DNA from: Verrucomicrobiia bacterium
GTDB taxonomy: Bacteria > Verrucomicrobiota > Verrucomicrobiia > Limisphaerales > UBA11358
Length of the DNA: 40,356 nt
Assembly: GCA_036501565.1 (NCBI GenBank)
Contig: DASYAA010000079.1
Coordinates: 1-40,356, forward strand
Direction of reading: 5' to 3'
Below, one piece after another: positions 1-40,356 of this stretch. Numbering within the stretch: position 1 is the first letter of the stretch; every line of letters begins with the position of its first letter. Position numbers and translations under genes: made by a program. The notes under the pieces were generated by a model that saw nothing but the letters and a program-made list of their open reading frames with translations, made no database searches and was not told where the DNA came from.

Positions 1-1
1 C

Positions 2-265
2 GTGACGCATCGCGAAACGCCCGGCCACGCGGAGGACGGCGTGACTTACATGGTCGGCAACTGGCAGGAAGACGCGCCGCTCATCGCCATCGTCGGCGAC
101 GCGATTTTCGCCGGCTCGATGGGCAATGGCAACGGCGCTTGGGATTTGGCGAAACAAAAAGTGCGCGAACAGATTTTATCACTGCCGCCGGAAACTTTGA
201 TTTGTCCCGGTCACGGCCCGTTGACGACGGTGGCGGAAGAAAAAGAACACAATCCGTTCTTTTAA
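2..265 (+). CDS. MBL-fold metallo-hydrolase (glyoxalase II-like), C-terminal fragment; the 5' end lies outside the window
   Basis: The ORF runs off the left edge. Motifs TPGH, GDAIFAGSMG and PGHGPLTT..E..NPFF are typical of the C-terminal half of the metallo-beta-lactamase fold. Confidence 0.8.
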   Translation: MTHRETPGHAEDGVTYMVGNWQEDAPLIAIVGDAIFAGSMGNGNGAWDLAKQKVREQILSLPPETLICPGHGPLTTVAEEKEHNPFF

Positions 266-807
266 TGAATCCGAAACTTAAATTGAGCAAGCTAGATTGT
301 GCTCGTCGTCAACTGGAATTGGCCATTGAACTTTTTTTCATGGAACGTGATCCAGTATCAATTCACACGCTTGCTGGAGCTACTTATCAGTTATTGGCTG
401 ACATTAACAAGCATCGAGGTGGCAAACCGCTCACGACAGAATTAGAAGGACTCAAAAGATTTGTTATTCCTGGAAAAGAAAAAGAATTGGCTCAATTGTT
501 CAAAGAGGCAGAAAACTTTTTCAAGCACGCAGATCGCGATCCAGAAGGAGTGATTGATTTTTCTCCTGAAATTAATGAGTTGCTCCTTTGGGAAGCTAGT
601 CTCAAATATTCGGAGCTAACATCAGAAGAAACTTCGGCCATGGTGGCTATGCAACTTTGGTTTCAAGTCAAACATCCAGAATATTTCAAACTTGAAGCGT
701 CAAAACATAATAAATTCAAGCAGTCAGCACTTTGGGCAAAATCTGTGGGGAAAAAACAATTTTATAGAGAAATTCTGGCAGCCTCTTTACTTCAAGGAGC
801 CAAATGA
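265..807 (+). CDS. Hypothetical protein, predicted all-alpha, AT-rich orphan
   Basis: The ATG at 265 overlaps the upstream TAA (TAATG). The open frame is 180 codons (MNPKLKLSKLDCARRQLELAIELFF...). GC is about 40% by eye against about 60% in the flanks. I recognise no family. Confidence 0.6.
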   Translation: MNPKLKLSKLDCARRQLELAIELFFMERDPVSIHTLAGATYQLLADINKHRGGKPLTTELEGLKRFVIPGKEKELAQLFKEAENFFKHADRDPEGVIDFSPEINELLLWEASLKYSELTSEETSAMVAMQLWFQVKHPEYFKLEASKHNKFKQSALWAKSVGKKQFYREILAASLLQGAK

Positions 808-883
808 TGATTTTCGTCTAAATTTGAAAATTGACCGCTTCCGTTCGCGTTGTTAATTTCTTCACCCGTTTCCAAACGGTTTT

Positions 884-1357
884 ATGCGACACACCATTTC
901 AATTCTCGTCGAGAACAAGTTCGGCGTGCTCACGCGCGTGGCCGGGCTGTTCAGCGGGCGCGGCTACAACATTGACACCCTCAACGTCGGCCCGACGCAC
1001 GACCCGAAATTGTCGCGCATGACTATCGTCACGACCGGCGACGAGGCGACGCTGGAACAAATCGTCAAGCAGCTCAACAAATTGCCGAACGTGATCAAGG
1101 TGCAGAATTTCAGCGAGGGCGAATATGTGGACCGCGAACTCTTGCTGGTGAAAGTCGGCGTGGATTCCAAGTCGCGCGCCGAGGTGATGCAGATCACGGA
1201 CATTTTCCGCGCGAAAATCGTGGACGTGCAGCCCAAGTCGCTGACGATTGAAATCACCGGCAACGACAGCAAGGTGGAAAAATTCCTCGACCTGATGAAA
1301 ACATTCGGCGTGCAGGAAATCACGCGCACGGGCAAAGCGGCCTTGCCGAGAAAGTAA
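884..1357 (+). CDS. ilvN: Acetolactate synthase small (regulatory) subunit
   Basis: 157 aa. The N-terminus MRHTISILVENKFGVLTRVAGLFSGRGYNIDTLNV...LSRMTIVT matches the conserved ACT-domain AHAS small subunit (IlvH/IlvN). It is followed by ilvC. Confidence 0.95.
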   Translation: MRHTISILVENKFGVLTRVAGLFSGRGYNIDTLNVGPTHDPKLSRMTIVTTGDEATLEQIVKQLNKLPNVIKVQNFSEGEYVDRELLLVKVGVDSKSRAEVMQITDIFRAKIVDVQPKSLTIEITGNDSKVEKFLDLMKTFGVQEITRTGKAALPRK

Positions 1358-1362
1358 TTTTC

Positions 1363-1394
1363 ATTCGTAAATCGTAAATCAAAATCGTAAATTC
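1363..1394. repeat. Heptamer-type tandem repeat (A/T)TCGTAA in the ilvN-ilvC spacer
   Basis: The sequence attcgtaa atcgtaa atcaaa atcgtaa attc was read directly. Confidence 0.7.
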
Positions 1395-1398
1395 AATT

Positions 1399-2424
1399 AT
1401 GCCTGCAAAAGTTTATACGGACAAAGACGCGAATCTCGCGGTGCTCAAAAACAAAACCCTCGCCGTGCTCGGCTTCGGCTCGCAAGGCCACGCCCACGCG
1501 CTCAATCTCAAAGAGAGCGGCTGCAACGTCATCATCGGCCTTTACGAAGGCAGCAAGTCCATACCCGTCGCGCGCGAAAAAGGTTTCAAGGTCTACTCGA
1601 CGGCGGAAGCCGTGCGCCGCGCGGACGTGATTTTCGTCGCGATCCCCGACACCAAGCAGCCGAAGGCTTACGAAAAAGACATCGCGCCGAATCTGACCAA
1701 GGGCAAAACACTTTTGTTCTCGCACGGCTTCGCGATCCATTTCAAAACCGTTGTGCCGCCGAAAAATGTGGATGTGATCCTTGTCGCGCCGAAAGGGCCG
1801 GGTCACATCGTCCGCCGCCAGTTTCTCGAAGGCAAGGGCGTTCCCGCGCTTATCGGCATTTATCAAAATCCGAGCGGCAAGGCCAAGGCCGTCGCGCTCG
1901 CGTGGGCCAAGGGCATCGGCGGCACGCGCGCCGGCGTCATCCAGACTTCCTTCAAGGAAGAGACCGAGACCGATTTGTTCGGCGAGCAGACCGTGTTGTG
2001 CGGCGGCGCGAGCGCGTTGATCCAGGCCGGATACGAAACGCTCGTCGAGGCCGGTTACCAGCCGGAGATGGCCTACTTCGAATGTCTGCACGAATTGAAG
2101 CTCATCGTGGATTTGATGAACGAGGCGGGCATCAGCGGAATGCGGTTTTCAATTTCCGAAACCGCCAAGTGGGGCGACATTTCCGTCGGGCCAAAAATCA
2201 TTGACGCCAGCGTGAAGAAACGCATGAAGTCCGCGCTCAAGGACATCCAGTCCGGAAAATTCGCCAAAGGCTGGGTGGCCGAATACAAAGGCGGCTACAA
2301 AAAATACAACGCTCTGATGAAAAAAGGCGCGAACCATCCCATCGAAAAAGTGGGCGAACGTCTGCGCGGCCTGATGCCGTGGATGAAAAAACGCTCCATC
2401 AAAGGCACGCAAGCCGCGTATTGA
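1399..2424 (+). CDS. ilvC: Ketol-acid reductoisomerase (class I)
   Basis: 341 aa. It carries the [17 protein letters not shown] Rossmann motif and is collinear with KARI throughout. Confidence 0.97.
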
Positions 2425-2440
2425 TTTGCGATTAAAACAC

Positions 2441-2478
2441 AAAAGCCGCTGGAGAAATCCGGCGGCTTTTTGTTTTAT
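2441..2478 (+). terminator. Rho-independent terminator after ilvC
   Basis: The stem aaaagccgctgg / ccggcggctttt (one G-U pair) has a 6-nt loop and is followed by tgtttt. Confidence 0.6.
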
Positions 2479-2653
2479 GCGTGTCGCCGTTGCGGACAGC
2501 CTATTGTGTTTAGGTTCCCCAAAAAGGGTGACTTAAAAACAAAACCGCTAGTTCCACAACAGCGCGGCAAGCCCATACCAATCCATATACATGGAAAATG
2601 TGGGCAGCTTGGATTCCACTTGAATTAGTGGAGTTCAAAAGTTGAAACAACAA

Positions 2654-2695
2654 GGACGGGTCTTGCGAAATAACAAGACCGTCCCCTTTTATTTT
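2654..2695. terminator. Hairpin terminator, probably bidirectional, serving argJ on the minus strand
   Basis: The stem is ggacgggtcttg / caagaccgtcc. It is followed by ccttttatttt on the plus strand and by ttgttgtttc on the minus strand. It lies about 40 nt downstream of the argJ stop. Confidence 0.5.
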
Positions 2696-2728
2696 GAATC
2701 TGTGTTCAATCTGTGTTTCATCTGTGGC
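2696..2728. repeat. Three tandem units of about 10-11 nt (AATCTGTGTTY); member of the ATC(C/T)GTG dispersed repeat family
   Basis: The sequence gaatctgtgttc aatctgtgtttc atctgtggc lies directly after the argJ stop. Related to 12649..12676 and 4115..4171. Confidence 0.65.
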
Positions 2729-2736
2729 TAAAAAAA

Positions 2737-4065
2737 TCAGCCGCCCAGCGACGCCGGATCGCCAACGTCGCCTTTGTTGAAGTCCACATAATCCTCCGTC
2801 AAATCACAGGCATACATCACCGCGCCCGCCTTGCCGAGATTCAGATTGATATGCAAATCAAATTCCTTCGGCGCAACGGCGACACAAAGTTGCTTGAACG
2901 TCGCCTGCGTCGGCTGCCCGCGTTTCAAGCTCCAAAGAATTTTTTTGCCGCCGCTCGCGCTGTAACCGATGTCCACTTTTCCCTCGACGATTTTCGCGGA
3001 CGAATAACCCAACGCATCAATGATGCGTCCCCAATTTGGATCGCCGCCGTGCCAGCTCGTCTTCACCAGCGCGCTGTTCGCCACCGCACGCGCGGCGGCA
3101 TCGGCGTCGGAAATTGTTTTCGCGCCATTCACCCGCACCGTCACGACGCGATGCACGCCCTCGCCATCACGCACAATCATCTTCGCCAGTTCGAGGCAGA
3201 CGTGATTCAAAGCGGATTGGAAAATCGTGAATCGTGAATCGTGAATCGTGAATCGTTTGTTTCCCGCCAGTCCATTTGCCAGAACCAAAACCGTGTCATT
3301 CGTGCTCATGTCGCCGTCCACGGTGATGCGGTTGAAACTGTTCGCGACGGCTTCATTCAATGCCGCCTGCAAAATTTTCGCGTCAATCGCCGCGTCCGTC
3401 GTGATGAAACACAACATTGTCGCGTGCAATCCGCCATGCGGCAAAGTCGCCGGACGCGCGCCAGTCGGACTCATGCCCGGCTGAATCATCCCCGCGCCTT
3501 TGCAGATGCCGCCGATGCGGACTTTTTTTCCGCCGAGCGAAAATTCAATTGCGATTTGTTTCGGGCGCGAATCGCTGGTCATGATTGCTTCCGCCGCGTG
3601 GTCGGCATTTTTAATTTCGCTGCCCAGCAACGTCGCCGCTTCAAAGATTCCCGCGCGGACATTGTCCATCGGCATCGTCACGCCGATGCGCCCGGTTGAA
3701 CCGATGAGCGCCGAGCCTTTCGGAAAATTTAGCGCGCATTCGGTGAACGAAACCATTTCACGCGCGTCGGCCAAACCTTGTTTGCCCGTGCAGGCATTTG
3801 CATTGCCGGAATTCACAACCAAGACTTGCGCTGTTCCGTTTTTAATTCGCTCAACGCAAACCTTCACCGGCGCGGCGCAGATTTGATTCGTCGTGAACAT
3901 TCCGGCGACTGTCGCGGATGTTTCGGAAATGATAAGTGCGAGGTCGCGCTTCGGGCCTTTGTTCGAGCCTTTGCCAGTGCCGAGACGTTTGATGTCGCAA
4001 AAAACGCCGCTGGCCATGAAACCAATTGGCACGACAATTGAACCGGGAATTTCTTTGAACTTCAT
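2737..4065 (-). CDS. argJ: Bifunctional glutamate N-acetyltransferase / amino-acid acetyltransferase (ornithine acetyltransferase)
   Basis: The autoprocessing-site motif ATMLCFITTDA and the motifs NSGNANACTG and VRDGEG are present. The ATG at 4065 is preferred over the in-frame TTG at 4071. Confidence 0.95.
   Translation of the reverse strand: MKFKEIPGSIVVPIGFMASGVFCDIKRLGTGKGSNKGPKRDLALIISETSATVAGMFTTNQICAAPVKVCVERIKNGTAQVLVVNSGNANACTGKQGLADAREMVSFTECALNFPKGSALIGSTGRIGVTMPMDNVRAGIFEAATLLGSEIKNADHAAEAIMTSDSRPKQIAIEFSLGGKKVRIGGICKGAGMIQPGMSPTGARPATLPHGGLHATMLCFITTDAAIDAKILQAALNEAVANSFNRITVDGDMSTNDTVLVLANGLAGNKRFTIHDSRFTIFQSALNHVCLELAKMIVRDGEGVHRVVTVRVNGAKTISDADAAARAVANSALVKTSWHGGDPNWGRIIDALGYSSAKIVEGKVDIGYSASGGKKILWSLKRGQPTQATFKQLCVAVAPKEFDLHINLNLGKAGAVMYACDLTEDYVDFNKGDVGDPASLGG
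3223..3256. repeat. Heptanucleotide tandem repeat (AATCGTG x4 plus a partial copy) inside argJ
   Basis: Four perfect copies at 3223-3250 plus aatcgt. Translated on the minus strand it gives RFTIHDSRFTIF. Confidence 0.9.
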
Positions 4066-4114
4066 TTTCAAAAATTTAACTGCGAATTATACGAACCACA
4101 CGAAAATTTCTTTT

Positions 4115-4171
4115 ACGCGGATTTCATGGATTAACACAGATTCATTCAGTGAAAATCTGCGTAATCCGTGT
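4115..4171. repeat. Imperfect nested inverted repeat abutting the methyltransferase stop codon
   Basis: acgcggatt (4115-4123) pairs with aatccgtgt (4163-4171), and cacagatt (4135-4142) pairs with aatctgcg (4153-4160). Each pair has one mismatch. Confidence 0.55.
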
Positions 4172-5026
4172 CTAAACTTTTACCGCATCAATTTCCAGTC
4201 GCATCATTTTCACATGGACTTTGCCTTCAGCATCCGGCGGATGCTTGGCGACGTAACGTTGCGTGACGGCGGCGATGAATTCTTCGCGCAGGTTTTCCGA
4301 CACGCGCTGGACATAAGGAATCCACGTCGTGCGCAGCCATGTGGCAAAACCGTTTGCGCCATCGTAGGTTGCGTCTTTTGGCGTGAGTTTGAGCGAATTG
4401 ATTTTGAAGCCAAATTTCGGCAGCCATTTTTCGTAATTGTCCGGCGCATAAAAAAAATATGGCGTCGGCATTTTGCGGAAGAATTTACGCCAACGTTTCA
4501 ACTTTATTTCCGGACGCAGTGCGACGAAAACGTCCTGCGCATTTCCCTTGCCGCCGCAAGAAATGATCAGTCGCGCGCCAGATTTCATGACCGAGGCCGC
4601 GCCGCGCAGGATTTTTTCGTGGTCATCCACCCAATGCAACGCGGCGTTGGAAAACACCAGATCGAATCCATCGCCAAATTTTTTCGCAGAAATTTTCCGC
4701 GCGTCGCAAATTTGAAATTTCAGATTCGGAAATTTGCCCGGCGGAAAAGTTTTTTTGGCGAATCCGATCATTTGCGGCGAAGCATCCGCTCCGGTGACGG
4801 AACCGCGCGGCCCGGCGCACGCGATTTCCGCCGTCACTTTGCCGTCGCCGCAACCGACATCCAAAATGTTTTCGTCGCCGCGCAGTTTGAGCTTGACGAT
4901 GAGTTCGCGCGCCCAAACTTGTTGCACAAAGGAATTCGCGGCGTAATCGGCAGCGTTCCATTTTGCGGGTGAAGAATTTTTTGCGGCCACGACTAAACCA
5001 ATCCCGCAGTTTCGGAAAAACCGCAA
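4172..5026 (-). CDS. Class I SAM-dependent methyltransferase (trans-aconitate methyltransferase-like)
   Basis: The motif ILDVGCGDGKVT (SAM-binding motif I), the WNAADY N-terminus and FSNAALHW are present. The start is uncertain: the ATG at 5026 overlaps argC by 34 nt, and an in-frame GTG at 4990 sits 2 nt after the argC stop. Confidence 0.85.
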   Translation of the reverse strand: MRFFRNCGIGLVVAAKNSSPAKWNAADYAANSFVQQVWARELIVKLKLRGDENILDVGCGDGKVTAEIACAGPRGSVTGADASPQMIGFAKKTFPPGKFPNLKFQICDARKISAKKFGDGFDLVFSNAALHWVDDHEKILRGAASVMKSGARLIISCGGKGNAQDVFVALRPEIKLKRWRKFFRKMPTPYFFYAPDNYEKWLPKFGFKINSLKLTPKDATYDGANGFATWLRTTWIPYVQRVSENLREEFIAAVTQRYVAKHPPDAEGKVHVKMMRLEIDAVKV

Positions 5027-6030
5027 ATGATGTTCATGCTTTGAACCGCCTGGCCGCTCGCGCCTTTGACAAGATTATCTTCCGCGCTCATCACGACGAG
5101 CCGGTTTGTCCGCGAATCCAGTCGCCATGCGATTTCAATTATATTTGTGCCGGCAACATTTTTTGTGTCGGGTAACGATTTACCTTCGAGCAAGCGGATG
5201 AACGGTTCGTCGCCGTAAAATTTTTTGTAGCAGGCGGAAATTTTTTCGCCCGACAATTTTCCTTTCGGCTCAAGATAAAGCGTCGTCAAAATGCCGCGAT
5301 TGATTGGAATCAAATGCGGCGTGAATTGAATCGTGACTTGCGTTTTGGCCGCGAGCGAAAGCTGTTCCTCGATTTCCGACAAATGCCGGTGCTTCGACAC
5401 GCCGTAAGGCCGGACGCTTTCGTTGCACTCGACAAAAAGATAATCCGCTTCGATTTTTCGTCCCGCGCCGCTGACGCCGCTCAATGAATCGGCAATGATG
5501 CCGGTCGGTTTGATCAAACCTGCCTTGAGCAATGGAATCACCGGCAGCAAAATGCTGGTCGGATAACAGCCCGGCGACGCGATGAACGAAGATTTTTTGA
5601 TCTGCGCGCGATAAATTTCCGGCAGGCCATAAACGGATTTTTTCAGCAAGTCCGGCGCGGGATGCTCGTGCGCGTAAAATTCTTTGTAAACTTCCGCGCT
5701 CTTGAGCCGGAAATCTGCGCTCAAGTCAATGACCACGCAACCGGCGTCGAGCAACGGCACGGCGTATTCGGCGGCGACGCCGTGTGGCAGCGCGAGAAAA
5801 ACCACGTCGGCCTGCTTTGCCAAAATTTCGGCGTTCGGTTCGGTGAAACGGAGCGTTTTGGATTTCGGAAGGCTGGCGAATTTTGGAAAAAACTGCGCCA
5901 GCGTTTGCCCGGCATTTTGGCGCGAGGTCACGGCTACCAGTTCCGCGTGCGGATGGTTCAGCAGCAAGCTGACCAGTTCTTCGCCGGAATAACCCGACGC
6001 GCCAACAATGGCGACTTTCTTTGTTTTCAT
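4993..6030 (-). CDS. argC: N-acetyl-gamma-glutamyl-phosphate reductase
   Basis: VAIVGASGYSGEEL (NAD-binding motif) and the SPGCYPTS active-site Cys motif are present. The ATG at 6030 is preferred over the TTG at 6036. Confidence 0.95.
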   Translation of the reverse strand: MKTKKVAIVGASGYSGEELVSLLLNHPHAELVAVTSRQNAGQTLAQFFPKFASLPKSKTLRFTEPNAEILAKQADVVFLALPHGVAAEYAVPLLDAGCVVIDLSADFRLKSAEVYKEFYAHEHPAPDLLKKSVYGLPEIYRAQIKKSSFIASPGCYPTSILLPVIPLLKAGLIKPTGIIADSLSGVSGAGRKIEADYLFVECNESVRPYGVSKHRHLSEIEEQLSLAAKTQVTIQFTPHLIPINRGILTTLYLEPKGKLSGEKISACYKKFYGDEPFIRLLEGKSLPDTKNVAGTNIIEIAWRLDSRTNRLVVMSAEDNLVKGASGQAVQSMNIICGFSETAGLV

Positions 6031-6050
6031 TTTCAATTACGTTCTTTTTA

Positions 6051-6075
6051 ACGCAAAGACGCAAAGACGCAGAGG
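6051..6075. repeat. Tandem 8-mer ACGCAAAG/ACGCAGAG; member of the CACAGAG/GCGCAGAG dispersed repeat family
   Basis: The sequence acgcaaag acgcaaag acgcagag g resembles 7816-7840 and 11907-11932. Confidence 0.6.
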
Positions 6076-6083
6076 AAAATTTT

Positions 6084-6120
6084 CAAATAAAAAACCCGCC
6101 GGCATTGGCCAGCGGGTTTG
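6084..6120 (-). terminator. Rho-independent terminator of rplM-rpsI
   Basis: On the minus strand: caaacccgc-tggccaatgcc-ggcgggttttttatttg. A GC stem is followed by a T-run about 20 nt after the rpsI stop. Confidence 0.7.
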
Positions 6121-6136
6121 AAATTTTCCGGTGCGA

Positions 6137-6541
6137 TCAACGTTTCGAGAATTGGAAACGTTTGCGCGCGCCGGGCTGGCCGTATTTTTTGCGCTCGCGT
6201 TCGCGCGGGTCGCGCGTCAGAAAACCCTCCGCCTTCAATTGCGGACGCAGATTGGCGTCGAATTTCAGCAGCGCGCGCGAAATGCCGTGACGCACCGCAC
6301 CGGCCTGGCCGTTCGGTCCACCGCCGGTGACGTTGATGCGCGCGTCCAATTTTTCCGCCGTGCCGGTAAGCGTCAGCGGCTGGGTCACGGTTGCGCGCAA
6401 TGTGTCCACTGCGAAATAATTTTCAAAGGCGCGTCCGTTGACGGTGATTTTGCCGCTGCCGGTTGCGAGGCGGACGCGCGCGACGGCGGTTTTGCGCCGG
6501 CCCGTGCCGAGAAATTCGTTTGTGACGGTGGATTTGGCCAT
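6137..6541 (-). CDS. rpsI: 30S ribosomal protein S9
   Basis: 134 aa with [12 protein letters not shown], the GGG..GQAGA.RHGI.RAL motif and the C-terminal KRFQFSKR. Confidence 0.97.
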
Positions 6542-6548
6542 ACAAAAA

Positions 6549-6983
6549 TTATCTGGCGACCGCGAGCGTTGCGGGCATTTGCGCGGCGTGCGGATGTTTG
6601 CCGCCCTTGAACACTTTTAATTTGGTCAACAATTGCGCGCCGAGCCGGTTCTTGGGAATCATGCCTTTGACGGCGTGTTCGATGAGCCGTTCGGGCTGTT
6701 TGGCTCGAACTTGCTCAACGGAAGTATATTTTTCGCCGCCTTTCCAGCCGGAATAGGTCATGAACTTTTTGTCCGTTTCCTTTTTGCCGGTCACACGGAC
6801 TTTTTCGGCGTTGATGACGACGACAAAATCGCCGGCGTCGAGGTGCGGCGTATAAACGGGCTTGTTTTTGCCGCGCAAAACGTCGGCGACCTGCGCGGCC
6901 AGACGGCCGAGCACCGCGCCGTCGGCATCAATCACATGCCACTTGCGCTGGTCCAAATTCACTTTTGGCAAATACGTTTTCAT
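6549..6983 (-). CDS. rplM: 50S ribosomal protein L13
   Basis: 144 aa with [36 protein letters not shown]. It is the canonical neighbour of rpsI. Confidence 0.97.
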
Positions 6984-7045
6984 TTCAAACCCAACAAAGG
7001 GACACGGAATCTATCAGATGCGCGTTTGAAGTCAACAGGACATTT

Positions 7046-7753
7046 TCAGCCGCCGAGGTAGGCGCTCTTGACCTGCGGATTCTGACGCAACGCGCCGGAA
7101 TCGCCCTGCAAAATGATTTTGCCGGTTTCGAGGACGTGGCCGGAATGGGAAATTCCCAGCGCGAGGTTCGCATTTTGTTCGACGAGTAAAATCGTGATGC
7201 CTTGTTCGCGGTTGATCTCGACAATTTTTTCAAAAATTGTTTTCACCAGCAACGGCGCGAGACCGAGCGACGGTTCGTCGAGCAGCAGCAATTTCGGCCT
7301 GCTCATCAGCGCGCGGCCAATCGCCAGCATCTGCTGTTCGCCGCCGGAAAGCGTTCCGGCGACTTGTTGTTCGCGTTCTTTCAAACGCGGAAACATGGCG
7401 AAAACAGATTCGAATTCGCGGCGGACGGTTTTTTTGTCGCGCACGAGATACGCGCCCATCTGCAAATTTTCCAGCACCGTCAAGTTCGCAAAAATCATCC
7501 GGCCTTCGGGAACGTGCGAAACGCCGCGCGCGACGATTTGGTGCGGCGGCAAACCGGCGATTTTTTTGCCTTCGTAAAAAATTTCGCCGGACTTGGGCTT
7601 GAGCAAACCGGAAATGGTTTTGAGCGTCGTCGTCTTGCCCGCGCCGTTTGCACCAATCAACGTGACGATTTTTCCGGCGGACACGGACAAAGAAATTCCG
7701 TGCAGCGCGTTGATTGCGCCGTAGCTGACTTGAAGATTTTTGATTTCTAACAT
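7046..7753 (-). CDS. livF: Branched-chain amino-acid ABC transporter ATP-binding protein (LivF type)
   Basis: Walker A GANGAGKTT, signature LSGGEQQML, Walker B LLLLDEPSLGL. The start is taken at MLEIKNLQ (ATG 7753). The longer ORF to 7843 translates an intergenic repeat. Confidence 0.9.
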   Translation of the reverse strand: MLEIKNLQVSYGAINALHGISLSVSAGKIVTLIGANGAGKTTTLKTISGLLKPKSGEIFYEGKKIAGLPPHQIVARGVSHVPEGRMIFANLTVLENLQMGAYLVRDKKTVRREFESVFAMFPRLKEREQQVAGTLSGGEQQMLAIGRALMSRPKLLLLDEPSLGLAPLLVKTIFEKIVEINREQGITILLVEQNANLALGISHSGHVLETGKIILQGDSGALRQNPQVKSAYLGG

Positions 7754-7760
7754 TTGCTTT

Positions 7761-7840
7761 GCCAGAGAGGCACAGAGGCGCAGAGAATAATTTGGAAATA
7801 AAATCCTGAAATTTCCTTTGCGTCTCTGTGTCTCTGTGGC
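7761..7840. repeat. Imperfect inverted repeat of the CACAGAG family in the livG-livF spacer
   Basis: gccagagaggcacagaggcgcagag (7761-7785) compares with the reverse complement of ctttgcgtctctgtgtctctgtggc (7816-7840). The loop is 30 nt. Confidence 0.65.
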
Positions 7841-7843
7841 CAA

Positions 7844-8623
7844 TTAAACATTTTTCAAACTTTCTTCCCCCAAATAAGCCTCGATGACTTTCGGATTCGC
7901 GCGGATTTCCTCCGGTTTTCCCTCGGCGATTTTCACGCCGTAATCCAGGACGGCGATGCGCTCGCAAATGCCCATTACCACTTTCATGTCATGTTCGACC
8001 AGCAAGACGGAAATCTGAAACTTGTCCTTGATGAACTGAATCAATTGCATGAGCGCGTTCTTTTCGCTGGCGTTCATGCCGGCGGCGGGTTCGTCCAACA
8101 AAAGTAATTTTGGTTGCGTCGCCAGCGCGCGGACGATTTCCAGCCGCCGCTGGTCGCCGTAACTTAAATTTTTCGCCTCGGCGTCAAAAAAATTTTCGAG
8201 GTGAAAAATTTCGAGCAGTTCCATGACGTGACTTTCAACTTCTTGTTCGCCCTGGCGAAAAGCGCGTCCGCGCCAGAGCGCATGGCGGACGCCGCGCGCG
8301 CAGTGCAGTTGCGTGGCGGTGCGCACGTTGTCGAAGACCGTCATCGAGGCAAAGAGCCGGATGTTTTGAAACGTGCGCGCGATGCCGCGCCGGGTGAGCT
8401 GGCTCGGTTTGAGTTTTGAAGTCGGTTTATCCGCGAAAAGAATTTGTCCAGCCGTCGGTTGATAAACGCCGGTGATTAAGTTAAAAGCGGTCGTCTTGCC
8501 CGCGCCATTGGGTCCGATCAAGCCGACAAGTTCATTTTCACCAATCCGCAAATCCAAATCGGCAACGGCGGTCAATCCGCCGAAGCGGATGGAAACTTTT
8601 TCCAGTTGCAAAAGCGGATTCAT
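7844..8623 (-). CDS. livG: Branched-chain amino-acid ABC transporter ATP-binding protein (LivG type)
   Basis: Walker A GPNGAGKTT, signature LSYGDQRRLEI, Walker B LLLLDEPAAGM and the LivG-type C-terminal tail are present. Confidence 0.92.
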   Translation of the reverse strand: MNPLLQLEKVSIRFGGLTAVADLDLRIGENELVGLIGPNGAGKTTAFNLITGVYQPTAGQILFADKPTSKLKPSQLTRRGIARTFQNIRLFASMTVFDNVRTATQLHCARGVRHALWRGRAFRQGEQEVESHVMELLEIFHLENFFDAEAKNLSYGDQRRLEIVRALATQPKLLLLDEPAAGMNASEKNALMQLIQFIKDKFQISVLLVEHDMKVVMGICERIAVLDYGVKIAEGKPEEIRANPKVIEAYLGEESLKNV

Positions 8624-8644
8624 TTTTAATTTTTAATTTTTAAT
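8624..8644. repeat. Heptanucleotide tandem repeat TTTTAAT x3 spanning the livM stop codon
   Basis: Copies lie at 8624-8630, 8631-8637 and 8638-8644. They encode the livM C-terminal KLKIKN and its stop. Confidence 0.85.
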
Positions 8645-9606
8645 TTTCGCAAAGTAAAAAGTCCTTGCGGGCGCGTCAGCATGAGCACAATCAGCAGCAG
8701 CGAATAAATGACCATGCGCGCGTTGCCGACCCAGCTTAATGGAAATTCTTGGGCGATGCCGGGAATGTGTTCGATGTCGGCGAGCGCCCGCAATCCTTCC
8801 GGCAGCAACGTCAGCAAAATCGCGGCAAGGATGACGCCGATGGTGTTGCCCATGCCGCCGAGAATGACCATGACGACAAAAGCGATGGATTGCATGAAAC
8901 CAAATCCGTCAGGCGTGAGAAATTGTTTCGAATGCGCGTAAAGTCCGCCGGCGATGCCCGCAAAAAACGCGCCGATGACAAACGCGGTGACTTTGTATTT
9001 GGTTGGATTGATGCCGGTCGCTTCGGCGGCGATTTCGTCGTCGCGCACGGCGATGAAGCCGCGGCCATAAGTGGAATGAACGAGCGACGTGACGACATAG
9101 ACGGTCACGGCGGCCAGCCCGAACGTCCAGAAGAAATTCGTGTAATTATGCGTGACACTATAACCGCGCGCGCCGCCGACGGATTGCATATTTTGAAAAA
9201 TGACGCGGATGATTTCGCCGAAGCCCAGCGTGACGATGGCCAGATAATCGCCGCGCAAACGCAGCGTGGGAATGCCGACGAGCAAGCCGGCGATTGCCGC
9301 CGCGAGTCCGCCCGCGACCAGCGCGACAATAAAAACTCCGTTCGCGGCAAAAAAATTCAATTCGCCGAATTGATTCGTGATGACTGCCGCCGTGTAAGCG
9401 CCCACGGCCATAAACCCGGCGTGGCCGAGCGAAAACTGGCCGGTGTAGCCGTTGATCAAATTCAGGCTGACGGCGAGAATGATGTTGACGCCGATGTCGT
9501 AGGAAATGAAGAGCCAGTAGGAATTGATTTGATTTTCAAAAAGCGAAACCAGAAAGCACAACGCGATTGCACCGAGCAAAAAAGTTTTGGCGTGTCTGAA
9601 ATTCAT
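8626..9606 (-). CDS. livM: Branched-chain amino-acid ABC transporter permease (LivM type)
   Basis: 326 aa, polytopic membrane protein. The motif GQFSLGHAGFMAVGAY is present. There is an ATGA overlap with livH. Confidence 0.9.
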   Translation of the reverse strand: MNFRHAKTFLLGAIALCFLVSLFENQINSYWLFISYDIGVNIILAVSLNLINGYTGQFSLGHAGFMAVGAYTAAVITNQFGELNFFAANGVFIVALVAGGLAAAIAGLLVGIPTLRLRGDYLAIVTLGFGEIIRVIFQNMQSVGGARGYSVTHNYTNFFWTFGLAAVTVYVVTSLVHSTYGRGFIAVRDDEIAAEATGINPTKYKVTAFVIGAFFAGIAGGLYAHSKQFLTPDGFGFMQSIAFVVMVILGGMGNTIGVILAAILLTLLPEGLRALADIEHIPGIAQEFPLSWVGNARMVIYSLLLIVLMLTRPQGLFTLRKLKIKN

Positions 9607-10508
9607 ACTTTCTCAATTTCCTTTTTGCCCAGCAGCCCGGACGGTTTGACGAGCAAAATTAAAATCAAAATTCCAAACGCGATGGCGTCGCGGTAGGTTG
9701 AGGAAATATAGCCCGCCACGAGCGTTTCGGTGACGCCGATGATGATGCCGCCGAGCGCCGCGCCGGGCAGATTGCCGATGCCGCCCAGCACCGCCGCGAC
9801 GAATGCCTTGAGTCCCGGCAAAATTCCCATGAGTGGATCAATCGCCGGATAATTGACGGCAAACAAAATTCCCGCCGCCGCCGCGAGCGCGGAGCCGAGC
9901 GCAAACGTGAACGAAATCACAACGTCGGTGTTGATGCCCATGAGCGCCGCCGCGTCGGGATTGAACGCCAGCGCGCGCATCGCCGTGCCGATTTTTGTTT
10001 TCTGCACGATGAACCGCAACCCGACCAGCAGCAGCGCGGTCACAATGAACACGATGATTTGATTGCTCGTGACGCTCAAGCCGCCGACGTGGGTGATGGG
10101 ATAGGACGGGATGAGCGCGGGAAATTTTTTTGGCGCGGCGCCGAAGAAAAGCTGGCCGGCGTATTCGAGAAAAAGTGAAACGCCAATCGCGGTGATCAGC
10201 ACGGTCAATCTCGGGCTGCGCCGTAATGGGCGATAGGCGAATCGTTCGATCACAATTCCCAACGCGGCGCAAATCGCCATTGAAATTCCCATGACGAGAA
10301 GGCCGCTCAAAATGGATGGCGTCGGAAAAATCGCGGCGATTTTTGGCGTGAGATAAAATCCGGCGAACGCGCCGAGCATGAAAATGTCGCCGTGCGCGAA
10401 ATTGATGAACCGGAGAATTCCATAAACCATCGTGTAGCCGAGCGCGATGAGCGCGAGAATCGAGCCAAGCGCGAGACCGTTGATGAGTTGCTGCAAAAAT
10501 TCAGTCAT
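9603..10508 (-). CDS. livH: Branched-chain amino-acid ABC transporter permease (LivH type)
   Basis: 301 aa, polytopic. The N-terminus is QQLINGL..GSILALIALGYTMVYG and the motif INFAHGD is present. Confidence 0.9.
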   Translation of the reverse strand: MTEFLQQLINGLALGSILALIALGYTMVYGILRFINFAHGDIFMLGAFAGFYLTPKIAAIFPTPSILSGLLVMGISMAICAALGIVIERFAYRPLRRSPRLTVLITAIGVSLFLEYAGQLFFGAAPKKFPALIPSYPITHVGGLSVTSNQIIVFIVTALLLVGLRFIVQKTKIGTAMRALAFNPDAAALMGINTDVVISFTFALGSALAAAAGILFAVNYPAIDPLMGILPGLKAFVAAVLGGIGNLPGAALGGIIIGVTETLVAGYISSTYRDAIAFGILILILLVKPSGLLGKKEIEKV

Positions 10509-10560
10509 CCCAATGCGCGAAGAATGGCGCGGGAATGAATTTTTGTCGAGCGCGCGGAAT

Positions 10561-11709
10561 TTACGGCGCCACGGTCTCGACGTATTTGAACTGGCCGTTT
10601 TTGATTTCCAAAATCACGGCGGGTTTCGAGGCGTTGCGGTTGGCGTCAATCGTGATTTTGCCGGTGACGCCGGAAAAATCTTTCGCCGCCGCGAGCGCGT
10701 CGCGGACTTTTGGGCCGTCGGTTGTGCCCGCGCGTTTCATCGCGTCCGCCAGAATCATCGCCGAATCGTAGCCGAGCGCGGCCATCGCGTCGGGCGTTTC
10801 ATGATATTTGGCCTCGAATTCCTTCACAAAATTTCGCACTTCGGGCGCCGTGCTGTCCGGCGAAAAGTGTGTGGAAAAATAACAGCCTTCGAGCGCTTTG
10901 CCGCCGATGGGCACGAGCGCGGAAGATTCCCAGCCGTCGCCGCCGAACAACGGCACGGTGATGCCCAGTTGCCGCGCCTGCAACGCGATCAATCCGACTT
11001 CGGTGTAATAACCGGGAACGAAAATGCCGTCGGGATTGGCCGCCTTGATGGCGGTCAATTGCGCGCTGAAATCCTTGTCGCCGTGGCTGTAATTTTCTTC
11101 CGCCACGATTTTTCCGCCGTCGGCGATGAAGCGTTGCTTGAAAAATTTCGCCAGCCCGACGCTGTAATCGCTGCTTGATTCGACCAGCACTGCGGCATTT
11201 TGCAACTTGAGCGTCTTGCGCGCGAAATTCGCCATGACAGTCCCTTGAAACGGATCAATGAAACACACGCGGAAAATGTAATCGCCGACTTCGGTGACCT
11301 TTGGGTTCGTGGACGCGGGTGAAATCATCGGGATTTTATTTTCCTGACAAATCGGCGCGGCTTCGAGCGAACGCGACGACGCGACTTCGCCGAGAATCGC
11401 CACGACGCCATCGCTCGAAATCAATTTGCGCACAACCGTCGCCGGCTGGCCGGCCTGCGACTGGTCGTCTTCGGTGAGCAATTGAAATTTTTTTCCAAGA
11501 ACGCCGCCTGCGGCGTTGAGGTCGTCAATCGCCAGTTGCGTGCCTTTGTGCGAGGACTGGCCGAACGTGGCCTCGCTGCCGGTCAATGACGCAAACTCGC
11601 CCACTTTAATGACATCGCTGTTCGCGGCGGATTCGCCCGACGGCTTGTTACAGCCAGCGAGAAGCAAAACCGCCGCACCCGCCACAAATTGCCCGCGCCA
11701 GATTTTCAT
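10561..11709 (-). CDS. Branched-chain amino-acid ABC transporter substrate-binding lipoprotein (LivJ/LivK family)
   Basis: 382 aa with signal peptide and lipobox LLLAGC. It is collinear with type I periplasmic binding proteins and is the first gene of the liv-type operon. Confidence 0.88.
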   Translation of the reverse strand: MKIWRGQFVAGAAVLLLAGCNKPSGESAANSDVIKVGEFASLTGSEATFGQSSHKGTQLAIDDLNAAGGVLGKKFQLLTEDDQSQAGQPATVVRKLISSDGVVAILGEVASSRSLEAAPICQENKIPMISPASTNPKVTEVGDYIFRVCFIDPFQGTVMANFARKTLKLQNAAVLVESSSDYSVGLAKFFKQRFIADGGKIVAEENYSHGDKDFSAQLTAIKAANPDGIFVPGYYTEVGLIALQARQLGITVPLFGGDGWESSALVPIGGKALEGCYFSTHFSPDSTAPEVRNFVKEFEAKYHETPDAMAALGYDSAMILADAMKRAGTTDGPKVRDALAAAKDFSGVTGKITIDANRNASKPAVILEIKNGQFKYVETVAP

Positions 11710-11906
11710 ATAGGTTGCAGGCTAGAAAATTTCACGCCGACATTCAACCTTGTTTCCTGCGCAACAATTCCAGGAAAAAATAAATGGCATCAAGTGCTAT
11801 TGAATTTGAATAAGCCGTGAAGCAATCAAAGATTTTGGACAAAGCTACAACAGACATCATGAATGTTGCGAGAATCAAGCAGTTGCAAATCTACTTGTAA
11901 GTTTCA

Positions 11907-11932
11907 CTCTCCGCGCCTTTGCGTCTTTGCAG
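11907..11932. repeat. Dispersed repeat copy (CTCYGCGCCTYTG family)
   Basis: ctctccgcgcctttgcgtctttgcag resembles 12684-12708 and the reverse complement of 7761-7785. Confidence 0.5.
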
Positions 11933-11962
11933 TTCACTTCATTTCCACTATAACAAACACCC

Positions 11963-12616
11963 GTGCTTAAACAATTTTTCCAGCCGCTCATCGCGTGGTA
12001 TTTGGCCGCGCTGAAAACCGGCGGCTATTTCGCCATCGTGCTGCTGATGACGATGGAAAGTTCCTTCCTGCCGCTGCCGAGCGAAGTCATCATCCCGCCC
12101 GCCGCGCATCTCGCGGACGCGGGACAGATTCCGCTGGGATTCGCGGGCATCGTCGTCGCGGGCGCGTTCGGCTCGTGGCTCGGCGCGACCATCATGTATT
12201 GGCTGGCGCGGTTCGCGGGTCGTCCGCTCGTTTTGCGTTATGGGAAACTGATTTTGTTCCCGCCGGAAAAACTGGAGAAGGCCGAACGCTGGATGGCGCA
12301 TTACGGCGCGATGGGCGTGTTCATCGCGCGATTGTTGCCGGGCGCGCGGCAACTCGTCGGCATTCCCGCCGGCATCGCGCGGCTGGATTACCTGAAATTT
12401 TCTCTTTTCACGCTGCTCGGCTCGACGATCTGGTGCTCGGTGCTTTGCTATGTCGGCGTGAAAGCTGGTCAGGATGAAAAGCTCATGCACGGCGAATTGC
12501 ATCACGTCGCGCTCTGGCTCGGCGGCGCAATGATTTTTCTCGGCGGACTTTATTATTTCTTCGTCCACCGGCACATGAAGCAGAAGCCAGAAGTCAGAAA
12601 TCGGAAGTCAGAATAA
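11963..12616 (+). CDS. dedA: DedA family inner-membrane protein
   Basis: GTG start, 217 aa. The motifs ESSFLPLPSEVIIPPAA and GIPAG are typical of the DedA/SNARE-associated family. Confidence 0.88.
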   Translation: MLKQFFQPLIAWYLAALKTGGYFAIVLLMTMESSFLPLPSEVIIPPAAHLADAGQIPLGFAGIVVAGAFGSWLGATIMYWLARFAGRPLVLRYGKLILFPPEKLEKAERWMAHYGAMGVFIARLLPGARQLVGIPAGIARLDYLKFSLFTLLGSTIWCSVLCYVGVKAGQDEKLMHGELHHVALWLGGAMIFLGGLYYFFVHRHMKQKPEVRNRKSE

Positions 12617-12648
12617 AAATTTTCTTTCGCGCTGTCACTTTTCAAAAT

Positions 12649-12708
12649 ATCCGTGTCCATCTGTGTCCATCCGTGGTTAAAAACTCTGCGCCTCTGTGTC
12701 TCTGTGGC
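12649..12708. repeat. Composite of two dispersed repeat families (ATCCGTGTCC tandem plus CTCTGCGCCTCTGTGTCTCTGTGGC)
   Basis: atccgtgtccatctgtgtccatccgtgg lies at 12649-12676. ctctgcgcctctgtgtctctgtggc lies at 12684-12708; its first 15 nt (12684-12698) are the exact reverse complement of cacagaggcgcagag at 7771-7785. Confidence 0.7.
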
Positions 12709-12757
12709 AAAATAATTCTTCGTCGCCGAAAATTGACTTCCGTTGTAAATTGTTTCC

Positions 12758-14380
12758 GTGCCAGTCAGTGATTCCATCCGCAAAAAAATCAGCGCGTTGC
12801 CGCACAAGCCGGGCGTGTATCTGCATCGCGACCGGTTCGGCACTGTCATCTACGTCGGCAAGGCGCTCAATTTGCGCAAGCGTGTCAGTCAGTATTTTCA
12901 ATTCAGCCGGCGCATGGGCTGGGACTTGAAATTCAACGCGCTCGTCGAGGCGATTTGCGATTTCGATTTTCACGTCGTCCGCAGCGAACCCGAAGCGCTC
13001 CTGCTCGAAAGCAAACTGATCAAGGAATTCAAGCCGCGCTACAACATCAGCTTCCGTGACGACAAACGTTTCCTGATGCTGAAAGTGAACCTGAACGATC
13101 CGATCCCGAATTTTACTTTTGCGCGATTCAAAAAAGACGACGGCGCAAAATATTTTGGTCCGTTTGTCAACGCGACGGCGGCGCGAAACGTCGTCACGCT
13201 CGCGCAACGGCAATTTAATCTGCGCGGCTGCCGCGTGTTTACGCCCGGCGAGGCGGATTACAAGCACTGCCTTTACGCGCATCTGAAATACTGCACCGCG
13301 CCGTGCGTTGGAAATGTTTCGCGCGAGCAATATCTCGAACAAGTCAAGGCCGCGTGCGGTTTTCTCGAAGGCCAGTGCCGCGAAATGCAGGAGCAGCTCG
13401 AAGGCGAAATGAAAAAAGCGGCGAAGAACCAGGATTTTGAAAAAGCGGCGAGCCTGCGCGACTTGGTTCGCGACCTCAAAGACACCTGGAAAAAGACGGA
13501 GAAATTTACGCGCATTCCGTATTCGTTGCCGGGAAGCATCCAGCCGCAAAATGATCTGGTCGAACTGGCAAATGTTTTGGATTTGCCCGAGCCACCGCTA
13601 CGGATTGAAGGTTTCGACATTTCAAACATCAGCGGCACATTCGCCGTCGCGTCGCTCGTTAGTTTCAAAAATGGACGGCCTGACCGCGCGAATTATCGTC
13701 GCTTCAAAATCAAAACCGTCGAAGGTCAGGACGATTTTGCAAGCATGGCGGAAGTCGTGCGGCGACGTTATATGCGTTTGCTCAACGAGTCCAAAGTCCA
13801 AAGTCCAAAGTCCAAAGACGAAGGCGGCGAGGCGATTCCGCAGGAACTTCAAAAATTGGTGAATGAAACGAGCCGGAAAATTAGGCGCGGAATTCCGGCT
13901 AAAAATTCCGAGCTTCAATTCACAAAATCCAATCTGCCGGATTTGATTTTGATTGATGGCGGCAAAGGGCAATTGAGCGCAGCGGTTGGCGAATTAAAAA
14001 AACTTGGCCTCGAAAAAATTCCGATCATCGGGCTGGCGAAAGAATTTGAGGAGATTTATCTGCCTGGCAAAAGCGAACCGTTGCGGCTCGGCCTCAATCA
14101 TCCGGCGGTGAAATTATTGCAGCGCATCCGCGACGAATCGCATCGCGTGGCGAATTCCTACAACGCGCAATTGCGGCTCAAGCGGATTTCCGAAAGCGTG
14201 CTGGATGAATTTCCCGGCATCGGCGAGCGGCGCAAATCGGCGTTGCTGAAAAAATTCGGCTCGGTGCGGCGATTGCAACTGGCGACGCTGGAACAAATTT
14301 CCGAAGTGTCCGGCTTCGGCGGCAAGGCGGCGGAGGAATTGAAAAAATTTCTGGACGCGCGATCAACTTTGCCCGGCTGA
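12758..14380 (+). CDS. uvrC: Excinuclease ABC subunit C
   Basis: GIY-YIG N-terminus (PGVYLHRDRFGTVIYVGKALNLRKRVSQYF), UVR motif (FEKAASLRDLVRDL), IDGGKGQL, and a C-terminal HhH (FPGIGERRKSALLKKFGS). GTG start. Confidence 0.95.
   Translation: MPVSDSIRKKISALPHKPGVYLHRDRFGTVIYVGKALNLRKRVSQYFQFSRRMGWDLKFNALVEAICDFDFHVVRSEPEALLLESKLIKEFKPRYNISFRDDKRFLMLKVNLNDPIPNFTFARFKKDDGAKYFGPFVNATAARNVVTLAQRQFNLRGCRVFTPGEADYKHCLYAHLKYCTAPCVGNVSREQYLEQVKAACGFLEGQCREMQEQLEGEMKKAAKNQDFEKAASLRDLVRDLKDTWKKTEKFTRIPYSLPGSIQPQNDLVELANVLDLPEPPLRIEGFDISNISGTFAVASLVSFKNGRPDRANYRRFKIKTVEGQDDFASMAEVVRRRYMRLLNESKVQSPKSKDEGGEAIPQELQKLVNETSRKIRRGIPAKNSELQFTKSNLPDLILIDGGKGQLSAAVGELKKLGLEKIPIIGLAKEFEEIYLPGKSEPLRLGLNHPAVKLLQRIRDESHRVANSYNAQLRLKRISESVLDEFPGIGERRKSALLKKFGSVRRLQLATLEQISEVSGFGGKAAEELKKFLDARSTLPG
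13789..13816. repeat. Heptanucleotide tandem repeat GTCCAAA x4 inside uvrC
   Basis: Four perfect copies that translate as KVQSPKSK within a lineage-specific linker. Confidence 0.9.
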
Positions 14381-15004
14381 TGAACGGGTTCTGTTCGCAG
14401 CGTCGCCCAATCCATAACTTATAGCGGCAAAAAAACCCGCCGGAATGACTGCCCAAAGAACTGTCACCAACAACTGATCGCTGGTGAAATTGAAATGCGG
14501 CAAAATAAAATTCGCGGCGAATCCGCCACAGACCGGCCAAAAAAGAGACGCGACAGCTTGAATTATTTCCCTCCGTCGCTTGTCAGGAACAATCGGAACA
14601 AATCGGTAAAACTGCGGCGTGCTGGACCAAATCAAAACGAACAGAGCAACTGCGACAAATCCCGCCATTCGTTCCGCAGCGCTCATTTCGATCTTGAAAA
14701 GTAAATAGCTGCACCAAAGCAAATATAGAAACGCAAACGCGGGGCAAAAAATCCTCATCGGTTTTCTTTGCCTCGCGCATTTGGTTTCGCCAATTTTCGT
14801 GAACTCGACTTTCAGTGCATTGGCTTGCCCAATTTTCTGAATAGCGGAATTAAAAGCGGCCTGCCCGTCCAATCCCGATGCCATCTGCCGCTCAATTTCT
14901 TCGCGCAGATGAATTTCCAATTCTTCCAGCGGCACGGGCGTTTTGATTCCGGCGGCGAGCATTTGTTTTCGCCATTCGATGATTGATTGTTCGAGGTTGA
15001 ACAT
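14363..15004 (-). CDS. Membrane protein with a PadR-associated N-terminal module (permease-prefix-like domain), about 4 TM segments
   Basis: 213 aa. The first 40 aa are nearly identical to the upstream paralog. The C-terminal half is hydrophobic. It is the last gene of the PadR operon, and its 3' end overlaps the uvrC 3' end by 18 nt (convergent). Confidence 0.75.
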   Translation of the reverse strand: MFNLEQSIIEWRKQMLAAGIKTPVPLEELEIHLREEIERQMASGLDGQAAFNSAIQKIGQANALKVEFTKIGETKCARQRKPMRIFCPAFAFLYLLWCSYLLFKIEMSAAERMAGFVAVALFVLIWSSTPQFYRFVPIVPDKRRREIIQAVASLFWPVCGGFAANFILPHFNFTSDQLLVTVLWAVIPAGFFAAISYGLGDAANRTRSSAGQS

Positions 15005-15011
15005 ATTCCGA

Positions 15012-15440
15012 CTATGCTTTGCGCTTTTTGAAACCGTAGATTGCCATGCTTATGCCGGCGAAGACAATGGGAATCCCGATCAGAAAACCGATTGTTGCGT
15101 CGTGAACCATCGTTCCCTGTTCATTATATTTGGCGATCGCCGGCGTGACAAATCCCATACCGACGGCAACGCCGATTATACCCGCGCTGATGATGATTGT
15201 TCGTCTCATAAATGTCCTTTCACTTTTGTTGAATTCGTTTTTTAGCATTTTAGGTTGACCAATTTTCCGGGTAGAAAAATGAAAAGCTTCCTGTTCGTTC
15301 AAGCTCAATCCCAATTTGATTTGCCGCTCAATTTCTTCGCGCAAATGGATTTCCAATTCTTCCAACGGCACGGGCGTTTTGATCCCAGCGGCGAGCATTT
15401 GTTTTCGCCAATCTGCGATGGATTGTTCGAGGTCAAACAT
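15012..15440 (-). CDS. Membrane protein with a PadR-associated N-terminal module, 2 TM segments
   Basis: 142 aa. The N-terminus is MFDLEQSIADWRKQMLAAGIKTPVPLEELEIHLREEIERQ, followed by two hydrophobic segments. Its start overlaps the PadR stop by 8 nt. Confidence 0.75.
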   Translation of the reverse strand: MFDLEQSIADWRKQMLAAGIKTPVPLEELEIHLREEIERQIKLGLSLNEQEAFHFSTRKIGQPKMLKNEFNKSERTFMRRTIIISAGIIGVAVGMGFVTPAIAKYNEQGTMVHDATIGFLIGIPIVFAGISMAIYGFKKRKA

Positions 15441-15780
15441 ATTGCTCCTTTTTTAATCCGGCCAAAACGGAATGCACCAGCGACCATTGTTCGTGGTGTT
15501 TGGCCATCGCCGTTTTGCCATCTTTTTTGAGCGAATAGTATTTCCGCTTCCGTCCGGTCTCGCTTTCCGCCCAGCGCGACTTGATCAGTCCGCGATGTTC
15601 CATCCGGTGCAAAACCGGATAAAGCATTCCGTCCGTCCAATTCAATTTGCCGTCCGAGCGCGCCTTGACTTCCTGAATTATGGCGTAACCGTAGCTCTCA
15701 CCCTTGGAAAGCAGCGATAAAATTAGCGGTTCAGCCGAGGCGGCGACGAGTTCTTTGCGAATCATAGGAACACGATACAT
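15433..15780 (-). CDS. PadR family transcriptional regulator
   Basis: Winged-helix signature LILSLLSKGESYGYAIIQEV...GMLYPVLHRMEHRGLI...RKYYSLKKDG. The start is ambiguous among ATGs at 15765, 15780 and 15843. Confidence 0.9.
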   Translation of the reverse strand: MYRVPMIRKELVAASAEPLILSLLSKGESYGYAIIQEVKARSDGKLNWTDGMLYPVLHRMEHRGLIKSRWAESETGRKRKYYSLKKDGKTAMAKHHEQWSLVHSVLAGLKKEQYV

Positions 15781-15902
15781 AGACTTTATATGTATGTCAA
15801 GCGGAAAATTCAGCGCGTCGGCTTTTCGTCGATTGCGCGCCAAAGAAATAGCTCTCGTTACGTCTCAAACTCCGATAAACTGGCAAAGTCGAAAGACATT
15901 TT

Positions 15903-17957
15903 ATGTCCACAAAATTATTTTCCGAACTCGGCCTGTCCACCGAAATCCTGAAGGCCATTGACAAACTCGGCTTTGAAAAAGCCGCACCCATCCAGGCCGA
16001 GGCCATTCCCGTGCTCATGAGCGGACGCGATGTCGTCGGTCAGTCGCAGACCGGCTCTGGCAAGACGGCGGCGTTCGCGATTCCGGCGATTGAAAAAACC
16101 AACGCGAATCTGAAAGCGGTTCAAGTTTTGATTCTCTGCCCGACGCGCGAACTTGCCGTGCAGGTCGCCGAGGAATTTCACAAGCTCACGCTCTTCAAAC
16201 GCGGTATCACGTCGCTGCCGATTTATGGCGGGCAATCTTACGAGCGCCAGTTTTGGGGATTGAAACAAGGCGCGCAAATCGTCATCGGCACGCCTGGCCG
16301 CGTGATGGATCATATGCGGCGCGGCACGATCCGCCTCGAAAAAATCAAGATGGTCATCCTCGACGAAGCTGACGTGATGCTCAACATGGGTTTTCGCGAG
16401 GACATCGAAACCATTTTGAAGGACGCGCCGAAGGAACGACAGACGGTTTTCTTTTCCGCCACGATGCCGAAACCGATCCGCGACCTGATCGAAAAATATT
16501 CGCGCAATCCGCAGAACGTAAAGATTGACCAGAAGGCGATGACCGTCCCGACCGTCGAGCAGGTTTATTACGAAGTGGACCGCCGCTACAAAGTGGATCT
16601 GCTCACGCGGCTGATTGACATTTACGACCTCAAGCTCGGAATTATTTTTTGCAACACCAAGCGCATGGTGGACGACCTCGTGGATCATCTCGAAGCGCAA
16701 GGCTACATGGCCGACCGCCTGCACGGCGACATGACGCAGGCGCAGCGCGACCGCGTGATGAACAAGTTCCGCAAGTCCGGCCTCGAATTTCTTGTCGCCA
16801 CCGACATCGCCGCGCGCGGAATTGACGTGGACGATATTCAAGTCGTTTTCAATTACGATTTGCCCTACGATGGCGAAGATTACGTCCATCGCATCGGACG
16901 CACCGGACGCGCCGGGCGAACTGGCCGCGCAATTTCATTCGCCTCCGGTCGCGAACTGTTTCAGATCCGCAACATCGAGCGTTACACGAACACGAGGATT
17001 CAGCGCGCAAAAATTCCGACCGTGGACGAAGTTCACGAAGTCCGCGCGAGCCTGTTCCTCGACAAACTGCGCGCCACGCTGACCAGCGGCGAATACAAAA
17101 AACAGGATCACCTCATCGAACGTCTGCTCGAAGAAGGTTTTAATTCCACCGACATCGCGTCCGCGCTCATCCATCATTTGCAAGGTGGCGATGCCGCGCC
17201 CGCGAAACCCGCGCCGCCGGAAGAAATTTCTTTTGAACGCCCTGAACGTCCCAGCTTCCCCGACCGAAACGAAGGCCGCGACAATCGTGGCGGTCGTTTT
17301 GAAGATCGCCCCGCGCGCAATGCTCCTTTTCGCGATGACGACCGCCGCGAGCGAGCGCCTTACCGCGACACGCGCGAGCAGCGTCCGCCGCCGCGCACTT
17401 TCGGAACGCCGAACTCCGGCCCGACAGTTCCTCGCGTTCCAAAACAAATCATTCCACCGCCAGCAAAGCGTGTTGTGAAAACATTTCACGCCGCGTCTGC
17501 GCCAATCGCCCCGCCCGTTGCAAAAGCTCCAGTTACCGAACCGGCCAGTCCCAAAGTTGTCGCGCCAAAAACTTTTTCCGACGCGGAAATTCTTGCATCC
17601 GTAAAACCCGAAACGCTCGCGCCGGAATTTAGCAAACCCAAGTCCGCGCCGTTTTACGCAAAAGTTGCGCCGTCGGAATCCGCATCCAAGAAAAATCGCG
17701 TGAAACCCGAACGCAAAACGCCGGCGGATCAGACGCGACTGCACCTCAATGTCGGCGAAGAGATGGGCGTCGTGCCGATTGACATCGTGAATTCCATCGC
17801 CGGCGAAACCGGCCTGCCCGGCAAAGTCGTCGGCAAGGTGGACATCCGCGAGCGGCATTCGTTTGTGGATGTTTCCAGCGAACACGCCAACGCCATCCTC
17901 GCCAAGCTCAACCGGGCGCAAATCAAAGGGCAGAAGGTGAAAATAAAAATGGCGTGA
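15903..17957 (+). CDS. deaD: ATP-dependent DEAD-box RNA helicase (DeaD/CsdA type with C-terminal DbpA-like RNA-binding domain)
   Basis: Q motif (GFEKAAPIQ), motif I SQTGSGKT, DEAD (ILDEADVML), SAT, ARGID and HRIGRTGRAG. A long Pro/Arg-rich linker is followed by a DbpA-type domain (LHLNVGEEMGVVPIDIVNSIAGE...). Confidence 0.95.
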   Translation: MSTKLFSELGLSTEILKAIDKLGFEKAAPIQAEAIPVLMSGRDVVGQSQTGSGKTAAFAIPAIEKTNANLKAVQVLILCPTRELAVQVAEEFHKLTLFKRGITSLPIYGGQSYERQFWGLKQGAQIVIGTPGRVMDHMRRGTIRLEKIKMVILDEADVMLNMGFREDIETILKDAPKERQTVFFSATMPKPIRDLIEKYSRNPQNVKIDQKAMTVPTVEQVYYEVDRRYKVDLLTRLIDIYDLKLGIIFCNTKRMVDDLVDHLEAQGYMADRLHGDMTQAQRDRVMNKFRKSGLEFLVATDIAARGIDVDDIQVVFNYDLPYDGEDYVHRIGRTGRAGRTGRAISFASGRELFQIRNIERYTNTRIQRAKIPTVDEVHEVRASLFLDKLRATLTSGEYKKQDHLIERLLEEGFNSTDIASALIHHLQGGDAAPAKPAPPEEISFERPERPSFPDRNEGRDNRGGRFEDRPARNAPFRDDDRRERAPYRDTREQRPPPRTFGTPNSGPTVPRVPKQIIPPPAKRVVKTFHAASAPIAPPVAKAPVTEPASPKVVAPKTFSDAEILASVKPETLAPEFSKPKSAPFYAKVAPSESASKKNRVKPERKTPADQTRLHLNVGEEMGVVPIDIVNSIAGETGLPGKVVGKVDIRERHSFVDVSSEHANAILAKLNRAQIKGQKVKIKMA

Positions 17958-18048
17958 ACGGCGCGTGGTTTTGCGCGGCGAAAATTTCCAGGTTGGATTT
18001 CAAAAATAATCTCGTGCCATTTCCAGAAATTCGTGTCTTAATTTTCCC

Positions 18049-18456
18049 GTGAACATTCAAGTGGCGACCCTTTGCGACGCGGCGACGGACGACAACGGAA
18101 AATTAAATTTGCTCGGCGCGTTCGACACGATTTTCGCGGCGCAATTGCCCGCCATGCATCCACAATGCTCTGTCGCGCTGCGCGTCACGTTCATGTCCGG
18201 CGACGAAGGCGAACGCAAATTGAAATTGAATTTTGTGAACGCCGACGGCAAGAGCATCATGCCGCCAATTGAAATTCCCGTCGCCATCGCGCTGCCGGAA
18301 GACGCGCATTTTCTCACGCGCAATTTCATCGTCAACATTCAGGGATTGAAATTTCCCGAAGCCGGGCTTTATTCCGTTGACGTGCGGCTGGACGACAAAT
18401 CGCAGGCGGGAATTCCGCTGCAAATCAAACTTCTGCCGTCGCGCGAAGCGGCGTAA
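18049..18456 (+). CDS. Hypothetical protein (135 aa, predicted beta-rich, no signal peptide)
   Basis: GTG start. The frame is clean and the codon usage matches the genome. I cannot name a family with confidence. Confidence 0.6.
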   Translation: MNIQVATLCDAATDDNGKLNLLGAFDTIFAAQLPAMHPQCSVALRVTFMSGDEGERKLKLNFVNADGKSIMPPIEIPVAIALPEDAHFLTRNFIVNIQGLKFPEAGLYSVDVRLDDKSQAGIPLQIKLLPSREAA

Positions 18457-18460
18457 TCCA

Positions 18461-18511
18461 TTTACGATTTATGATTTTATTCGCGGCTTTGGAAAAATCA
18501 TAAATCATAAA
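18461..18511. repeat. 18-bp inverted repeat (hairpin) built from AATCRTA heptamers
   Basis: tttacgatttatgatttt (18461-18478) pairs with aaaatcataaatcataaa (18494-18511) with one mismatch and a 15-nt loop. It may act as a terminator after the 18049..18456 gene. Confidence 0.6.
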
Positions 18512-18524
18512 TTTGCCCCGACTT

Positions 18525-18552
18525 TGAACCTTGAACTCTGAACTCTGAACTT
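18525..18552. repeat. Heptanucleotide tandem repeat TGAACYY x4 upstream of purC
   Basis: The sequence tgaacct tgaactc tgaactc tgaactt was read directly. Confidence 0.8.
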
Positions 18553-18564
18553 AATAATTTCCGC

Positions 18565-19464
18565 ATGGCAAATTCACAAAACGAAACCGTCCTGCAACTC
18601 GATCTGCCTGGCATCAAAAAAGTCCGCTCCGGCAAGGTTCGCGAAGTCTTTGACCTCGGCGACAGTTTCCTGCTCGTCGCCAGCGACCGCATCTCCGCCT
18701 TCGACGTCATCATGCCCAACGGCATTCCGCGCAAAGGCGAAGTGCTCACGCAGGTCTCGCATTTTTGGTTTGAAAAATTTTCCGCGCTCGTCCCAAATCA
18801 TCTGCTTGCGGGCGCGAACGATCCGTTGCCGAAAAATTTGCAGCCGTTCGCCGACAAACTCGCGCGCCGCAGCATGATCGTTAAAAAAGCCACGCCGCTC
18901 GCCATCGAGTGCATCGTGCGCGGCTATCTTTCCGGCAGCGGTTGGAAGGAATATAAAAAATCGCAAACCGTTTGCGGAATCAAATTGGCCGCCGGTTTGA
19001 CTGAATCCGCCGAGGTGCCTGAACCGATTTTCACGCCATCCACCAAAGCCGAAGAAGGCCACGACGAAAATATTTCATTTGAAGAAGCGCAAAAAATTGT
19101 TGGCGCGGAACTCGCGAATCAAGCGCGCGACTTGAGCCTGAAGATTTACAAGGCCGGACGCGATTACGCCCGGCAACGCGGCATCATCATCGCCGACACA
19201 AAATTCGAGTTCGGCCTGTTCGAGGGCAAATTGATTTTGATTGATGAAGTGTTGACACCGGATTCCTCGCGCTTCTGGCCCGCCGACCAATACGCGCCTG
19301 GCAGCGGCCAGCCGAGCTTCGACAAGCAATTCGTCCGCGACTATCTCGAAACGCTGACGTGGGACAAAACCCCGCCCGGCCCGAAACTGCCGGACGACGT
19401 CGTCGCCAAAACCAGCGCGAAGTATTTGGAAGCGTATGAAAAGTTGACGGGAAAGGAATTATAA
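18565..19464 (+). CDS. purC: Phosphoribosylaminoimidazole-succinocarboxamide synthase (SAICAR synthetase)
   Basis: 299 aa, long-form PurC. The motifs GKVREVF, ASDRISAFD and IIIADTKFEFG are present. Confidence 0.97.
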   Translation: MANSQNETVLQLDLPGIKKVRSGKVREVFDLGDSFLLVASDRISAFDVIMPNGIPRKGEVLTQVSHFWFEKFSALVPNHLLAGANDPLPKNLQPFADKLARRSMIVKKATPLAIECIVRGYLSGSGWKEYKKSQTVCGIKLAAGLTESAEVPEPIFTPSTKAEEGHDENISFEEAQKIVGAELANQARDLSLKIYKAGRDYARQRGIIIADTKFEFGLFEGKLILIDEVLTPDSSRFWPADQYAPGSGQPSFDKQFVRDYLETLTWDKTPPGPKLPDDVVAKTSAKYLEAYEKLTGKEL

Positions 19465-19465
19465 A

Positions 19466-19717
19466 ATGGCACGTCGTAAAAAATACAAGCTCGCAGATTT
19501 TCCAGAAGCTGGAACTGTATTTGTAATGCCGTGGGAAGGTGGACGCGTAGGCATTTGTCGAGTTATACGAAAAGGGATTATACGAGACGAGGTAAATGGA
19601 ATTCCGGGCGCTCTTATCGCTGTTTCTGACTGGATTTCAAAAGAGCCGCCGCCATTAAACCATCCCGCAGTGCGAAAAATCCTTGTAAAAAATCATCATA
19701 ATTGGAAGACATTGTGA
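19466..19717 (+). CDS. Small hypothetical protein (83 aa), AT-richer, possibly a gene remnant
   Basis: The ATG lies 1 nt after the purC stop. GC is about 44% by eye. The N-terminal pattern KK..L.DFPEAGTVFVMPWEGGRVGICRVI loosely resembles N-termini of some polymorphic-toxin immunity proteins. This is from memory and unverified. Confidence 0.45.
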   Translation: MARRKKYKLADFPEAGTVFVMPWEGGRVGICRVIRKGIIRDEVNGIPGALIAVSDWISKEPPPLNHPAVRKILVKNHHNWKTL

Positions 19718-19787
19718 ATGCGGCAAAATTTCCCGACTTGATAGAAAAAGTTGAAGATTGGAAAGATTGGTAAGTGTCCTTTGAATT

Positions 19788-20708
19788 GTGCAAACGCTCG
19801 TCGAAGATTTTCTGCAATACCTGCGCCACGAGCGCGGGCAGTCGGACAACACGGTGAAAACTTACGCCGCGCTACTCGGCAAATTCACCGATTGGGCGGC
19901 GAAACAAAATCTCACGGACTGGAAATCGGTCGAGCTGAAACATCTCATGGCGTTCCTGCAACACGAACGCGCCCGTCCGCTCGCCGACGAGCCGAAGGAA
20001 TCCACCAAGCGTTTGAGCGGCGAGAGTGTTTATCTCGAAATCGCCGCGCTGCGGGCGTTTTACAAATTCGCCGAGAACGAAAATCTGCTGCCCGCGAACA
20101 TCGCGGAAAATCTTTCACTGCCGCGACGTTGGAAACGATTGCCAAAAGCGTTGTCGAACGACGAAATAAAAAAATTGCTCGAACCGGAAAATCCCGAAAC
20201 GCCGGAAAGTTTGTGCGACCAGGCGATTTTGGAACTGGCTTACGCTTCCGGTTTGCGCTTGTCCGAATTGAAAAATCTGCGGCTGGAGCAGCTTCATCTC
20301 GACGCCGGATTCATCAACGTCATCGGCAAAGGAAATAAAGAGCGCGTCGTGCCGGTGGGCAAAAAAGCCGTGGAAGCGTTGAATCGTTACATCGAGATTG
20401 GTCGGCCAAAACTGGTCACGCAGAAATCACCGGCGAATGTTTTTCTCACGCAGCGCGGCACGCCGTTTGCAGCGGTGACACTGTGGCTGCACATCAAGAA
20501 TCGCGTCCGTCGCGCCGGAGTTTCGCGCAACATCACGCCGCATATGCTGCGGCACAGTTTCGCGACGCATCTTTTGGAGCACGGCGCGGATTTGCGCGTG
20601 ATTCAGGAATTGCTCGGTCACGCGAACATCAGCACGACGGAGGTTTACACGCACGTCACAGGGAATCGGCTGCGGGAAATTCACCGAAAATTTCACCCGC
20701 GAGCCTGA
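19788..20708 (+). CDS. xerD: Site-specific tyrosine recombinase, XerD-like (XerC/XerD family)
   Basis: GTG start. The N-terminal SAM-like domain is FLQYLRHERGQSDNTVKTY. The catalytic region is LRLSEL...HMLRHSFATHLLEHGADLRVIQELLGHANISTTEVYTHV. The C-terminal ...RLREIHRKFHPRA resembles E. coli XerD. Confidence 0.88.
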   Translation: MQTLVEDFLQYLRHERGQSDNTVKTYAALLGKFTDWAAKQNLTDWKSVELKHLMAFLQHERARPLADEPKESTKRLSGESVYLEIAALRAFYKFAENENLLPANIAENLSLPRRWKRLPKALSNDEIKKLLEPENPETPESLCDQAILELAYASGLRLSELKNLRLEQLHLDAGFINVIGKGNKERVVPVGKKAVEALNRYIEIGRPKLVTQKSPANVFLTQRGTPFAAVTLWLHIKNRVRRAGVSRNITPHMLRHSFATHLLEHGADLRVIQELLGHANISTTEVYTHVTGNRLREIHRKFHPRA

Positions 20709-20734
20709 AAAGTGGCTTCGGAAAATTTTAAGAA

Positions 20735-20968
20735 TCAAGCGCCGTTGTCACCGATGGCCTCGACCGGACAGCCCTCCTTGGCTTCTTTGCAGCGCGCTTC
20801 CTCTTCGGGCGTCGTCGGTTGCTTGTAAACGAACGAGTATCCGCCGTCGTCATTGCGCTTGAAATTGTCGGGCGCGGTTTCGCGGCACAGGTCGCAGTCA
20901 ATGCACTGGTTGTCCACGTAGTATTTGCCCGGGACACTTTCGGGATATTTATTTGCGACATCTGCCAT
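20735..20968 (-). CDS. Single-cluster 4Fe-4S ferredoxin
   Basis: 77 aa with CIDCDLC...CP cysteine spacing and the GKYYVDNQCIDC motif typical of small ferredoxins. Confidence 0.88.
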   Translation of the reverse strand: MADVANKYPESVPGKYYVDNQCIDCDLCRETAPDNFKRNDDGGYSFVYKQPTTPEEEARCKEAKEGCPVEAIGDNGA

Positions 20969-21085
20969 AAATTCGTGGAAGAAATATGGATTTAATTTCG
21001 GGCACTGGCAAGTCTCATTTGGAATTACATAAATTCAATTCGATTAGACTTTTAATCGCCTCACATATTTGCAATCGTTTTTCCC

Positions 21086-22504
21086 ATGCAACGAGGAACC
21101 GTTCGCCGCACAAAAATAATTTCAACGCTCGGTCCCGCCACAGACTCCGCCGAAATGATCGGCAAGCTCATTGACGCGGGCGTCAACATTTTCCGGCTCA
21201 ACATGTCGCACGCGCCGCACGACTGGGTGCGCCGCGTGTTCGCCGCCATCCGCGCCGAGTCCGTCAAACGCGCGCGCTTCACCGGCATCATGATGGACAC
21301 GCAAGGCCCGGCGATTCGCACGGGAGATTTGGGCGTCCCGCTCGATTTGCAGCCCGGCCAGAAATTTACTTTGACCGTGCGCGGCGAACGCGATTTGGAA
21401 CAGCATTCGGTGGATGTGAACTATGAAAATTTCATCAACGACATCAGCGTCGGCGACGTCGTGCTGATTGACAACGGCACGATTCAAATGAAAGTCCTCG
21501 CCAAAAACGGCAACAAAGTGGAATGCGAAGTTCTCACCGAAGGAAAACTCGGTAGCCGACGTCACATCAATTTGCCCGGCGTCAAAGTCAGCTTGCCCGC
21601 GCTCACGTCGAAAGACATCAAAGACGTGAAGCTCGGTTTGGAACTTGGCGTGGATTTCATTGCGCTTTCATTCGTGCGCGAAGCGAGAGATTTATTACAA
21701 CTGCGCGAAATGTTTGAAGAAGGCAAATCGCATCCGCTCGTCATTGCCAAAATCGAAGACCAGGAAGCGATTAAAAATCTTGATGCGATTGTCCACGAAG
21801 CCGACGGCATCATGGTTGCGCGCGGCGATTTGGGAATTGAAATTCCTTACGAAGAATTGCCAATTGTGCAGCGCCGCATCGTCAAAACCTGTCTGCGCAT
21901 CGGACGTCCCGTCATCGTCGCCACGCACATGCTCGAAAGCATGATTGAATCGCCGATGCCGACGCGCGCCGAAGTCACCGACGTGGCCAACGCCGTTTTT
22001 GAAGAAGCCGACGCCATCATGTTGAGCGGTGAAACGACCGTCGGAAAATATCCGCTCAAGTGCATCGAGGTTTTTGACAAGATTGCGACGCGCATCGAAC
22101 GCAGCGGCAGCGCGCAATTTCACGATTTGGCGGAATTGACGACCGCGCGGCAGAAGCTCGTCAAAAGCGCCGTCGTCATGGCCAACGAATTGAAGGCGGC
22201 GGCCATCATGGTTTTCACGCGGCACGGCAGCATGGCGCAATACGCCAGTTGGATGCGTCCGCATTACTCGCCCATTTACGCGATGTGCGAGAATGAAAAG
22301 GCCGCGAACGAAATGGCATTGTGCTGGGGCGTCACACCGTTCGTCATGCCGTTCGATTTCATCAATCCGCAGAACACGATTGAAACCGCGCTGAAAAATC
22401 TGGCCGAACAAGGCCGTTTGCAGACCAGCGCGACAGTCGTGATCATCGGCGCAATCTCCGTCGGCACGGAAATCGTGGACGCCGTGCAGATGCGGACGGT
22501 GTAA
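21086..22504 (+). CDS. pyk: Pyruvate kinase
   Basis: 472 aa with RRTKIISTLGPAT, NMSHA, MVARGDLGIEIP and MLSGETT. Confidence 0.97.
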   Translation: MQRGTVRRTKIISTLGPATDSAEMIGKLIDAGVNIFRLNMSHAPHDWVRRVFAAIRAESVKRARFTGIMMDTQGPAIRTGDLGVPLDLQPGQKFTLTVRGERDLEQHSVDVNYENFINDISVGDVVLIDNGTIQMKVLAKNGNKVECEVLTEGKLGSRRHINLPGVKVSLPALTSKDIKDVKLGLELGVDFIALSFVREARDLLQLREMFEEGKSHPLVIAKIEDQEAIKNLDAIVHEADGIMVARGDLGIEIPYEELPIVQRRIVKTCLRIGRPVIVATHMLESMIESPMPTRAEVTDVANAVFEEADAIMLSGETTVGKYPLKCIEVFDKIATRIERSGSAQFHDLAELTTARQKLVKSAVVMANELKAAAIMVFTRHGSMAQYASWMRPHYSPIYAMCENEKAANEMALCWGVTPFVMPFDFINPQNTIETALKNLAEQGRLQTSATVVIIGAISVGTEIVDAVQMRTV

Positions 22505-22556
22505 TTCCATAAAGTTCATCACTTGACTGCAGCGCCGGACAGGCCGAGGTTAAGCC

Positions 22557-22862
22557 ATGAAAACGTATGGAACATTACTGGCGATTGGAATGCTCGCCGT
22601 TCTTCAAGTGACCGCCGCGCCGCGACCGGAAGATTCTTCGGCTAACATGACGGCGGAAGGAAAAATCCAAGTGTTCACGCCATTGACTGCGTCGGCTCAA
22701 ACACCGGAAGATAAAAATAAAATTGAACGTTATGGGAATATGAGTTCGCAGCCGTGGACGCAAATTGTTGGCTGGCATCCGGGCACATCACAGTTCCCCG
22801 ACGCCGAGACGCACGAATCGCAGCTGACCTTGATTTGGATCGGTCACGAACCGTGGCAATAA
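22557..22862 (+). CDS. Small secreted hypothetical protein
   Basis: 101 aa with an N-terminal signal peptide (MKTYGTLLAIGMLAVLQVTAAP). It is convergent with nuoN, with only 9 nt between the stops. Confidence 0.55.
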   Translation: MKTYGTLLAIGMLAVLQVTAAPRPEDSSANMTAEGKIQVFTPLTASAQTPEDKNKIERYGNMSSQPWTQIVGWHPGTSQFPDAETHESQLTLIWIGHEPWQ

Positions 22863-22871
22863 TCGCTGGAA

Positions 22872-24320
22872 TTATTTGAGAACGCTTGCCGCTTGCTCGG
22901 CGAGATTCAAAACTGTGTTCGGAAAAATTCCGAGCCAGAGCATTCCGGCGATGCAAATCACCAGCGAAAATTTTATCGGCGACGATAAAAAAATGGGCGA
23001 TAAATCCGGCGTGTATTTACTCCAAAAAATCGCGCGCACAACGCCAAAATAATAATAGAGCGAAATGACCACTCCGGCGAGCGCGATGAATGCGAGCCAA
23101 TAATAAGCGTGATTTTGAGCGCCCTGTTCGATGACGGCGCGCAGCAATAAAAATTTTCCAAAAAATCCAGCGAGCGGTGGAATGCCCGCGAGCGAAATCA
23201 TCGCGAGCGTCATCGTTGAGGCGAGCAGCGGCGAACGTTGATTCAATCCGGCCAGCGTGGAAATATCTTCGCTTTCCAAATGTTGCATCACGAGAACGAT
23301 GACCGTGAACGACGCGACGACGGTAAATAAATATCCGGCGAAATAATACATGAGTGCCGCCTGCCCGCTCGCGCTCAATGCCGCCACGCCAAGCAGCAAA
23401 TAACCCGCGTGCGCGATGCTCGAATAACCGAGCAGCCGTTTCAAATTGCGTTGCGGAATCGCGCACAAATTTCCGTAAAGAATTGTGGCGGCGGAAATGA
23501 TAATTAAAAAATTTTGCCAATGCGCCGCGACGCTCGGAATTGCCGTGAACAAAACGCGCAGCAGCAAAACAAATCCGGCGGCTTTAGAACCGACAGCAAG
23601 AAACGCGGTCGTCGGCGTGGGCGCGCCTTGATAAACGTCGGGCACCCAGATTTGAAACGGCACAGCGGCGATTTTGAATCCAAGCCCGGTGAGCAAAAAT
23701 AAAACGCCGATCAGAAAAATTTTGTTATCGAGAAATTGCGGCGCGACTTGCGCGAGTTCGGTAAAATTCATTTTGCCGGTCGTTCCCCAAATCAGCGCGA
23801 TACCAAAAACCATGAACGCGGACGACAACGCGCCGATGATTAAATATTTCACGCCCGCTTCAAGTGAAGCCATTTTGTTGCGCTGAAAACTGACGAGCAC
23901 GTAAAACGGGACGGTGATAAGTTCGATGGAAACGAAGAGCATCGCAAAATTATTTGAGGAAGCCGCGAACAACATTCCCGCCAGCGCAAAAATGATGAGC
24001 GAATAAAATTCAGAAATGCCGCTGGAAATTTTTTCGGAAAATTCCGCCGACAAGAATAAAACGAGAATTGCGGCGGTGAGAAAAAATCTTTTGAAAAATA
24101 AAGCGAGTCCGTCTTCGATGAACGAGCCCGTGAACGCGGTGCCGAACGAACTGCAAATGCCTTCGCCGCTAAAACTGATGAGCAATAGAACACCGAGCGC
24201 GACTGCGCCGAAATATGCGAGAAATTTTTTGCGCGCGGGAGAAATCCAAAAATCCGCGAGCAGCAGCACGATGCCGATGGCGATGACGCAAAGCTCGAGG
24301 GTGATCAATGAGGAGTTCAT
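22872..24320 (-). CDS. nuoN: NADH-quinone oxidoreductase subunit N
   Basis: About 482 aa polytopic antiporter-like subunit and the last gene of the nuo array. The ATG at 24320 shares one base with the nuoM TGA (TGATG); a TTG at 24323 is also in frame. Confidence 0.93.
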   Translation of the reverse strand: MNSSLITLELCVIAIGIVLLLADFWISPARKKFLAYFGAVALGVLLLISFSGEGICSSFGTAFTGSFIEDGLALFFKRFFLTAAILVLFLSAEFSEKISSGISEFYSLIIFALAGMLFAASSNNFAMLFVSIELITVPFYVLVSFQRNKMASLEAGVKYLIIGALSSAFMVFGIALIWGTTGKMNFTELAQVAPQFLDNKIFLIGVLFLLTGLGFKIAAVPFQIWVPDVYQGAPTPTTAFLAVGSKAAGFVLLLRVLFTAIPSVAAHWQNFLIIISAATILYGNLCAIPQRNLKRLLGYSSIAHAGYLLLGVAALSASGQAALMYYFAGYLFTVVASFTVIVLVMQHLESEDISTLAGLNQRSPLLASTMTLAMISLAGIPPLAGFFGKFLLLRAVIEQGAQNHAYYWLAFIALAGVVISLYYYFGVVRAIFWSKYTPDLSPIFLSSPIKFSLVICIAGMLWLGIFPNTVLNLAEQAASVLK

Positions 24321-25873
24321 CAATTTGGGATTGCGGATTGCGGATTGCGGATTTCTGAAATGGCAGCAACGTTTTGTTTTTCAACAGTCGAATTTGCCAG
24401 GCTCACGATTTTTTGCGCGTCAGGATTGATTTTTTCCGTCAGCAATTTCGGCAGGAAGCCGAACAGCAGGAGGCTCGCCAGCAAAAGCGCGTAAGGCAGT
24501 TTGCGCCAGACGTTCGAGGCGTCGGTGAGGGTTGAAAATTTTTCCGAGACCGGCCCGTGCAAAATGTCGCGGATGGCGCGCGTCATGTAAACCGCGCCGA
24601 TGATGAGCGCGCCCCAAACAGCGAGCGTCGTCACGAGCGGAAAAATTTTCCACGAGCCGAAGAAGACGGTGACTTCGCCGACGAAATTCGCGAAGCCGGG
24701 CAAGCCGCAACCGGCCATTGCCGCCATCAACAGTGCCGTGCCAATGAATCGCAACGGACGGCAAAGTCCACCGAGTTCGCTGATTTGGAGCGTGCCGGTT
24801 TTTTGATAAATGTAACCGCTCAAGGCGAATGTCAGCGCTGCGAGAAATCCGTGCGCGATCATGATCAAAACCGCGCCGGTCACGCCGACGATATTCAGGC
24901 TCGCGATGCCAAGGAAAATGAAGCCCATGTGCGCCACGCTGGAATTGCCGATGAGCAGGTTCAAATCTTTTTGTTTCATGGCGACCCAGCCGACATACAA
25001 AATGTTGCCGAGGCAAAGCCACGCGAGAATTTGCATCCAATGTTGCGCGGCCTGCGGCATCAGCGGCAGCGCGATGCGGATCAAACCGTAGAGGCCGAAT
25101 TTTTTCAGCACGCCGGCGTGAAGCATCGCGGTCGGCGCAGGCGCAACGCCGTAGCCAAGCGGTGCCCAAGAATGGAACGGCCAGAGCGAAACCAAAATCC
25201 CAAATCCGAACAACAGCAGCGGGAAAATAAGATTCTGCGCGTTCGACGTCAGCGGATGCGCCGCGATGTATTCCGTGAGTTTTGGAATGTCAAATGTGTT
25301 CGCGCCGGATTTCAGATAGAGCGCGATGAGACCGATGAGCGCGATGAGCGCGCCGAGGCTTAAGTAAATCGTGATTTGGAACGTTGCGTAATTTTTCCGT
25401 TCGCCGCGTCCCCAGACGCCGATCATGATGAACGTCGGGATCAGCGCGAATTCGTGGAACGCGTAAAAGAAAAACAGATCGAGCGACGCGAACGCGCCGA
25501 GGATGCCGCCGGTCATCACAAGTAGCAAAATGTAAAATTCCTTTTCGCGCGTCTGGATTTCACACGAGCAGAGCGCGGCGGCGAACGCGACGATTGCGCC
25601 CATCAAAATCAGGCCGACGTTCAAGCCGTCCACGCCGACGTGATAACTGATGCCGAGTGATGCGACCCACGGGATTTGCTGCACGAAGCGATAGCCATCC
25701 GCGTCCACCGGCGTGCCGGCGTATTGGCAAAACATTTTCACGGCGAGCGCCGCCGAAATGAGCGTCGCCAAAACCGCGATGGCGCGGATGATGACGCGGT
25801 AATTGCGCGGCACGAACACCAGCAACAGTGCTGCCAGCAGCGGCCAGCCTAAAATGTAAGTCAGTATGGACAT
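24320..25873 (-). CDS. nuoM: NADH-quinone oxidoreductase subunit M
   Basis: Polytopic antiporter-like subunit whose position and length fit NuoM. The ATG at 25873 (MSILTYILGWPLL) is preferred; an in-frame TTG at 25885 is the alternative. Confidence 0.93.
   Translation of the reverse strand: MSILTYILGWPLLAALLLVFVPRNYRVIIRAIAVLATLISAALAVKMFCQYAGTPVDADGYRFVQQIPWVASLGISYHVGVDGLNVGLILMGAIVAFAAALCSCEIQTREKEFYILLLVMTGGILGAFASLDLFFFYAFHEFALIPTFIMIGVWGRGERKNYATFQITIYLSLGALIALIGLIALYLKSGANTFDIPKLTEYIAAHPLTSNAQNLIFPLLLFGFGILVSLWPFHSWAPLGYGVAPAPTAMLHAGVLKKFGLYGLIRIALPLMPQAAQHWMQILAWLCLGNILYVGWVAMKQKDLNLLIGNSSVAHMGFIFLGIASLNIVGVTGAVLIMIAHGFLAALTFALSGYIYQKTGTLQISELGGLCRPLRFIGTALLMAAMAGCGLPGFANFVGEVTVFFGSWKIFPLVTTLAVWGALIIGAVYMTRAIRDILHGPVSEKFSTLTDASNVWRKLPYALLLASLLLFGFLPKLLTEKINPDAQKIVSLANSTVEKQNVAAISEIRNPQSAIPN
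24329..24353. repeat. Heptanucleotide tandem repeat GATTGCG x3 plus a partial copy at the nuoM 3' end
   Basis: Copies lie at 24329-24335, 24336-24342 and 24343-24349, followed by gatt. They encode the NuoM tail IRNPQSAIPN. Confidence 0.85.
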
Positions 25874-25888
25874 TTTATTTTCCAAAAA

Positions 25889-26302
25889 TCATGGCCGGGT
25901 TTCTTCCGGCAACAAACTCAACACAAAATCATAAATTTCCCGCGCCTGTTTAAGCGCTTCATCAAATTCTTCGCGCGTAGGCATCGTTTCGGACAAATCG
26001 TCCGGGTAGCGAAATTCCCAGGCGTAAGGCGTCAACGCCGCCGCCGCCGGAACAAATTTATCGAAACGCGGTTCAATCGCGGAGGCTTCAACCGCCAGCT
26101 TGCGAATGTCGTGCGTTTTTTCCGGCGTGATTTCTTTGAACACCAGAAATGATTTCACGGCTTTTTCGGCGCCCTGCTGGCAATGATAAATCGCCACGTC
26201 GAGCGGACCTTCCGGGTCGTTGCTCAAAACGCGCGCGCTCCGCAAATCGCCGGCGGCTTTGGTCAGCCAGGAACGCACAAGTTGTCTGTGAGTTTCATCC
26301 AT
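25889..26302 (-). CDS. HEPN domain protein (PF05168-like; putative toxin partner of the upstream nucleotidyltransferase)
   Basis: 137 aa, all-alpha. AGDLRSA..L, the conserved KTHDIRKL helix and EFRYPDD are as seen in small HEPN proteins paired with MNT genes. It overlaps the MNT gene by 8 nt. Confidence 0.8.
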   Translation of the reverse strand: MDETHRQLVRSWLTKAAGDLRSARVLSNDPEGPLDVAIYHCQQGAEKAVKSFLVFKEITPEKTHDIRKLAVEASAIEPRFDKFVPAAAALTPYAWEFRYPDDLSETMPTREEFDEALKQAREIYDFVLSLLPEETRP

Positions 26303-26615
26303 AGAGTTTGCGTCCCCGCTTCAAAATGTCCTGCGTCAAACTTCCGCGAACGTCGCGCACGCGATTCACCTCCCGGCGCGTCCTGACCAAAATGTCGGCG
26401 GAAATCAGTAGTCTGCCCAGACAATGCTGCGCGCGCTGGTCGCGGCGAATCGGCCGCTCGTCGCTTTGCGGGACGATGACCATGAAATCCACGTCGCTGT
26501 CCTCGGTCGGCGCGCCCCACGCGTGCGAGCCGAACAAATAAATTTCCTCCGGTTGAAATTCATTTTTCAACCGTTCAACCGCTTCGTCCAATAAATGTTG
26601 CGGGACGATTTTCAT
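26295..26615 (-). CDS. Minimal nucleotidyltransferase (MNT, NTP_transf_2-like; putative antitoxin)
   Basis: 106 aa with the motif IYLFGSHAWGAPTEDSDVDFMVIV (G-S ... D-x-D polymerase-beta-fold signature). Its ATG directly abuts the nuoL TAA (TAAATG). Confidence 0.88.
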   Translation of the reverse strand: MKIVPQHLLDEAVERLKNEFQPEEIYLFGSHAWGAPTEDSDVDFMVIVPQSDERPIRRDQRAQHCLGRLLISADILVRTRREVNRVRDVRGSLTQDILKRGRKLYG

Positions 26616-28484
26616 TTATTTTCCCAAAACAAAATAGAGCAACAGCGCCACGCCGAGCACGAACAGAAAAGCGTAGGTTTGCAAGTTGCCGGTTTGCATG
26701 AGGCGCAGGGCGCGTCCGCTCAAATCCGTGCCGCCGCGAATCGCGCCGATGCAAAAACCTTCGACGAGCCAGCGGTCAATCCAATCGGCGACCGTTGCGA
26801 TGAAATCATGCGCGCGGATGAAAGTGGCTTCGTAAAGTTCGTCGAAATAAAAGCGGTTTTTCATCGCCGTCGCGAGACCGCCGAGTTTCGCGGGCAATGG
26901 ATCAGTTGACGCTTTGACGTAAAGTTTGAATGCCAAAGTGAAGCCGATGATGAAAGCAAGAATGCCGAGTGACGCGGCGAGAGGCGAATGGATGAACGGC
27001 GCGAAAAGTGTCGCGGCAAAACCGGCGGATTTTTCCGCTCCGTCGGGAAAATTGTAGTGGTAAATTCCTTCGATGCCGATGACGCCGCCGATCAAACTGA
27101 AACCGGCCAGCACGATCAGCGGCAAGGTGATGACCGCCGGTGATTCGTGCGCGTGCGAGGCTGCGTCGGATTTTTCCGCGCCGTAAAAAACGACGAAGAA
27201 AAGTCGGAAAATATAAAATGTCGTGAGTCCGGCGATGAAGACGGCGTTGGCGAACAGAAGATAATTATGCTGCGCGAGGGCTTGCGCGAAAATGCTGTCC
27301 TTGCTGAAAAATCCGCTCATCGGCCACACGCCGGAAAGCGCGAGCGCGCCGATGAGAAATGTCCAGAATGTCACCGGCATTTTCTTTCGCAGATTTCCCA
27401 TTTTCCAGATGTCCTGCTCGTGATGCGTCGCGAGAATGACCGAGCCGGCGCTCAAGAACAGCAGCGCTTTGAAAAATGCGTGCGTCGTCAAATGAAACAT
27501 CGCAGGCACGGGACCGGCGAGGCCGACGGCCATGACCATGTAACCGAGTTGCGACAGCGTCGAGTAGGCGATGATGCGTTTGATGTCGTTTTGCTGGACA
27601 GCGATGAGCGCGGCGAGCAACGCGGTGAATCCGCCGATGTAAGCGATGACGTGCAGCGCGTCGGCGTTGAGCAAAAAGAAAATGCGGCAGAGCATATAGA
27701 CACCGGCGGCAACCATTGTTGCGGCGTGGATGAGCGCAGAAACCGGCGTCGGGCCTTCCATGGCATCCGGCAACCAGACGTGCAGCGGGAATTGAGCGGA
27801 TTTGCCGACGGCACCGCAGAAAATCAGAAGTCCGGCGGTGGTTGCCATCGCGCCGATCGCGGCGGGGTTGGCGACAATTGAATTTTGCAGCGCGGAAAAA
27901 TTCAGCGAACCGAGAATTCCCCAGACCATTAAAATGCCGAGCAAAAATCCGAAGTCGCCGAGGCGATTGACGATGAAGGCTTTTTTCGCGGCGTCGCCGG
28001 CGCTGGGTTTTTCAAACCAGAATCCGATGAGCAGGTAGCTGGACACGCCGACGAGTTCCCAGAAGATGAACATCTCGATGAAATTGTTCGCGAGCACGAT
28101 GCCGAGCATCGAGAACGTGAACAGGCTCATGAACGCGAAGAAACGCGCCATGCCTTTGTCTTCGTGCATATAGCCGAAGGAATAAATGTGGATCGCGCCG
28201 CCGACGCCGGTGATGATGAGCAGCATCATAAGGCTCAACGCGTCGAGCTTGAGGCCGAAGTCAACGTGCAGGTCGCCGATGGTGAGCCAGTTCGTCGAAG
28301 TTTCCGCATTGATGTGAAATCCATTCGCGCTGATAAAAATAATTGTCAGAATAAATCCGGCGACGACTGCGCCGATGGAGATGAGACTGCTCATCGTTTT
28401 GCAACGCAACGTGAAAAGCGTTATCACCACCACTGACAGCAGCGGCAGGAACAAAATGATCCAAGGCAAAATTTCGTATTTCAT
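26616..28484 (-). CDS. nuoL: NADH-quinone oxidoreductase subunit L
   Basis: 622 aa polytopic antiporter-like subunit with a C-terminal lateral-helix extension. It follows nuoK. Confidence 0.95.
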   Translation of the reverse strand: MKYEILPWIILFLPLLSVVVITLFTLRCKTMSSLISIGAVVAGFILTIIFISANGFHINAETSTNWLTIGDLHVDFGLKLDALSLMMLLIITGVGGAIHIYSFGYMHEDKGMARFFAFMSLFTFSMLGIVLANNFIEMFIFWELVGVSSYLLIGFWFEKPSAGDAAKKAFIVNRLGDFGFLLGILMVWGILGSLNFSALQNSIVANPAAIGAMATTAGLLIFCGAVGKSAQFPLHVWLPDAMEGPTPVSALIHAATMVAAGVYMLCRIFFLLNADALHVIAYIGGFTALLAALIAVQQNDIKRIIAYSTLSQLGYMVMAVGLAGPVPAMFHLTTHAFFKALLFLSAGSVILATHHEQDIWKMGNLRKKMPVTFWTFLIGALALSGVWPMSGFFSKDSIFAQALAQHNYLLFANAVFIAGLTTFYIFRLFFVVFYGAEKSDAASHAHESPAVITLPLIVLAGFSLIGGVIGIEGIYHYNFPDGAEKSAGFAATLFAPFIHSPLAASLGILAFIIGFTLAFKLYVKASTDPLPAKLGGLATAMKNRFYFDELYEATFIRAHDFIATVADWIDRWLVEGFCIGAIRGGTDLSGRALRLMQTGNLQTYAFLFVLGVALLLYFVLGK

Positions 28485-28487
28485 CCG

Positions 28488-28793
28488 TCAGAGTTTCATC
28501 GAGGTCAGGTCTTCGACGTGCGCGGTCTGGCGTTTGCGGTAAAGCGCGACGATGAGCGCGAGGCCGACCGACACTTCCGCCGCCGCCACGGTGATGATGA
28601 AAAACACCAGGATCTGGCCGTTCAAGTTGTCGTTGAAACGCGAGAACGCGACAAGCGCGAGGTTCGCCGCGTTGAGCATCAGCTCCAGCGACATATAAAT
28701 GACGAGCAGATTCCGCCGCATAATGACGCCGAGCAATCCCAGCGCGAAGAGCAGGAAGCTGACGGTCAAATAATGTTCGAGTCCGACGTGCAT
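28488..28793 (-). CDS. nuoK: NADH-quinone oxidoreductase subunit K
   Basis: 101 aa, 3 TM, with [14 protein letters not shown]...[16 protein letters not shown]. Confidence 0.95.
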
Positions 28794-28794
28794 A

Positions 28795-29301
28795 TTATTT
28801 CAAATCCTTTTTGCTCAACAAAATCACGCCGATCATCGCCACGAGCAGCAGCACGGAGACGACTTCAAACGGCAAAACGTATTGCGTGAACAACAATTTT
28901 CCGAGCGCCGTGGTGTCGCCTTCAATCGTGGGCGATGCTTGTGCGTTGAGATTTGTCGCATGCAAACTTTTCAAAAAGATGGCGACGATTGTGCCGACGG
29001 AAACCAATCCAGCCACGATGCCGAACATTTTTATTTTGCGACGTTGTTCCTCTTTCAAATCGAGCAACATGATGACGAACAGGAACAGCACGATGACCGC
29101 GCCGGCGTAGACGAGGATTTGCACTGCCGCGAGGAAGAACGCGTGCAGCAGCACGAACAGCCCGGCCATCGAGATGATGGTGAGCACGAGAAACATCGCG
29201 CTCGTGACCGGGTTGCGGCTGAACGGGTTCGCGATGACGAGCACGCCGCACAACAGCGTCAGCGCCGCGAAGACATAAAATAAAATGTCAGGCAGTCCCA
29301 T
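28795..29301 (-). CDS. nuoJ: NADH-quinone oxidoreductase subunit J
   Basis: About 168 aa, 5 TM. Its position between nuoI and nuoK fits NuoJ. The ATG at 29301 is preferred; a TTG at 29307 is the alternative. Confidence 0.92.
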
Positions 29302-29311
29302 GTTCAAGGTT

Positions 29312-29869
29312 TCAGACTTTTACCGGAAAATCTTCCTGTTCCTTCGCTTCTTCCAATTTGTTTTTCCATTTCTGGACGCCGCCGACCGTGCCGCCGAGCG
29401 CGAGGAGTTTTTCCTTGTCGTAAATCATTTCCTCGCGCGTCAGGCCGGTAAGCGAATAATCTTTTTGCAGAAAAATCGCCTCTTCGGGGCAGACTTCCTG
29501 GCAGAAACCGCAGAAAATGCAGCGGAGCATGTTGATCTCGAACTGCTCCGGCATTTTTTCAGCGTTCGAGCGGTCGGCCAATTGTCCGGCCGGACCGGGC
29601 GGAATGATTTTGATCGCCTTGGGCGGGCAGACAAATTCGCAAAGCTGGCACGAGACGCATTTCGTGTTGCCTTCCTGATCCTTGACGAGATACGGCGCGC
29701 CGCGATAATCCTCCGGCACGGCCCATTTCTGCTCGGGATATTCCATCGTCACTTTTTTGCCCTCGAACAAAGTGCGATAGGCATGACGCATCGTGACCTT
29801 CAGCCCACCGATGATGGCGGGCACATAAAGTTTTTCCCAAAACGTCAATGGTCTGCGATTTACGATCAT
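29312..29869 (-). CDS. nuoI: NADH-quinone oxidoreductase subunit I (2x[4Fe-4S])
   Basis: Contains CVSCQLCEFVCP and CIFCGFCQEVCP. Confidence 0.96.
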   Translation of the reverse strand: MIVNRRPLTFWEKLYVPAIIGGLKVTMRHAYRTLFEGKKVTMEYPEQKWAVPEDYRGAPYLVKDQEGNTKCVSCQLCEFVCPPKAIKIIPPGPAGQLADRSNAEKMPEQFEINMLRCIFCGFCQEVCPEEAIFLQKDYSLTGLTREEMIYDKEKLLALGGTVGGVQKWKNKLEEAKEQEDFPVKV

Positions 29870-29885
29870 TTCAATTTTTTTTCAG

Positions 29886-29935
29886 ACAGAATTAACAAAA
29901 TTTTCAGAATTAAATTCCAATTTTGTTAATTCTGT
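29886..29935. repeat. Perfect 17-bp inverted repeat in the nuoI-nuoH spacer
   Basis: acagaattaacaaaatt (29886-29902) pairs with aattttgttaattctgt (29919-29935) across a 16-nt loop. The element is AT-rich. Confidence 0.85.
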
Positions 29936-29945
29936 AAATTCCGTC

Positions 29946-31007
29946 TCAACTCTTCATCCACAAAATCACCGCTGTTATCAAAATGTTTGCCAACGCGAGC
30001 GGCACGAACCGCCGCCAGCCCAAATCCATCAATTGGTCGTAACGAAAACGCGGGAACATCCAACGCACCCAGATGAACAACGTCATCAACGCGCACATTT
30101 TCGCGAGAAAAATTAAAATCTGCAAAATGCCGATGCCGATGTTTTGCGCGGGCTGATCCAATCCCCAAAACGGCAGCGTCCAGCCGCCGAAAAACAGCGT
30201 TGTCATCATTCCCGCCGCCGCGACCATGTTGGAATATTCCGCGAGAAAAAACAGCGCGAATTTCATCGAGCCGTATTCCGTGTGATAGCCGCCGACCAAT
30301 TCCGTTTCCGCTTCCGGCAAATCGAACGGCGTGCGATTCGTTTCCGCAAAACTTGCCACGAGAAAAATAATGAACGACAGCGGCGCGTAAATGATGAGCC
30401 AGCCGTGTTGCGTTTGCCAATTGATGATCTGGCTCAAATTCAAATTGCCCGCGATGAGAAAAACCGGAATCGCGCTCATGCCCATCGCGATTTCATACGA
30501 AATCATTTGCGCGCTCGAACGGATGCCGCCGAGGAACGGATATTTTGAATTCGCCGCGTAACCCGCGAGCACAATTCCATAAACGCCGAGCGAAACGATT
30601 CCAAACGTGTAAAGAATTCCCACGTTCAAATCCGCGATGACCATTTTTTGATGACCGATTTGCGAGCCAAACGGAATGACCGCGATGACGAGCAGCGAAG
30701 GAATCACTGCCAGCGCCGGTGCGAGCCAGAAATACGCCTTGCGCACGCCTGCCGGAGTAAAATCTTCCTTGAGCATGAATTTTAAGCCGTCCGCCAGCGG
30801 CTGGAAAATTCCCATGCGCGTCAAAATCGGTCCGAGAATCGGAATGTATTTCATGAACGGCGGCGCGACGCGATTCGGCCCGAGGCGATCTTGAATCCAC
30901 GCCGAAACTTTCCGCTCCACCAAAACCGCGTAAGCCGCGATGACATGCAGGATACCGATCGCCAGCGCGATTTTTACAATGCTGAAAATGATAAAATTCC
31001 AGTCCAT
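29946..31007 (-). CDS. nuoH: NADH-quinone oxidoreductase subunit H
   Basis: 353 aa, polytopic, with ERKVSAWIQDRLGPNRVGP-like N-terminus, ETNRTPFDLPEAE.ELV.GY.TEY and FFLAEY. Confidence 0.96.
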   Translation of the reverse strand: MDWNFIIFSIVKIALAIGILHVIAAYAVLVERKVSAWIQDRLGPNRVAPPFMKYIPILGPILTRMGIFQPLADGLKFMLKEDFTPAGVRKAYFWLAPALAVIPSLLVIAVIPFGSQIGHQKMVIADLNVGILYTFGIVSLGVYGIVLAGYAANSKYPFLGGIRSSAQMISYEIAMGMSAIPVFLIAGNLNLSQIINWQTQHGWLIIYAPLSFIIFLVASFAETNRTPFDLPEAETELVGGYHTEYGSMKFALFFLAEYSNMVAAAGMMTTLFFGGWTLPFWGLDQPAQNIGIGILQILIFLAKMCALMTLFIWVRWMFPRFRYDQLMDLGWRRFVPLALANILITAVILWMKS

Positions 31008-31008
31008 G

Positions 31009-32694
31009 TTAGATTTGCACCGTCACGCCGGTGTCGCCAAGCGTCGCCCACGCCAGACCGTTGAACGCGGAAACGTCCTTCGCCATTTCGTTGAACAGAC
31101 CTTCGATGGTCACAAAACCGTTCTGGCCGGTGACATTGTGAACGAGGTCGTGCAAAAATTCCCATTCGGCGCGTGCGTCGCCGGGCGCTTCGACGGCCTT
31201 CATGAATTTCTGGACGCGTCCTTTCGTGTTCGTGAACGTGCCGCGTTTTTCCGCGTGCGCGCAGCCGGGCAAAAGATAATGCGCGAGCCTTGTCGTCGCG
31301 TTCGGCAAAATGTCGCTGACGATGAGCGTCTCCAATTTGCCGAGCAAATCCGCGCCGAGGCCGTGCTTCGTCACGTCTTCGCCGAAGACAATTAAAGTTT
31401 TGATTTTACCGTTTGAAATTCCGTTGGCGATTTGCGGCAAATTCGTTCCCATTTCGGTGAAACAAATTCCCGTGAGCCGCGCGCCGTTGCTGTTCGGATT
31501 TTTATCCGCGCTTACGAGCAGCTTGTCGCCTTTGCCGATGCGCGCAATTGAATCACTGATTGCGCCGAACTTCGATTTCAATTTTGAAATCAGCCACAGT
31601 TCTTCGTTTGTCTGCCGCGCGGAAGCAACAATCGCGACTGAGCCTTGCGGCGCTTTCTTCAGCTTGTCGCTGATTTCATTGAGCGCCGCCGTCCACGTCG
31701 TTTTTTGTCCGCGAGCAAGCACATCCTTCAAACGGTCTTCGCGGCCGATCCATTTGTAATTCAAACGGCCGGCGTCGCACATCCAGCAGGAATTGACGGC
31801 GTCGTTCTGGCGCGGTTCGTAGCGATAAACTTTTTCCTCGCGCGAGCCGACGATGACGTTGCAGCCCGTCGCGCAGCTTGTGCAGACGCTTTTGGTCTCC
31901 TTTAAAAACCAGACGCGCATCTGGAAACGAAAATCCTTCGACGTGAGCGCGCCGACGGGACAGATGTCCACGGTGTTGAGCGTGTAATTGTTGTCGAAAA
32001 CTTTTCCCGGATACGCCGTGAGCGTGTTCCAACTGCCGCGATTGACGATGCCGAGCGCGTCGTCGCCGACGATGTCCTTCGTGAACCGGATGCAGCGCGT
32101 GCAAAGGATGCAGCGCTCGTCGTCAAGCACGATGCGCGGGCCGAGGTCAACGGCCTTGGGCTTGTGGACTTTCGGTTCGACGAAGCGGCTCGCGCTCTGG
32201 CCGTAATCAACGGAATATTCCTGCAACTTGCATTCGCCCGCCTGATCGCAGATCGGGCAGTCGAGTGGATGATTGACGAGAAGAAATTCCAGAACGCCTT
32301 CGCGCATCTGTTTCACGCCGGGCGTCGAAGTGTGAATCTCCATGCCCGGCGAAATCGGCGTGGCGCACGCGATGGCCGGGCGCGGCGATTTGGCAATTTT
32401 CGGTGTGCCGTCGGGATTCAAAATGGGCTTGCGATCTGGGCCGAGCGCGGGCGTGCCGTATTCCACAAGGCACATGCGGCAGTTGCCGACGACGGGCAGT
32501 TTCGGATGATAACAATAATGCGGCACGTCCACTTTGTTGAACGCGCACGCTTGAATCATCGTCGTTGGAATTTGTTTGCCGGAAATCGGGTCGGGCATCG
32601 TCTTCGGCACTTCGATTTCGCGACCGTCCACCTTCACCTTGATTTTTTCAATCACAGGCGCGGGCTTAATTTCAGTTGTGGCTGCGGTTGACAT
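31009..32694 (-). CDS. nuoG: NADH-quinone oxidoreductase subunit G (short form, 561 aa)
   Basis: 2Fe-2S and 4Fe-4S motifs are present: CYHPKLPVVGNCRMCLVE, HPLDCPICDQAGECKLQ and CILCTRCIRF. Confidence 0.94.
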   Translation of the reverse strand: MSTAATTEIKPAPVIEKIKVKVDGREIEVPKTMPDPISGKQIPTTMIQACAFNKVDVPHYCYHPKLPVVGNCRMCLVEYGTPALGPDRKPILNPDGTPKIAKSPRPAIACATPISPGMEIHTSTPGVKQMREGVLEFLLVNHPLDCPICDQAGECKLQEYSVDYGQSASRFVEPKVHKPKAVDLGPRIVLDDERCILCTRCIRFTKDIVGDDALGIVNRGSWNTLTAYPGKVFDNNYTLNTVDICPVGALTSKDFRFQMRVWFLKETKSVCTSCATGCNVIVGSREEKVYRYEPRQNDAVNSCWMCDAGRLNYKWIGREDRLKDVLARGQKTTWTAALNEISDKLKKAPQGSVAIVASARQTNEELWLISKLKSKFGAISDSIARIGKGDKLLVSADKNPNSNGARLTGICFTEMGTNLPQIANGISNGKIKTLIVFGEDVTKHGLGADLLGKLETLIVSDILPNATTRLAHYLLPGCAHAEKRGTFTNTKGRVQKFMKAVEAPGDARAEWEFLHDLVHNVTGQNGFVTIEGLFNEMAKDVSAFNGLAWATLGDTGVTVQI

Positions 32695-32697
32695 TTT

Positions 32698-32940
32698 TCA
32701 AATTTCTCCGCGTCGCAAATCTTCAATCGGGAAAATCATTTCAAAATCTCCCCACATCAAATCGCCGTTCTGAATATGGAATGACTTGAATTGTTTCAGG
32801 CGACGATATTTTGAAAACATCGGATTCTGCGCCTTCTTCAGAAACGGCCCGAAGTCAACGAGGCGATGCTTGCCGTCGTTGAATTCAACGTCCACCTTGT
32901 AACGGGGAACATAGCTGGCGTGTTTCACTCGCAAATACAT
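32698..32940 (-). CDS. DUF2442 domain protein
   Basis: 80 aa. The pattern Y.V.VEFNDG..R.VDF.PFL ... F..F.I.NG.L.WGD.EMIFPIEDL is typical of DUF2442 as I remember it. It sits 3 nt after the DUF4160 gene and 3 nt before the nuoG ATG. Confidence 0.8.
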   Translation of the reverse strand: MYLRVKHASYVPRYKVDVEFNDGKHRLVDFGPFLKKAQNPMFSKYRRLKQFKSFHIQNGDLMWGDFEMIFPIEDLRRGEI

Positions 32941-32943
32941 ATT

Positions 32944-33249
32944 CTATTTAATTTTCCGCGTAATAATTTCAGGTTTCACGACTTTGTTCAAAACGAAAAC
33001 ATCCGACCACTTTTTCAAAATATCCTCGGCCTTCGCGTTCACCAGTTCGGCAAAATGTTTTCTGACTTTGCCGGACAGCGGACGGCGATTCGACACGCGG
33101 CAAAACCGGATGGAAACAATTTTTCCATCGCGCGTAATGATTTCAGCTTTTGTCTCAAGCTCGCCATAACGACCATGCACATGAACCGGCAAATGTTCGC
33201 CCGCAAAAAAGAAAACCGAAATGCCAAGATATTCATAAAGTTTGGGCAT
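32944..33249 (-). CDS. DUF4160 domain protein
   Basis: 101 aa. MPKLYEYLGISVFFFAGEHLPVHVHGRYGE matches the DUF4160 N-terminal signature (MP....G..i.my..EH.PPH.H..Y.e). The ATG is 7 nt after the nuoF stop. Confidence 0.8.
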   Translation of the reverse strand: MPKLYEYLGISVFFFAGEHLPVHVHGRYGELETKAEIITRDGKIVSIRFCRVSNRRPLSGKVRKHFAELVNAKAEDILKKWSDVFVLNKVVKPEIITRKIK

Positions 33250-33256
33250 GACGCTT

Positions 33257-34690
<1,434 letters not shown>

Positions 34691-34740
34691 ATCAGCAACT
34701 TGACTCTCAAATAAAATTCTCTAGCCTAATCTGCCCATCC

Positions 34741-34814
34741 TGCCCGATGGTGTAACGGTAGCACAGCAGACTCTGAATCTGTTTGTCATGGTTCAAATCC
34801 ATGTCGGGCAACCA
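34741..34814 (+). tRNA. tRNA-Gln (anticodon CUG), with encoded CCA
   Basis: Hand-folded cloverleaf: acceptor TGCCCGA/TCGGGCA; D arm GTGT-AACGGTA-GCAC; anticodon arm GCAGA-CTCTGAA-TCTGT (U33, CUG, A37); variable loop TTGT; T arm CATGG-TTCAAAT-CCATG; discriminator A; CCA. The U1-A72 pair is typical of bacterial tRNA-Gln. Confidence 0.9.
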
Positions 34815-34816
34815 TT

Positions 34817-35350
34817 TCATTTGCATTTCTCCACAATCTCGTCCGCTTTTTTGTGGCTCACGGCTTCGTAAAAATCGTCATTGCACATCATCACCGGCGG
34901 CGTGCCGCAACTGGCGAGGCACTCGACAAATTCCACCGTGAATTTTCCGTCCGGCGTCGTCTGCGCGCCGTGCGCGTGCGAATCCAAACCGAATTTTTTG
35001 CAAAAATGTTCGCGCAATTCATATGCGCCGCCCAGCGCGCAACTCAACGTGCGGCAAACTTTGATCTGGTATTTGCCCATCGGCTGCGCGCGCAACATTG
35101 GATAAAAGGTCAGCAACTCGTAAATGTTGATCGGCTGCAATTCCAGTTTCTTCGCCGTCCATTCAACGGCTTCTTGCGAAATCCAACCGAATGTATCCTG
35201 AATAGCGTGCAGCACCATGAGCGACGCGGCGCGCTTTTCGGGGTAATGCGTAAGCAATTCTTCCACTTCCGCCTCAAGCGCGGCGGACGCGACGAAATCG
35301 CGCTGGTGTTGCAGCGGATTCGGAATCGGTTCTGTGTGCATCGCGTTCAT
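34817..35350 (-). CDS. nuoE: NADH-quinone oxidoreductase subunit E
   Basis: 177 aa with 2Fe-2S ligand motifs CRTLSCALGG and ECLASCGTPPVMM. There is an ATGA overlap with nuoD. Confidence 0.95.
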   Translation of the reverse strand: MNAMHTEPIPNPLQHQRDFVASAALEAEVEELLTHYPEKRAASLMVLHAIQDTFGWISQEAVEWTAKKLELQPINIYELLTFYPMLRAQPMGKYQIKVCRTLSCALGGAYELREHFCKKFGLDSHAHGAQTTPDGKFTVEFVECLASCGTPPVMMCNDDFYEAVSHKKADEIVEKCK

Positions 35351-36618
35351 CGGTCAGCCTCGCCCATCACAAAATCAATCGAACCCAAAATCACCGGCAC
35401 GTCGCTGATCATCGCGCCGGGCAGCAATTCGCCGAGAATGCTCAAATTGATGAAACTCGGCGAACGGATTTTCAGGCGATACGGCACGCCGCCGCCTTTG
35501 CTGCAAATGTAAAAACCGAGTTCGCCTTTCGGATTTTCGTGGCCGAAATAAATTTCGCCCGGCGGACAATTCATTCCTTCGGTCACGAGCATGAATTGAT
35601 GGATCAATTCTTCCATCTTCGTCATCACTTTTTCCTTCGGCGGCAAAATAATTTTTCCGTCGTCCACATTGACCGGCTCGTGCGTTTCATTTTTCCAGCC
35701 GCCGGGAATTTTTTCGAGGCACTGATATAAAATGCGAACGCTCTGGCGCATTTCTTCCATGCGCACCATGTAACGATCATAACAATCGCCAACGGTACCA
35801 ATGGGAATATCAAATTCCAAATCTTTGTAGCAAAGATACGGCTGATTTTTTCGCAAATCGTATTCGATTCCGCTACCGCGCAAATTCGGGCCGCTCAAGC
35901 CGTAATCAATCGCCATTTCCTTCGAGATGTGGCCGAGGTCGCGCAGGCGATCCACCCAAATACGATTGCGTGTGAGCAGCGTCTCGACTTCGTTGAGCGC
36001 GGGAATAAATTCTTTGCAAAATTGGCGGACTTGATCGCACCAATTTGGCGGCGTGTCGCGCATGACGCCGCCAATGCGCGTGTAACTCGTCGTGAACCGC
36101 GCGCCGGAAATCGCCTCGGCCAAGTTGTAAATTTTTTCGCGCTCGGTAAAAAGCAGGAGAAAAACCGTAACCGCGCCGGTGTCCATCGCGAACGCGCCGA
36201 GTCCGAGCAAATGCGCCGAGATGCGCGCGAGTTCCGCAACCATGACGCGAATGTATTGGCAGCGCGGCGGCAGTTTATCGTGGATGCCCAAAAGTTTTTC
36301 GACGGCGAGCGCGTAGGCGACATTGTTCGCCAGCGGCGCGAGATAATCCAAACGATCCGTGTAAGGAATGAACTGCGTGTAAGTCATGTTCTCGGCGATT
36401 TTTTCGTCGCCGCGATGCAGATAGCCGACATCGGGATCGGCTTTCGTGATGACTTCGCCGTCGAGTTCCAAAACAATTCGTAGCACGCCGTGCGTGGCCG
36501 GATGCGATGGTCCCATGTTCAGCACCATGCGCTCGTCTTGAAAGTCCGGCAATTCTTCAATCACCGCTGCATTGCGCGCGGCGGAATCGGGAATTTCGAT
36601 GTCTTGAATCGTGGGCAT
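35347..36618 (-). CDS. nuoD: NADH-quinone oxidoreductase subunit D
   Basis: 423 aa with MVLNMGPSHPATHGVLR and the C-terminal SIDFVMGEADR. Confidence 0.97.
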   Translation of the reverse strand: MPTIQDIEIPDSAARNAAVIEELPDFQDERMVLNMGPSHPATHGVLRIVLELDGEVITKADPDVGYLHRGDEKIAENMTYTQFIPYTDRLDYLAPLANNVAYALAVEKLLGIHDKLPPRCQYIRVMVAELARISAHLLGLGAFAMDTGAVTVFLLLFTEREKIYNLAEAISGARFTTSYTRIGGVMRDTPPNWCDQVRQFCKEFIPALNEVETLLTRNRIWVDRLRDLGHISKEMAIDYGLSGPNLRGSGIEYDLRKNQPYLCYKDLEFDIPIGTVGDCYDRYMVRMEEMRQSVRILYQCLEKIPGGWKNETHEPVNVDDGKIILPPKEKVMTKMEELIHQFMLVTEGMNCPPGEIYFGHENPKGELGFYICSKGGGVPYRLKIRSPSFINLSILGELLPGAMISDVPVILGSIDFVMGEADR

Positions 36619-36623
36619 GAAAA

Positions 36624-37304
36624 TTATTTTTTTTCAATCGGTCCCGGACCTTTGGGATGGCCGTGCGTTTCTTGAATATCTTTGCGCCGTTCCAAATGCG
36701 ACATCGTTTCAATCGAATCGGTTTCGGGAATACGGATTCGCGGCTCGCGCGCTTGCGCGGAATTTCCACCGGCCACAGTCACAAATGGGCCGCCTTCCAT
36801 CGGCGACGGTTTGGAAAATGCGACGCCGGGCATTTCGCTGTCCTTGCCCGCGAGCGGAAAATCTTTGCGCAACGGAAAATACGGATAGCCTTCCCACATC
36901 AAAATGCGCCGCAAATCCGGGTGGCCGCGAAAATGAATGCCCATCATGTCGTAAATTTCGCGCTCGTGCCAGTTGGCCGTTTTCCAAATTCCAATCACAC
37001 TCGGCAATTTTGATTTTTCCTCGCTGACATCGGTTTTGAGCCGGATTTCATTGCCTTTTTTCAGATTGCGCAAATGATAAACAACCGTCCAGCGCGGCTC
37101 GTCGCCGTAATTGTCCAGACTCGAAATATCCGCGAGATAATCGAAACCAAGAATTTTTTTTGCAAATTCGCAAACGTCGGAAATTTTTTCCGCGTCGGAA
37201 ATGTTCACGGAAACATCGCCGCGAAATTCCGTTGGTTTGGAGATTAAATCGCCAAACTTTTCTTTAAGTTTTCCAGCTTGTTCCAGAGAATTCACTTCGA
37301 TCAA
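36624..37304 (-). CDS. nuoC: NADH-quinone oxidoreductase subunit C
   Basis: 226 aa with ANWHEREIYDMMGIHFRGHPDLRRIL. The start is an apparent TTG. Confidence 0.93.
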   Translation of the reverse strand: MIEVNSLEQAGKLKEKFGDLISKPTEFRGDVSVNISDAEKISDVCEFAKKILGFDYLADISSLDNYGDEPRWTVVYHLRNLKKGNEIRLKTDVSEEKSKLPSVIGIWKTANWHEREIYDMMGIHFRGHPDLRRILMWEGYPYFPLRKDFPLAGKDSEMPGVAFSKPSPMEGGPFVTVAGGNSAQAREPRIRIPETDSIETMSHLERRKDIQETHGHPKGPGPIEKK

Positions 37305-37305
37305 A

Positions 37306-37355
37306 TCGTTGAATTGTTGAATCGAACATTCGCAGCCGCTTCAACAATTTAACGA
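37306..37355. repeat. 16-bp inverted repeat in the nuoB-nuoC spacer
   Basis: tcgttgaattgttgaa (37306-37321) pairs with ttcaacaatttaacga (37340-37355) with one mismatch and an 18-nt loop. Confidence 0.75.
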
Positions 37356-37364
37356 TTCAACCAA

Positions 37365-37898
37365 TCACGCTGCCGCTTCTTCTTTTTTCAAGTGAAACAT
37401 TTTCAAATCCGCGAGCACCGGCTCTTTGCTGATTTTATTTTGCAATTTCATCAGCGCGTCAATCAACGCTTCGGGGCGCGGCGGACAACCGGCCACATAA
37501 ACATCCACCGGCAAAATCCGGTCCACGCCTTGCAGCACGGCGTAACTGCGATACATTCCGCCGGTCGAGGCGCACGCGCCCATCGCGATGCACCATTTGG
37601 GTTCGGCCATTTGATCCCAGACGCGCTTGACGGCGGTGGCCATTTTGTAAGTGACCGTGCCGGCAACGATCATGCAATCGGCCTGTCGCGGCGAAAAACG
37701 CATCACTTCGGAACCAAATCGGGAAATATCGAAACGGCTCGCGCCGACGGCCATCAATTCAATCGCGCAGCAGGCCAAACCCATTGGCATCGGCCAGACG
37801 GAATTTTTACGAAACCAATTGAGCGCGGCGTCAACCGTGGTGACGACAACGTCGCCCTCAATTTTTGAATTATAACCGACTTCGCTTTCAGTTCGCAT
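37365..37898 (-). CDS. nuoB: NADH-quinone oxidoreductase subunit B
   Basis: 177 aa with [16 protein letters not shown] and GCPPRPEAL (N2 cluster ligands). Confidence 0.96.
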
Positions 37899-37964
37899 AA
37901 TCTTGCCGCCTCAAAACAGAGACAACTCAGCGTAACTCCTGCTAAAATCTCCGGCAAGTCAATT

Positions 37965-37980
37965 TGTGATTTTTTTCACA
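37965..37980. promoter_or_regulatory. Candidate CRP/FNR-family binding site: perfect TGTGA-N6-TCACA palindrome
   Basis: tgtga tttttt tcaca was read directly. Its centre is about 74 nt upstream of the nuoB ATG and about 133 nt upstream of the divergent Tmk-like gene. Confidence 0.45.
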
Positions 37981-38105
37981 AGGATTCGAGAATTTGCGTT
38001 GTCACCGAAAATTAACAAACGAAAACGGCTGCCATCGGTTATCAACTTGCGCCTTGTGAGCGGCGGCGGTTTGGCTAAAATGACAAAACGCTGCTGGCGC
38101 GAATT

Positions 38106-38858
38106 ATGAAAACTTTTGCCGAATTGAATTTTCCGGGACGATTGATCGCCGTCGAAGGACTCGACGGTTCGGGCAAGTCAACGCAGATTTATCTGCTCAA
38201 ACGCTGGCTCGAAGCGGAAGGCATCAAGGTCTATTTCAGCGAATGGAATTCTTCCGAGCTGGTAAAATCCGCGACGAGCAAAGGTAAAAAGCGCGAACTG
38301 CTCACGCCGACGACTTTCAGTTTGATCCACGCGACGGATTTTGCCGACCGTTACGAGCGCCATTTGCTGCCGCTTCTGCGCGCCGGTTATATTGTGCTGT
38401 GCGACCGTTATGCATTCACAGCGTTTGCGCGCGACACGGTTCGCGGCTGTCCGCCTGAATGGGTTCGCGGACTTTACAATTTCGCCGCGCAGCCCGACCT
38501 CACGGTTTTTTTCAAAACGGATTTGGAAGTTTCGCTGAACCGGATTTTGGAAGGCCGTCCGAAATTGAAATTCTTCGAGGCTGGAATGGATTTGCGGCTT
38601 TCGACCGATCCTTACGAAAGTTTCCGCATTTTTCAGGGGCGCATTTTGGATCAATATGTCGCGATGACCGAAGAATTCAAGTTCATCGTCATGGACGCGA
38701 ACGAAAACGTCGAAAAACAGCAGGTGATTTTCCGAAAACTCGTGAGCGAGAAAATTGATTTGAGAAAATTCCGGCGCAAAAGTCCGCTGCCATTGCCGCC
38801 GTCTGTTCGCGTCGAGGAAAAAATGAGGGAAATCGAAGAGGATTTGGCCGCCGCATGA
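38106..38858 (+). CDS. Thymidylate-kinase-fold P-loop kinase, divergent (paralog 1)
   Basis: 250 aa with P-loop VEGLDGSGKST and CDRY (the DRY/DRH position of Tmk). I cannot find the (T)REPGG motif. The C-terminal tail is charged. Confidence 0.8.
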   Translation: MKTFAELNFPGRLIAVEGLDGSGKSTQIYLLKRWLEAEGIKVYFSEWNSSELVKSATSKGKKRELLTPTTFSLIHATDFADRYERHLLPLLRAGYIVLCDRYAFTAFARDTVRGCPPEWVRGLYNFAAQPDLTVFFKTDLEVSLNRILEGRPKLKFFEAGMDLRLSTDPYESFRIFQGRILDQYVAMTEEFKFIVMDANENVEKQQVIFRKLVSEKIDLRKFRRKSPLPLPPSVRVEEKMREIEEDLAAA

Positions 38859-39568
38859 ACAATTCCGAAACAAAAAAGAAATGCCGCCGTTTTTACGGCC
38901 ACGGCGTTCCGCGCGTGAAGCTGGAGGACCTCGCGGGAAAATTGATCGTCGTCGAAGGCGCGGACGGTTCGGGCCGCTCGACGCAAATCGCGCGGCTCGT
39001 GGACTGGCTTGAAACCAGCGGCCATCCGACGGTGCAAGTTGGACTCAAACGCTCGACGCTTGTCAGCAAGGAACTGGAAAAGGCGCAGGAAGGAAATATT
39101 TTGAGCCGCTCGACGTTGAGCCTTTTTTACGCGACGGATTTTGCCGACCAATTGGAAAACATCATTTTGCCCGCGCTGAAAGCGGGTTTCATCGTGCTGG
39201 CCGACCGTTACATTTACACGCTGATGGCGCGCGATCTGGTTCGCGGCATGGACGATGCGTGGCTGAAAAATCTTTACGGCATCGCACCGGAACCCGACGC
39301 GGTTTTTTATTTGTCGGTCGAACCGCAAGAACTCGTCCAACGCAATCTTTCCAAAAATGCGACGCTGGATTATTGGGAAAGCGGGATGGATTTGGGCTTC
39401 TCGCGCGATATGTTCGACAGTTTTGTGAAGTATCAAACCGCGATGCAAGGCGCGTTCCGCAAGTTGCAGAAGACTTACGGCTTCACAATTCTGGACGCCA
39501 ACCGTCCCGTCGGCTCGATCACGAAGGAATTGCGGAAAAAAATCCGCGTGCTGCTTGCGGAAAAATAA
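38855..39568 (+). CDS. Thymidylate-kinase-fold P-loop kinase, divergent (paralog 2)
   Basis: 237 aa with P-loop VEGADGSGRST and ADRY. It shares ATDFAD and (F/W)E(A/S)GMDL blocks with paralog 1. There is an ATGA overlap with paralog 1. Confidence 0.8.
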   Translation: MNNSETKKKCRRFYGHGVPRVKLEDLAGKLIVVEGADGSGRSTQIARLVDWLETSGHPTVQVGLKRSTLVSKELEKAQEGNILSRSTLSLFYATDFADQLENIILPALKAGFIVLADRYIYTLMARDLVRGMDDAWLKNLYGIAPEPDAVFYLSVEPQELVQRNLSKNATLDYWESGMDLGFSRDMFDSFVKYQTAMQGAFRKLQKTYGFTILDANRPVGSITKELRKKIRVLLAEK

Positions 39569-39570
39569 AG

Positions 39571-40056
39571 TCAATTGCCCGGCGCGTTGGTCGCCGTCAT
39601 CGGCGGAGAATCTGTTTGTGTCTGCAAAACCGATGGCGCATTCGTGAAATTCGGCGGACGGCGCGGCGGATGGAATTGTTTCAGTAATTTTTCAAACTCC
39701 TTCCGTTGGTCGGCATTCAGTTGTTCGCGGATTTTTTGATGCACATCCTGCATGACCGCGCGAAATTGCGGAGAAACGAGTTTCCAAAGATTGTGATTGC
39801 GCTCCTGTCCGTCGGCGATGATTTTTTCAATCGCCTTGTGTTGCTCCGGCGTGAGATGCAGCACGTCATCGAGTTGAGACAAAAATTGTTTGCCTGACAT
39901 TTCTCCGTGCGGCATCGGCAAATCGACATCGTGATTCTCGGGCGGACGATGATTTGCAAAATGCGCGTGGTCAACGTAATTGACCAGCAGTCCGCCGGTC
40001 ATGACGCCCGCGCCGAAAATGACGACGGTGGCCAGAATGATTTTCCAGGAATTCAC
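39571..40056 (-). CDS. Membrane-anchored periplasmic LTXXQ-motif protein (Spy/CpxP/heavy-metal-sensor-like)
   Basis: 161 aa with an N-terminal TM segment, LTPEQHKAIEKI and LNADQRKEFEKLL motifs, and a Pro-rich tail. Confidence 0.7.
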   Translation of the reverse strand: MNSWKIILATVVIFGAGVMTGGLLVNYVDHAHFANHRPPENHDVDLPMPHGEMSGKQFLSQLDDVLHLTPEQHKAIEKIIADGQERNHNLWKLVSPQFRAVMQDVHQKIREQLNADQRKEFEKLLKQFHPPRRPPNFTNAPSVLQTQTDSPPMTATNAPGN

Positions 40057-40352
40057 TGCGCTTGATCGCTTTGGTCAACGGACGCCAGCAGGGTGCTTTC
40101 AAAATTTTGCGAAAGATCGTTGCTGGCCGGGGCTGGATTAAAAAAAGCCCACGCGCCGCACAACAGTGAAATCGCGACGCATGAAACCGCCGCGCGCCAG
40201 AGTCCGCGCACCCATAAATCCAGATTCTGCGGCGCGACACGCGAGGCGAGCAGCGCCGTCACGCGCTTTTCAAAAGCATACGGCACGCGCTCGTCCAGCA
40301 CTTCCGTGCGGGCGATTGCGAGCAGTTTCTTTTGCAGTTCGGCGATATTCAT
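40053..40352 (-). CDS. Small single-pass membrane protein (possible anti-sigma-like partner of an ECF sigma factor lying beyond the window)
   Basis: 99 aa with one hydrophobic segment (AAVSCVAISLLCGAWAFF). It overlaps the downstream LTXXQ gene by 4 nt. The function is inferred only from the typical sigma / anti-sigma / LTXXQ gene order. Confidence 0.5.
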   Translation of the reverse strand: MNIAELQKKLLAIARTEVLDERVPYAFEKRVTALLASRVAPQNLDLWVRGLWRAAVSCVAISLLCGAWAFFNPAPASNDLSQNFESTLLASVDQSDQAQ

Positions 40353-40356
40353 ACAC

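Follow-up and report, generated by a model that had tools for sequence, protein, structure and literature searches.

Unidentified reading frames are interspersed among the complex I genes of the Paracoccus denitrificans nqo cluster, and to our knowledge none of the frames of this kind in alphaproteobacterial nuo/nqo clusters are toxin-antitoxin (TA) type pairs. The nuo operon of Rhodobacter capsulatus carries extra unidentified ORFs as well, for example urf7 (PMC9036352). Among two-gene modules, DUF4160/DUF2442 is an experimentally shown TA system (DhiTA) in Dickeya (PMC8198452), TA activity of the family has also been shown experimentally in Thermus (PMC12724237), and Menshen systems use DUF4160 as an effector domain (PMC12065111). 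Modules of a minimal nucleotidyltransferase (MNT) and a HEPN-domain protein were divided by Yao et al. (2020) into class I, HepT/MntA (type VII TA, Shewanella oneidensis SO_3166/SO_3165), and class II, which combines a PF05168 HEPN with a PF01909 MNT; class II HEPN proteins are without the RNase motif, and the defining paper shows no toxicity for the class (PMC7641770). A full-text literature search aimed at the arrangement found no prior description of TA pairs inside nuo operons.

The window, that is, the whole 40,356-nt stretch of DNA that was analysed, holds the nuoB-N cluster of a soil Pedosphaera-like Verrucomicrobium (Limisphaerales), with members of both module families between its genes (Table 1). 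As the earlier note had it, the 13 nuo genes are collinear on the minus strand (ORF listing and Pfam). Every Pfam family call for the window genes exceeds its gathering score; nuoG reaches 445 bits against TIGR01973, under the cut-off of 470. In the sequence 5′ of nuoB no nuoA was found, a 207-nt spacer being followed there by a divergent gene. The start of nuoM is placed at the ATG at 25873, where the nuoM starts of relatives align, in preference to the less probable in-frame TTG at 25885. The nuoH/nuoI spacer contains a perfect 17-bp inverted repeat (ACAGAATTAACAAAATT) that folds at -20.7 kcal/mol, and the element has a near-identical counterpart in relative L002. Palindromic heptad-repeat hairpins are found at many nuo junctions of the relatives, and also in the H/I and B/C spacers of the window.

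Table 1. Features of the nuo cluster in window coordinates
Feature	Position	Strand	Evidence
nuoN	22872..24323	-	PF00361, 242 bits
nuoM	24320..25873	-	PF00361, 180 bits
Direct repeat copy 2 (15 nt, TTTTTGGAAAATAAA on nuo strand)	25874..25888	-	repeat search
HEPN-domain protein, 137 aa, class II type	25889..26302	-	PF05168, 91.8 bits
MNT, 106 aa	26295..26615	-	PF01909, 43 bits
nuoL	26616..28484	-	PF00361 + PF00662
nuoK	28488..28793	-	PF00420
nuoJ	28795..29307	-	PF00499
nuoI	29312..29869	-	Fer4 families; NuoI from position and homology to relatives
nuoH/nuoI spacer, REP-like hairpin	29870..29945	-	sequence and folding
nuoH	29946..31007	-	PF00146, 390 bits
nuoG, 561 aa	31009..32694	-	PF22117, PF10588, PF00384
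DUF2442 protein, 80 aa, DhiA-like putative antitoxin	32698..32940	-	PF10387, 33 bits
DUF4160 protein, 101 aa, DhiT-like putative toxin	32944..33249	-	PF13711, 35.4 bits
nuoF	33257..34690	-	PF01512, PF10589; NF010120 469 bits, exceeds cut-off
tRNA-Gln promoter	34700..34727	+	TTGACT and TAGnnT conserved in relatives
tRNA-Gln(CTG)	34741..34814	+	ARAGORN; Rfam RF00005, 66 bits
nuoE	34817..35350	-	PF01257
nuoD	35347..36618	-	PF00346
nuoC	36624..37304	-	PF00329
nuoB/nuoC spacer, inverted repeat, REP-like hairpin	37305..37364	-	folds at -17.9 kcal/mol
nuoB, first gene of the cluster	37365..37898	-	PF01058

Three junctions had been thought to carry foreign content, which holds for the variable pairs at F/G and L/M but not for E/F. 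Here a tRNA-Gln(CTG) lies antisense to nuo (ARAGORN and Rfam), and a tRNA-Gln occupies the E/F gap in all 112 relatives (74/74 and 38/38). It has a promoter composed of TTGACT (34700-34705), 16 nt, and TAGCCT (34722-34727), with the -35 box 9 nt from the nuoF start codon, and both TTGACT and TAGnnT are invariant in the 22 of 22 relatives that have a minimal E/F spacer. The tRNA gene is therefore not foreign content; it is a fixed, ancestral feature of the family, separate from the cassettes and with its own promoter. Since the E/F spacer leaves no room for a nuoF promoter, transcription of nuoF-N probably passes through this antisense gene.

The protein-coding inserts lie on the nuo strand and are as tightly packed as had been described, with spacers of -8 to 15 nt that leave no intergenic space for a cassette promoter or terminator. 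Read from the sequence, 7 nt separate nuoF from DUF4160, 3 nt DUF4160 from DUF2442 and 3 nt DUF2442 from nuoG; at the other site the MNT ATG abuts the nuoL stop (TAAATG, 0 nt), the MNT and HEPN genes overlap by 8 nt, and 15 nt lie between HEPN and the nuoM ATG at 25873. The numbers of promoter-like and terminator-like consensus matches across the operon are about those expected by chance (13 against 9.8 and 35 against 31.5, respectively), and the operon-wide scan placed no promoter-like match within or beside either cassette. A promoter for the cassettes may be embedded in the 3′-terminal part of nuoF or nuoL.

That the window derives from a metagenome contig (JGI 3300036780) raises the question of chimeric joins. 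This concern is already refuted by independent assemblies: both cassette junctions recur in assemblies of other samples and are therefore no misassembly. Contigs of other samples (L162, L163) have nuoL-MNT and nuoM on either side of a gene for the identical HEPN protein, L331 and L332 have the same neighbours around a 99%-identical one, and in contigs of six other samples (L165-L170) the identical DUF4160 is flanked by nuoF and DUF2442-nuoG. Altogether the L/M junction was recovered independently from at least five other samples and the F/G junction from six, some of the contigs having diverged flanks, and GTDB genomes carry homologous cassettes at the same junctions.

The comparison set comprised about 120 species-level relatives (Limisphaerales/Pedosphaera-like), and a junction was taken as occupied when it held at least 180 nt of extra DNA, E/F being left out. 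By this measure 150 of 1003 nuo junctions are occupied (89/681 and 61/322), 57 of 87 well-covered loci have at least one such gap, and every junction except B/C is occupied in some relative. The two window pairs are accessory content: most relatives are without both and have junctions of 1-5 nt, and the closest species-level relative (L001, NuoF 95% identical) has 97-nt palindromic repeats alone at both sites. The cargo includes PDDEXK_3/GxxExxY proteins, IS200-like Y1 transposases, PIN, ParE and RelE-like genes, N6_N4 and D12 methylases, NotI- and Bpu10I-like endonucleases, an OLD-family nuclease, a glyoxalase, a cupin, SMR, a methyltransferase, lipoproteins and others. Every cargo gene matched by a protein-family model or homology search is co-oriented with nuo; where minus-strand ORFs occur at DUF-pair and GxxExxY inserts, they coincide with these same plus-strand genes, and the other minus-strand ORFs in cargo gaps were assessed by eye only. 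With few exceptions, the cargo stop and the next nuo start are separated by -4 to +17 nt; ORFs cover 95-100% of most gaps, and up to six genes are stacked at one junction (L228, F/G). This heterogeneous, co-oriented and tightly packed cargo fits the earlier reading of the operon as a tolerated landing pad. The liv operon, a weak control with only 8 close relatives, has repeat hairpins and no gene cargo.

The nuo junctions could instead be an anti-phage hotspot, in which both pairs act as abortive-infection-type systems that are constitutively expressed. In line with it, the same junctions of relatives hold an OLD-family nuclease (L044, 248 bits for PADLOC Old), genes of PIN, ParE and RelE-like type, and restriction-modification systems (L038, L018, L057); weak matches of the MNT protein to the PADLOC candidate system PDC-S09 and the use of DUF4160 as a Menshen effector domain (PMC12065111) point the same way. 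However, PADLOC matched none of HEPN, DUF4160 and DUF2442, and much of the cargo, from glyoxalase to lipoproteins, is non-defence, so that this account seems rather unlikely.

Both pairs had been assigned to families usually discussed as TA or defence-associated modules. A TA nature is established for DUF4160/DUF2442 through DhiTA and is only putative for the HEPN protein, a class II member in which the RNase motif (RX4H; Rx4-6H searched) was looked for and is absent. With 25.2 bits against NCBIfam toxin_DhiT, an equivalog model with a cut-off of 100, the window DUF4160 is a distant DhiT relative and putative toxin. Its relatives of at least 68% identity all lie inside nuo (9 of 9), and in a neighbour-joining tree the DUF4160/DUF2442 pairs borne by nuo operons group in a single clade, separate from the pairs of other phyla; a member of this "nuo clade" in Opitutaceae (L271) counts against exclusivity, having no nuo gene within 4 kb. 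Within the operon the clade has changed junctions (F/G, C/D and D/E), and its copies at C/D and F/G have an 18-nt leader in common.

In the MNT/HEPN pair the MNT motif GSX10DXD is intact (32.8 bits against NCBIfam MntA_antitoxin, under the cut-off of 60), and THDxR and YAWEFRYPxD are invariant in HEPN. HEPN relatives of 77-80% identity also lie between nuoL and nuoM and those of 75% or less are free-standing; the free-standing MNT-HEPN homologues, 69-74% identical, have upstream spacers of 65-1100 nt against 0 nt in the window. The pair at L/M is an old insertion common to lineages about 20% diverged in protein sequence. It is flanked by direct repeats that are 14/15 identical in the window, at a spacing of 741 nt (repeat search), and 15/15 identical in L162: copy 1 (26615-26629) is the last 14 nt of nuoL plus one base, and copy 2, which duplicates this nuoL end, forms the nuoM translation-start region. 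The 15-nt repeat is absent after the free-standing homologues, and the flanking duplication is a unique outlier among 135 gaps.

All four window cargo genes are under purifying selection, with dN/dS of 0-0.05 for DUF4160 (0 non-synonymous and 15 synonymous changes against L165), 0.12-0.14 for DUF2442, 0.15 for MNT and 0.13 for HEPN (against L326). When strains are compared, divergence forms a mosaic along cassettes and flanks, in line with recombination: against L165, dS is 0.20-0.26 in the cassette and 0.61-0.74 in the flanks, and against L162 it is 0.41-0.54 in nuoH/I, 0.03 in nuoL, 0.014 in MNT, 0 in HEPN, 0.23 in nuoM and 0.009 in nuoN. The nuo passengers are long-term residents and not random recent arrivals.

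Selection of this kind, together with the co-cistronic position and the precedent of urf7 in Rhodobacter capsulatus (PMC9036352), might suggest a part in complex I itself, the small proteins serving as lineage-specific accessory subunits or as factors for its assembly, comparable to the alphaproteobacterial reading frames. This is very unlikely, given that most species of the same family are without them despite nuo genes 80-95% identical, that members of these families have been shown or predicted to be TA components and occur free-standing in many phyla, and that they occupy different junctions in different species. We favour, at a probability of about 60%, the reading that the cassettes are selfish or defence-type passengers specialised in the nuo operon, where they hitch-hike as extra cistrons and are not parts of complex I. 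Judging from the geometry, they would owe their transcription to read-through from the nuo promoter(s) and their translation to stop-start coupling, and the duplicated nuoL end would return a native initiation region to nuoM. Only co-oriented, terminator-free inserts would survive, because any other kind would interrupt expression of the complex I genes that follow; a weak terminator-like hairpin with a T-run at the HEPN 3′ end (25910-25894) counts against this explanation. The addiction property of TA pairs would penalise cassette loss, and a site between highly conserved genes would add to retention because imprecise deletion would damage the neighbouring nuo gene. The conserved nuo flanks would serve as homology arms, so that recombination could move a cassette between strains' operons.

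A regulatory role, or a benefit to the host, could likewise account for one TA clade having stayed with nuo so long and so exclusively under purifying selection. In the explicit form of this account, the pairs would be a host-recruited switch in which toxin and labile antitoxin are made only during nuo transcription, so that the toxin is released and growth stops once nuo is shut down or respiratory demand changes, linking respiratory-chain expression to dormancy or stress tolerance. Without intergenic room for their own promoter, the cassettes must on this account be expressed with nuo; their long retention, the restriction of the DUF4160/DUF2442 clade to nuo in this family and the recurrence of both TA families at other nuo junctions (L239, L274, L228) agree with it. 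Presence is patchy, however, with the DUF pair at F/G in about one in ten species and the closest relatives without both pairs, and the same junctions elsewhere hold unrelated cargo (restriction-modification systems, OLD, transposases, enzymes, repeats), which favours permissiveness over a designed circuit and makes such coupling unlikely. Across the roughly 120 relatives, the nuo operon of this Limisphaerales/Pedosphaera-like family routinely hosts passenger genes, some from nuo-only lineages.

Compared with DhiTA of Dickeya dadantii 3937 and the "persistence enhancing module" of a Thermus thermophilus plasmid, the DUF4160/DUF2442 pair has the same two Pfam domains, the toxin gene before the antitoxin gene, a spacing of a few nucleotides and similar sizes; in Dickeya the two genes stand alone as a bicistron under their own autoregulated promoter, whereas the window pair lies inside nuo. 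The L/M pair matches class II HEPN/MNT exactly in its PF01909 and PF05168 domains and missing RX4H, and resembles HEPN/MNT modules in its GSX10DXD motif and in the MNT gene coming first and overlapping the HEPN gene. It differs from class I HepT/MntA in lacking RX4HXY and in being neither PF01934 nor PF08780, and the RNase-toxin/AMPylation mechanism is therefore not simply transferable. REP sequences with RAYT/IS200-like transposases and the ORFs of 23S rRNA intervening sequences (GxxExxY, TIGR04256) have their likeness in relatives' GxxExxY and IS200-like ORFs, which lie between palindrome arms; terminal inverted repeats occur in only 13 of 87 large gaps, all with such cargo. The repeat search found no flanking inverted repeats at either window cassette, and in this the cassettes differ as a separate "naked ORF" class of insert. 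Chromosomal integrons and integration hotspots between core genes likewise have promoter-less, co-oriented, packed cassettes, frequent TA modules and variable content at a fixed site. Unlike these, the nuo cassettes have no integrase, attC-like inverted repeats or room for recombination sites, and they lie within a working essential-type enzyme operon and not between transcription units. The alphaproteobacterial reading frames are also non-subunit ORFs co-oriented among the complex I genes of one operon, whereas in the window's family the cargo changes from one species to the next and its genes come from mobile or defence-type families.

The nuo operon of the window reads as the earlier note had mapped it, with nuoB-C-D-E, nuoF, DUF4160, DUF2442, nuoG-H-I-J-K-L, MNT, HEPN and nuoM-N following one another on the minus strand (ORF listing, Pfam, ARAGORN and Rfam), and every family assignment within the cluster passes its Pfam gathering score. 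Thirteen collinear subunits, NuoB-N, are present, as against the 14 core subunits NuoA-N of the proton-pumping NADH:quinone oxidoreductase (nuo/NDH-1) operon; nuoB is adjoined not by nuoA but by a 207-nt spacer and then a divergent thymidylate-kinase-like gene. NuoG has 561 aa here and 561-581 aa in relatives, NuoG family models being longer (606-819). Coordinates of individual features and the cargo families found in relatives are collected in the table.

Features of the window and of related contigs, with cargo families recognised at the nuo junctions of relatives
Feature	Locus	Coordinates	Strand	Remarks
tRNA-Gln(CTG)	window	34741-34814	plus	ARAGORN; Rfam tRNA 66 bits; CUG-anticodon cloverleaf
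MNT, translated region	window	26295-26615	minus	
Terminator-like site	window	25894-25910	minus	HEPN 3′ end
nuoG	window	31009-32694	minus	
Thymidylate-kinase-family genes, two in tandem	window	38106-38858; 38855-39568		diverge from the nuo operon (37899-39568)
Phage_integrase-family gene	window (L161)	19788-20708		about 3 kb beyond nuoN
PadR-family regulator gene	window	15433-15843		overlaps the 142-aa ORF; co-oriented small cluster (15012-15843)
142-aa ORF	window	15012-15440		no Pfam match
213-aa ORF	window	14363-15004		no Pfam match; next after the 142-aa ORF
Heptad-repeat (CGCAAAG-type) elements outside nuo	window	6052-6074; 7771-7830; 11909-11931; 12684-12698		argC|rpsI spacer, livG|livF spacer, two other intergenic spots
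Repeated nuoL|nuoM junction	L325	1-2294		
Both TA families in nuo	L274	1967-4560		nuoC-MNT-HEPN-nuoD-DUF4160-DUF2442-nuoE
Apparently split synthetase-like gene	L176; L177	173-3195; 25-1997		tRNA-synt_2b + HGTP_anticodon
PDDEXK_3/GxxExxY; IS200-like Y1 transposase	relatives			cargo family
PIN; ParE	relatives			cargo family
N6_N4 and D12 DNA methylases with NotI- and Bpu10I-like endonucleases	relatives			cargo family
OLD-family nuclease, full-length	relatives			cargo family
FokI-cleavage-like protein (weak, below Pfam cut-off); Cdd1; PepSY_TM	relatives			cargo family
Glyoxalase; cupin; SMR; class I methyltransferase	relatives			cargo family

Read directly from the sequence, the DUF pair is spaced by 7, 3 and 3 nt from the nuoF side to the nuoG side, while at the other cassette the nuoL/MNT spacer is 0 nt (TAAATG), MNT and HEPN overlap by 8 nt and 15 nt separate HEPN from the nuoM ATG. 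The G+C content falls at the DUF pair (0.44-0.47) and climbs at MNT-HEPN (0.57-0.58), against 0.50-0.61 in most windows nearby. Promoter- and terminator-like consensus matches across the nuo operon are in no excess over shuffled sequence, and the short nuoF-DUF4160 spacer holds no promoter-like match; a promoter could still lie within nuoF. HEPN ends, on its 3′ side, in an all-GC stem of 5 bp (GCCGG...CCGGC) followed by CATGATTTTT; the T-run of this weak terminator-like site derives from the duplicated nuoL end, and the site might serve in attenuation of nuoM-N.

Misassembly can be ruled out, as both cassette junctions recur in independent assemblies. The window itself lies on a JGI metagenome contig of 42.9 kb, as identified by exact-protein look-ups; its nuoL-MNT-HEPN-nuoM order recurs on contigs of other samples (L162, L163, L331 and L332), and its nuoF-DUF4160-DUF2442-nuoG order on contigs of six other samples (L165-L170), with clearly diverged flanking genes on several of those sharing the cassette arrangements. 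One contig (L325) carries nuoL-MNT-HEPN, then about 60 nt of the nuoM 5′ end fused to the nuoL 3′ end, followed by a second MNT, which contains a run of N, and a second HEPN; either the junction has been duplicated in tandem or strain variants have been collapsed.

The earlier note had described an operon interrupted by foreign content at three junctions, and synteny across relatives upholds this for the two protein pairs, which are variable passengers amid family-wide insertions, and not for the tRNA-Gln, which is fixed. The comparison covered 80 loci around nuoF and 40 more non-overlapping loci, one per species-level representative genome, in which nuo genes were mapped by tblastn and every junction was measured; the NuoF search matches are Verrucomicrobiota of the Limisphaerales/Pedosphaera type (subdivision 3). 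That the pairs are accessory is evident from the closest species-level relative (L001, NuoF 95% identical), where F|G and L|M each contain nothing but a palindromic repeat of 97 nt; in most species the F|G junction reads 'TGATTGCC atg' and the L|M junction 'TAAA atg'. With E|F excluded, extra DNA of at least 180 nt occupies 89/681 and 61/322 nuo junctions, and 57 of the 87 well-covered loci have one or more insertions of 180 nt or more. All junctions but B|C are occupied somewhere, F|G most often, and at F|G of one relative (L228) six cassette genes are stacked, RelE-like and ParE-like pairs among them. Many other representative cargo proteins have no family match.

Three classes of insert can be distinguished, namely bare hairpin repeats, small ORFs (GxxExxY, IS200-like) within palindrome arms, and 'naked' ORF cassettes that have no inverted repeats. 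Diverse heptad-repeat palindromes, which fold at up to -114 kcal/mol, occupy gaps of 60-180 nt, and the H|I and B|C spacers of the window are small members of this class; CGCAAAG-type heptad repeats also occur outside nuo (8 matches against 1.3 expected). Palindrome-enclosed small ORFs are found in 13/87 large gaps. GxxExxY ORFs (TIGR04256/PDDEXK_3) lie between heptad-palindrome arms at K|L (L001, L010), J|K (L034, L078) and L|M (L061, L063, L074) and resemble ORFs borne in 23S rRNA intervening sequences, and at nuoH|nuoI of three loci (L060, L066, L074) IS200-like Y1 transposase ORFs of about 173-179 aa, which may be RAYT-like genes tied to repeat families, lie between hairpins of type TCTCATTAACACCCCGCTTCAGCGGGGTG. 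As a control for specificity the liv operon has hairpin repeats and no gene cargo, a weak comparison with just 8 close relatives, the rest being too divergent. On two contigs (L176, L177) an aminoacyl-tRNA-synthetase-like gene is seemingly split by a gene for a 540-577-aa AAA_15/AAA_21 ATPase, with HGTP_anticodon pieces on both sides; the ATPase gene could be an insertion within a gene.

Both window pairs belong to the naked class. Transposon- or integron-like borders were sought and rejected, neither window cassette having terminal inverted repeats, and in relatives such borders accompany only GxxExxY and IS200-like cargo; flanking direct repeats are confined to MNT-HEPN. Every cargo gene that can be identified by family model or homology is oriented with nuo. 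ORFs called on the minus strand at DUF-pair and GxxExxY inserts are shadows of overlapped plus-strand genes, and the remaining ones (for example at F|G of L035 and L030) were deemed spurious by eye only. The last cargo stop lies -4 to +17 nt from the next nuo start in nearly all cases and ORFs occupy 95-100% of most gaps; a three-gene RM insert (L057) has spacers of 19, 2, -4 and 2 nt, and an OLD gene (L044) has spacers of 4 and 6 nt. From this near-uniform orientation and packing it follows that dozens of independent inserts share the architecture of the window, the outcome expected if an insert ahead of needed genes is tolerated only when co-oriented, terminator-free and translationally coupled.

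The tRNA-Gln had been taken for a foreign insert, a view that fails on its distribution: in all loci in which nuoE and nuoF are both scorable (74/74 and 38/38) an antisense tRNA-Gln(CTG) lies between the two genes, and it is ancestral; its sequence is 97-99% conserved in relatives. In the minimal layout roughly 6 nt separate the tRNA 3′ end from the nuoE stop, and 47-54 nt separate its 5′ end from the nuoF ATG. The elements TTGACT and TAGnnT, 16-17 nt apart, are invariant in the tRNA-nuoF spacer of 22/22 aligned loci, and the -35 box is just 9 nt from the nuoF start codon, so that the tRNA owns a conserved promoter and nuoF has no room there for a separate one. Folding of the nuo mRNA stretch antisense to the tRNA is no stronger than that of shuffled sequence. 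The antisense translation of the tRNA, and not a protein family, accounts for 42 clustered E|F ORFs, which were discarded. Between nuoE and the tRNA-Gln, nine loci (L004, L011, L017, L038, L044, L045, L047, L057, L071) carry a family of about 200 aa with a nucleotidyltransferase-like GMSAAxLQGVPxxTxDVDLW motif, truncated in L035, that has no match in Pfam, PADLOC or NCBIfam.

None of the four window cassette proteins is named by PADLOC or NCBIfam at cut-off. DUF4160 (PF13711) scores 35.4 bits against a gathering score of 23, and DUF2442 (PF10387), directly downstream of the toxin gene, scores 33 bits against 23.9. Similarity to DhiT is below equivalog level (25.2 bits against a cut-off of 100 for NCBIfam NF048015) and confined to residues 1-40; the window DUF4160 is best placed as a distant member of the DhiT family and a putative toxin. 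Toxin-antitoxin function of DhiT/DhiA (DUF4160/DUF2442) was shown in Dickeya dadantii, where the pair has its own autoregulated promoter (PMC8198452). In the window the pair begins 7 nt after the nuoF stop. A DUF4160/DUF2442 pair of Thermus was likewise shown to act in plasmid persistence as a module (PMC12724237), and in all three pairs the toxin gene precedes the antitoxin gene. DUF4160 is further known as an effector domain in Menshen systems, with no confident structural homologue reported (PMC12065111).

A collection-wide scan with a DUF4160 alignment returned 521 relatives. All nine with at least 68% identity are inside nuo (seven at F|G, two at C|D), and 13 further nuo-borne copies were found among the weaker matches kept, all on Verrucomicrobial-type contigs; matches from Gallionella, Chloroflexota, Bacteroidota and other groups are not in nuo. 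The nuo-borne pairs group as one clade in a tree built by neighbour joining from the concatenated toxin and antitoxin sequences, with C|D and D|E copies nested within F|G subclades and one non-nuo exception (L271) also nested inside. Copies at C|D and F|G have in common a leader of about 18 nt, AGTCCRCARCCTTGAAYC, directly before the toxin ATG, which provides the last codons and stop of whichever nuo gene lies upstream; this leader is a trace of the pair having moved between junctions as a defined unit. Both TA families can also sit in one operon at other junctions, as in L274.

The MNT protein contains the antitoxin motif GSX10DXD (FGSHAWGAPTEDSDVDF), and it scores 32.8 against the NCBIfam MntA equivalog cut-off of 60. 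The HEPN protein matches PF05168 only, not PF01934 or PF08780 with RX4HXY as in class I, and Rx4-6H occurs in none of 26 aligned homologues, in which THDxR and YAWEFRYPxD are invariant instead. With PF05168 lacking RX4H beside a PF01909 MNT with GSX10DXD, the pair is assigned to class II HEPN/MNT. That class was defined by Yao et al. 2020, who showed toxicity and AMPylation for class I only (PMC7641770), so the TA label of the L|M pair is an inference. A PDB sequence search gave distant matches only (1WOL for HEPN, 2RFF for MNT). HEPN relatives at 77-80% identity are likewise at nuoL|nuoM with 0-nt spacers, and at 75% identity or below the relatives belong to pairs that stand free and have upstream spacers of ordinary length; more distant MNT-HEPN pairs at nuoC|D (L239, L274) are separate captures.

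The MNT-HEPN unit spans exactly from the MNT ATG to the HEPN TGA and has on either side a copy of the 15 nt that close nuoL, a direct repeat (TTTTGGGAAAATAAA / TTTTTGGAAAATAAA) identical at 14/15 positions in the window and 15/15 in L162, a contig with the same cassette. Free-standing MNT-HEPN homologues are not followed by this repeat, and no other gap of the 135 scored stands out in the same way; the repeat resembles a target-site duplication. It does not mark a very recent insertion, since the same insertion is present in lineages that are about 20% diverged at the protein level, in one of which the HEPN stop is lost and the frame reads through the repeat copy; dS between the two L|M lineages is about 0.9-1.0, at or above that of the flanks. 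Given the old insertion and the read-through, the repeat was probably retained to restore the native nuoM start region.

Nei-Gojobori dN/dS is 0-0.05 for DUF4160, 0.12-0.14 for DUF2442, 0.15 for MNT and 0.13 for HEPN, nuo genes being similar; with this purifying selection the cassettes are functional, long-term residents, and for the DUF4160/DUF2442 pair the selection attests function only, not toxin action. Between the window and L165, dS is 0.20-0.26 for the DUF cassette and 0.61-0.74 for nuoE, F, G and H; between the window and L162 it is 0.41-0.54 for nuoH and nuoI, 0.03 for nuoL, 0.014 for MNT, 0 for HEPN, 0.23 for nuoM and 0.009 for nuoN. Such mosaics point to homologous recombination moving cassettes between operons by way of conserved flanks. 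Of the two readings offered in the earlier note, a tolerated landing pad and a switch coupling respiration to growth arrest, the evidence favours the former, with passenger cassettes as extra cistrons in a long, probably steadily expressed operon. The switch is less likely: the nuo-exclusive DhiTA-like clade is compatible with it, but the distribution of the pairs is patchy and unrelated cargo occupies the same sites. For hitch-hiking passengers, a filter against inserts that disrupt downstream expression would produce the co-orientation and tight packing, retention would rest on the addiction or defence function of the cassettes themselves and on the cost of imprecise deletion, and spread would proceed by recombination through conserved nuo genes.

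A bolder reading takes nuo in this Verrucomicrobial family as an integrase-free cassette platform, into which some mechanism would insert ORF-only units precisely at stop/start junctions. It draws on the 14-15-nt target duplication of MNT-HEPN, the 18-nt DhiTA leader shifting between C|D and F|G, and at least one nuo-obligate TA lineage; we consider it unlikely. Were it true, transcription of the respiratory operon would control toxin activity. Integron cassette arrays differ in having attC inverted repeats at cassette ends, of which the window cassettes have none, their 0-15-nt spacers leaving no room, and in needing an intI tyrosine-recombinase; nothing links the Phage_integrase-family gene of the window to the cassettes.

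Core operons such as nuo are usually regarded as closed, conserved units. Here nuo is an open site throughout an entire bacterial family that is abundant in soil and fresh water, and TA, RM and other accessory genes persist in it as seemingly promoter-less cistrons over long evolutionary times, and this illustrates one route by which selfish genes exploit conserved flanks for spread and deletion resistance. If the cassettes are indeed co-transcribed with nuo, they are natural TA modules that take their expression from a respiratory operon and not from a promoter of their own, which would make the old question of chromosomal TA function testable in a defined regulatory context. For annotation, the small cassette genes should not be taken for complex I subunits, and gene-order operon predictions in Verrucomicrobiota should expect passengers and an antisense tRNA gene at nuoE|nuoF.

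Taken singly, TA cassettes, REP elements and integration hotspots are all familiar. Full-text searches directed at TA pairs in nuo, or at cassettes placed in conserved operons, yielded no report of TA pairs or mobile genes of other kinds within nuo. The arrangement itself, its breadth across the family, the TA clade resident in nuo and the fixed antisense tRNA that has its own promoter all seem not to have been described before. The nuo operon of Paracoccus also contains extra ORFs. Such ORFs are known from Rhodobacter as well (PMC9036352). The likeness of these alphaproteobacterial URFs to the window cargo is one of arrangement only.

Follow-up and report, generated by a model that had tools for sequence, protein, structure and literature searches.

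A Class II MNT/HEPN gene pair between nuoL and nuoM of a verrucomicrobial complex I operon

A two-gene cassette and a direct repeat at the nuoL-nuoM junction

In the window, that is, the whole stretch of 40,356 nucleotides analysed here, two small genes encoding a minimal nucleotidyltransferase (MNT) and a HEPN protein lie between nuoL and nuoM of a complex I (nuo) operon (Table 1). Rechecking of the coordinates agreed with the first-pass annotation, made from the sequence alone, in that the nuoL TAA directly abuts the MNT ATG (TAAATG on the minus strand), the MNT and HEPN reading frames overlap by 8 nt (ATGGATGA), and 15 nt separate the HEPN TGA from the nuoM ATG at 25873; its description of the pair as seamlessly inserted is borne out by these tight junctions. 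The protein motifs it had quoted, GS...DVD in MNT and KTHDIRKL and EFRYPDD in HEPN, were also found. It had further pointed to an in-frame TTG at 25885, ahead of nuoM. That codon exists, but we rejected it as a start, because the NuoM proteins of all relatives align from the N-terminus MSILTYI at the ATG and the equivalent bases fall inside nuoL in relatives with an empty site.

Table 1. Features of the nuoL-nuoM region in window coordinates
Feature	Position	Strand	Remarks
nuoL, 622 aa	26616..28484	minus	Pfam Proton_antipo_M 5e-83, Proton_antipo_N 1.1e-23
Left 15-nt direct repeat, TTTTGGGAAAATAAA	26615..26629	minus	nuoL 3' end, stop and A of the MNT ATG
nuoL stop TAA	26616-26618	minus	last codons and stop are part of the left junction-repeat copy
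MNT ORF, 106 aa	26295..26615	minus	minimal nucleotidyltransferase, PF01909
MNT/HEPN overlap, 8 nt, ATGGATGA	26295..26302	minus	from the sequence
HEPN ORF, 137 aa	25889..26302	minus	PF05168 type
HEPN stop TGA	25889-25891	minus	15 nt ahead of nuoM ATG
Right 15-nt direct repeat, TTTTTGGAAAATAAA, one mismatch	25874..25888	minus	directly ahead of nuoM
nuoM, 517 aa, ATG at 25873	24320..25873	minus	Pfam Proton_antipo_M 7.1e-53

The order nuoL-MNT-HEPN-nuoM recurs in the loci L081 (JGI 3300036819), L082 (NCBI MAG GCA_036267885.1), L108, L110 and L099-L103 (the last from several ENA samples). The 8-nt MNT/HEPN overlap, which implies translational coupling within the pair, is the same in most related cassettes as judged by tblastn coordinates. 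The window NuoL is 73-77% identical with NuoL of L001, L002 and L004.

A repeat search revealed 15-nt direct repeats at both ends of the cassette; the two copies are spaced by 741 nt and are 93% identical in the window and 100% identical in L081. L081 and L082 have a perfect right copy, whereas that of L099 and L110 is decayed yet recognisable. In relatives with an empty site the nuoL stop and the nuoM start are joined as GGGAAAATAAAATG, and this site is identical in L001, L002 and L003 (GTTTTGGGAAAATAAAATGTCC). Judged by these sequences, the repeat is a duplicate of the ancestral nuoL-stop/nuoM-start junction, and its right copy recreates the ancestral translation-initiation context of nuoM. 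The present-day junctions vary over the four carrier lineages, with TAA followed directly by ATG, an ATGA overlap, TAG followed directly by ATG, and, in one lineage, an extended HEPN of 141 aa with TAA-ATG at its junction with nuoM. The MNT ATG directly abuts the nuoL stop in three of the four; the ATGA overlap of L108 reflects an apparent 4-nt deletion. The right-hand duplication can still be recognised, at least as a remnant, in all four lineages. The cassette has no associated recombinase, and typical transposition would be expected to leave a duplication shorter than 15 nt. The first-pass annotation had missed the 15-nt duplication, as well as a second cassette in the operon (see below) and the signs that the insertion is old and happened once.

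The two proteins and their relation to known HEPN systems

HMM searches upheld both domain assignments. MNT matches NTP_transf_2 (PF01909, E=5.9e-11) and Polbeta (8e-09), and HEPN matches PF05168 over profile positions 1-115 of 117 (E=4.2e-26, 91.8 bits). The GSx10DxD motif of MNT is intact (G29 S30, x10, D41 V42 D43), and G29, S30, D41, D43 and D74 are invariant in an alignment of 32 paired MNT sequences. MNT weakly matches the PADLOC candidate PDC-S09 models (1e-09); HEPN has neither a PADLOC nor an NCBIfam match, and the two proteins were not assigned together to one anti-phage system. The MNT-first gene order, called canonical in the first-pass annotation, is indeed the rule in this family, with MNT directly upstream of HEPN in 74 of the 75 related loci that have upstream sequence.

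Among 127 diverse relatives the conserved HEPN residues are W12, D19, H40, Q42, Q43, E46, K47, K50, H64, R98, Y99 and P100, with R98-Y99-P100 conserved at 94-98%. The caveat attached earlier to this small PF05168 protein holds, in that the Rx4-6H / RX4HXY RNase motif is absent from both the window HEPN and the family consensus, no His being found 4-6 residues past R98 (RYPDDLSE). An AF2 model (pLDDT 91.1, pTM 0.87) shows five helices in an all-alpha HEPN fold. A PDB profile search with HEPN finds TT1696 (1UFB), ST0689 (1WOL) and TM0613 (1O3U), and Foldseek against the PDB placed 1WOL and 1UFB at the top, all top matches being HEPN proteins. The model is closer in fold to TT1696/ST0689 (TM 0.75-0.81) than to HepT toxins (TM 0.35-0.57), and no RNase toxin is among its nearest structures, which are those of the sacsin HEPN and of uncharacterised HEPN proteins. 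TT1696, ST0689 and TM0613, the best matches in both sequence and fold (~30% identity), have the motifs QQxxEKxxK, H-x-I/L-xx-L and RYPD in common with the window HEPN; they come from Thermus, Sulfolobus and Thermotoga and have no known tie to respiratory operons.

On these sequence features the pair falls into Class II of the HEPN/MNT modules (Yao et al. 2020, PMC7641770; HEPN-T of Anantharaman et al. 2013, PMC3710099). It combines a PF05168 HEPN with an adjacent PF01909 MNT carrying GSx10DxD, MNT comes first and the genes overlap, and HEPN lacks RX4HXY but retains the conserved R-Y-P tyrosine and has a conserved His elsewhere (H64, H40). However, described Class II modules are treated as autonomous two-gene units, whereas the copy studied here is spliced ORF-to-ORF into a complex I operon, has long been inherited there and is without the promoter-like motif seen in free-standing relatives. 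Likewise, the family is verrucomicrobial, whereas Class II is reported to be more prevalent in archaea (PMC7641770). Class II pairs are abundant, yet as of Yao et al. 2020 (PMC7641770) they were without biochemical study and their toxin-antitoxin (TA) status was in need of validation; we found nothing relevant in the later literature on Class II biochemistry, or in the literature on TA modules inside nuo operons.

The first-pass annotation had set the pair beside the type VII HepT/MntA systems. It resembles these in gene order (MNT upstream of HEPN, with the 8-nt overlap), in its minimal nucleotidyltransferase with GSx10DxD, in the four-helix HEPN superfamily fold and, by analogy, in a HEPN tyrosine adjoining a conserved arginine as a candidate AMPylation site. 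The filing itself had to be given up: HEPN belongs to PF05168 and not to DUF86 (PF01934) or PF08780, RX4HXY is missing, and MNT scores 32.8 bits against the NCBIfam MntA equivalog NF047752, below its cutoff of 60. Membership in type VII fails because the RNase motif is lacking and the fold is nearer TT1696/ST0689 than HepT.

Free-standing relatives, expression and inheritance

Pairs of 106 aa and 137 aa with 69-80% identity to the window pair occur elsewhere in unrelated contexts, involving a tRNA-synthetase-like gene, a sulfatase, ThiC, gap-pgk-tpi, or a place between a gyrB-like and a gyrA-like gene; of 80 metagenome loci, only 2 were in nuo. By its sequence distribution, the cassette family is mobile among Verrucomicrobiota. 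Viral contigs yielded no HEPN relative, and plasmids only distant HEPN proteins (< 40% identity, mostly from Bacillus). A promoter-like motif, CTTTCAAT-N11-17-TGTGATAGAA-N5-14-start, precedes the cassette in 24 of 38 unique free-standing upstream regions (shuffle rate 0.1%), and was matched in none of the four nuo-embedded ones.

Without this motif, the cassette is most likely co-transcribed with nuoB..N, as far as simple pattern scans can tell. It is plausible, as proposed earlier, that the two proteins are produced every time complex I is; the loss of the promoter-like motif, the tight junctions and a pattern scan that lists no promoter-like site within the cassette all speak in favour of this. 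The counts of promoter and terminator scans equalled the shuffled expectation, with terminator-like matches no commoner than in shuffles. The 3' end of HEPN can form a weak hairpin (25910-25894), which was taken as chance; by eye, the corresponding 3' ends of L099 and L110 seem to lack it. Rfam gave a single match over the whole window, a tRNA, and none in or beside the cassette.

The nuoL-nuoM junction was found occupied in four diverged lineages and empty in L001, L002 and L003. The nuo-embedded copies form one clade (100/100 bootstrap; 99/100 after adding the closest free-standing copies), with comparatively long branches. In the tree of host nuoM, the carriers (window and L081) are sister to the empty L001 and L002 (94%), and the carrier L099 is sister to the empty L003 (74%). 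Monophyly of the carried copies together with interleaved empty relatives suggests that the insertion was a single old event and that precise losses or recombination came later. None of the 80 species-level relatives found with NuoL, not even the closest, has the cassette; the pair is thus not conserved with the operon in the manner of a complex I accessory subunit.

Between carrier lineages the cassette shows a dS of 0.84-1.14, compared with 0.60-0.70 for nuoM, and cassette dS scales with host dS. Its dN/dS of 0.09-0.15 (HEPN 0.13; MNT 0.09-0.15) is close to the 0.11-0.17 of nuoM. Such purifying selection on both genes suggests that both proteins are still functional. Free-standing relatives have dN/dS values of 0.08-0.21 and keep the same invariant residues. 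Recent foreign acquisition of the pair was rejected, since its GC content matches that of the operon and its dS is comparable with that of host genes.

Origin and possible role of the cassette

We favour, with a probability of roughly 0.6, the explanation that a Class II MNT/HEPN cassette of a mobile family was inserted once into the nuoL/nuoM junction, and that it is promoterless, co-expressed with the operon, retained in functional form and, by analogy, type VII-like in action. A single insertion would have occurred in the ancestor of a Limisphaerales-like subclade, exactly at the nuoL-stop/nuoM-start (ancestral TAAAATG). The inserted material would have consisted of the two ORFs only, from ATG to TGA, with ~15 nt of the target duplicated, such that MNT would use the original nuoM initiation context and nuoM the copy. 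Translational coupling would then run from the nuoL TAA to the abutting MNT ATG, through the 8-nt MNT/HEPN overlap, and on to the HEPN stop, the duplicated initiation region and nuoM. The empty relatives would most simply be explained by precise deletion between the direct repeats, or by homologous recombination via the conserved nuoL and nuoM flanks; as an alternative to loss, carriers may have gained the cassette laterally. By analogy with Class I systems, the likeliest mode of action would be that active MNT nucleotidylates HEPN on the invariant R-Y-P tyrosine and keeps it inactive, which would make the two a type VII-like toxin-antitoxin or abortive-defence pair. It counts against this explanation that a toxin would have been kept under purifying selection equal to that on its antitoxin over a dS of ~1, an unusual fate for a chromosomal TA toxin, and that HEPN has no RNase motif. 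The pair is an old, promoterless, selfish-looking cassette riding an essential operon, and not a new kind of system.

Equal purifying selection on both genes is also what two subunits of one enzyme would show, and MNT and HEPN may instead constitute a split kanamycin-nucleotidyltransferase-like enzyme, not a TA pair. In that case HEPN would be the subunit that binds the substrate or the nucleotide, the target of nucleotidylation would be either a small molecule or some third protein, and the nuo site would provide a neutral or mildly useful platform for expression. We consider this rather unlikely. In kanamycin nucleotidyltransferase-type enzymes the same two folds act together, the nucleotidyltransferase being fused to a HEPN-like domain, and HEPN was historically viewed as the substrate-binding subunit of MNTs (summarised in PMC3710099). 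The missing RNase motif and the structural neighbours of HEPN fit such a role, and the conserved polar set H40, Q42, Q43, E46, K47, K50, H64, R98 and Y99 is a candidate binding site. In contrast to those enzymes, however, the window pair consists of separate small proteins in a mobile cassette with no antibiotic or other substrate context, and no candidate substrate gene is linked to it. Moreover, the family acts like a mobile selfish cassette (unrelated contexts, a promoter-like motif of its own, patchy occurrence), and HEPN proteins without the motif were still toxic in a genome-scale screen (PMC3710099).

Domestication of the pair for a role tied to complex I, e.g. as a brake on growth or translation that is coupled to the synthesis of the respiratory chain, or in the modification of a Nuo subunit, would explain its retention at this position. 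The long persistence of intact ORFs with a dN/dS as low as that of nuoM, the lost promoter motif, the full integration, seen in four lineages, into the coupling pattern of the operon and the relatively long branches of the nuo-embedded clade are all in line with it. Yet the same operon lacks the pair in L001, L002, L003 and L004, so that it is dispensable for complex I; free-standing copies, under similar constraint and with the same invariant residues, give no sign of changed function; and unrelated selfish-looking genes at the nuo junctions of other genomes speak for a permissive site and not for a link in function. We regard domestication as improbable. Less probable still is that the nuoL-nuoM junction is a hotspot at which related cassettes were inserted independently in several lineages. 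An unrelated MNT/HEPN pair at the same junction in L005, and the interleaving of carriers and empty relatives in the host tree, could be read this way, but the monophyly of the nuo-embedded copies (99-100% bootstrap), their shared left boundary and right-hand duplication remnant, and the scaling of cassette dS with host dS argue for one event. A chimera of assembly or binning that falsely placed the pair inside the operon has a negligible probability. The window does derive from metagenomic-type data, and the related scaffold L098 looks mis-joined across an N gap; however, the same arrangement with clean reading frames is found in at least eight independent contigs from different projects and four diverged lineages, and identical layout in independent assemblies means that the junction is not an assembly artefact.

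A broader reading may be ventured, for which we see rather poor odds: complex I gene junctions could serve as long-term safe harbours for promoterless selfish cassettes in this verrucomicrobial group, the duplicated initiation region and translational coupling making a cassette hard to remove other than by exact excision (a position-based addiction). Class II MNT/HEPN activity might then be tied stoichiometrically to respiratory-chain synthesis, possibly as a brake linking energy metabolism to growth arrest or phage defence. With the downstream translation start preserved by duplication of the junction, insertion of a two-gene module need not disrupt a tightly coupled operon, and such an operon passenger appears able to last, under purifying selection, through a synonymous divergence of ~1. 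The family offers a natural experiment, with the cassette free-standing behind a promoter-like motif in some genomes and promoterless in an essential operon in others, next to closely related empty sites. Annotators should avoid taking gene pairs of this sort for new subunits of complex I.

Junctions of related nuo operons hold HicAB, Phd/PIN, the unrelated MNT/HEPN pair of L005, and small nucleases. In related Verrucomicrobiota the 23S rRNA intervening-sequence protein PF05635, PDDEXK_3/GxxExxY, GIY-YIG and Uma2-like genes, small stand-alone genes of a type that lodges within conserved loci, are likewise found at nuo junctions; they are short, patchy and tightly packed, as is the MNT/HEPN cassette, but they come from other protein families and mostly occur singly. 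That so many different small cassettes, from TA pairs to PD-(D/E)XK, GIY-YIG and four-helix-bundle genes, recur at these sites in Verrucomicrobiota suggests a general, little-described form of operon hitchhiking. Flanked by at most a 5-nt TGAAA repeat, which is unconvincing as a duplication, a DUF4160/DUF2442 pair lies between nuoF and nuoG of the window operon itself.

Class and family of the pair

Re-reading of the sequence confirmed every coordinate and quoted motif that the first-pass annotation had given for an MNT/HEPN pair between nuoL and nuoM, and HMM searches bore out both domain assignments. The first protein of the pair (106 aa) is a minimal nucleotidyltransferase (NTP_transf_2, PF01909 type, 5.9e-11; Polbeta, 8e-09) with an exact GSx10DxD motif (G29, S30, D41, D43) and D74 as its third acidic residue; these five residues are invariant in 32 aligned paired cassettes. 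The second (137 aa) is a HEPN protein of PF05168 type (E = 4.2e-26) that matched no NCBIfam or PADLOC model. Its AlphaFold2 model (45 homologues) was confident, with five helices (pLDDT 91, pTM 0.87). The best PDB neighbours were the uncharacterised HEPN proteins ST0689 (1WOL) and TT1696 (1UFB; TM 0.75–0.81, ∼30% identity), followed by sacsin HEPN and AF0298, whereas the type VII HepT toxins 7AE8, 5YEP and 6M6W matched much more weakly (TM 0.35–0.57). A PDB-sequence profile search likewise returned TT1696, ST0689 and TM0613, and nothing else convincing. Residues conserved among 127 diverse relatives are W12, D19, H40, Q42, Q43, E46, K47, K50, H64 and R98-Y99-P100, and no His lies 4–6 residues past R98, in keeping with the earlier caveat that this small PF05168 HEPN has no clear R-x4-6-H motif.

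Type VII HepT/MntA membership, which had been suggested for the pair, fails on the defining features tested: the MNT scored 32.8 bits against a cutoff of 60 with the NCBI MntA equivalog model, the HEPN is of PF05168 type without RX4HXY, and HepT folds are distant. The pair is instead a member of a known but uncharacterised class, Class II (Yao et al., 2020; PMC7641770) or HEPN-T (Anantharaman et al., 2013; PMC3710099), in which GSx10DxD is kept in the MNT, and the HEPN shows a conserved tyrosine (here Y99) but no RX4HXY. According to Yao et al. (2020), Class II has had no biochemical study and its toxin–antitoxin status awaits validation, and we found no newer study in the later literature; a toxin role for the present pair is putative. 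By analogy with Class I systems only, an active MNT would modify and restrain its HEPN partner, probably on Tyr99.

The cassette appears, from its distribution, to be a mobile unit that is ordinarily autonomous. A word-indexed search gave 467 close homologues of the HEPN, and 50%-identity representatives yielded 5,515 hits at E ≤ 0.001. The MNT-first gene order noted previously was borne out: of 80 metagenome loci fetched with the HEPN, 75 include upstream sequence, and in 74 of these the MNT lies directly upstream (downstream in the other one), mostly with the same 8-nt overlap. Copies at 69–80% identity occur in unrelated contexts, i.e. beside a tRNA-synthetase-like gene, a sulfatase or DUF4258, after ThiC or gap-pgk-tpi, and between gyrB-like and gyrA-like genes. 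Upstream of free-standing copies we found a two-box promoter-like motif, (G)CTTTCAAT, ∼15 nt, TGTGATAGAA, ending 5–14 nt ahead of the MNT start codon (e.g. GCTTTCCATTCGCTTGGCACTGTGATAGAAACAAACC before ATG; examples are L089 and L096, both at 3650–3687, L113, L120 and L125). The strict pattern is present in 24/38 unique free-standing upstream regions versus 0.1% of shuffles, several further regions are near-matches by eye, and none of four nuo-embedded upstream regions carries it. It resembles a promoter that would yield a near-leaderless mRNA, with a possible further role as operator.

Two free-standing settings deserve mention. In L083, L086 and L087 (∼170–3200), the class II tRNA-synthetase-like gene beside the cassette is apparently split, the order being tRNA-synt_2b, HGTP_anticodon, a 577-aa AAA_15/AAA_21 ATPase gene and a second HGTP_anticodon ORF. 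In L193 (Logan SRR30681647 contig) and L147 (Ga0209746_1000398), a motif-bearing copy lies between a gyrB/parE-like 3′ end and a gyrA/parC-like 5′ end (neighbours named by eye from translations), which is another junction of two normally essential genes.

Insertion between nuoL and nuoM

The complex I operon runs nuoB-C-D-E, nuoF, nuoG-H-I-J-K-L, the two small ORFs and nuoM-nuoN, and the description of the insertion as seamless was accurate (see table). A TTG at 25885 was rejected as the nuoM start, since NuoM of all relatives opens at the ATG.

Features of the complex I operon and its surroundings in the window
Feature	Position	Strand	Remarks
nuoM start	25873	minus	ATG; MSILTYI N-terminus in all relatives
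HEPN ORF, 137 aa	25889–26302	minus	TGA 15 nt ahead of nuoM ATG
Hairpin, 5 bp, all GC	25894–25910	minus	extreme 3′ end of HEPN ORF
MNT ORF, 106 aa	26295–26615	minus	8-nt overlap with HEPN ORF
nuoL	26616–28484	minus	stop TAA; adjoining base is the A of the MNT ATG
DUF2442	32698–32940	minus	PF10387, 7e-08; between nuoF and nuoG
DUF4160	32944–33249	minus	PF13711, 1.3e-08; between nuoF and nuoG
tRNA-Gln(CTG)	34741–34814	plus	between nuoE and nuoF; Rfam 66 bits, ARAGORN
nuoB	37365–37898	minus
Thymidylate kinase	38106–38858		next gene past nuoB; divergently transcribed

In the closest relatives, L001, L002 and L003, the junction is clean: ...GTTTTGGGAAAATAAAATGTCC, i.e. nuoL TAA, one base, nuoM ATG. 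For the window and near-identical relatives, the sequence is ...GTTTTGGGAAAATAA joined to ATGAAAATC on the left and CCATGA joined to TTTTGGGAAAATAAAATGTCC on the right. The insert therefore lies between direct repeats of 15 nt, TTTTGGGAAAATAAA, spaced 741 nt apart; the two copies agree fully in L081 and L082 and differ by one mismatch in the window. The inserted DNA comprises the two ORFs and a target duplicate, nothing more, so that the MNT start occupies the former nuoM initiation context and nuoM is served by the copy.

The pattern scan listed no promoter-like site within the cassette and, over the region as a whole, no excess of terminator-like matches relative to shuffles; cassette GC (0.57–0.59) matches that of the operon. 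For these reasons, the cassette is likely to be co-transcribed with the complex I genes and subject to chained translational coupling.

The HEPN 3′ end carries a terminator-like hairpin (GCCGGAAGAAACCCGGC, then CATGATTTTT) that by eye is not present at the matching ends of L099 and L110. The tRNA-Gln(CTG) gene is antisense to the operon and may split an otherwise single transcription unit. No nuoA-like ORF of ≥ 60 aa was found upstream of nuoB (37899–38105); nuoA may be located elsewhere or have been overlooked.

Age, maintenance and alternative readings

The presence/absence survey of the nuoL-nuoM junction proposed in the first-pass annotation found the nuoL-MNT-HEPN-nuoM arrangement in four diverged lineages, and no MNT or HEPN near nuoL in 80 species-level relatives retrieved with NuoL. 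The window, L081 (JGI 3300036819) and L082 (GCA_036267885.1) are 99–100% identical and share both junctions (TAA abutting ATG; TGA, 15 nt, ATG). In L108 (97% identity) the end of nuoL and the start of MNT share an ATGA overlap, and the right junction lies beyond the contig. L099–L103 (MNT 77%, HEPN 79%) have TAA abutting ATG on the left and, after a HEPN extended to 141 aa, again on the right; L110 (MNT 85%, HEPN 74%) has TAG abutting ATG, and 3 nt between the HEPN stop and ATG.

Neighbour-joining of concatenated MNT+HEPN placed the nuo-embedded copies in one clade (support 100/100; 99/100 once the two closest free-standing copies were added). Between carrier lineages, dS was 0.84–1.14 for the cassette and 0.60–0.70 for nuoM, with dN/dS of 0.09–0.15 (MNT), 0.13 (HEPN) and 0.11–0.17 (nuoM). 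Both genes have accordingly stayed functional over a long period. The nuoM 5′ region gave a tree in which carriers are interspersed with empty relatives, the window and L081 being sister to empty L001 and L002 (94%), and L099 to empty L003 (74%). The simplest reading is a single ancient insertion with two or more precise losses since; deletion between the 15-nt repeats would restore the exact empty site. Alternatively, the cassette allele may have moved by homologous recombination through the conserved flanks; the data fit either route.

We give a probability of about 0.6 to the reading that a Class II MNT/HEPN cassette hitchhikes in the operon and is co-expressed with complex I, the MNT modifying and restraining the HEPN. 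That the two proteins form a split enzyme of KNTase-like type, acting on some other substrate, is unlikely. Domestication into a complex I-linked role is improbable, given that the pair is missing from close relatives and that constraint on free-standing copies is no different. Independent insertion, repeated at a hotspot, seems more doubtful still, as the nuo-embedded copies fall into a single clade and have one junction pattern in common, and the chance of an assembly chimera is negligible. What makes the cassette noteworthy is its context: an apparently promoterless, duplication-flanked, ancient and selectively maintained pair inside an essential operon, set within a wider tendency for small cassettes to occur at nuo junctions.

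Identity between the window and L108 is 93–98% over the cassette plus the final ∼250 nt of nuoL; within nuoL (window ∼26900–27400) it drops to 47–77%, returning to 84–89% further upstream. This dip reflects hypervariability or recombination in that segment, or else an indel-driven alignment problem. L098 (ERZ28573516 scaffold_213127, 1290–1650) shows two apparent tandem cassettes separated by a fusion of nuoM 5′ and nuoL 3′ fragments, and a stretch of N interrupts the second MNT; the probable cause is mis-joining of strain variants, not a real duplication.

Other small genes at nuo junctions

Across the nuo loci surveyed, the operon appears to be a recurrent landing site for small cassettes in related Verrucomicrobiota. 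DUF4160/DUF2442 forms a second tightly packed two-gene cassette in the window operon (spacers 7, 3 and 3 nt), with GC (0.44–0.46) below that of the operon. It also occurs in independent assemblies, L188 being 100% identical to the window and the diverged L189 93–97% identical over the cassette versus 83–91% in the flanks; L002, L004 and L010 lack it. Of 80 related verrucomicrobial loci, 14 have one or more gaps longer than 250 nt within nuoK-L-M-N. L005 (JBBQYK010000196.1, 1054–6423) has a TA-like pair at each of three consecutive junctions: antisense HicA/HicB at nuoK-nuoL, an unrelated MNT + PF05168-HEPN pair at nuoL-nuoM, the same junction as in the window, and Phd/PIN at nuoM-nuoN. Single small genes lie at nuo junctions in L001/L002 (9403–10280), L022, L025, L041, L062, L034, L050, L057 and L070; Pfam confirmed a SAM methyltransferase (L001), PDDEXK_3 (L022), 23S_rRNA_IVP (L041) and GIY-YIG (L034). 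Other gap ORFs, judged by eye, include a RAYT-like transposase, larger nuclease-like proteins and four-helix-bundle-like genes. The nuoF-nuoG gap is filled in L016, L030, L020, L058 and L078, by eye with Uma2-like and further PDDEXK_3-like genes.

What the first reader, a model, noticed from the sequence alone, without database searches (positions are those of the whole stretch)
32698..33249. DUF4160/DUF2442 two-gene module embedded between nuoF and nuoG
Seen in sequence: the junctions read nuoF TGA -7 nt- DUF4160 ATG, DUF4160 TAG -3 nt- DUF2442 ATG, and DUF2442 TGA -3 nt- nuoG ATG. All are on the minus strand. This stretch is visibly AT-richer (about 45% by eye) than the flanking nuoF and nuoG, which suggests later acquisition. 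Established knowledge, from memory: DUF4160 and DUF2442 genes co-occur very frequently as adjacent small genes and have been suggested to be TA-like, but as far as I know the pair has no experimentally defined function. Inference: a functionally undescribed two-gene system sits inside the N-module/Q-module connection of complex I and is forced into its transcription unit. It may be an addiction or defence module, or possibly an assembly or regulatory factor.
Basis: partly seen in the sequence, partly recalled or inferred. Interest (0 to 1): 0.78.

Follow-up and report, generated by a model that had tools for sequence, protein, structure and literature searches.

The report
Toxin-antitoxin pair lodged inside complex I operon
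Two small genes wedged between the complex I genes nuoF and nuoG are a DhiT/DhiA-type toxin-antitoxin pair, sitting in a slot that related soil and peat Verrucomicrobia repeatedly fill with other selfish gene modules, so it is an ordinary kind of module in an unusual and recurrent place.

Summary
On the minus strand, nuoF (33257-34690), a 101-aa DUF4160 gene (32944-33249), an 80-aa DUF2442 gene (32698-32940) and nuoG (31009-32694) follow each other with 7, 3 and 3 nt spacers. The pair is 44.4% GC against 55-56% for its flanks.

The claim that the pair has no experimentally defined function is outdated. DUF4160/DUF2442 is the DhiT/DhiA type II toxin-antitoxin family, validated in Dickeya dadantii and as a plasmid-persistence module in Thermus.

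- **Empty site:** 44 of 77 related Limisphaerales species have nuoF and nuoG up to 30 nt apart with no insert, mostly 5-9 nt.
- **Other occupants:** the rest carry palindromic repeats, other DUF4160/DUF2442 pairs, another addiction-type pair, restriction-modification systems or odd genes. All coding inserts confidently called (Pfam hit or clear homology) run with the operon and are packed to within about 10 nt.
- **Selection:** both genes are under strong purifying selection (dN/dS 0-0.12).
- **Decay:** decayed copies have always lost the toxin and kept the antitoxin.
- **Second module:** an MntA/HepT-like pair sits between nuoL and nuoM in the same window.

Verdict: a selfish addiction module at an insertion hotspot inside an important respiratory operon. 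It is not a complex I factor. The family is known; the niche appears undescribed.

The parts
32944..33249 (-). DUF4160 gene, 101 aa. Inferred toxin (DhiT-like).
   Evidence: Pfam PF13711 E=1.3e-8. A weak NCBIfam toxin_DhiT hit at 25 bits, below the equivalog cut-off. Across 59 homologues K3, Y5, Y7, H19, P21 and H25 are invariant and E18 and H23 nearly so, giving an E-H-x-P-x-H-x-H motif. The AF2 model has pLDDT 92.6 with no PDB or BFVD fold match. Against L002 there are 15 nt differences and no amino-acid change.
32698..32940 (-). DUF2442 gene, 80 aa. Inferred antitoxin (N-terminal domain of DhiA type, with no DNA-binding domain).
   Evidence: Pfam PF10387 E=7e-8. The NCBIfam antitoxin_DhiA model matches over its positions 3-62 of 160, below cut-off. 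The AF2 model has pLDDT 93.3, and its best folds are 2AUW (NE0471 N-terminal domain, TM 0.72, rmsd 2.0) and 3K8R. All 80 DUF4160 loci sampled across phyla have an adjacent downstream DUF2442.
33250..33256 (-). 7-nt spacer between the nuoF stop and the DUF4160 start.
   Evidence: The empty-site allele in relatives reads TGA-TTGCC/TTTCA-ATG.
32695..32697 (-). 3-nt spacer between the DUF2442 stop and the nuoG start. The last codons of DUF2442 (CGC GGA GAA ATT) place a GGAG about 10 nt before the nuoG ATG.
   Evidence: The CGCGGAGAAATYTGA ending is conserved in copies that abut nuoG.
33257..34690 (-). nuoF, the upstream flank and inferred recombination arm.
   Evidence: Complex1_51K, SLBB and NADH_4Fe-4S domains. 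83-95% amino-acid identity in 80 related species.
31009..32694 (-). nuoG, the downstream flank.
   Evidence: NuoG domain set.
25889..26615 (-). Second TA-type module in the same operon, between nuoL and nuoM. It comprises a nucleotidyltransferase (106 aa, 26295-26615) and a HEPN protein (137 aa, 25889-26302), of MntA/HepT type.
   Evidence: NTP_transf_2 E=5.9e-11 and HEPN E=4.2e-26. A below-cut-off NCBIfam MntA_antitoxin hit. Spacers are 0 nt, an 8-nt overlap, and 3 nt. It is absent from the L-M junction of 78 related species.

Best explanation
The two genes are a DhiT/DhiA-family (DUF4160 toxin, DUF2442 antitoxin) type II toxin-antitoxin addiction module. It has been inserted, co-oriented and probably without a promoter of its own, into the nuoF-nuoG intercistronic junction of a Limisphaerales (Verrucomicrobiota) complex I operon.

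Shown:
- Both domains are present in toxin-first order, and the genes are under purifying selection.
- The insertion is derived, because the closest relatives have an empty site.
- The junction is a recurrent hotspot that also holds other addiction-type modules.

Inferred:
- The toxin acts through its conserved E-H-x-P-x-H-x-H centre on an unknown target and is neutralised by direct binding of DUF2442. This is by analogy with DhiTA and the Thermus PEM module.
- The pair is transcribed from the nuo promoter and translated in a coupled chain nuoF -> toxin -> antitoxin -> nuoG.
- It persists for two reasons: loss of the antitoxin gene would free the toxin, and imprecise deletions would destroy nuoF or nuoG.
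- It moves between related lineages by homologous recombination, using the conserved nuo genes as arms.
For: Family assignment and experimental precedent:
- Both Pfam hits are above their gathering cut-offs. The DUF2442 fold matches 2AUW and 3K8R.
- In Dickeya, DhiT overproduction inhibits growth and DhiA rescues it (PMC8198452).
- In Thermus, the pair raises plasmid persistence, and deleting the second ORF gives no transformants (PMC12724237).

The site is derived and a hotspot:
- 44 of 77 related species have a nuoF-nuoG gap of 30 nt or less, 13 carry an 80-100 nt palindrome, and 20 carry larger inserts.
- The larger inserts include DUF4160/DUF2442 pairs, an Unstab_antitox gene plus a 98-aa partner, NotI/D12/Bpu10I-type and N6_N4-methylase restriction-modification genes, YcxB and PepSY_TM. 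The coding inserts confidently called (Pfam hit or clear homology) are co-oriented, and insert ends lie within about 10 nt of the flanking nuo stop and start codons.

Selection and decay:
- dN/dS is 0-0.12 for both genes, similar to nuoF.
- All four decayed copies lost or truncated the toxin and kept the antitoxin. In L031 the first six toxin codons are fused to DUF2442. L033 has a truncated toxin. L016 and L025 have an orphan antitoxin. The reverse was never seen.

Inheritance and transfer:
- Window-like pairs co-diverge with NuoF (Pearson r=0.81 over 21 pairs).
- A host with NuoF 93-94% identical to the window carries a pair only 56% identical (L098).
- Between the window and L002, the pair's dS (0.20-0.26) is far below that of nuoF (0.61).

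Transcription: no promoter-like or terminator-like site lies on the minus strand in or just upstream of the pair.
Against: - Toxicity, neutralisation and co-transcription were not tested in this organism.
- The scores against the NCBIfam DhiT and DhiA equivalog models are far below cut-off (25 vs 100 bits, 19 vs 200 bits). The relation to the characterised system is therefore at superfamily level only.
- The 80-aa antitoxin lacks the C-terminal part present in DhiA and NE0471, so the autoregulation shown for dhiTA cannot simply be transferred.
- The DUF4160 fold has no solved relative, so the biochemical activity is unknown.
- The promoter scan uses a sigma-70 consensus that may not fit Verrucomicrobia.
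- Long co-divergence with the operon and strong purifying selection would also fit a host-beneficial role.
Confidence: 0.72

Rival explanations
1. The pair's main role is anti-phage defence (abortive infection), and the nuoF-nuoG slot is a miniature defence island. On infection the antitoxin would be lost or the nuo transcript shut off, and the DUF4160 effector would then stop the cell. This overlaps with the best explanation rather than excluding it.
For: - DUF4160 occurs as an effector domain of NsnC in the Menshen anti-phage system (PMC12065111).
- In relatives the same slot holds restriction-modification systems.
- There are weak PHROG hits to phage proteins of unknown function.
Against: - PADLOC has no hit for either protein at E<=1.
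- The slot also holds genes unrelated to defence, such as PepSY_TM, YcxB and palindromic repeats.
- No phage-challenge data were found for a stand-alone DUF4160/DUF2442 pair in the papers read.
Confidence: 0.2
2. The pair has been domesticated as an accessory, assembly or regulatory factor of complex I. For example, it could tune NuoF/NuoG stoichiometry or respond to the redox state of the N-module.
For: - The window-like lineage (68-100% identity) was found only in nuo junctions. Four metagenomic homologues, 86-68% identical, lie between nuoF and nuoG, and one 87%-identical copy lies between nuoC and nuoD (L264).
- It co-diverges with NuoF (r=0.81).
- dN/dS is as low as for nuoF.
- The tight spacing implies coupled translation.
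Against: - 57% of related species have no insert at all, including the closest ones (L017 and L008).
- The slot is filled interchangeably by unrelated TA and restriction-modification modules.
- Decay is toxin-first.
- Homologues about 50% identical are spread over many phyla with no nuo linkage: 72 of the 80 best loci.
- Low GC marks the pair as foreign.
Confidence: 0.07
3. The ORFs are an assembly artefact or non-functional remnants with no activity.
For: The window comes from a metagenomic contig, and the genes are short.
Against: - The same arrangement appears on independent contigs from JGI, ENA and Logan assemblies.
- There are hundreds of homologues.
- dN/dS is 0-0.12.
- Both AF2 models are high-confidence folds.
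Confidence: 0.01

Closest known systems
dhiTA of Dickeya dadantii 3937 (type II TA; PMC8198452)
   Same: It is a DUF4160 toxin and DUF2442 antitoxin domain pair in toxin-first order, with adjacent or overlapping genes. The toxin inhibits growth and the antitoxin neutralises it.
   Different: - dhiTA is a free-standing bicistronic operon with its own promoter, repressed by the antitoxin and the complex.
- The DhiA model is 160 positions long; the antitoxin here is 80 aa and matches only positions 3-62.
- Scores here are far below the NCBIfam equivalog cut-offs.
- The pair here sits inside another operon.
Thermus thermophilus plasmid 'Persistence Enhancing Module' (DUF4160 87 aa / DUF2442 92 aa; PMC12724237)
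   Same: It is a short two-gene pair of similar sizes in the same order. The genetics point to an ORF1 toxin and ORF2 antitoxin, it stabilises its replicon, and it lies directly downstream of another gene (rep).
   Different: It is plasmid-borne and acts in plasmid maintenance. Here the pair is chromosomal, between two respiratory-chain genes.
DUF4160 effector domain of NsnC in the Menshen anti-phage system (PMC12065111)
   Different: In Menshen the domain is fused into a larger defence protein. Here it is a stand-alone protein with a DUF2442 partner.
NE0471 (PDB 2AUW) and Rru protein (PDB 3K8R), solved DUF2442-type structures
   Same: Same fold as the 80-aa protein (TM 0.72 and 0.63, probability 1.0).
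   Different: NE0471 carries an additional C-terminal domain and was deposited as a 'putative DNA binding protein'. That domain is absent here.
Integration hotspots between core genes, and restriction-modification units inserted into operon-like clusters (from my own knowledge of work by the Rocha and Kobayashi groups; no paper retrieved)
   Same: The same interval between two conserved genes is filled by different accessory or selfish modules in different lineages, with flanking core genes serving as recombination arms.
   Different: Described hotspots usually lie between transcription units and hold kilobase-scale islands. Here the hotspot is an intercistronic junction of 5-8 nt within a gene cluster. 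The inserts are single small modules packed to within about 10 nt.
Integron gene cassettes
   Same: They are promoterless, co-oriented small modules rich in TA pairs, glyoxalase/bleomycin-resistance, SMR and DUF genes. This is the same kind of cargo seen across the nuo junctions.
   Different: No attC site can exist here, because only 3 nt follow the DUF2442 stop. No integrase or attI was seen in the window or the loci examined.
Unidentified reading frames interspersed in the Paracoccus and Rhodobacter nqo/nuo clusters (from memory; not retrieved)
   Same: Unrelated small ORFs sit between complex I structural genes.
   Different: As I recall, those ORFs are conserved within their clade and are not TA-like. 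I did not check this here.

Membership tests
DUF4160/DUF2442 (DhiTA-type) type II toxin-antitoxin | First gene encodes a DUF4160 domain protein | tested here: met
   PF13711 at 35.4 bits against a cut-off of 23. N-terminal MPKLYEY and the E-H-x-P-x-H-x-H motif are conserved.
DUF4160/DUF2442 (DhiTA-type) type II toxin-antitoxin | Second gene encodes a DUF2442 domain protein | tested here: met
   PF10387 at 33 bits against a cut-off of 23.9. The fold matches 2AUW and 3K8R.
DUF4160/DUF2442 (DhiTA-type) type II toxin-antitoxin | Adjacent, co-oriented genes in toxin-first order with a spacer of a few nt or an overlap | tested here: met
   The spacer is 3 nt. All 80 homologous loci have an adjacent downstream DUF2442.
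DUF4160/DUF2442 (DhiTA-type) type II toxin-antitoxin | Equivalog-level similarity to Dickeya DhiT and DhiA (NCBIfam NF048015 and NF048016) | tested here: not met
   25.2 bits against a cut-off of 100, and 19.3 bits against 200. It is a superfamily member, not an orthologue.
DUF4160/DUF2442 (DhiTA-type) type II toxin-antitoxin | Toxin inhibits growth; antitoxin binds and neutralises it | not testable with these tools
   Only indirect evidence is available: four decayed copies lost the toxin and kept the antitoxin, never the reverse.
DUF4160/DUF2442 (DhiTA-type) type II toxin-antitoxin | Own promoter, autoregulated by the antitoxin and the TA complex | tested here: inconclusive
   No sigma-70-like site was found on the minus strand near the pair. 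The upstream spacer is only 7 nt. The antitoxin has no domain beyond DUF2442. A promoter inside nuoF cannot be excluded.
Complex I subunit or dedicated assembly factor | Conserved presence in the nuo operons of related organisms | tested here: not met
   44 of 77 related species have no insert between nuoF and nuoG. Others carry unrelated modules there.
Catalogued anti-phage defence system (PADLOC-DB 2.0) | Match to a defence-system protein model | tested here: not met
   No family at E<=1 for either protein.
Integron gene cassette | attC recombination site downstream of the cassette ORF | tested here: not met
   Only 3 nt separate the DUF2442 stop from the nuoG start.
HUH (Y1) single-strand DNA endonuclease/transposase (considered because of the H-V-H motif) | HUH-fold similarity | tested here: not met
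   Foldseek found no match with E<0.09 in PDB or E<0.03 in BFVD, and none to HUH enzymes.

The most novel reading that the evidence does not exclude
The intercistronic junctions of the Limisphaerales nuo operon may be a specific niche for promoterless addiction modules that arrive as bare ORFs. The homology between copies in different junctions starts about 5 nt before the toxin ATG and ends at the antitoxin stop. This could imply an undescribed ORF-precise insertion or exchange mechanism that targets stop-start junctions. Alternatively, one DUF4160/DUF2442 lineage may have become a long-term, operon-bound partner of complex I expression and not merely a passenger.
Probability: 0.12. Interest if true: 0.8.

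Novelty: new variant of a known kind. Interest (0 to 1): 0.55.

Why it matters
The module belongs to a toxin-antitoxin family that already has experimental support, so the 'undescribed two-gene system' framing no longer applies.

What I did not find described in the searchable literature is the setting. A 5-8 nt junction inside a respiratory operon acts as a recurrent landing site for TA pairs, restriction-modification systems and repeats across dozens of species. The coding inserts confidently called keep operon orientation and tight packing.

If this pattern is general, it shows a way for selfish modules to:
- obtain expression without a promoter;
- gain protection from deletion through important neighbouring genes;
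- gain ready-made homology arms for spread between species.

It also gives a natural series (intact, toxin-deleted, replaced, empty) for studying TA gain and loss. In practice, small ORFs inside nuo operons of Verrucomicrobiota MAGs should not be annotated as complex I accessory subunits.

Tried and rejected
- **HUH nuclease or self-mobilising toxin idea** (from the H-V-H motif): no fold support.
- **Integron-cassette idea:** there is no room for an attC site.
- **Sequence searches of the PDB** with single proteins and with profiles gave nothing for either protein. Only the fold search placed DUF2442.
- **PADLOC:** no hits. **PHROGs:** only weak hits of unknown function.
- **'Cluster 0':** a recurrent ORF family in the nuoE-nuoF junction turned out to be translation across an antisense tRNA-Gln gene. 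It is not a protein.
- **Greedy ORF picking** chose spurious minus-strand ORFs in several inserts (L037, L042, L063). Flank inspection showed plus-strand TA genes instead.
- **NuoL/M/N paralogy** corrupted the first two L-M/M-N junction tables. One search is the corrected version.
- **liv operon control** for nuo-specificity: only 8 loci were from close relatives and gene content varied. It suggests fewer inserts (3-7 of about 75 at inner junctions) but is not a clean control.
- **Literature searches** for TA modules in nuo operons, restriction-modification insertion into operons, and nqo URFs retrieved nothing usable.
- **The 98-aa partner of the Unstab_antitox gene** in L056 and L082 got no Pfam or NCBIfam hit, so its toxin identity is only presumed.

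Full report
**Observation**

On the minus strand the window reads nuoF (33257-34690, 477 aa), a 101-aa ORF (32944-33249), an 80-aa ORF (32698-32940) and nuoG (31009-32694, 561 aa).

Pfam assigns the two small proteins to DUF4160 (PF13711, E=1.3e-8) and DUF2442 (PF10387, E=7e-8). Both are above their gathering cut-offs, and the flanks carry complete NuoF and NuoG domain sets. The pair is 44.4% GC with GC3 of 48-56%. nuoF and nuoG are 55-56% GC with GC3 of 67-71%.

**Are the genes real and functional?**

The identical DUF4160 protein is encoded in the same position on independent contigs from seven samples in the JGI, ENA and Logan collections.

Against homologues in the same position, dN/dS is 0-0.12 for both genes, the same range as nuoF. 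Against L002, the toxin gene has 15 nucleotide differences and no amino-acid change.

AlphaFold2 gives confident single-domain models, with pLDDT 92.6 for DUF4160 and 93.3 for DUF2442.

**What family is it?**

NCBIfam's closest models are 'type II toxin-antitoxin system toxin DhiT' and 'antitoxin DhiA'. The scores are far below the equivalog cut-offs.

- **Dickeya dadantii 3937.** The source paper shows that dhiTA, annotated there as DUF4160/DUF2442, is a co-transcribed toxin-first pair. The toxin inhibits growth of Dickeya and E. coli, the antitoxin rescues, and the promoter is repressed by the antitoxin and the complex (PMC8198452).
- **Thermus thermophilus.** A DUF4160 (87 aa)/DUF2442 (92 aa) pair on a plasmid raises plasmid persistence. 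A construct lacking the second ORF gives no transformants (PMC12724237).
- **Menshen system.** A comparative study of the Menshen defence system lists DUF4160 as an effector domain and notes its usual pairing with DUF2442 (PMC12065111).

Structurally, the DUF2442 model matches the N-terminal domain of NE0471 (2AUW, TM 0.72) and 3K8R. It lacks the extra C-terminal part present in NE0471 and in the 160-position DhiA model. The DUF4160 model (five strands and a long helix) has no significant match in the PDB or in BFVD. Its conserved core is K3, Y5, Y7 and E18-H19-x-P21-x-H23-x-H25. This looks like a metal site, but that reading is an inference.

**Context in relatives**

NuoF places the window in Verrucomicrobiota, among Limisphaerales and Pedosphaera-like MAGs. 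I examined 80 species-representative genomes with NuoF 83-95% identical to the window. In the 77 where both genes were found:
- 44 have nuoF and nuoG separated by 30 nt or less, typically TGA-TTGCC-ATG;
- 13 carry an 80-100 nt palindromic repeat at the junction;
- 4 carry 131-300 nt;
- 16 carry more than 300 nt.

The closest relatives lack the pair. L017 has NuoF and NuoG both 94% identical, with an 8-nt spacer. L008 (95% and 91%) carries a 100-nt palindrome. The insertion is therefore derived.

The larger inserts are:
- other DUF4160/DUF2442 pairs (L063, L074, L085, and a decayed copy in L033);
- DUF2442 alone (L016, L025, L031);
- an Unstab_antitox/TIGR02574 'addiction module component' with a 98-aa partner (L056, L082, with homologous sequence in L037 and L042);
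- a NotI-type endonuclease with a D12 methylase and a Bpu10I-like endonuclease (L064);
- N6_N4 methylases (L025, L045);
- YcxB-like proteins, a PepSY_TM protein, and unknowns.

The coding inserts that could be confidently called (by a Pfam hit or clear homology) run in the operon's direction, and insert ends lie within about 10 nt of the neighbouring nuo stop and start codons.

Other nuo junctions (C-D, D-E, E-F, G-H, H-I, I-J, L-M, M-N) are also length-variable. They hold a PIN-domain protein, glyoxalase/bleomycin-resistance, SMR and cupin proteins, IS200-type transposases and a FokI-like protein.

In the window itself, a nucleotidyltransferase/HEPN (MntA/HepT-type) pair lies between nuoL and nuoM, with 0-nt and 3-nt spacers.

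**History of the pair**

Metagenomic homologues of the toxin at 86, 75, 75, 68, 56, 53 and 51% identity all lie between nuoF and nuoG. One, at 55%, lies elsewhere.

Two subtypes can be told apart:
- **Window-like ('A').** Toxins are 68-100% identical to the window's, with an 80-aa antitoxin and a short spacer. Their identity tracks NuoF identity (Pearson r=0.81 over 21 locus pairs, which are not independent). This indicates co-divergence with the operon.
- **Second type ('B').** Toxins are 50-57% identical, with a 4-nt overlap and antitoxins of 86-138 aa. Its identity shows no such correlation.

Type B occurs in hosts interleaved with type A and empty-site hosts. L098 has NuoF 93-94% identical to the window, yet its pair is only 56% identical. 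Type B also occurs in the nuoC-nuoD junction (L070, L079) and outside nuo (L097).

One type A copy, 87% identical, also sits in the nuoC-nuoD junction (L264).

I compared L063 (F-G junction) with L070 and L079 (C-D junction), whose pairs are 85-89% identical. DNA homology begins about 5 nt before the toxin ATG and ends at the antitoxin stop. What moved is essentially the two ORFs.

Between the window and L002, the pair is 95% identical in DNA (dS 0.20-0.26). nuoF is 88.6% identical (dS 0.61) and nuoG 82.7%. This fits a more recent common ancestor for the pair than for its flanks, meaning exchange by recombination through the conserved nuo genes.

Among the 80 best DUF4160 loci in species genomes, all 80 have an adjacent DUF2442. 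Only 8 are nuo-flanked, and all 8 are Verrucomicrobiota. The remaining 72 come from many phyla. The family is therefore a widespread mobile TA, and the nuo association is a feature of this clade.

**Decay pattern**

Four copies are degraded:
- L031 keeps the first six toxin codons (MPKLYE) fused to an intact DUF2442.
- L033 has a truncated toxin and an intact-looking antitoxin.
- L016 and L025 keep only DUF2442, next to repeat-derived sequence.

No locus has the toxin without the antitoxin. This asymmetry is what a real toxin-antitoxin relationship predicts, and it is the best indirect evidence available here for toxicity in these hosts.

**Mechanism, with what is shown and what is inferred**

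Shown:
- family membership at domain and fold level;
- toxin-first architecture;
- derived insertion at a recurrent hotspot;
- purifying selection;
- toxin-first decay;
- allele replacement among close hosts.

Inferred:
- toxicity and neutralisation by binding, by analogy with DhiTA and the Thermus module;
- transcription from the nuo promoter. There is no sigma-70-like promoter or terminator on the minus strand around the pair, and spacers are 3-7 nt. The scan may not suit this phylum;
- coupled translation. The conserved ending CGC GGA GAA ATT TGA of DUF2442 places a GGAG about 10 nt before the nuoG ATG;
- persistence, because precise loss would be punished by the toxin and imprecise loss would damage nuoF or nuoG;
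- spread by homologous recombination.

**Rivals**

- **Defence role.** This is compatible with the TA reading but untested. PADLOC has no hit, while the slot's restriction-modification neighbours and the Menshen link speak for it.
- **Complex I accessory role.** This is unlikely, given the absence from most relatives, interchangeable cargo, foreign composition and toxin-first decay. The long co-divergence and strong constraint keep it alive at low probability.
- **Artefact.** Excluded.

**Novelty and score**

The module is a member of a known, recently validated TA superfamily. Relative to the characterised examples it differs in three ways: it is embedded in another operon, it has no room for an upstream promoter, and its antitoxin has a single domain.

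The hotspot inside the nuo operon, with bare-ORF cargo, was not found in the literature I could search. I rate it a new variant of a known kind with moderate interest.

**Caveats**

- The comparison set is mostly MAG contigs.
- The control operon was not clean, so I cannot say whether nuo is special or whether all operons in these genomes are similarly colonised.

Noticed in passing
window 25889-26615 (- strand): A second TA-type module lies in the same operon, between nuoL and nuoM. It comprises an NTP_transf_2 nucleotidyltransferase (106 aa) and a HEPN protein (137 aa), of MntA/HepT type, packed with 0-nt and 3-nt spacers. It is absent from the same junction in 78 related species.
   Followed up: partly
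window 34741-34814 (+ strand): A tRNA-Gln(CTG) gene lies antisense inside the 126-nt nuoE-nuoF spacer (Rfam 66 bits; ARAGORN). This explains why the spacer is 92-94% conserved between species. It may also explain why the E-F junction is so insert-rich in relatives, and it suggests nuoF-N could be transcribed separately from nuoA-E.
   Followed up: partly
L008:6432-6531 and about 12 other loci at the nuoF-nuoG junction; window about 6047-6066 (+): A family of 80-100 nt palindromic REP/MITE-like elements (TTCAACGCAAAGNCGC...GCGTTAA) fills the nuoF-nuoG junction in about a dozen species. The L008 copy folds at -30 kcal/mol (z=-4.1). There is one match in the window downstream of the gene at 4993-6036.
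   Followed up: partly
L067, L073, L081 (nuoH-nuoI junction); L100:7712-8164: IS200-like Y1 transposase genes, possibly REP-associated, sit inside the nuoH-nuoI junction of several relatives, co-oriented with the operon.
   Followed up: no
L023, L029, L040 (nuoD-nuoE); L094, L098 (nuoD-nuoE and nuoE-nuoF); L040 (nuoC-nuoD); L017 (nuoC-nuoD): Other nuo junctions carry integron-cassette-like cargo: glyoxalase/bleomycin-resistance proteins, an SMR transporter, a PIN-domain protein, a cupin, and a FokI-cleavage-domain protein in L059.
   Followed up: partly
L016, L025, L072 (nuoF-nuoG junction): A second repeat family (CTCATTAACACCGGNCTTCAGNCCGGTGTTGG...) lies next to orphan DUF2442 genes, where the toxin gene would be. 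It may have displaced the toxin.
   Followed up: no
window 14363-15843 (- strand): A PadR-family regulator is followed by two paralogous ORFs (142 and 213 aa) with nearly identical N-termini (MF.LEQSI..WRKQMLAAGIKTPVPLEELEIHLREEIERQ) and no Pfam match.
   Followed up: no

Follow-up and report, generated by a model that had tools for sequence, protein, structure and literature searches.

The window, by which we mean the whole stretch of 40,356 nucleotides that was analyzed, carries the minus-strand genes nuoB, C, D, E, F, G, and H according to their Pfam matches. ARAGORN found only one tRNA in it, a tRNA-Gln with the anticodon CTG. The gene order is nuoB-C-D-E, then the tRNA-Gln gene on the opposite strand, and then nuoF-G-H (Table 1). 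The tRNA gene lies inside the 126-nt gap between nuoE and nuoF, with 2 nt between its CCA end and the complement of the nuoE stop codon (TCA, positions 34817 to 34819); both distances had been given in a preliminary description of this DNA and were borne out by the sequence. With its 126-nt spacer, the window is the most compact form of the arrangement. The DUF4160/DUF2442 insert mentioned in the same description is real as well, and Pfam places the pair between nuoF and nuoG. The nuo cluster begins at nuoB (window positions 37365 to 37898 and upstream), and no NuoA (PF00507) was called upstream of nuoB in the window or in the distant relatives L201, L206, and L207. In L207, the neighbor upstream of the nuo cluster is a divergent sigma-70 gene.

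Table 1. Features at the nuoE-nuoF junction of the window and elements found beside the same tRNA gene in relatives (slot 1 extends from the nuoE stop codon to the 3' end of the tRNA gene)
Feature	Source	Position	Strand	Remarks
nuoF (NADH dehydrogenase 51-kDa subunit)	Window	33257..34690	-	PF01512, PF10589; next gene on the nuo strand after the antisense tRNA
-35 element, cTTGACT	Window	34699..34705	+	Edge 9 nt from the nuoF start codon (other strand); TTGAC 100% and next T 96% in 184 sequences
-10 element, TAGCCT (TAnnnT)	Window	34722..34727	+	16-nt spacer; T1 100%, A2 99%, T6 99%
Discriminator and short 5' leader of pre-tRNA	Window	34728..34740	+	Predicted from promoter geometry
tRNA-Gln, anticodon CUG, 74 nt	Window	34741..34814	+	U1-A72 first pair, discriminator A, encoded CCA; ARAGORN, Rfam RF00005
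nuoE (24-kDa subunit)	Window	34817..35350	-	PF01257; stop codon 2 nt from the tRNA CCA end
tRNA gene	L132	1592-1665		Numbered in tRNA orientation
Integrase ORF	L132	1689-3098		Numbered in tRNA orientation
Two-gene cassette	L004, L011, L017, L038, L044, L045, L047, L057, L071, L128	Slot 1	nuo strand	Remnant in L035
JAB/DUF4329-like pair	L010, L072	Slot 1
PIN protein and 62-aa ORF	L078	Slot 1
DUF6998 protein	L023	Slot 1
CxxC/His-rich 150-aa protein	L069, L074	Slot 1

The tRNA-Gln(CUG) that the preliminary description had reported on the plus strand was confirmed by both ARAGORN and Rfam. The Rfam family RF00005 matched positions 34741 to 34811 over the full model (1 to 71) with 66 bits, compared with a gathering score of 29 (E value, 2.6e-12), and an encoded CCA follows directly at positions 34812 to 34814. 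The cloverleaf scores as a tRNA in both analyses and has a 7-nt anticodon loop with CUG. According to work on Escherichia coli, the glutamine identity set consists of U1-A72, G2-C71, G10, and a purine discriminator. U1-A72, G2-C71, and G10 are all present in the tRNA-Gln of the window; at the discriminator position, the window has A and 50 of 75 relatives have G, and the third pair is C-G, in contrast to G3-C70 in E. coli. Among the 6,200 codons of the window genes, the glutamine codons CAG and CAA occur 73 and 98 times, respectively. Covariation was assessed with 75 orthologous full copies of the tRNA, including that of the window, which represent 14 sequence variants. Nine stem pairs were variable, and both sides had changed in seven of them. 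Only 1 of the 294 pair cells was nonstandard, and the anticodon and the CCA were invariant in all 75 copies. Such both-sided stem changes, the near absence of nonstandard cells, and the invariant anticodon and CCA point to purifying selection on the tRNA-Gln(CUG) and argue that it is no relic. We regard the gene as that of an ordinary elongator tRNA-Gln(CUG), predicted to be functional.

We then considered how far the arrangement extends among relatives. With the help of NuoF, 80 species-level genome loci with 83 to 95% identity were gathered. Most of their titles read Verrucomicrobia subdivision 3, Verrucomicrobiia, Limisphaerales, or Pedosphaera, and the few other labels look like mis-binned metagenome-assembled genomes (MAGs). 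A complete tRNA-Gln(CUG), located just upstream of nuoF and on the strand opposite to it, was present in 74 of the 80 loci. In three further loci, the tRNA-Gln was cut by the contig end, and in the remaining three, the upstream DNA was too short to judge. The comparison of the nuoE-nuoF spacer that the preliminary description had proposed gave the same answer throughout, as all informative species-level genomes (77 of 77, out of 80) had the tRNA at this junction. That description had also reckoned with an arrangement that was widespread and already annotated as ordinary, and the first part, wide occurrence in the lineage, holds for these 77 genomes.

Metagenome contigs were scanned for the exact pattern of the tRNA sequence, with three variable positions left open, and at least 120 contigs were found. 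nuoF was on the 5' side of the tRNA and nuoE on the 3' side in at least 90 of them, and at least 26 had nuoF or nuoE on one side, with the other side too short. At least three had nuoF and an island, with no nuoE within 3.6 to 8.1 kb, and one had 56 nt of upstream sequence and a cassette of the type found in slot 1, with nuoF and nuoE out of reach. Among the matches listed for these contigs, none had the tRNA in an unrelated context, and the identity to the window proteins went down to 73% for NuoF and to 57% for NuoE. An outward walk, in which the window NuoF, the most distant NuoF, and then NuoB from the next most distant hit served as queries in turn, added eight contigs with enough flanking sequence, reaching identities of 72% for NuoF and 77% for NuoB; one of them is the complete 6.53-Mb genome OW818681.1. 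An antisense tRNA-Gln(CUG) was found between nuoE and nuoF in all eight. Every walked contig with enough flank thus has the tRNA, L203 (124 nt upstream) was too short, and the outer edge of the clade lies beyond the relatives reached. Since the antisense tRNA is present in every relative with enough flank, the layout is best explained as ancestral to a very large verrucomicrobial clade, of at least order level. The tRNA sequence appears to be confined to this single locus within the clade, and the gene is probably the lineage's sole one with exactly this tRNA-Gln(CUG) sequence.

A few irregularities were noted along the way. Eight of 200 contigs (L002, L019, L029, L083, L124, L127, L154, and L182) end in the tRNA or a few bases from it; assemblies fork at this point, probably because co-occurring species have an identical tRNA but different flanks. 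In L201, which is the complete genome OW818681.1 (GCA_942493075.1), a 53-aa ORF was called at positions 9827 to 9988 over the antisense tRNA (9863 to 9936), probably as a spurious call. In L015, the stop of the nuoE frame seems to lie 29 nt inside the antisense tRNA, owing either to a C-terminal extension that overlaps the tRNA gene or to an alignment-end artifact.

To characterize the promoter, the 60 nt upstream of the tRNA were aligned for 189 loci, which gave 184 distinct sequences. TTGACT at positions 34700 to 34705, named in the preliminary description as a possible -35 element, held up, as it was conserved in the 184 sequences. The -10 element named there, CCTAAT (positions 34725 to 34730, with a 19-nt spacer), is present, but the conserved -10 element is TAGCCT, positioned 3 nt earlier with a shorter spacer (Table 1). 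The spacer was exactly 16 nt long in 183 of the 184 distinct sequences, and the commonest forms of the -10 element were TAGCCT, TAGCTT, and TAGTTT. Within the spacer, an A-tract (positions 34713 to 34716) was conserved, and the remaining positions held almost no information. The conservation of the -35 element was independent of the sequence further upstream, and the promoter footprint was unchanged whether the nuoF start was located 45 nt or 627 nt from the tRNA. The stretch corresponding to positions 34728 to 34740 differed in length by no more than 4 nt among relatives. From this geometry, transcription is predicted to start at about positions 34734 to 34736, leaving a leader of about 5 to 7 nt for RNase P. 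Contigs from RNA runs start at positions 34734 to 34736, and these starts may be forks in the assembly graph. Taken together, the alignment indicates that the tRNA has its own sigma70-type promoter, invariant across the clade.

The DNA on both sides of this unit was far more variable. Slot 1, the interval from the nuoE stop to the tRNA 3' end, was measured in 74 loci (73 genome loci and the window). It was 0 to 2 nt long in 21 of the 74, the window among them, and about 46 to 56 nt long in about 20 others, where it consisted mostly of heptamer tandem arrays. Read on the tRNA strand, these arrays are (ACGATTT)3-4 or (GGCTGAA)3-4, for example, in L034, L041, L013, L016, L058, and L063; they are absent from the window (positions 34815 and 34816), and in cassette-bearing loci, the array sits between the cassette and the tRNA. 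The heptamer arrays could be landing pads, scars, or RNA elements. In 17 loci, slot 1 was 268 to 767 nt long (449 to 767 nt in 16 of them and a 268-nt remnant in L035) and held small genes on the nuo strand, whose types are given in Table 1. The two-gene cassette encodes a conserved 65-aa ORF (MKTSLKDWPKVY...) and, downstream of it, a protein of about 130 aa that bears a nucleotidyltransferase-like motif; no Pfam match was obtained for either of them.

Slot 2, the interval from the tRNA 5' end to the nuoF ATG with the promoter included, was 46 to 58 nt long in 45 loci and otherwise 86 to 552 nt long. The longer forms contain hairpins resembling repetitive extragenic palindromes or miniature transposable elements (REP/MITE-like), (CACGYWT)n arrays, or small co-oriented genes. 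When slot 2 exceeded about 80 nt, (CACGYWT)3-4 arrays and REP/MITE-like palindromes (e.g., GCCCACGGTTTCAACCGTGGGC) were seen just upstream of the nuoF ATG in L053, L023, L060, L062, L065, and others. The co-oriented ORFs in slot 2 comprise one of 159 aa in L012 and predicted ones of 135 to 137 aa in L013 and L049. In both slots, the cassettes have the orientation of nuo and begin immediately behind the preceding element. As judged from these comparisons, the tRNA and its promoter are a constant unit placed between two variable slots.

tRNA genes are attachment sites for islands with tyrosine integrases, and the tRNA-Gln has served as an integration site in the sublineage of L121, L132, and L198, unlike in the window. 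In L132, a gene for a tyrosine integrase (PHROG_1; E value, 1.5e-19) begins on the tRNA strand, 23 nt past the CCA. Only L132 has this gene intact; L121 and L198 have decayed copies, and the NuoF proteins of all three are about 80% identical to that of the window. The island cargo is of the defense type; among it are, in L121, a DUF4276 protein and the ORF beside it and, in L198, a 961-aa ORF. In all three contigs, nuoF is intact, and an island of at least 3.6 to 8.1 kb parts the tRNA-nuoF side from any nuoE; since no nuoE was found within that distance, the nuo cluster is physically split in this sublineage. No tRNA-derived repeat was found within the parts of these island contigs that were examined. 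The att-site scar envisaged in the preliminary description, a second tRNA 3' half, was likewise not seen in the window, where a search for the 25-nt tRNA 3' part with up to three mismatches returned no second copy. No second copy of the 3' half was found in the genome loci either, and the slot inserts lacked tRNA-derived direct repeats. The idea that the position of the tRNA reflects a neighborhood shaped by integration events is therefore not supported, as the tRNA is ancestral in the whole clade and has no second 3' half in the window. In a different sense, it is partly right, as the flanks in relatives are hot spots for cassettes and repeats, and an integrase abuts the tRNA in three contigs.

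Next, signals that could end or restart transcription at the junction were examined. No terminator-like site was found in the nuoE-nuoF spacer of the window, and on the nuo strand, no sigma70-like match of at least 8 of 12 positions was found from the nuoE 3' end to the nuoF ATG. The silence of this consensus scan is weak evidence, since the genuine tRNA promoter also escaped it. In the 74 loci compared (the window and 73 relatives), the nuoE-nuoF interval contained a terminator-like hairpin on the nuo strand in 13 loci and on the other strand also in 13 loci, which is a background level of hits, with no conservation of position. Because such hairpins were equally frequent and variable in position on the two strands, there is no conserved stop signal for either transcript. 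GC skew gave no information on the direction of replication.

The RNA data consisted of unstranded, assembled metatranscriptome contigs from mixed communities, in which DNA carry-over is possible. In two wetland runs, tRNA-length contigs had depths of 151 and 263, compared with 13 to 44 over the adjoining 5' end of nuoF; these contigs are unstranded and their depth is inflated, as the tRNA sequence is common to many species. A contig in run X25, with one mismatch and a depth of 11.4, covered positions 34661 to 34765, leading from the inside of nuoF through the tRNA promoter into the tRNA. Two more nuoF-to-tRNA contigs were found in X26 and one, 382 nt long, in X28, and the depth of these contigs was similar to that of nuoF-only contigs. 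Since a plus-strand tRNA transcript cannot hold sequence upstream of its own promoter, the nuoF-to-tRNA contigs point to minus-strand read-through or to DNA carry-over. All of them stop at positions 34763 to 34765, beside a polymorphic tRNA position, so their ends are forks in the assembly graph and not RNA ends. Other RNA contigs join the 3' part of the tRNA to nuoE. No single contig covering nuoE, the tRNA, and nuoF was found in the metatranscriptome runs examined, and the loose-end sequences of the RNA-run contigs had no match to the loci examined.

The two scenarios of the preliminary description, separate transcription units or read-through, are still the two live options. The explanation that we favor, with fair rather than high confidence, is that a functional tRNA-Gln(CUG), reversed relative to nuoE and nuoF, was fixed between these two genes in the clade's ancestor and that nuo transcription reads through it. 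On the plus strand, transcription would start about 5 to 7 nt before the tRNA, RNase P would trim the leader, and the encoded CCA would make CCA addition unnecessary. With no intrinsic terminator behind the gene, the tRNA transcript would then run antisense into the 3' end of nuoE until it is stopped or trimmed. On the minus strand, nuo transcription would pass through the antisense tRNA unit, and nuoB-E and nuoF-N would share a single mRNA in the manner of a noncontiguous operon. Polymerases from the two sides would meet head-on, and the two RNAs would be complementary over about 80 nt or more. Passage of the nuo transcript is the less certain half of this explanation, and we put it at slightly better than even. 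It is favored over separate units by the lack of a conserved terminator or nuo-strand promoter, together with unstranded RNA contigs that cross both junctions; the slot cassettes, oriented like nuo and lying directly behind the preceding element, also speak for it.

Separate transcription of the two halves of the cluster is possible but distinctly less probable. nuoB-E transcription would then end at or in the tRNA unit, by head-on collision or with the help of Rho, nuoF-N would be transcribed from its own promoter overlapping the tRNA unit, and the tRNA would mark an operon boundary. The best argument for this arrangement comes from the three island contigs, in which the tRNA lies beside an intact nuoF with no nuoE within 3.6 to 8.1 kb; nuoF-N is thus apparently expressible in that sublineage without read-through from nuoE. 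In addition, given the near symmetry of the tRNA promoter's -10 region, TAGCCTA, the nuo-strand sequence TAGGCT fits TAnnnT as well. However, the nuo-strand hexamer would owe its first T to a nonconserved base (A in 36%), and the near-symmetric element was rejected as a nuo-strand promoter because it is without conservation support. The region from the nuoE 3' end to the nuoF ATG of the window has no recognizable promoter on the nuo strand, and in the compact form, the nuoF ATG and the tRNA -35 element are only 9 nt apart. A conserved terminator after nuoE is missing as well, and the depth of the RNA contigs that span the nuoF-to-tRNA junction resembles that of nuoF itself.

We propose, as a long shot, that the tRNA unit is a candidate control element of complex I synthesis, either as a head-on valve, whose promoter may be growth-rate controlled, or as a processing site that uncouples nuoB-E from nuoF-N. 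Marginally more doubtful still is that it represents a regulatory device maintained by selection and not a passenger that is tolerated, in which firing of the promoter would throttle nuo transcription into nuoF-N through collision or RNA-duplex cleavage, or in which the mirror-image tRNA, cut by RNase P or RNase Z, would split the polycistron. Position, orientation, and promoter were kept in every genome or contig examined while both flanks turned over, which would suit such a device. Three of the four arms can still form in the antisense tRNA, as hairpins resembling the acceptor, the T arm, and the anticodon arm (-19.6 kcal/mol), and noncontiguous operons show mutual repression (PMC11034616). 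On the other hand, the fixed position is explicable by the difficulty of moving what is probably the sole such tRNA-Gln(CUG) gene out of an essential operon. Nor is a precise geometry with nuoF maintained, as its distance to the tRNA is anywhere between 45 and 627 nt. If a control role proved true, this would be a noncontiguous operon with a stable RNA gene as its opposite-strand member, and the output of the respiratory chain would be tied to translational capacity.

The reading that the tRNA is a recent insertion, a genome-specific integration scar, or a decayed tRNA-like relic can draw on other inserted modules in the nuo cluster of the window, on the fact that tRNA genes are classic integration targets, and on the integrase that adjoins this tRNA in three relatives, but it is highly improbable given that all informative relatives share the arrangement, that compensatory changes keep the cloverleaf, that the promoter is invariant, and that neither the window nor the genome loci contain a second tRNA 3' half; the pseudogene and recent-insertion readings were rejected on these comparative data.

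The tRNA gene itself is routine. Its conserved arrangement is unusual and apparently undescribed, as the full-text literature searched yielded no account of a tRNA at the nuoE-nuoF junction in Verrucomicrobia. A highly conserved promoter of a stable RNA faces head-on into one of the most conserved bacterial operons, and the tRNA has been kept at one junction across a very large and abundant clade from soil, peat, and freshwater, while the adjoining DNA turns over. There is also a practical side, since gene callers put a probably spurious ORF over the antisense tRNA and assemblies tend to break at it.

Compared with canonical bacterial tRNA-Gln(CUG) genes, the gene in the window has the same cloverleaf of 74 to 75 nt, the CUG anticodon, the weak U1-A72 pair, the encoded CCA, and a sigma70-type promoter. 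A canonical example is E. coli glnV/glnX, located within the metT tRNA operon. In contrast, the window tRNA-Gln forms a solitary one-gene unit outside any tRNA or rRNA operon, with no intrinsic terminator, and it is both inside and convergent with a respiratory operon, its -35 box lying 9 nt from the nuoF start codon. The likeness to tRNA-attached islands is shared by L132, with its integrase 23 nt past the CCA, and by L121 and L198, with decayed copies and defense-type cargo at the same place; the far ends in all three lie beyond the DNA examined. In the window, the features of a tRNA-targeted island (integrase, island, and 3'-half repeat) are all absent, and nuoE follows 2 nt past the CCA. 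Mitochondrial tRNA punctuation and mirror tRNAs (PMC2907346, PMC7803006) are similar in that respiratory-chain cistrons have an element with the shape of a tRNA between them, whose complement would belong to a polycistronic transcript. The resemblance goes no further, the organism here being a bacterium with ordinary promoters.

A close parallel is the noncontiguous operon (Saenz-Lahoya et al., 2019, PNAS, as cited in the Staphylococcus aureus atlas PMC11034616), which is defined by cotranscription of the flanking genes and mutual repression (PMC11034616). In both cases, the genes of one functional operon are split by an oppositely transcribed gene, and an operon mRNA produced by read-through would cover the opposite gene from end to end. 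The opposite member here is a tRNA instead of an antagonist protein gene, and the word tRNA is absent from the atlas (PMC11034616). Moreover, the arrangement described here is conserved across a clade of at least order level, compared with one species, and is known from sequence and unstranded RNA contigs. If nuo transcription does pass through the tRNA unit, the locus would be a natural and long-lived case of convergent transcription inside an essential operon, and the idea of the noncontiguous operon would be extended to a tRNA gene.
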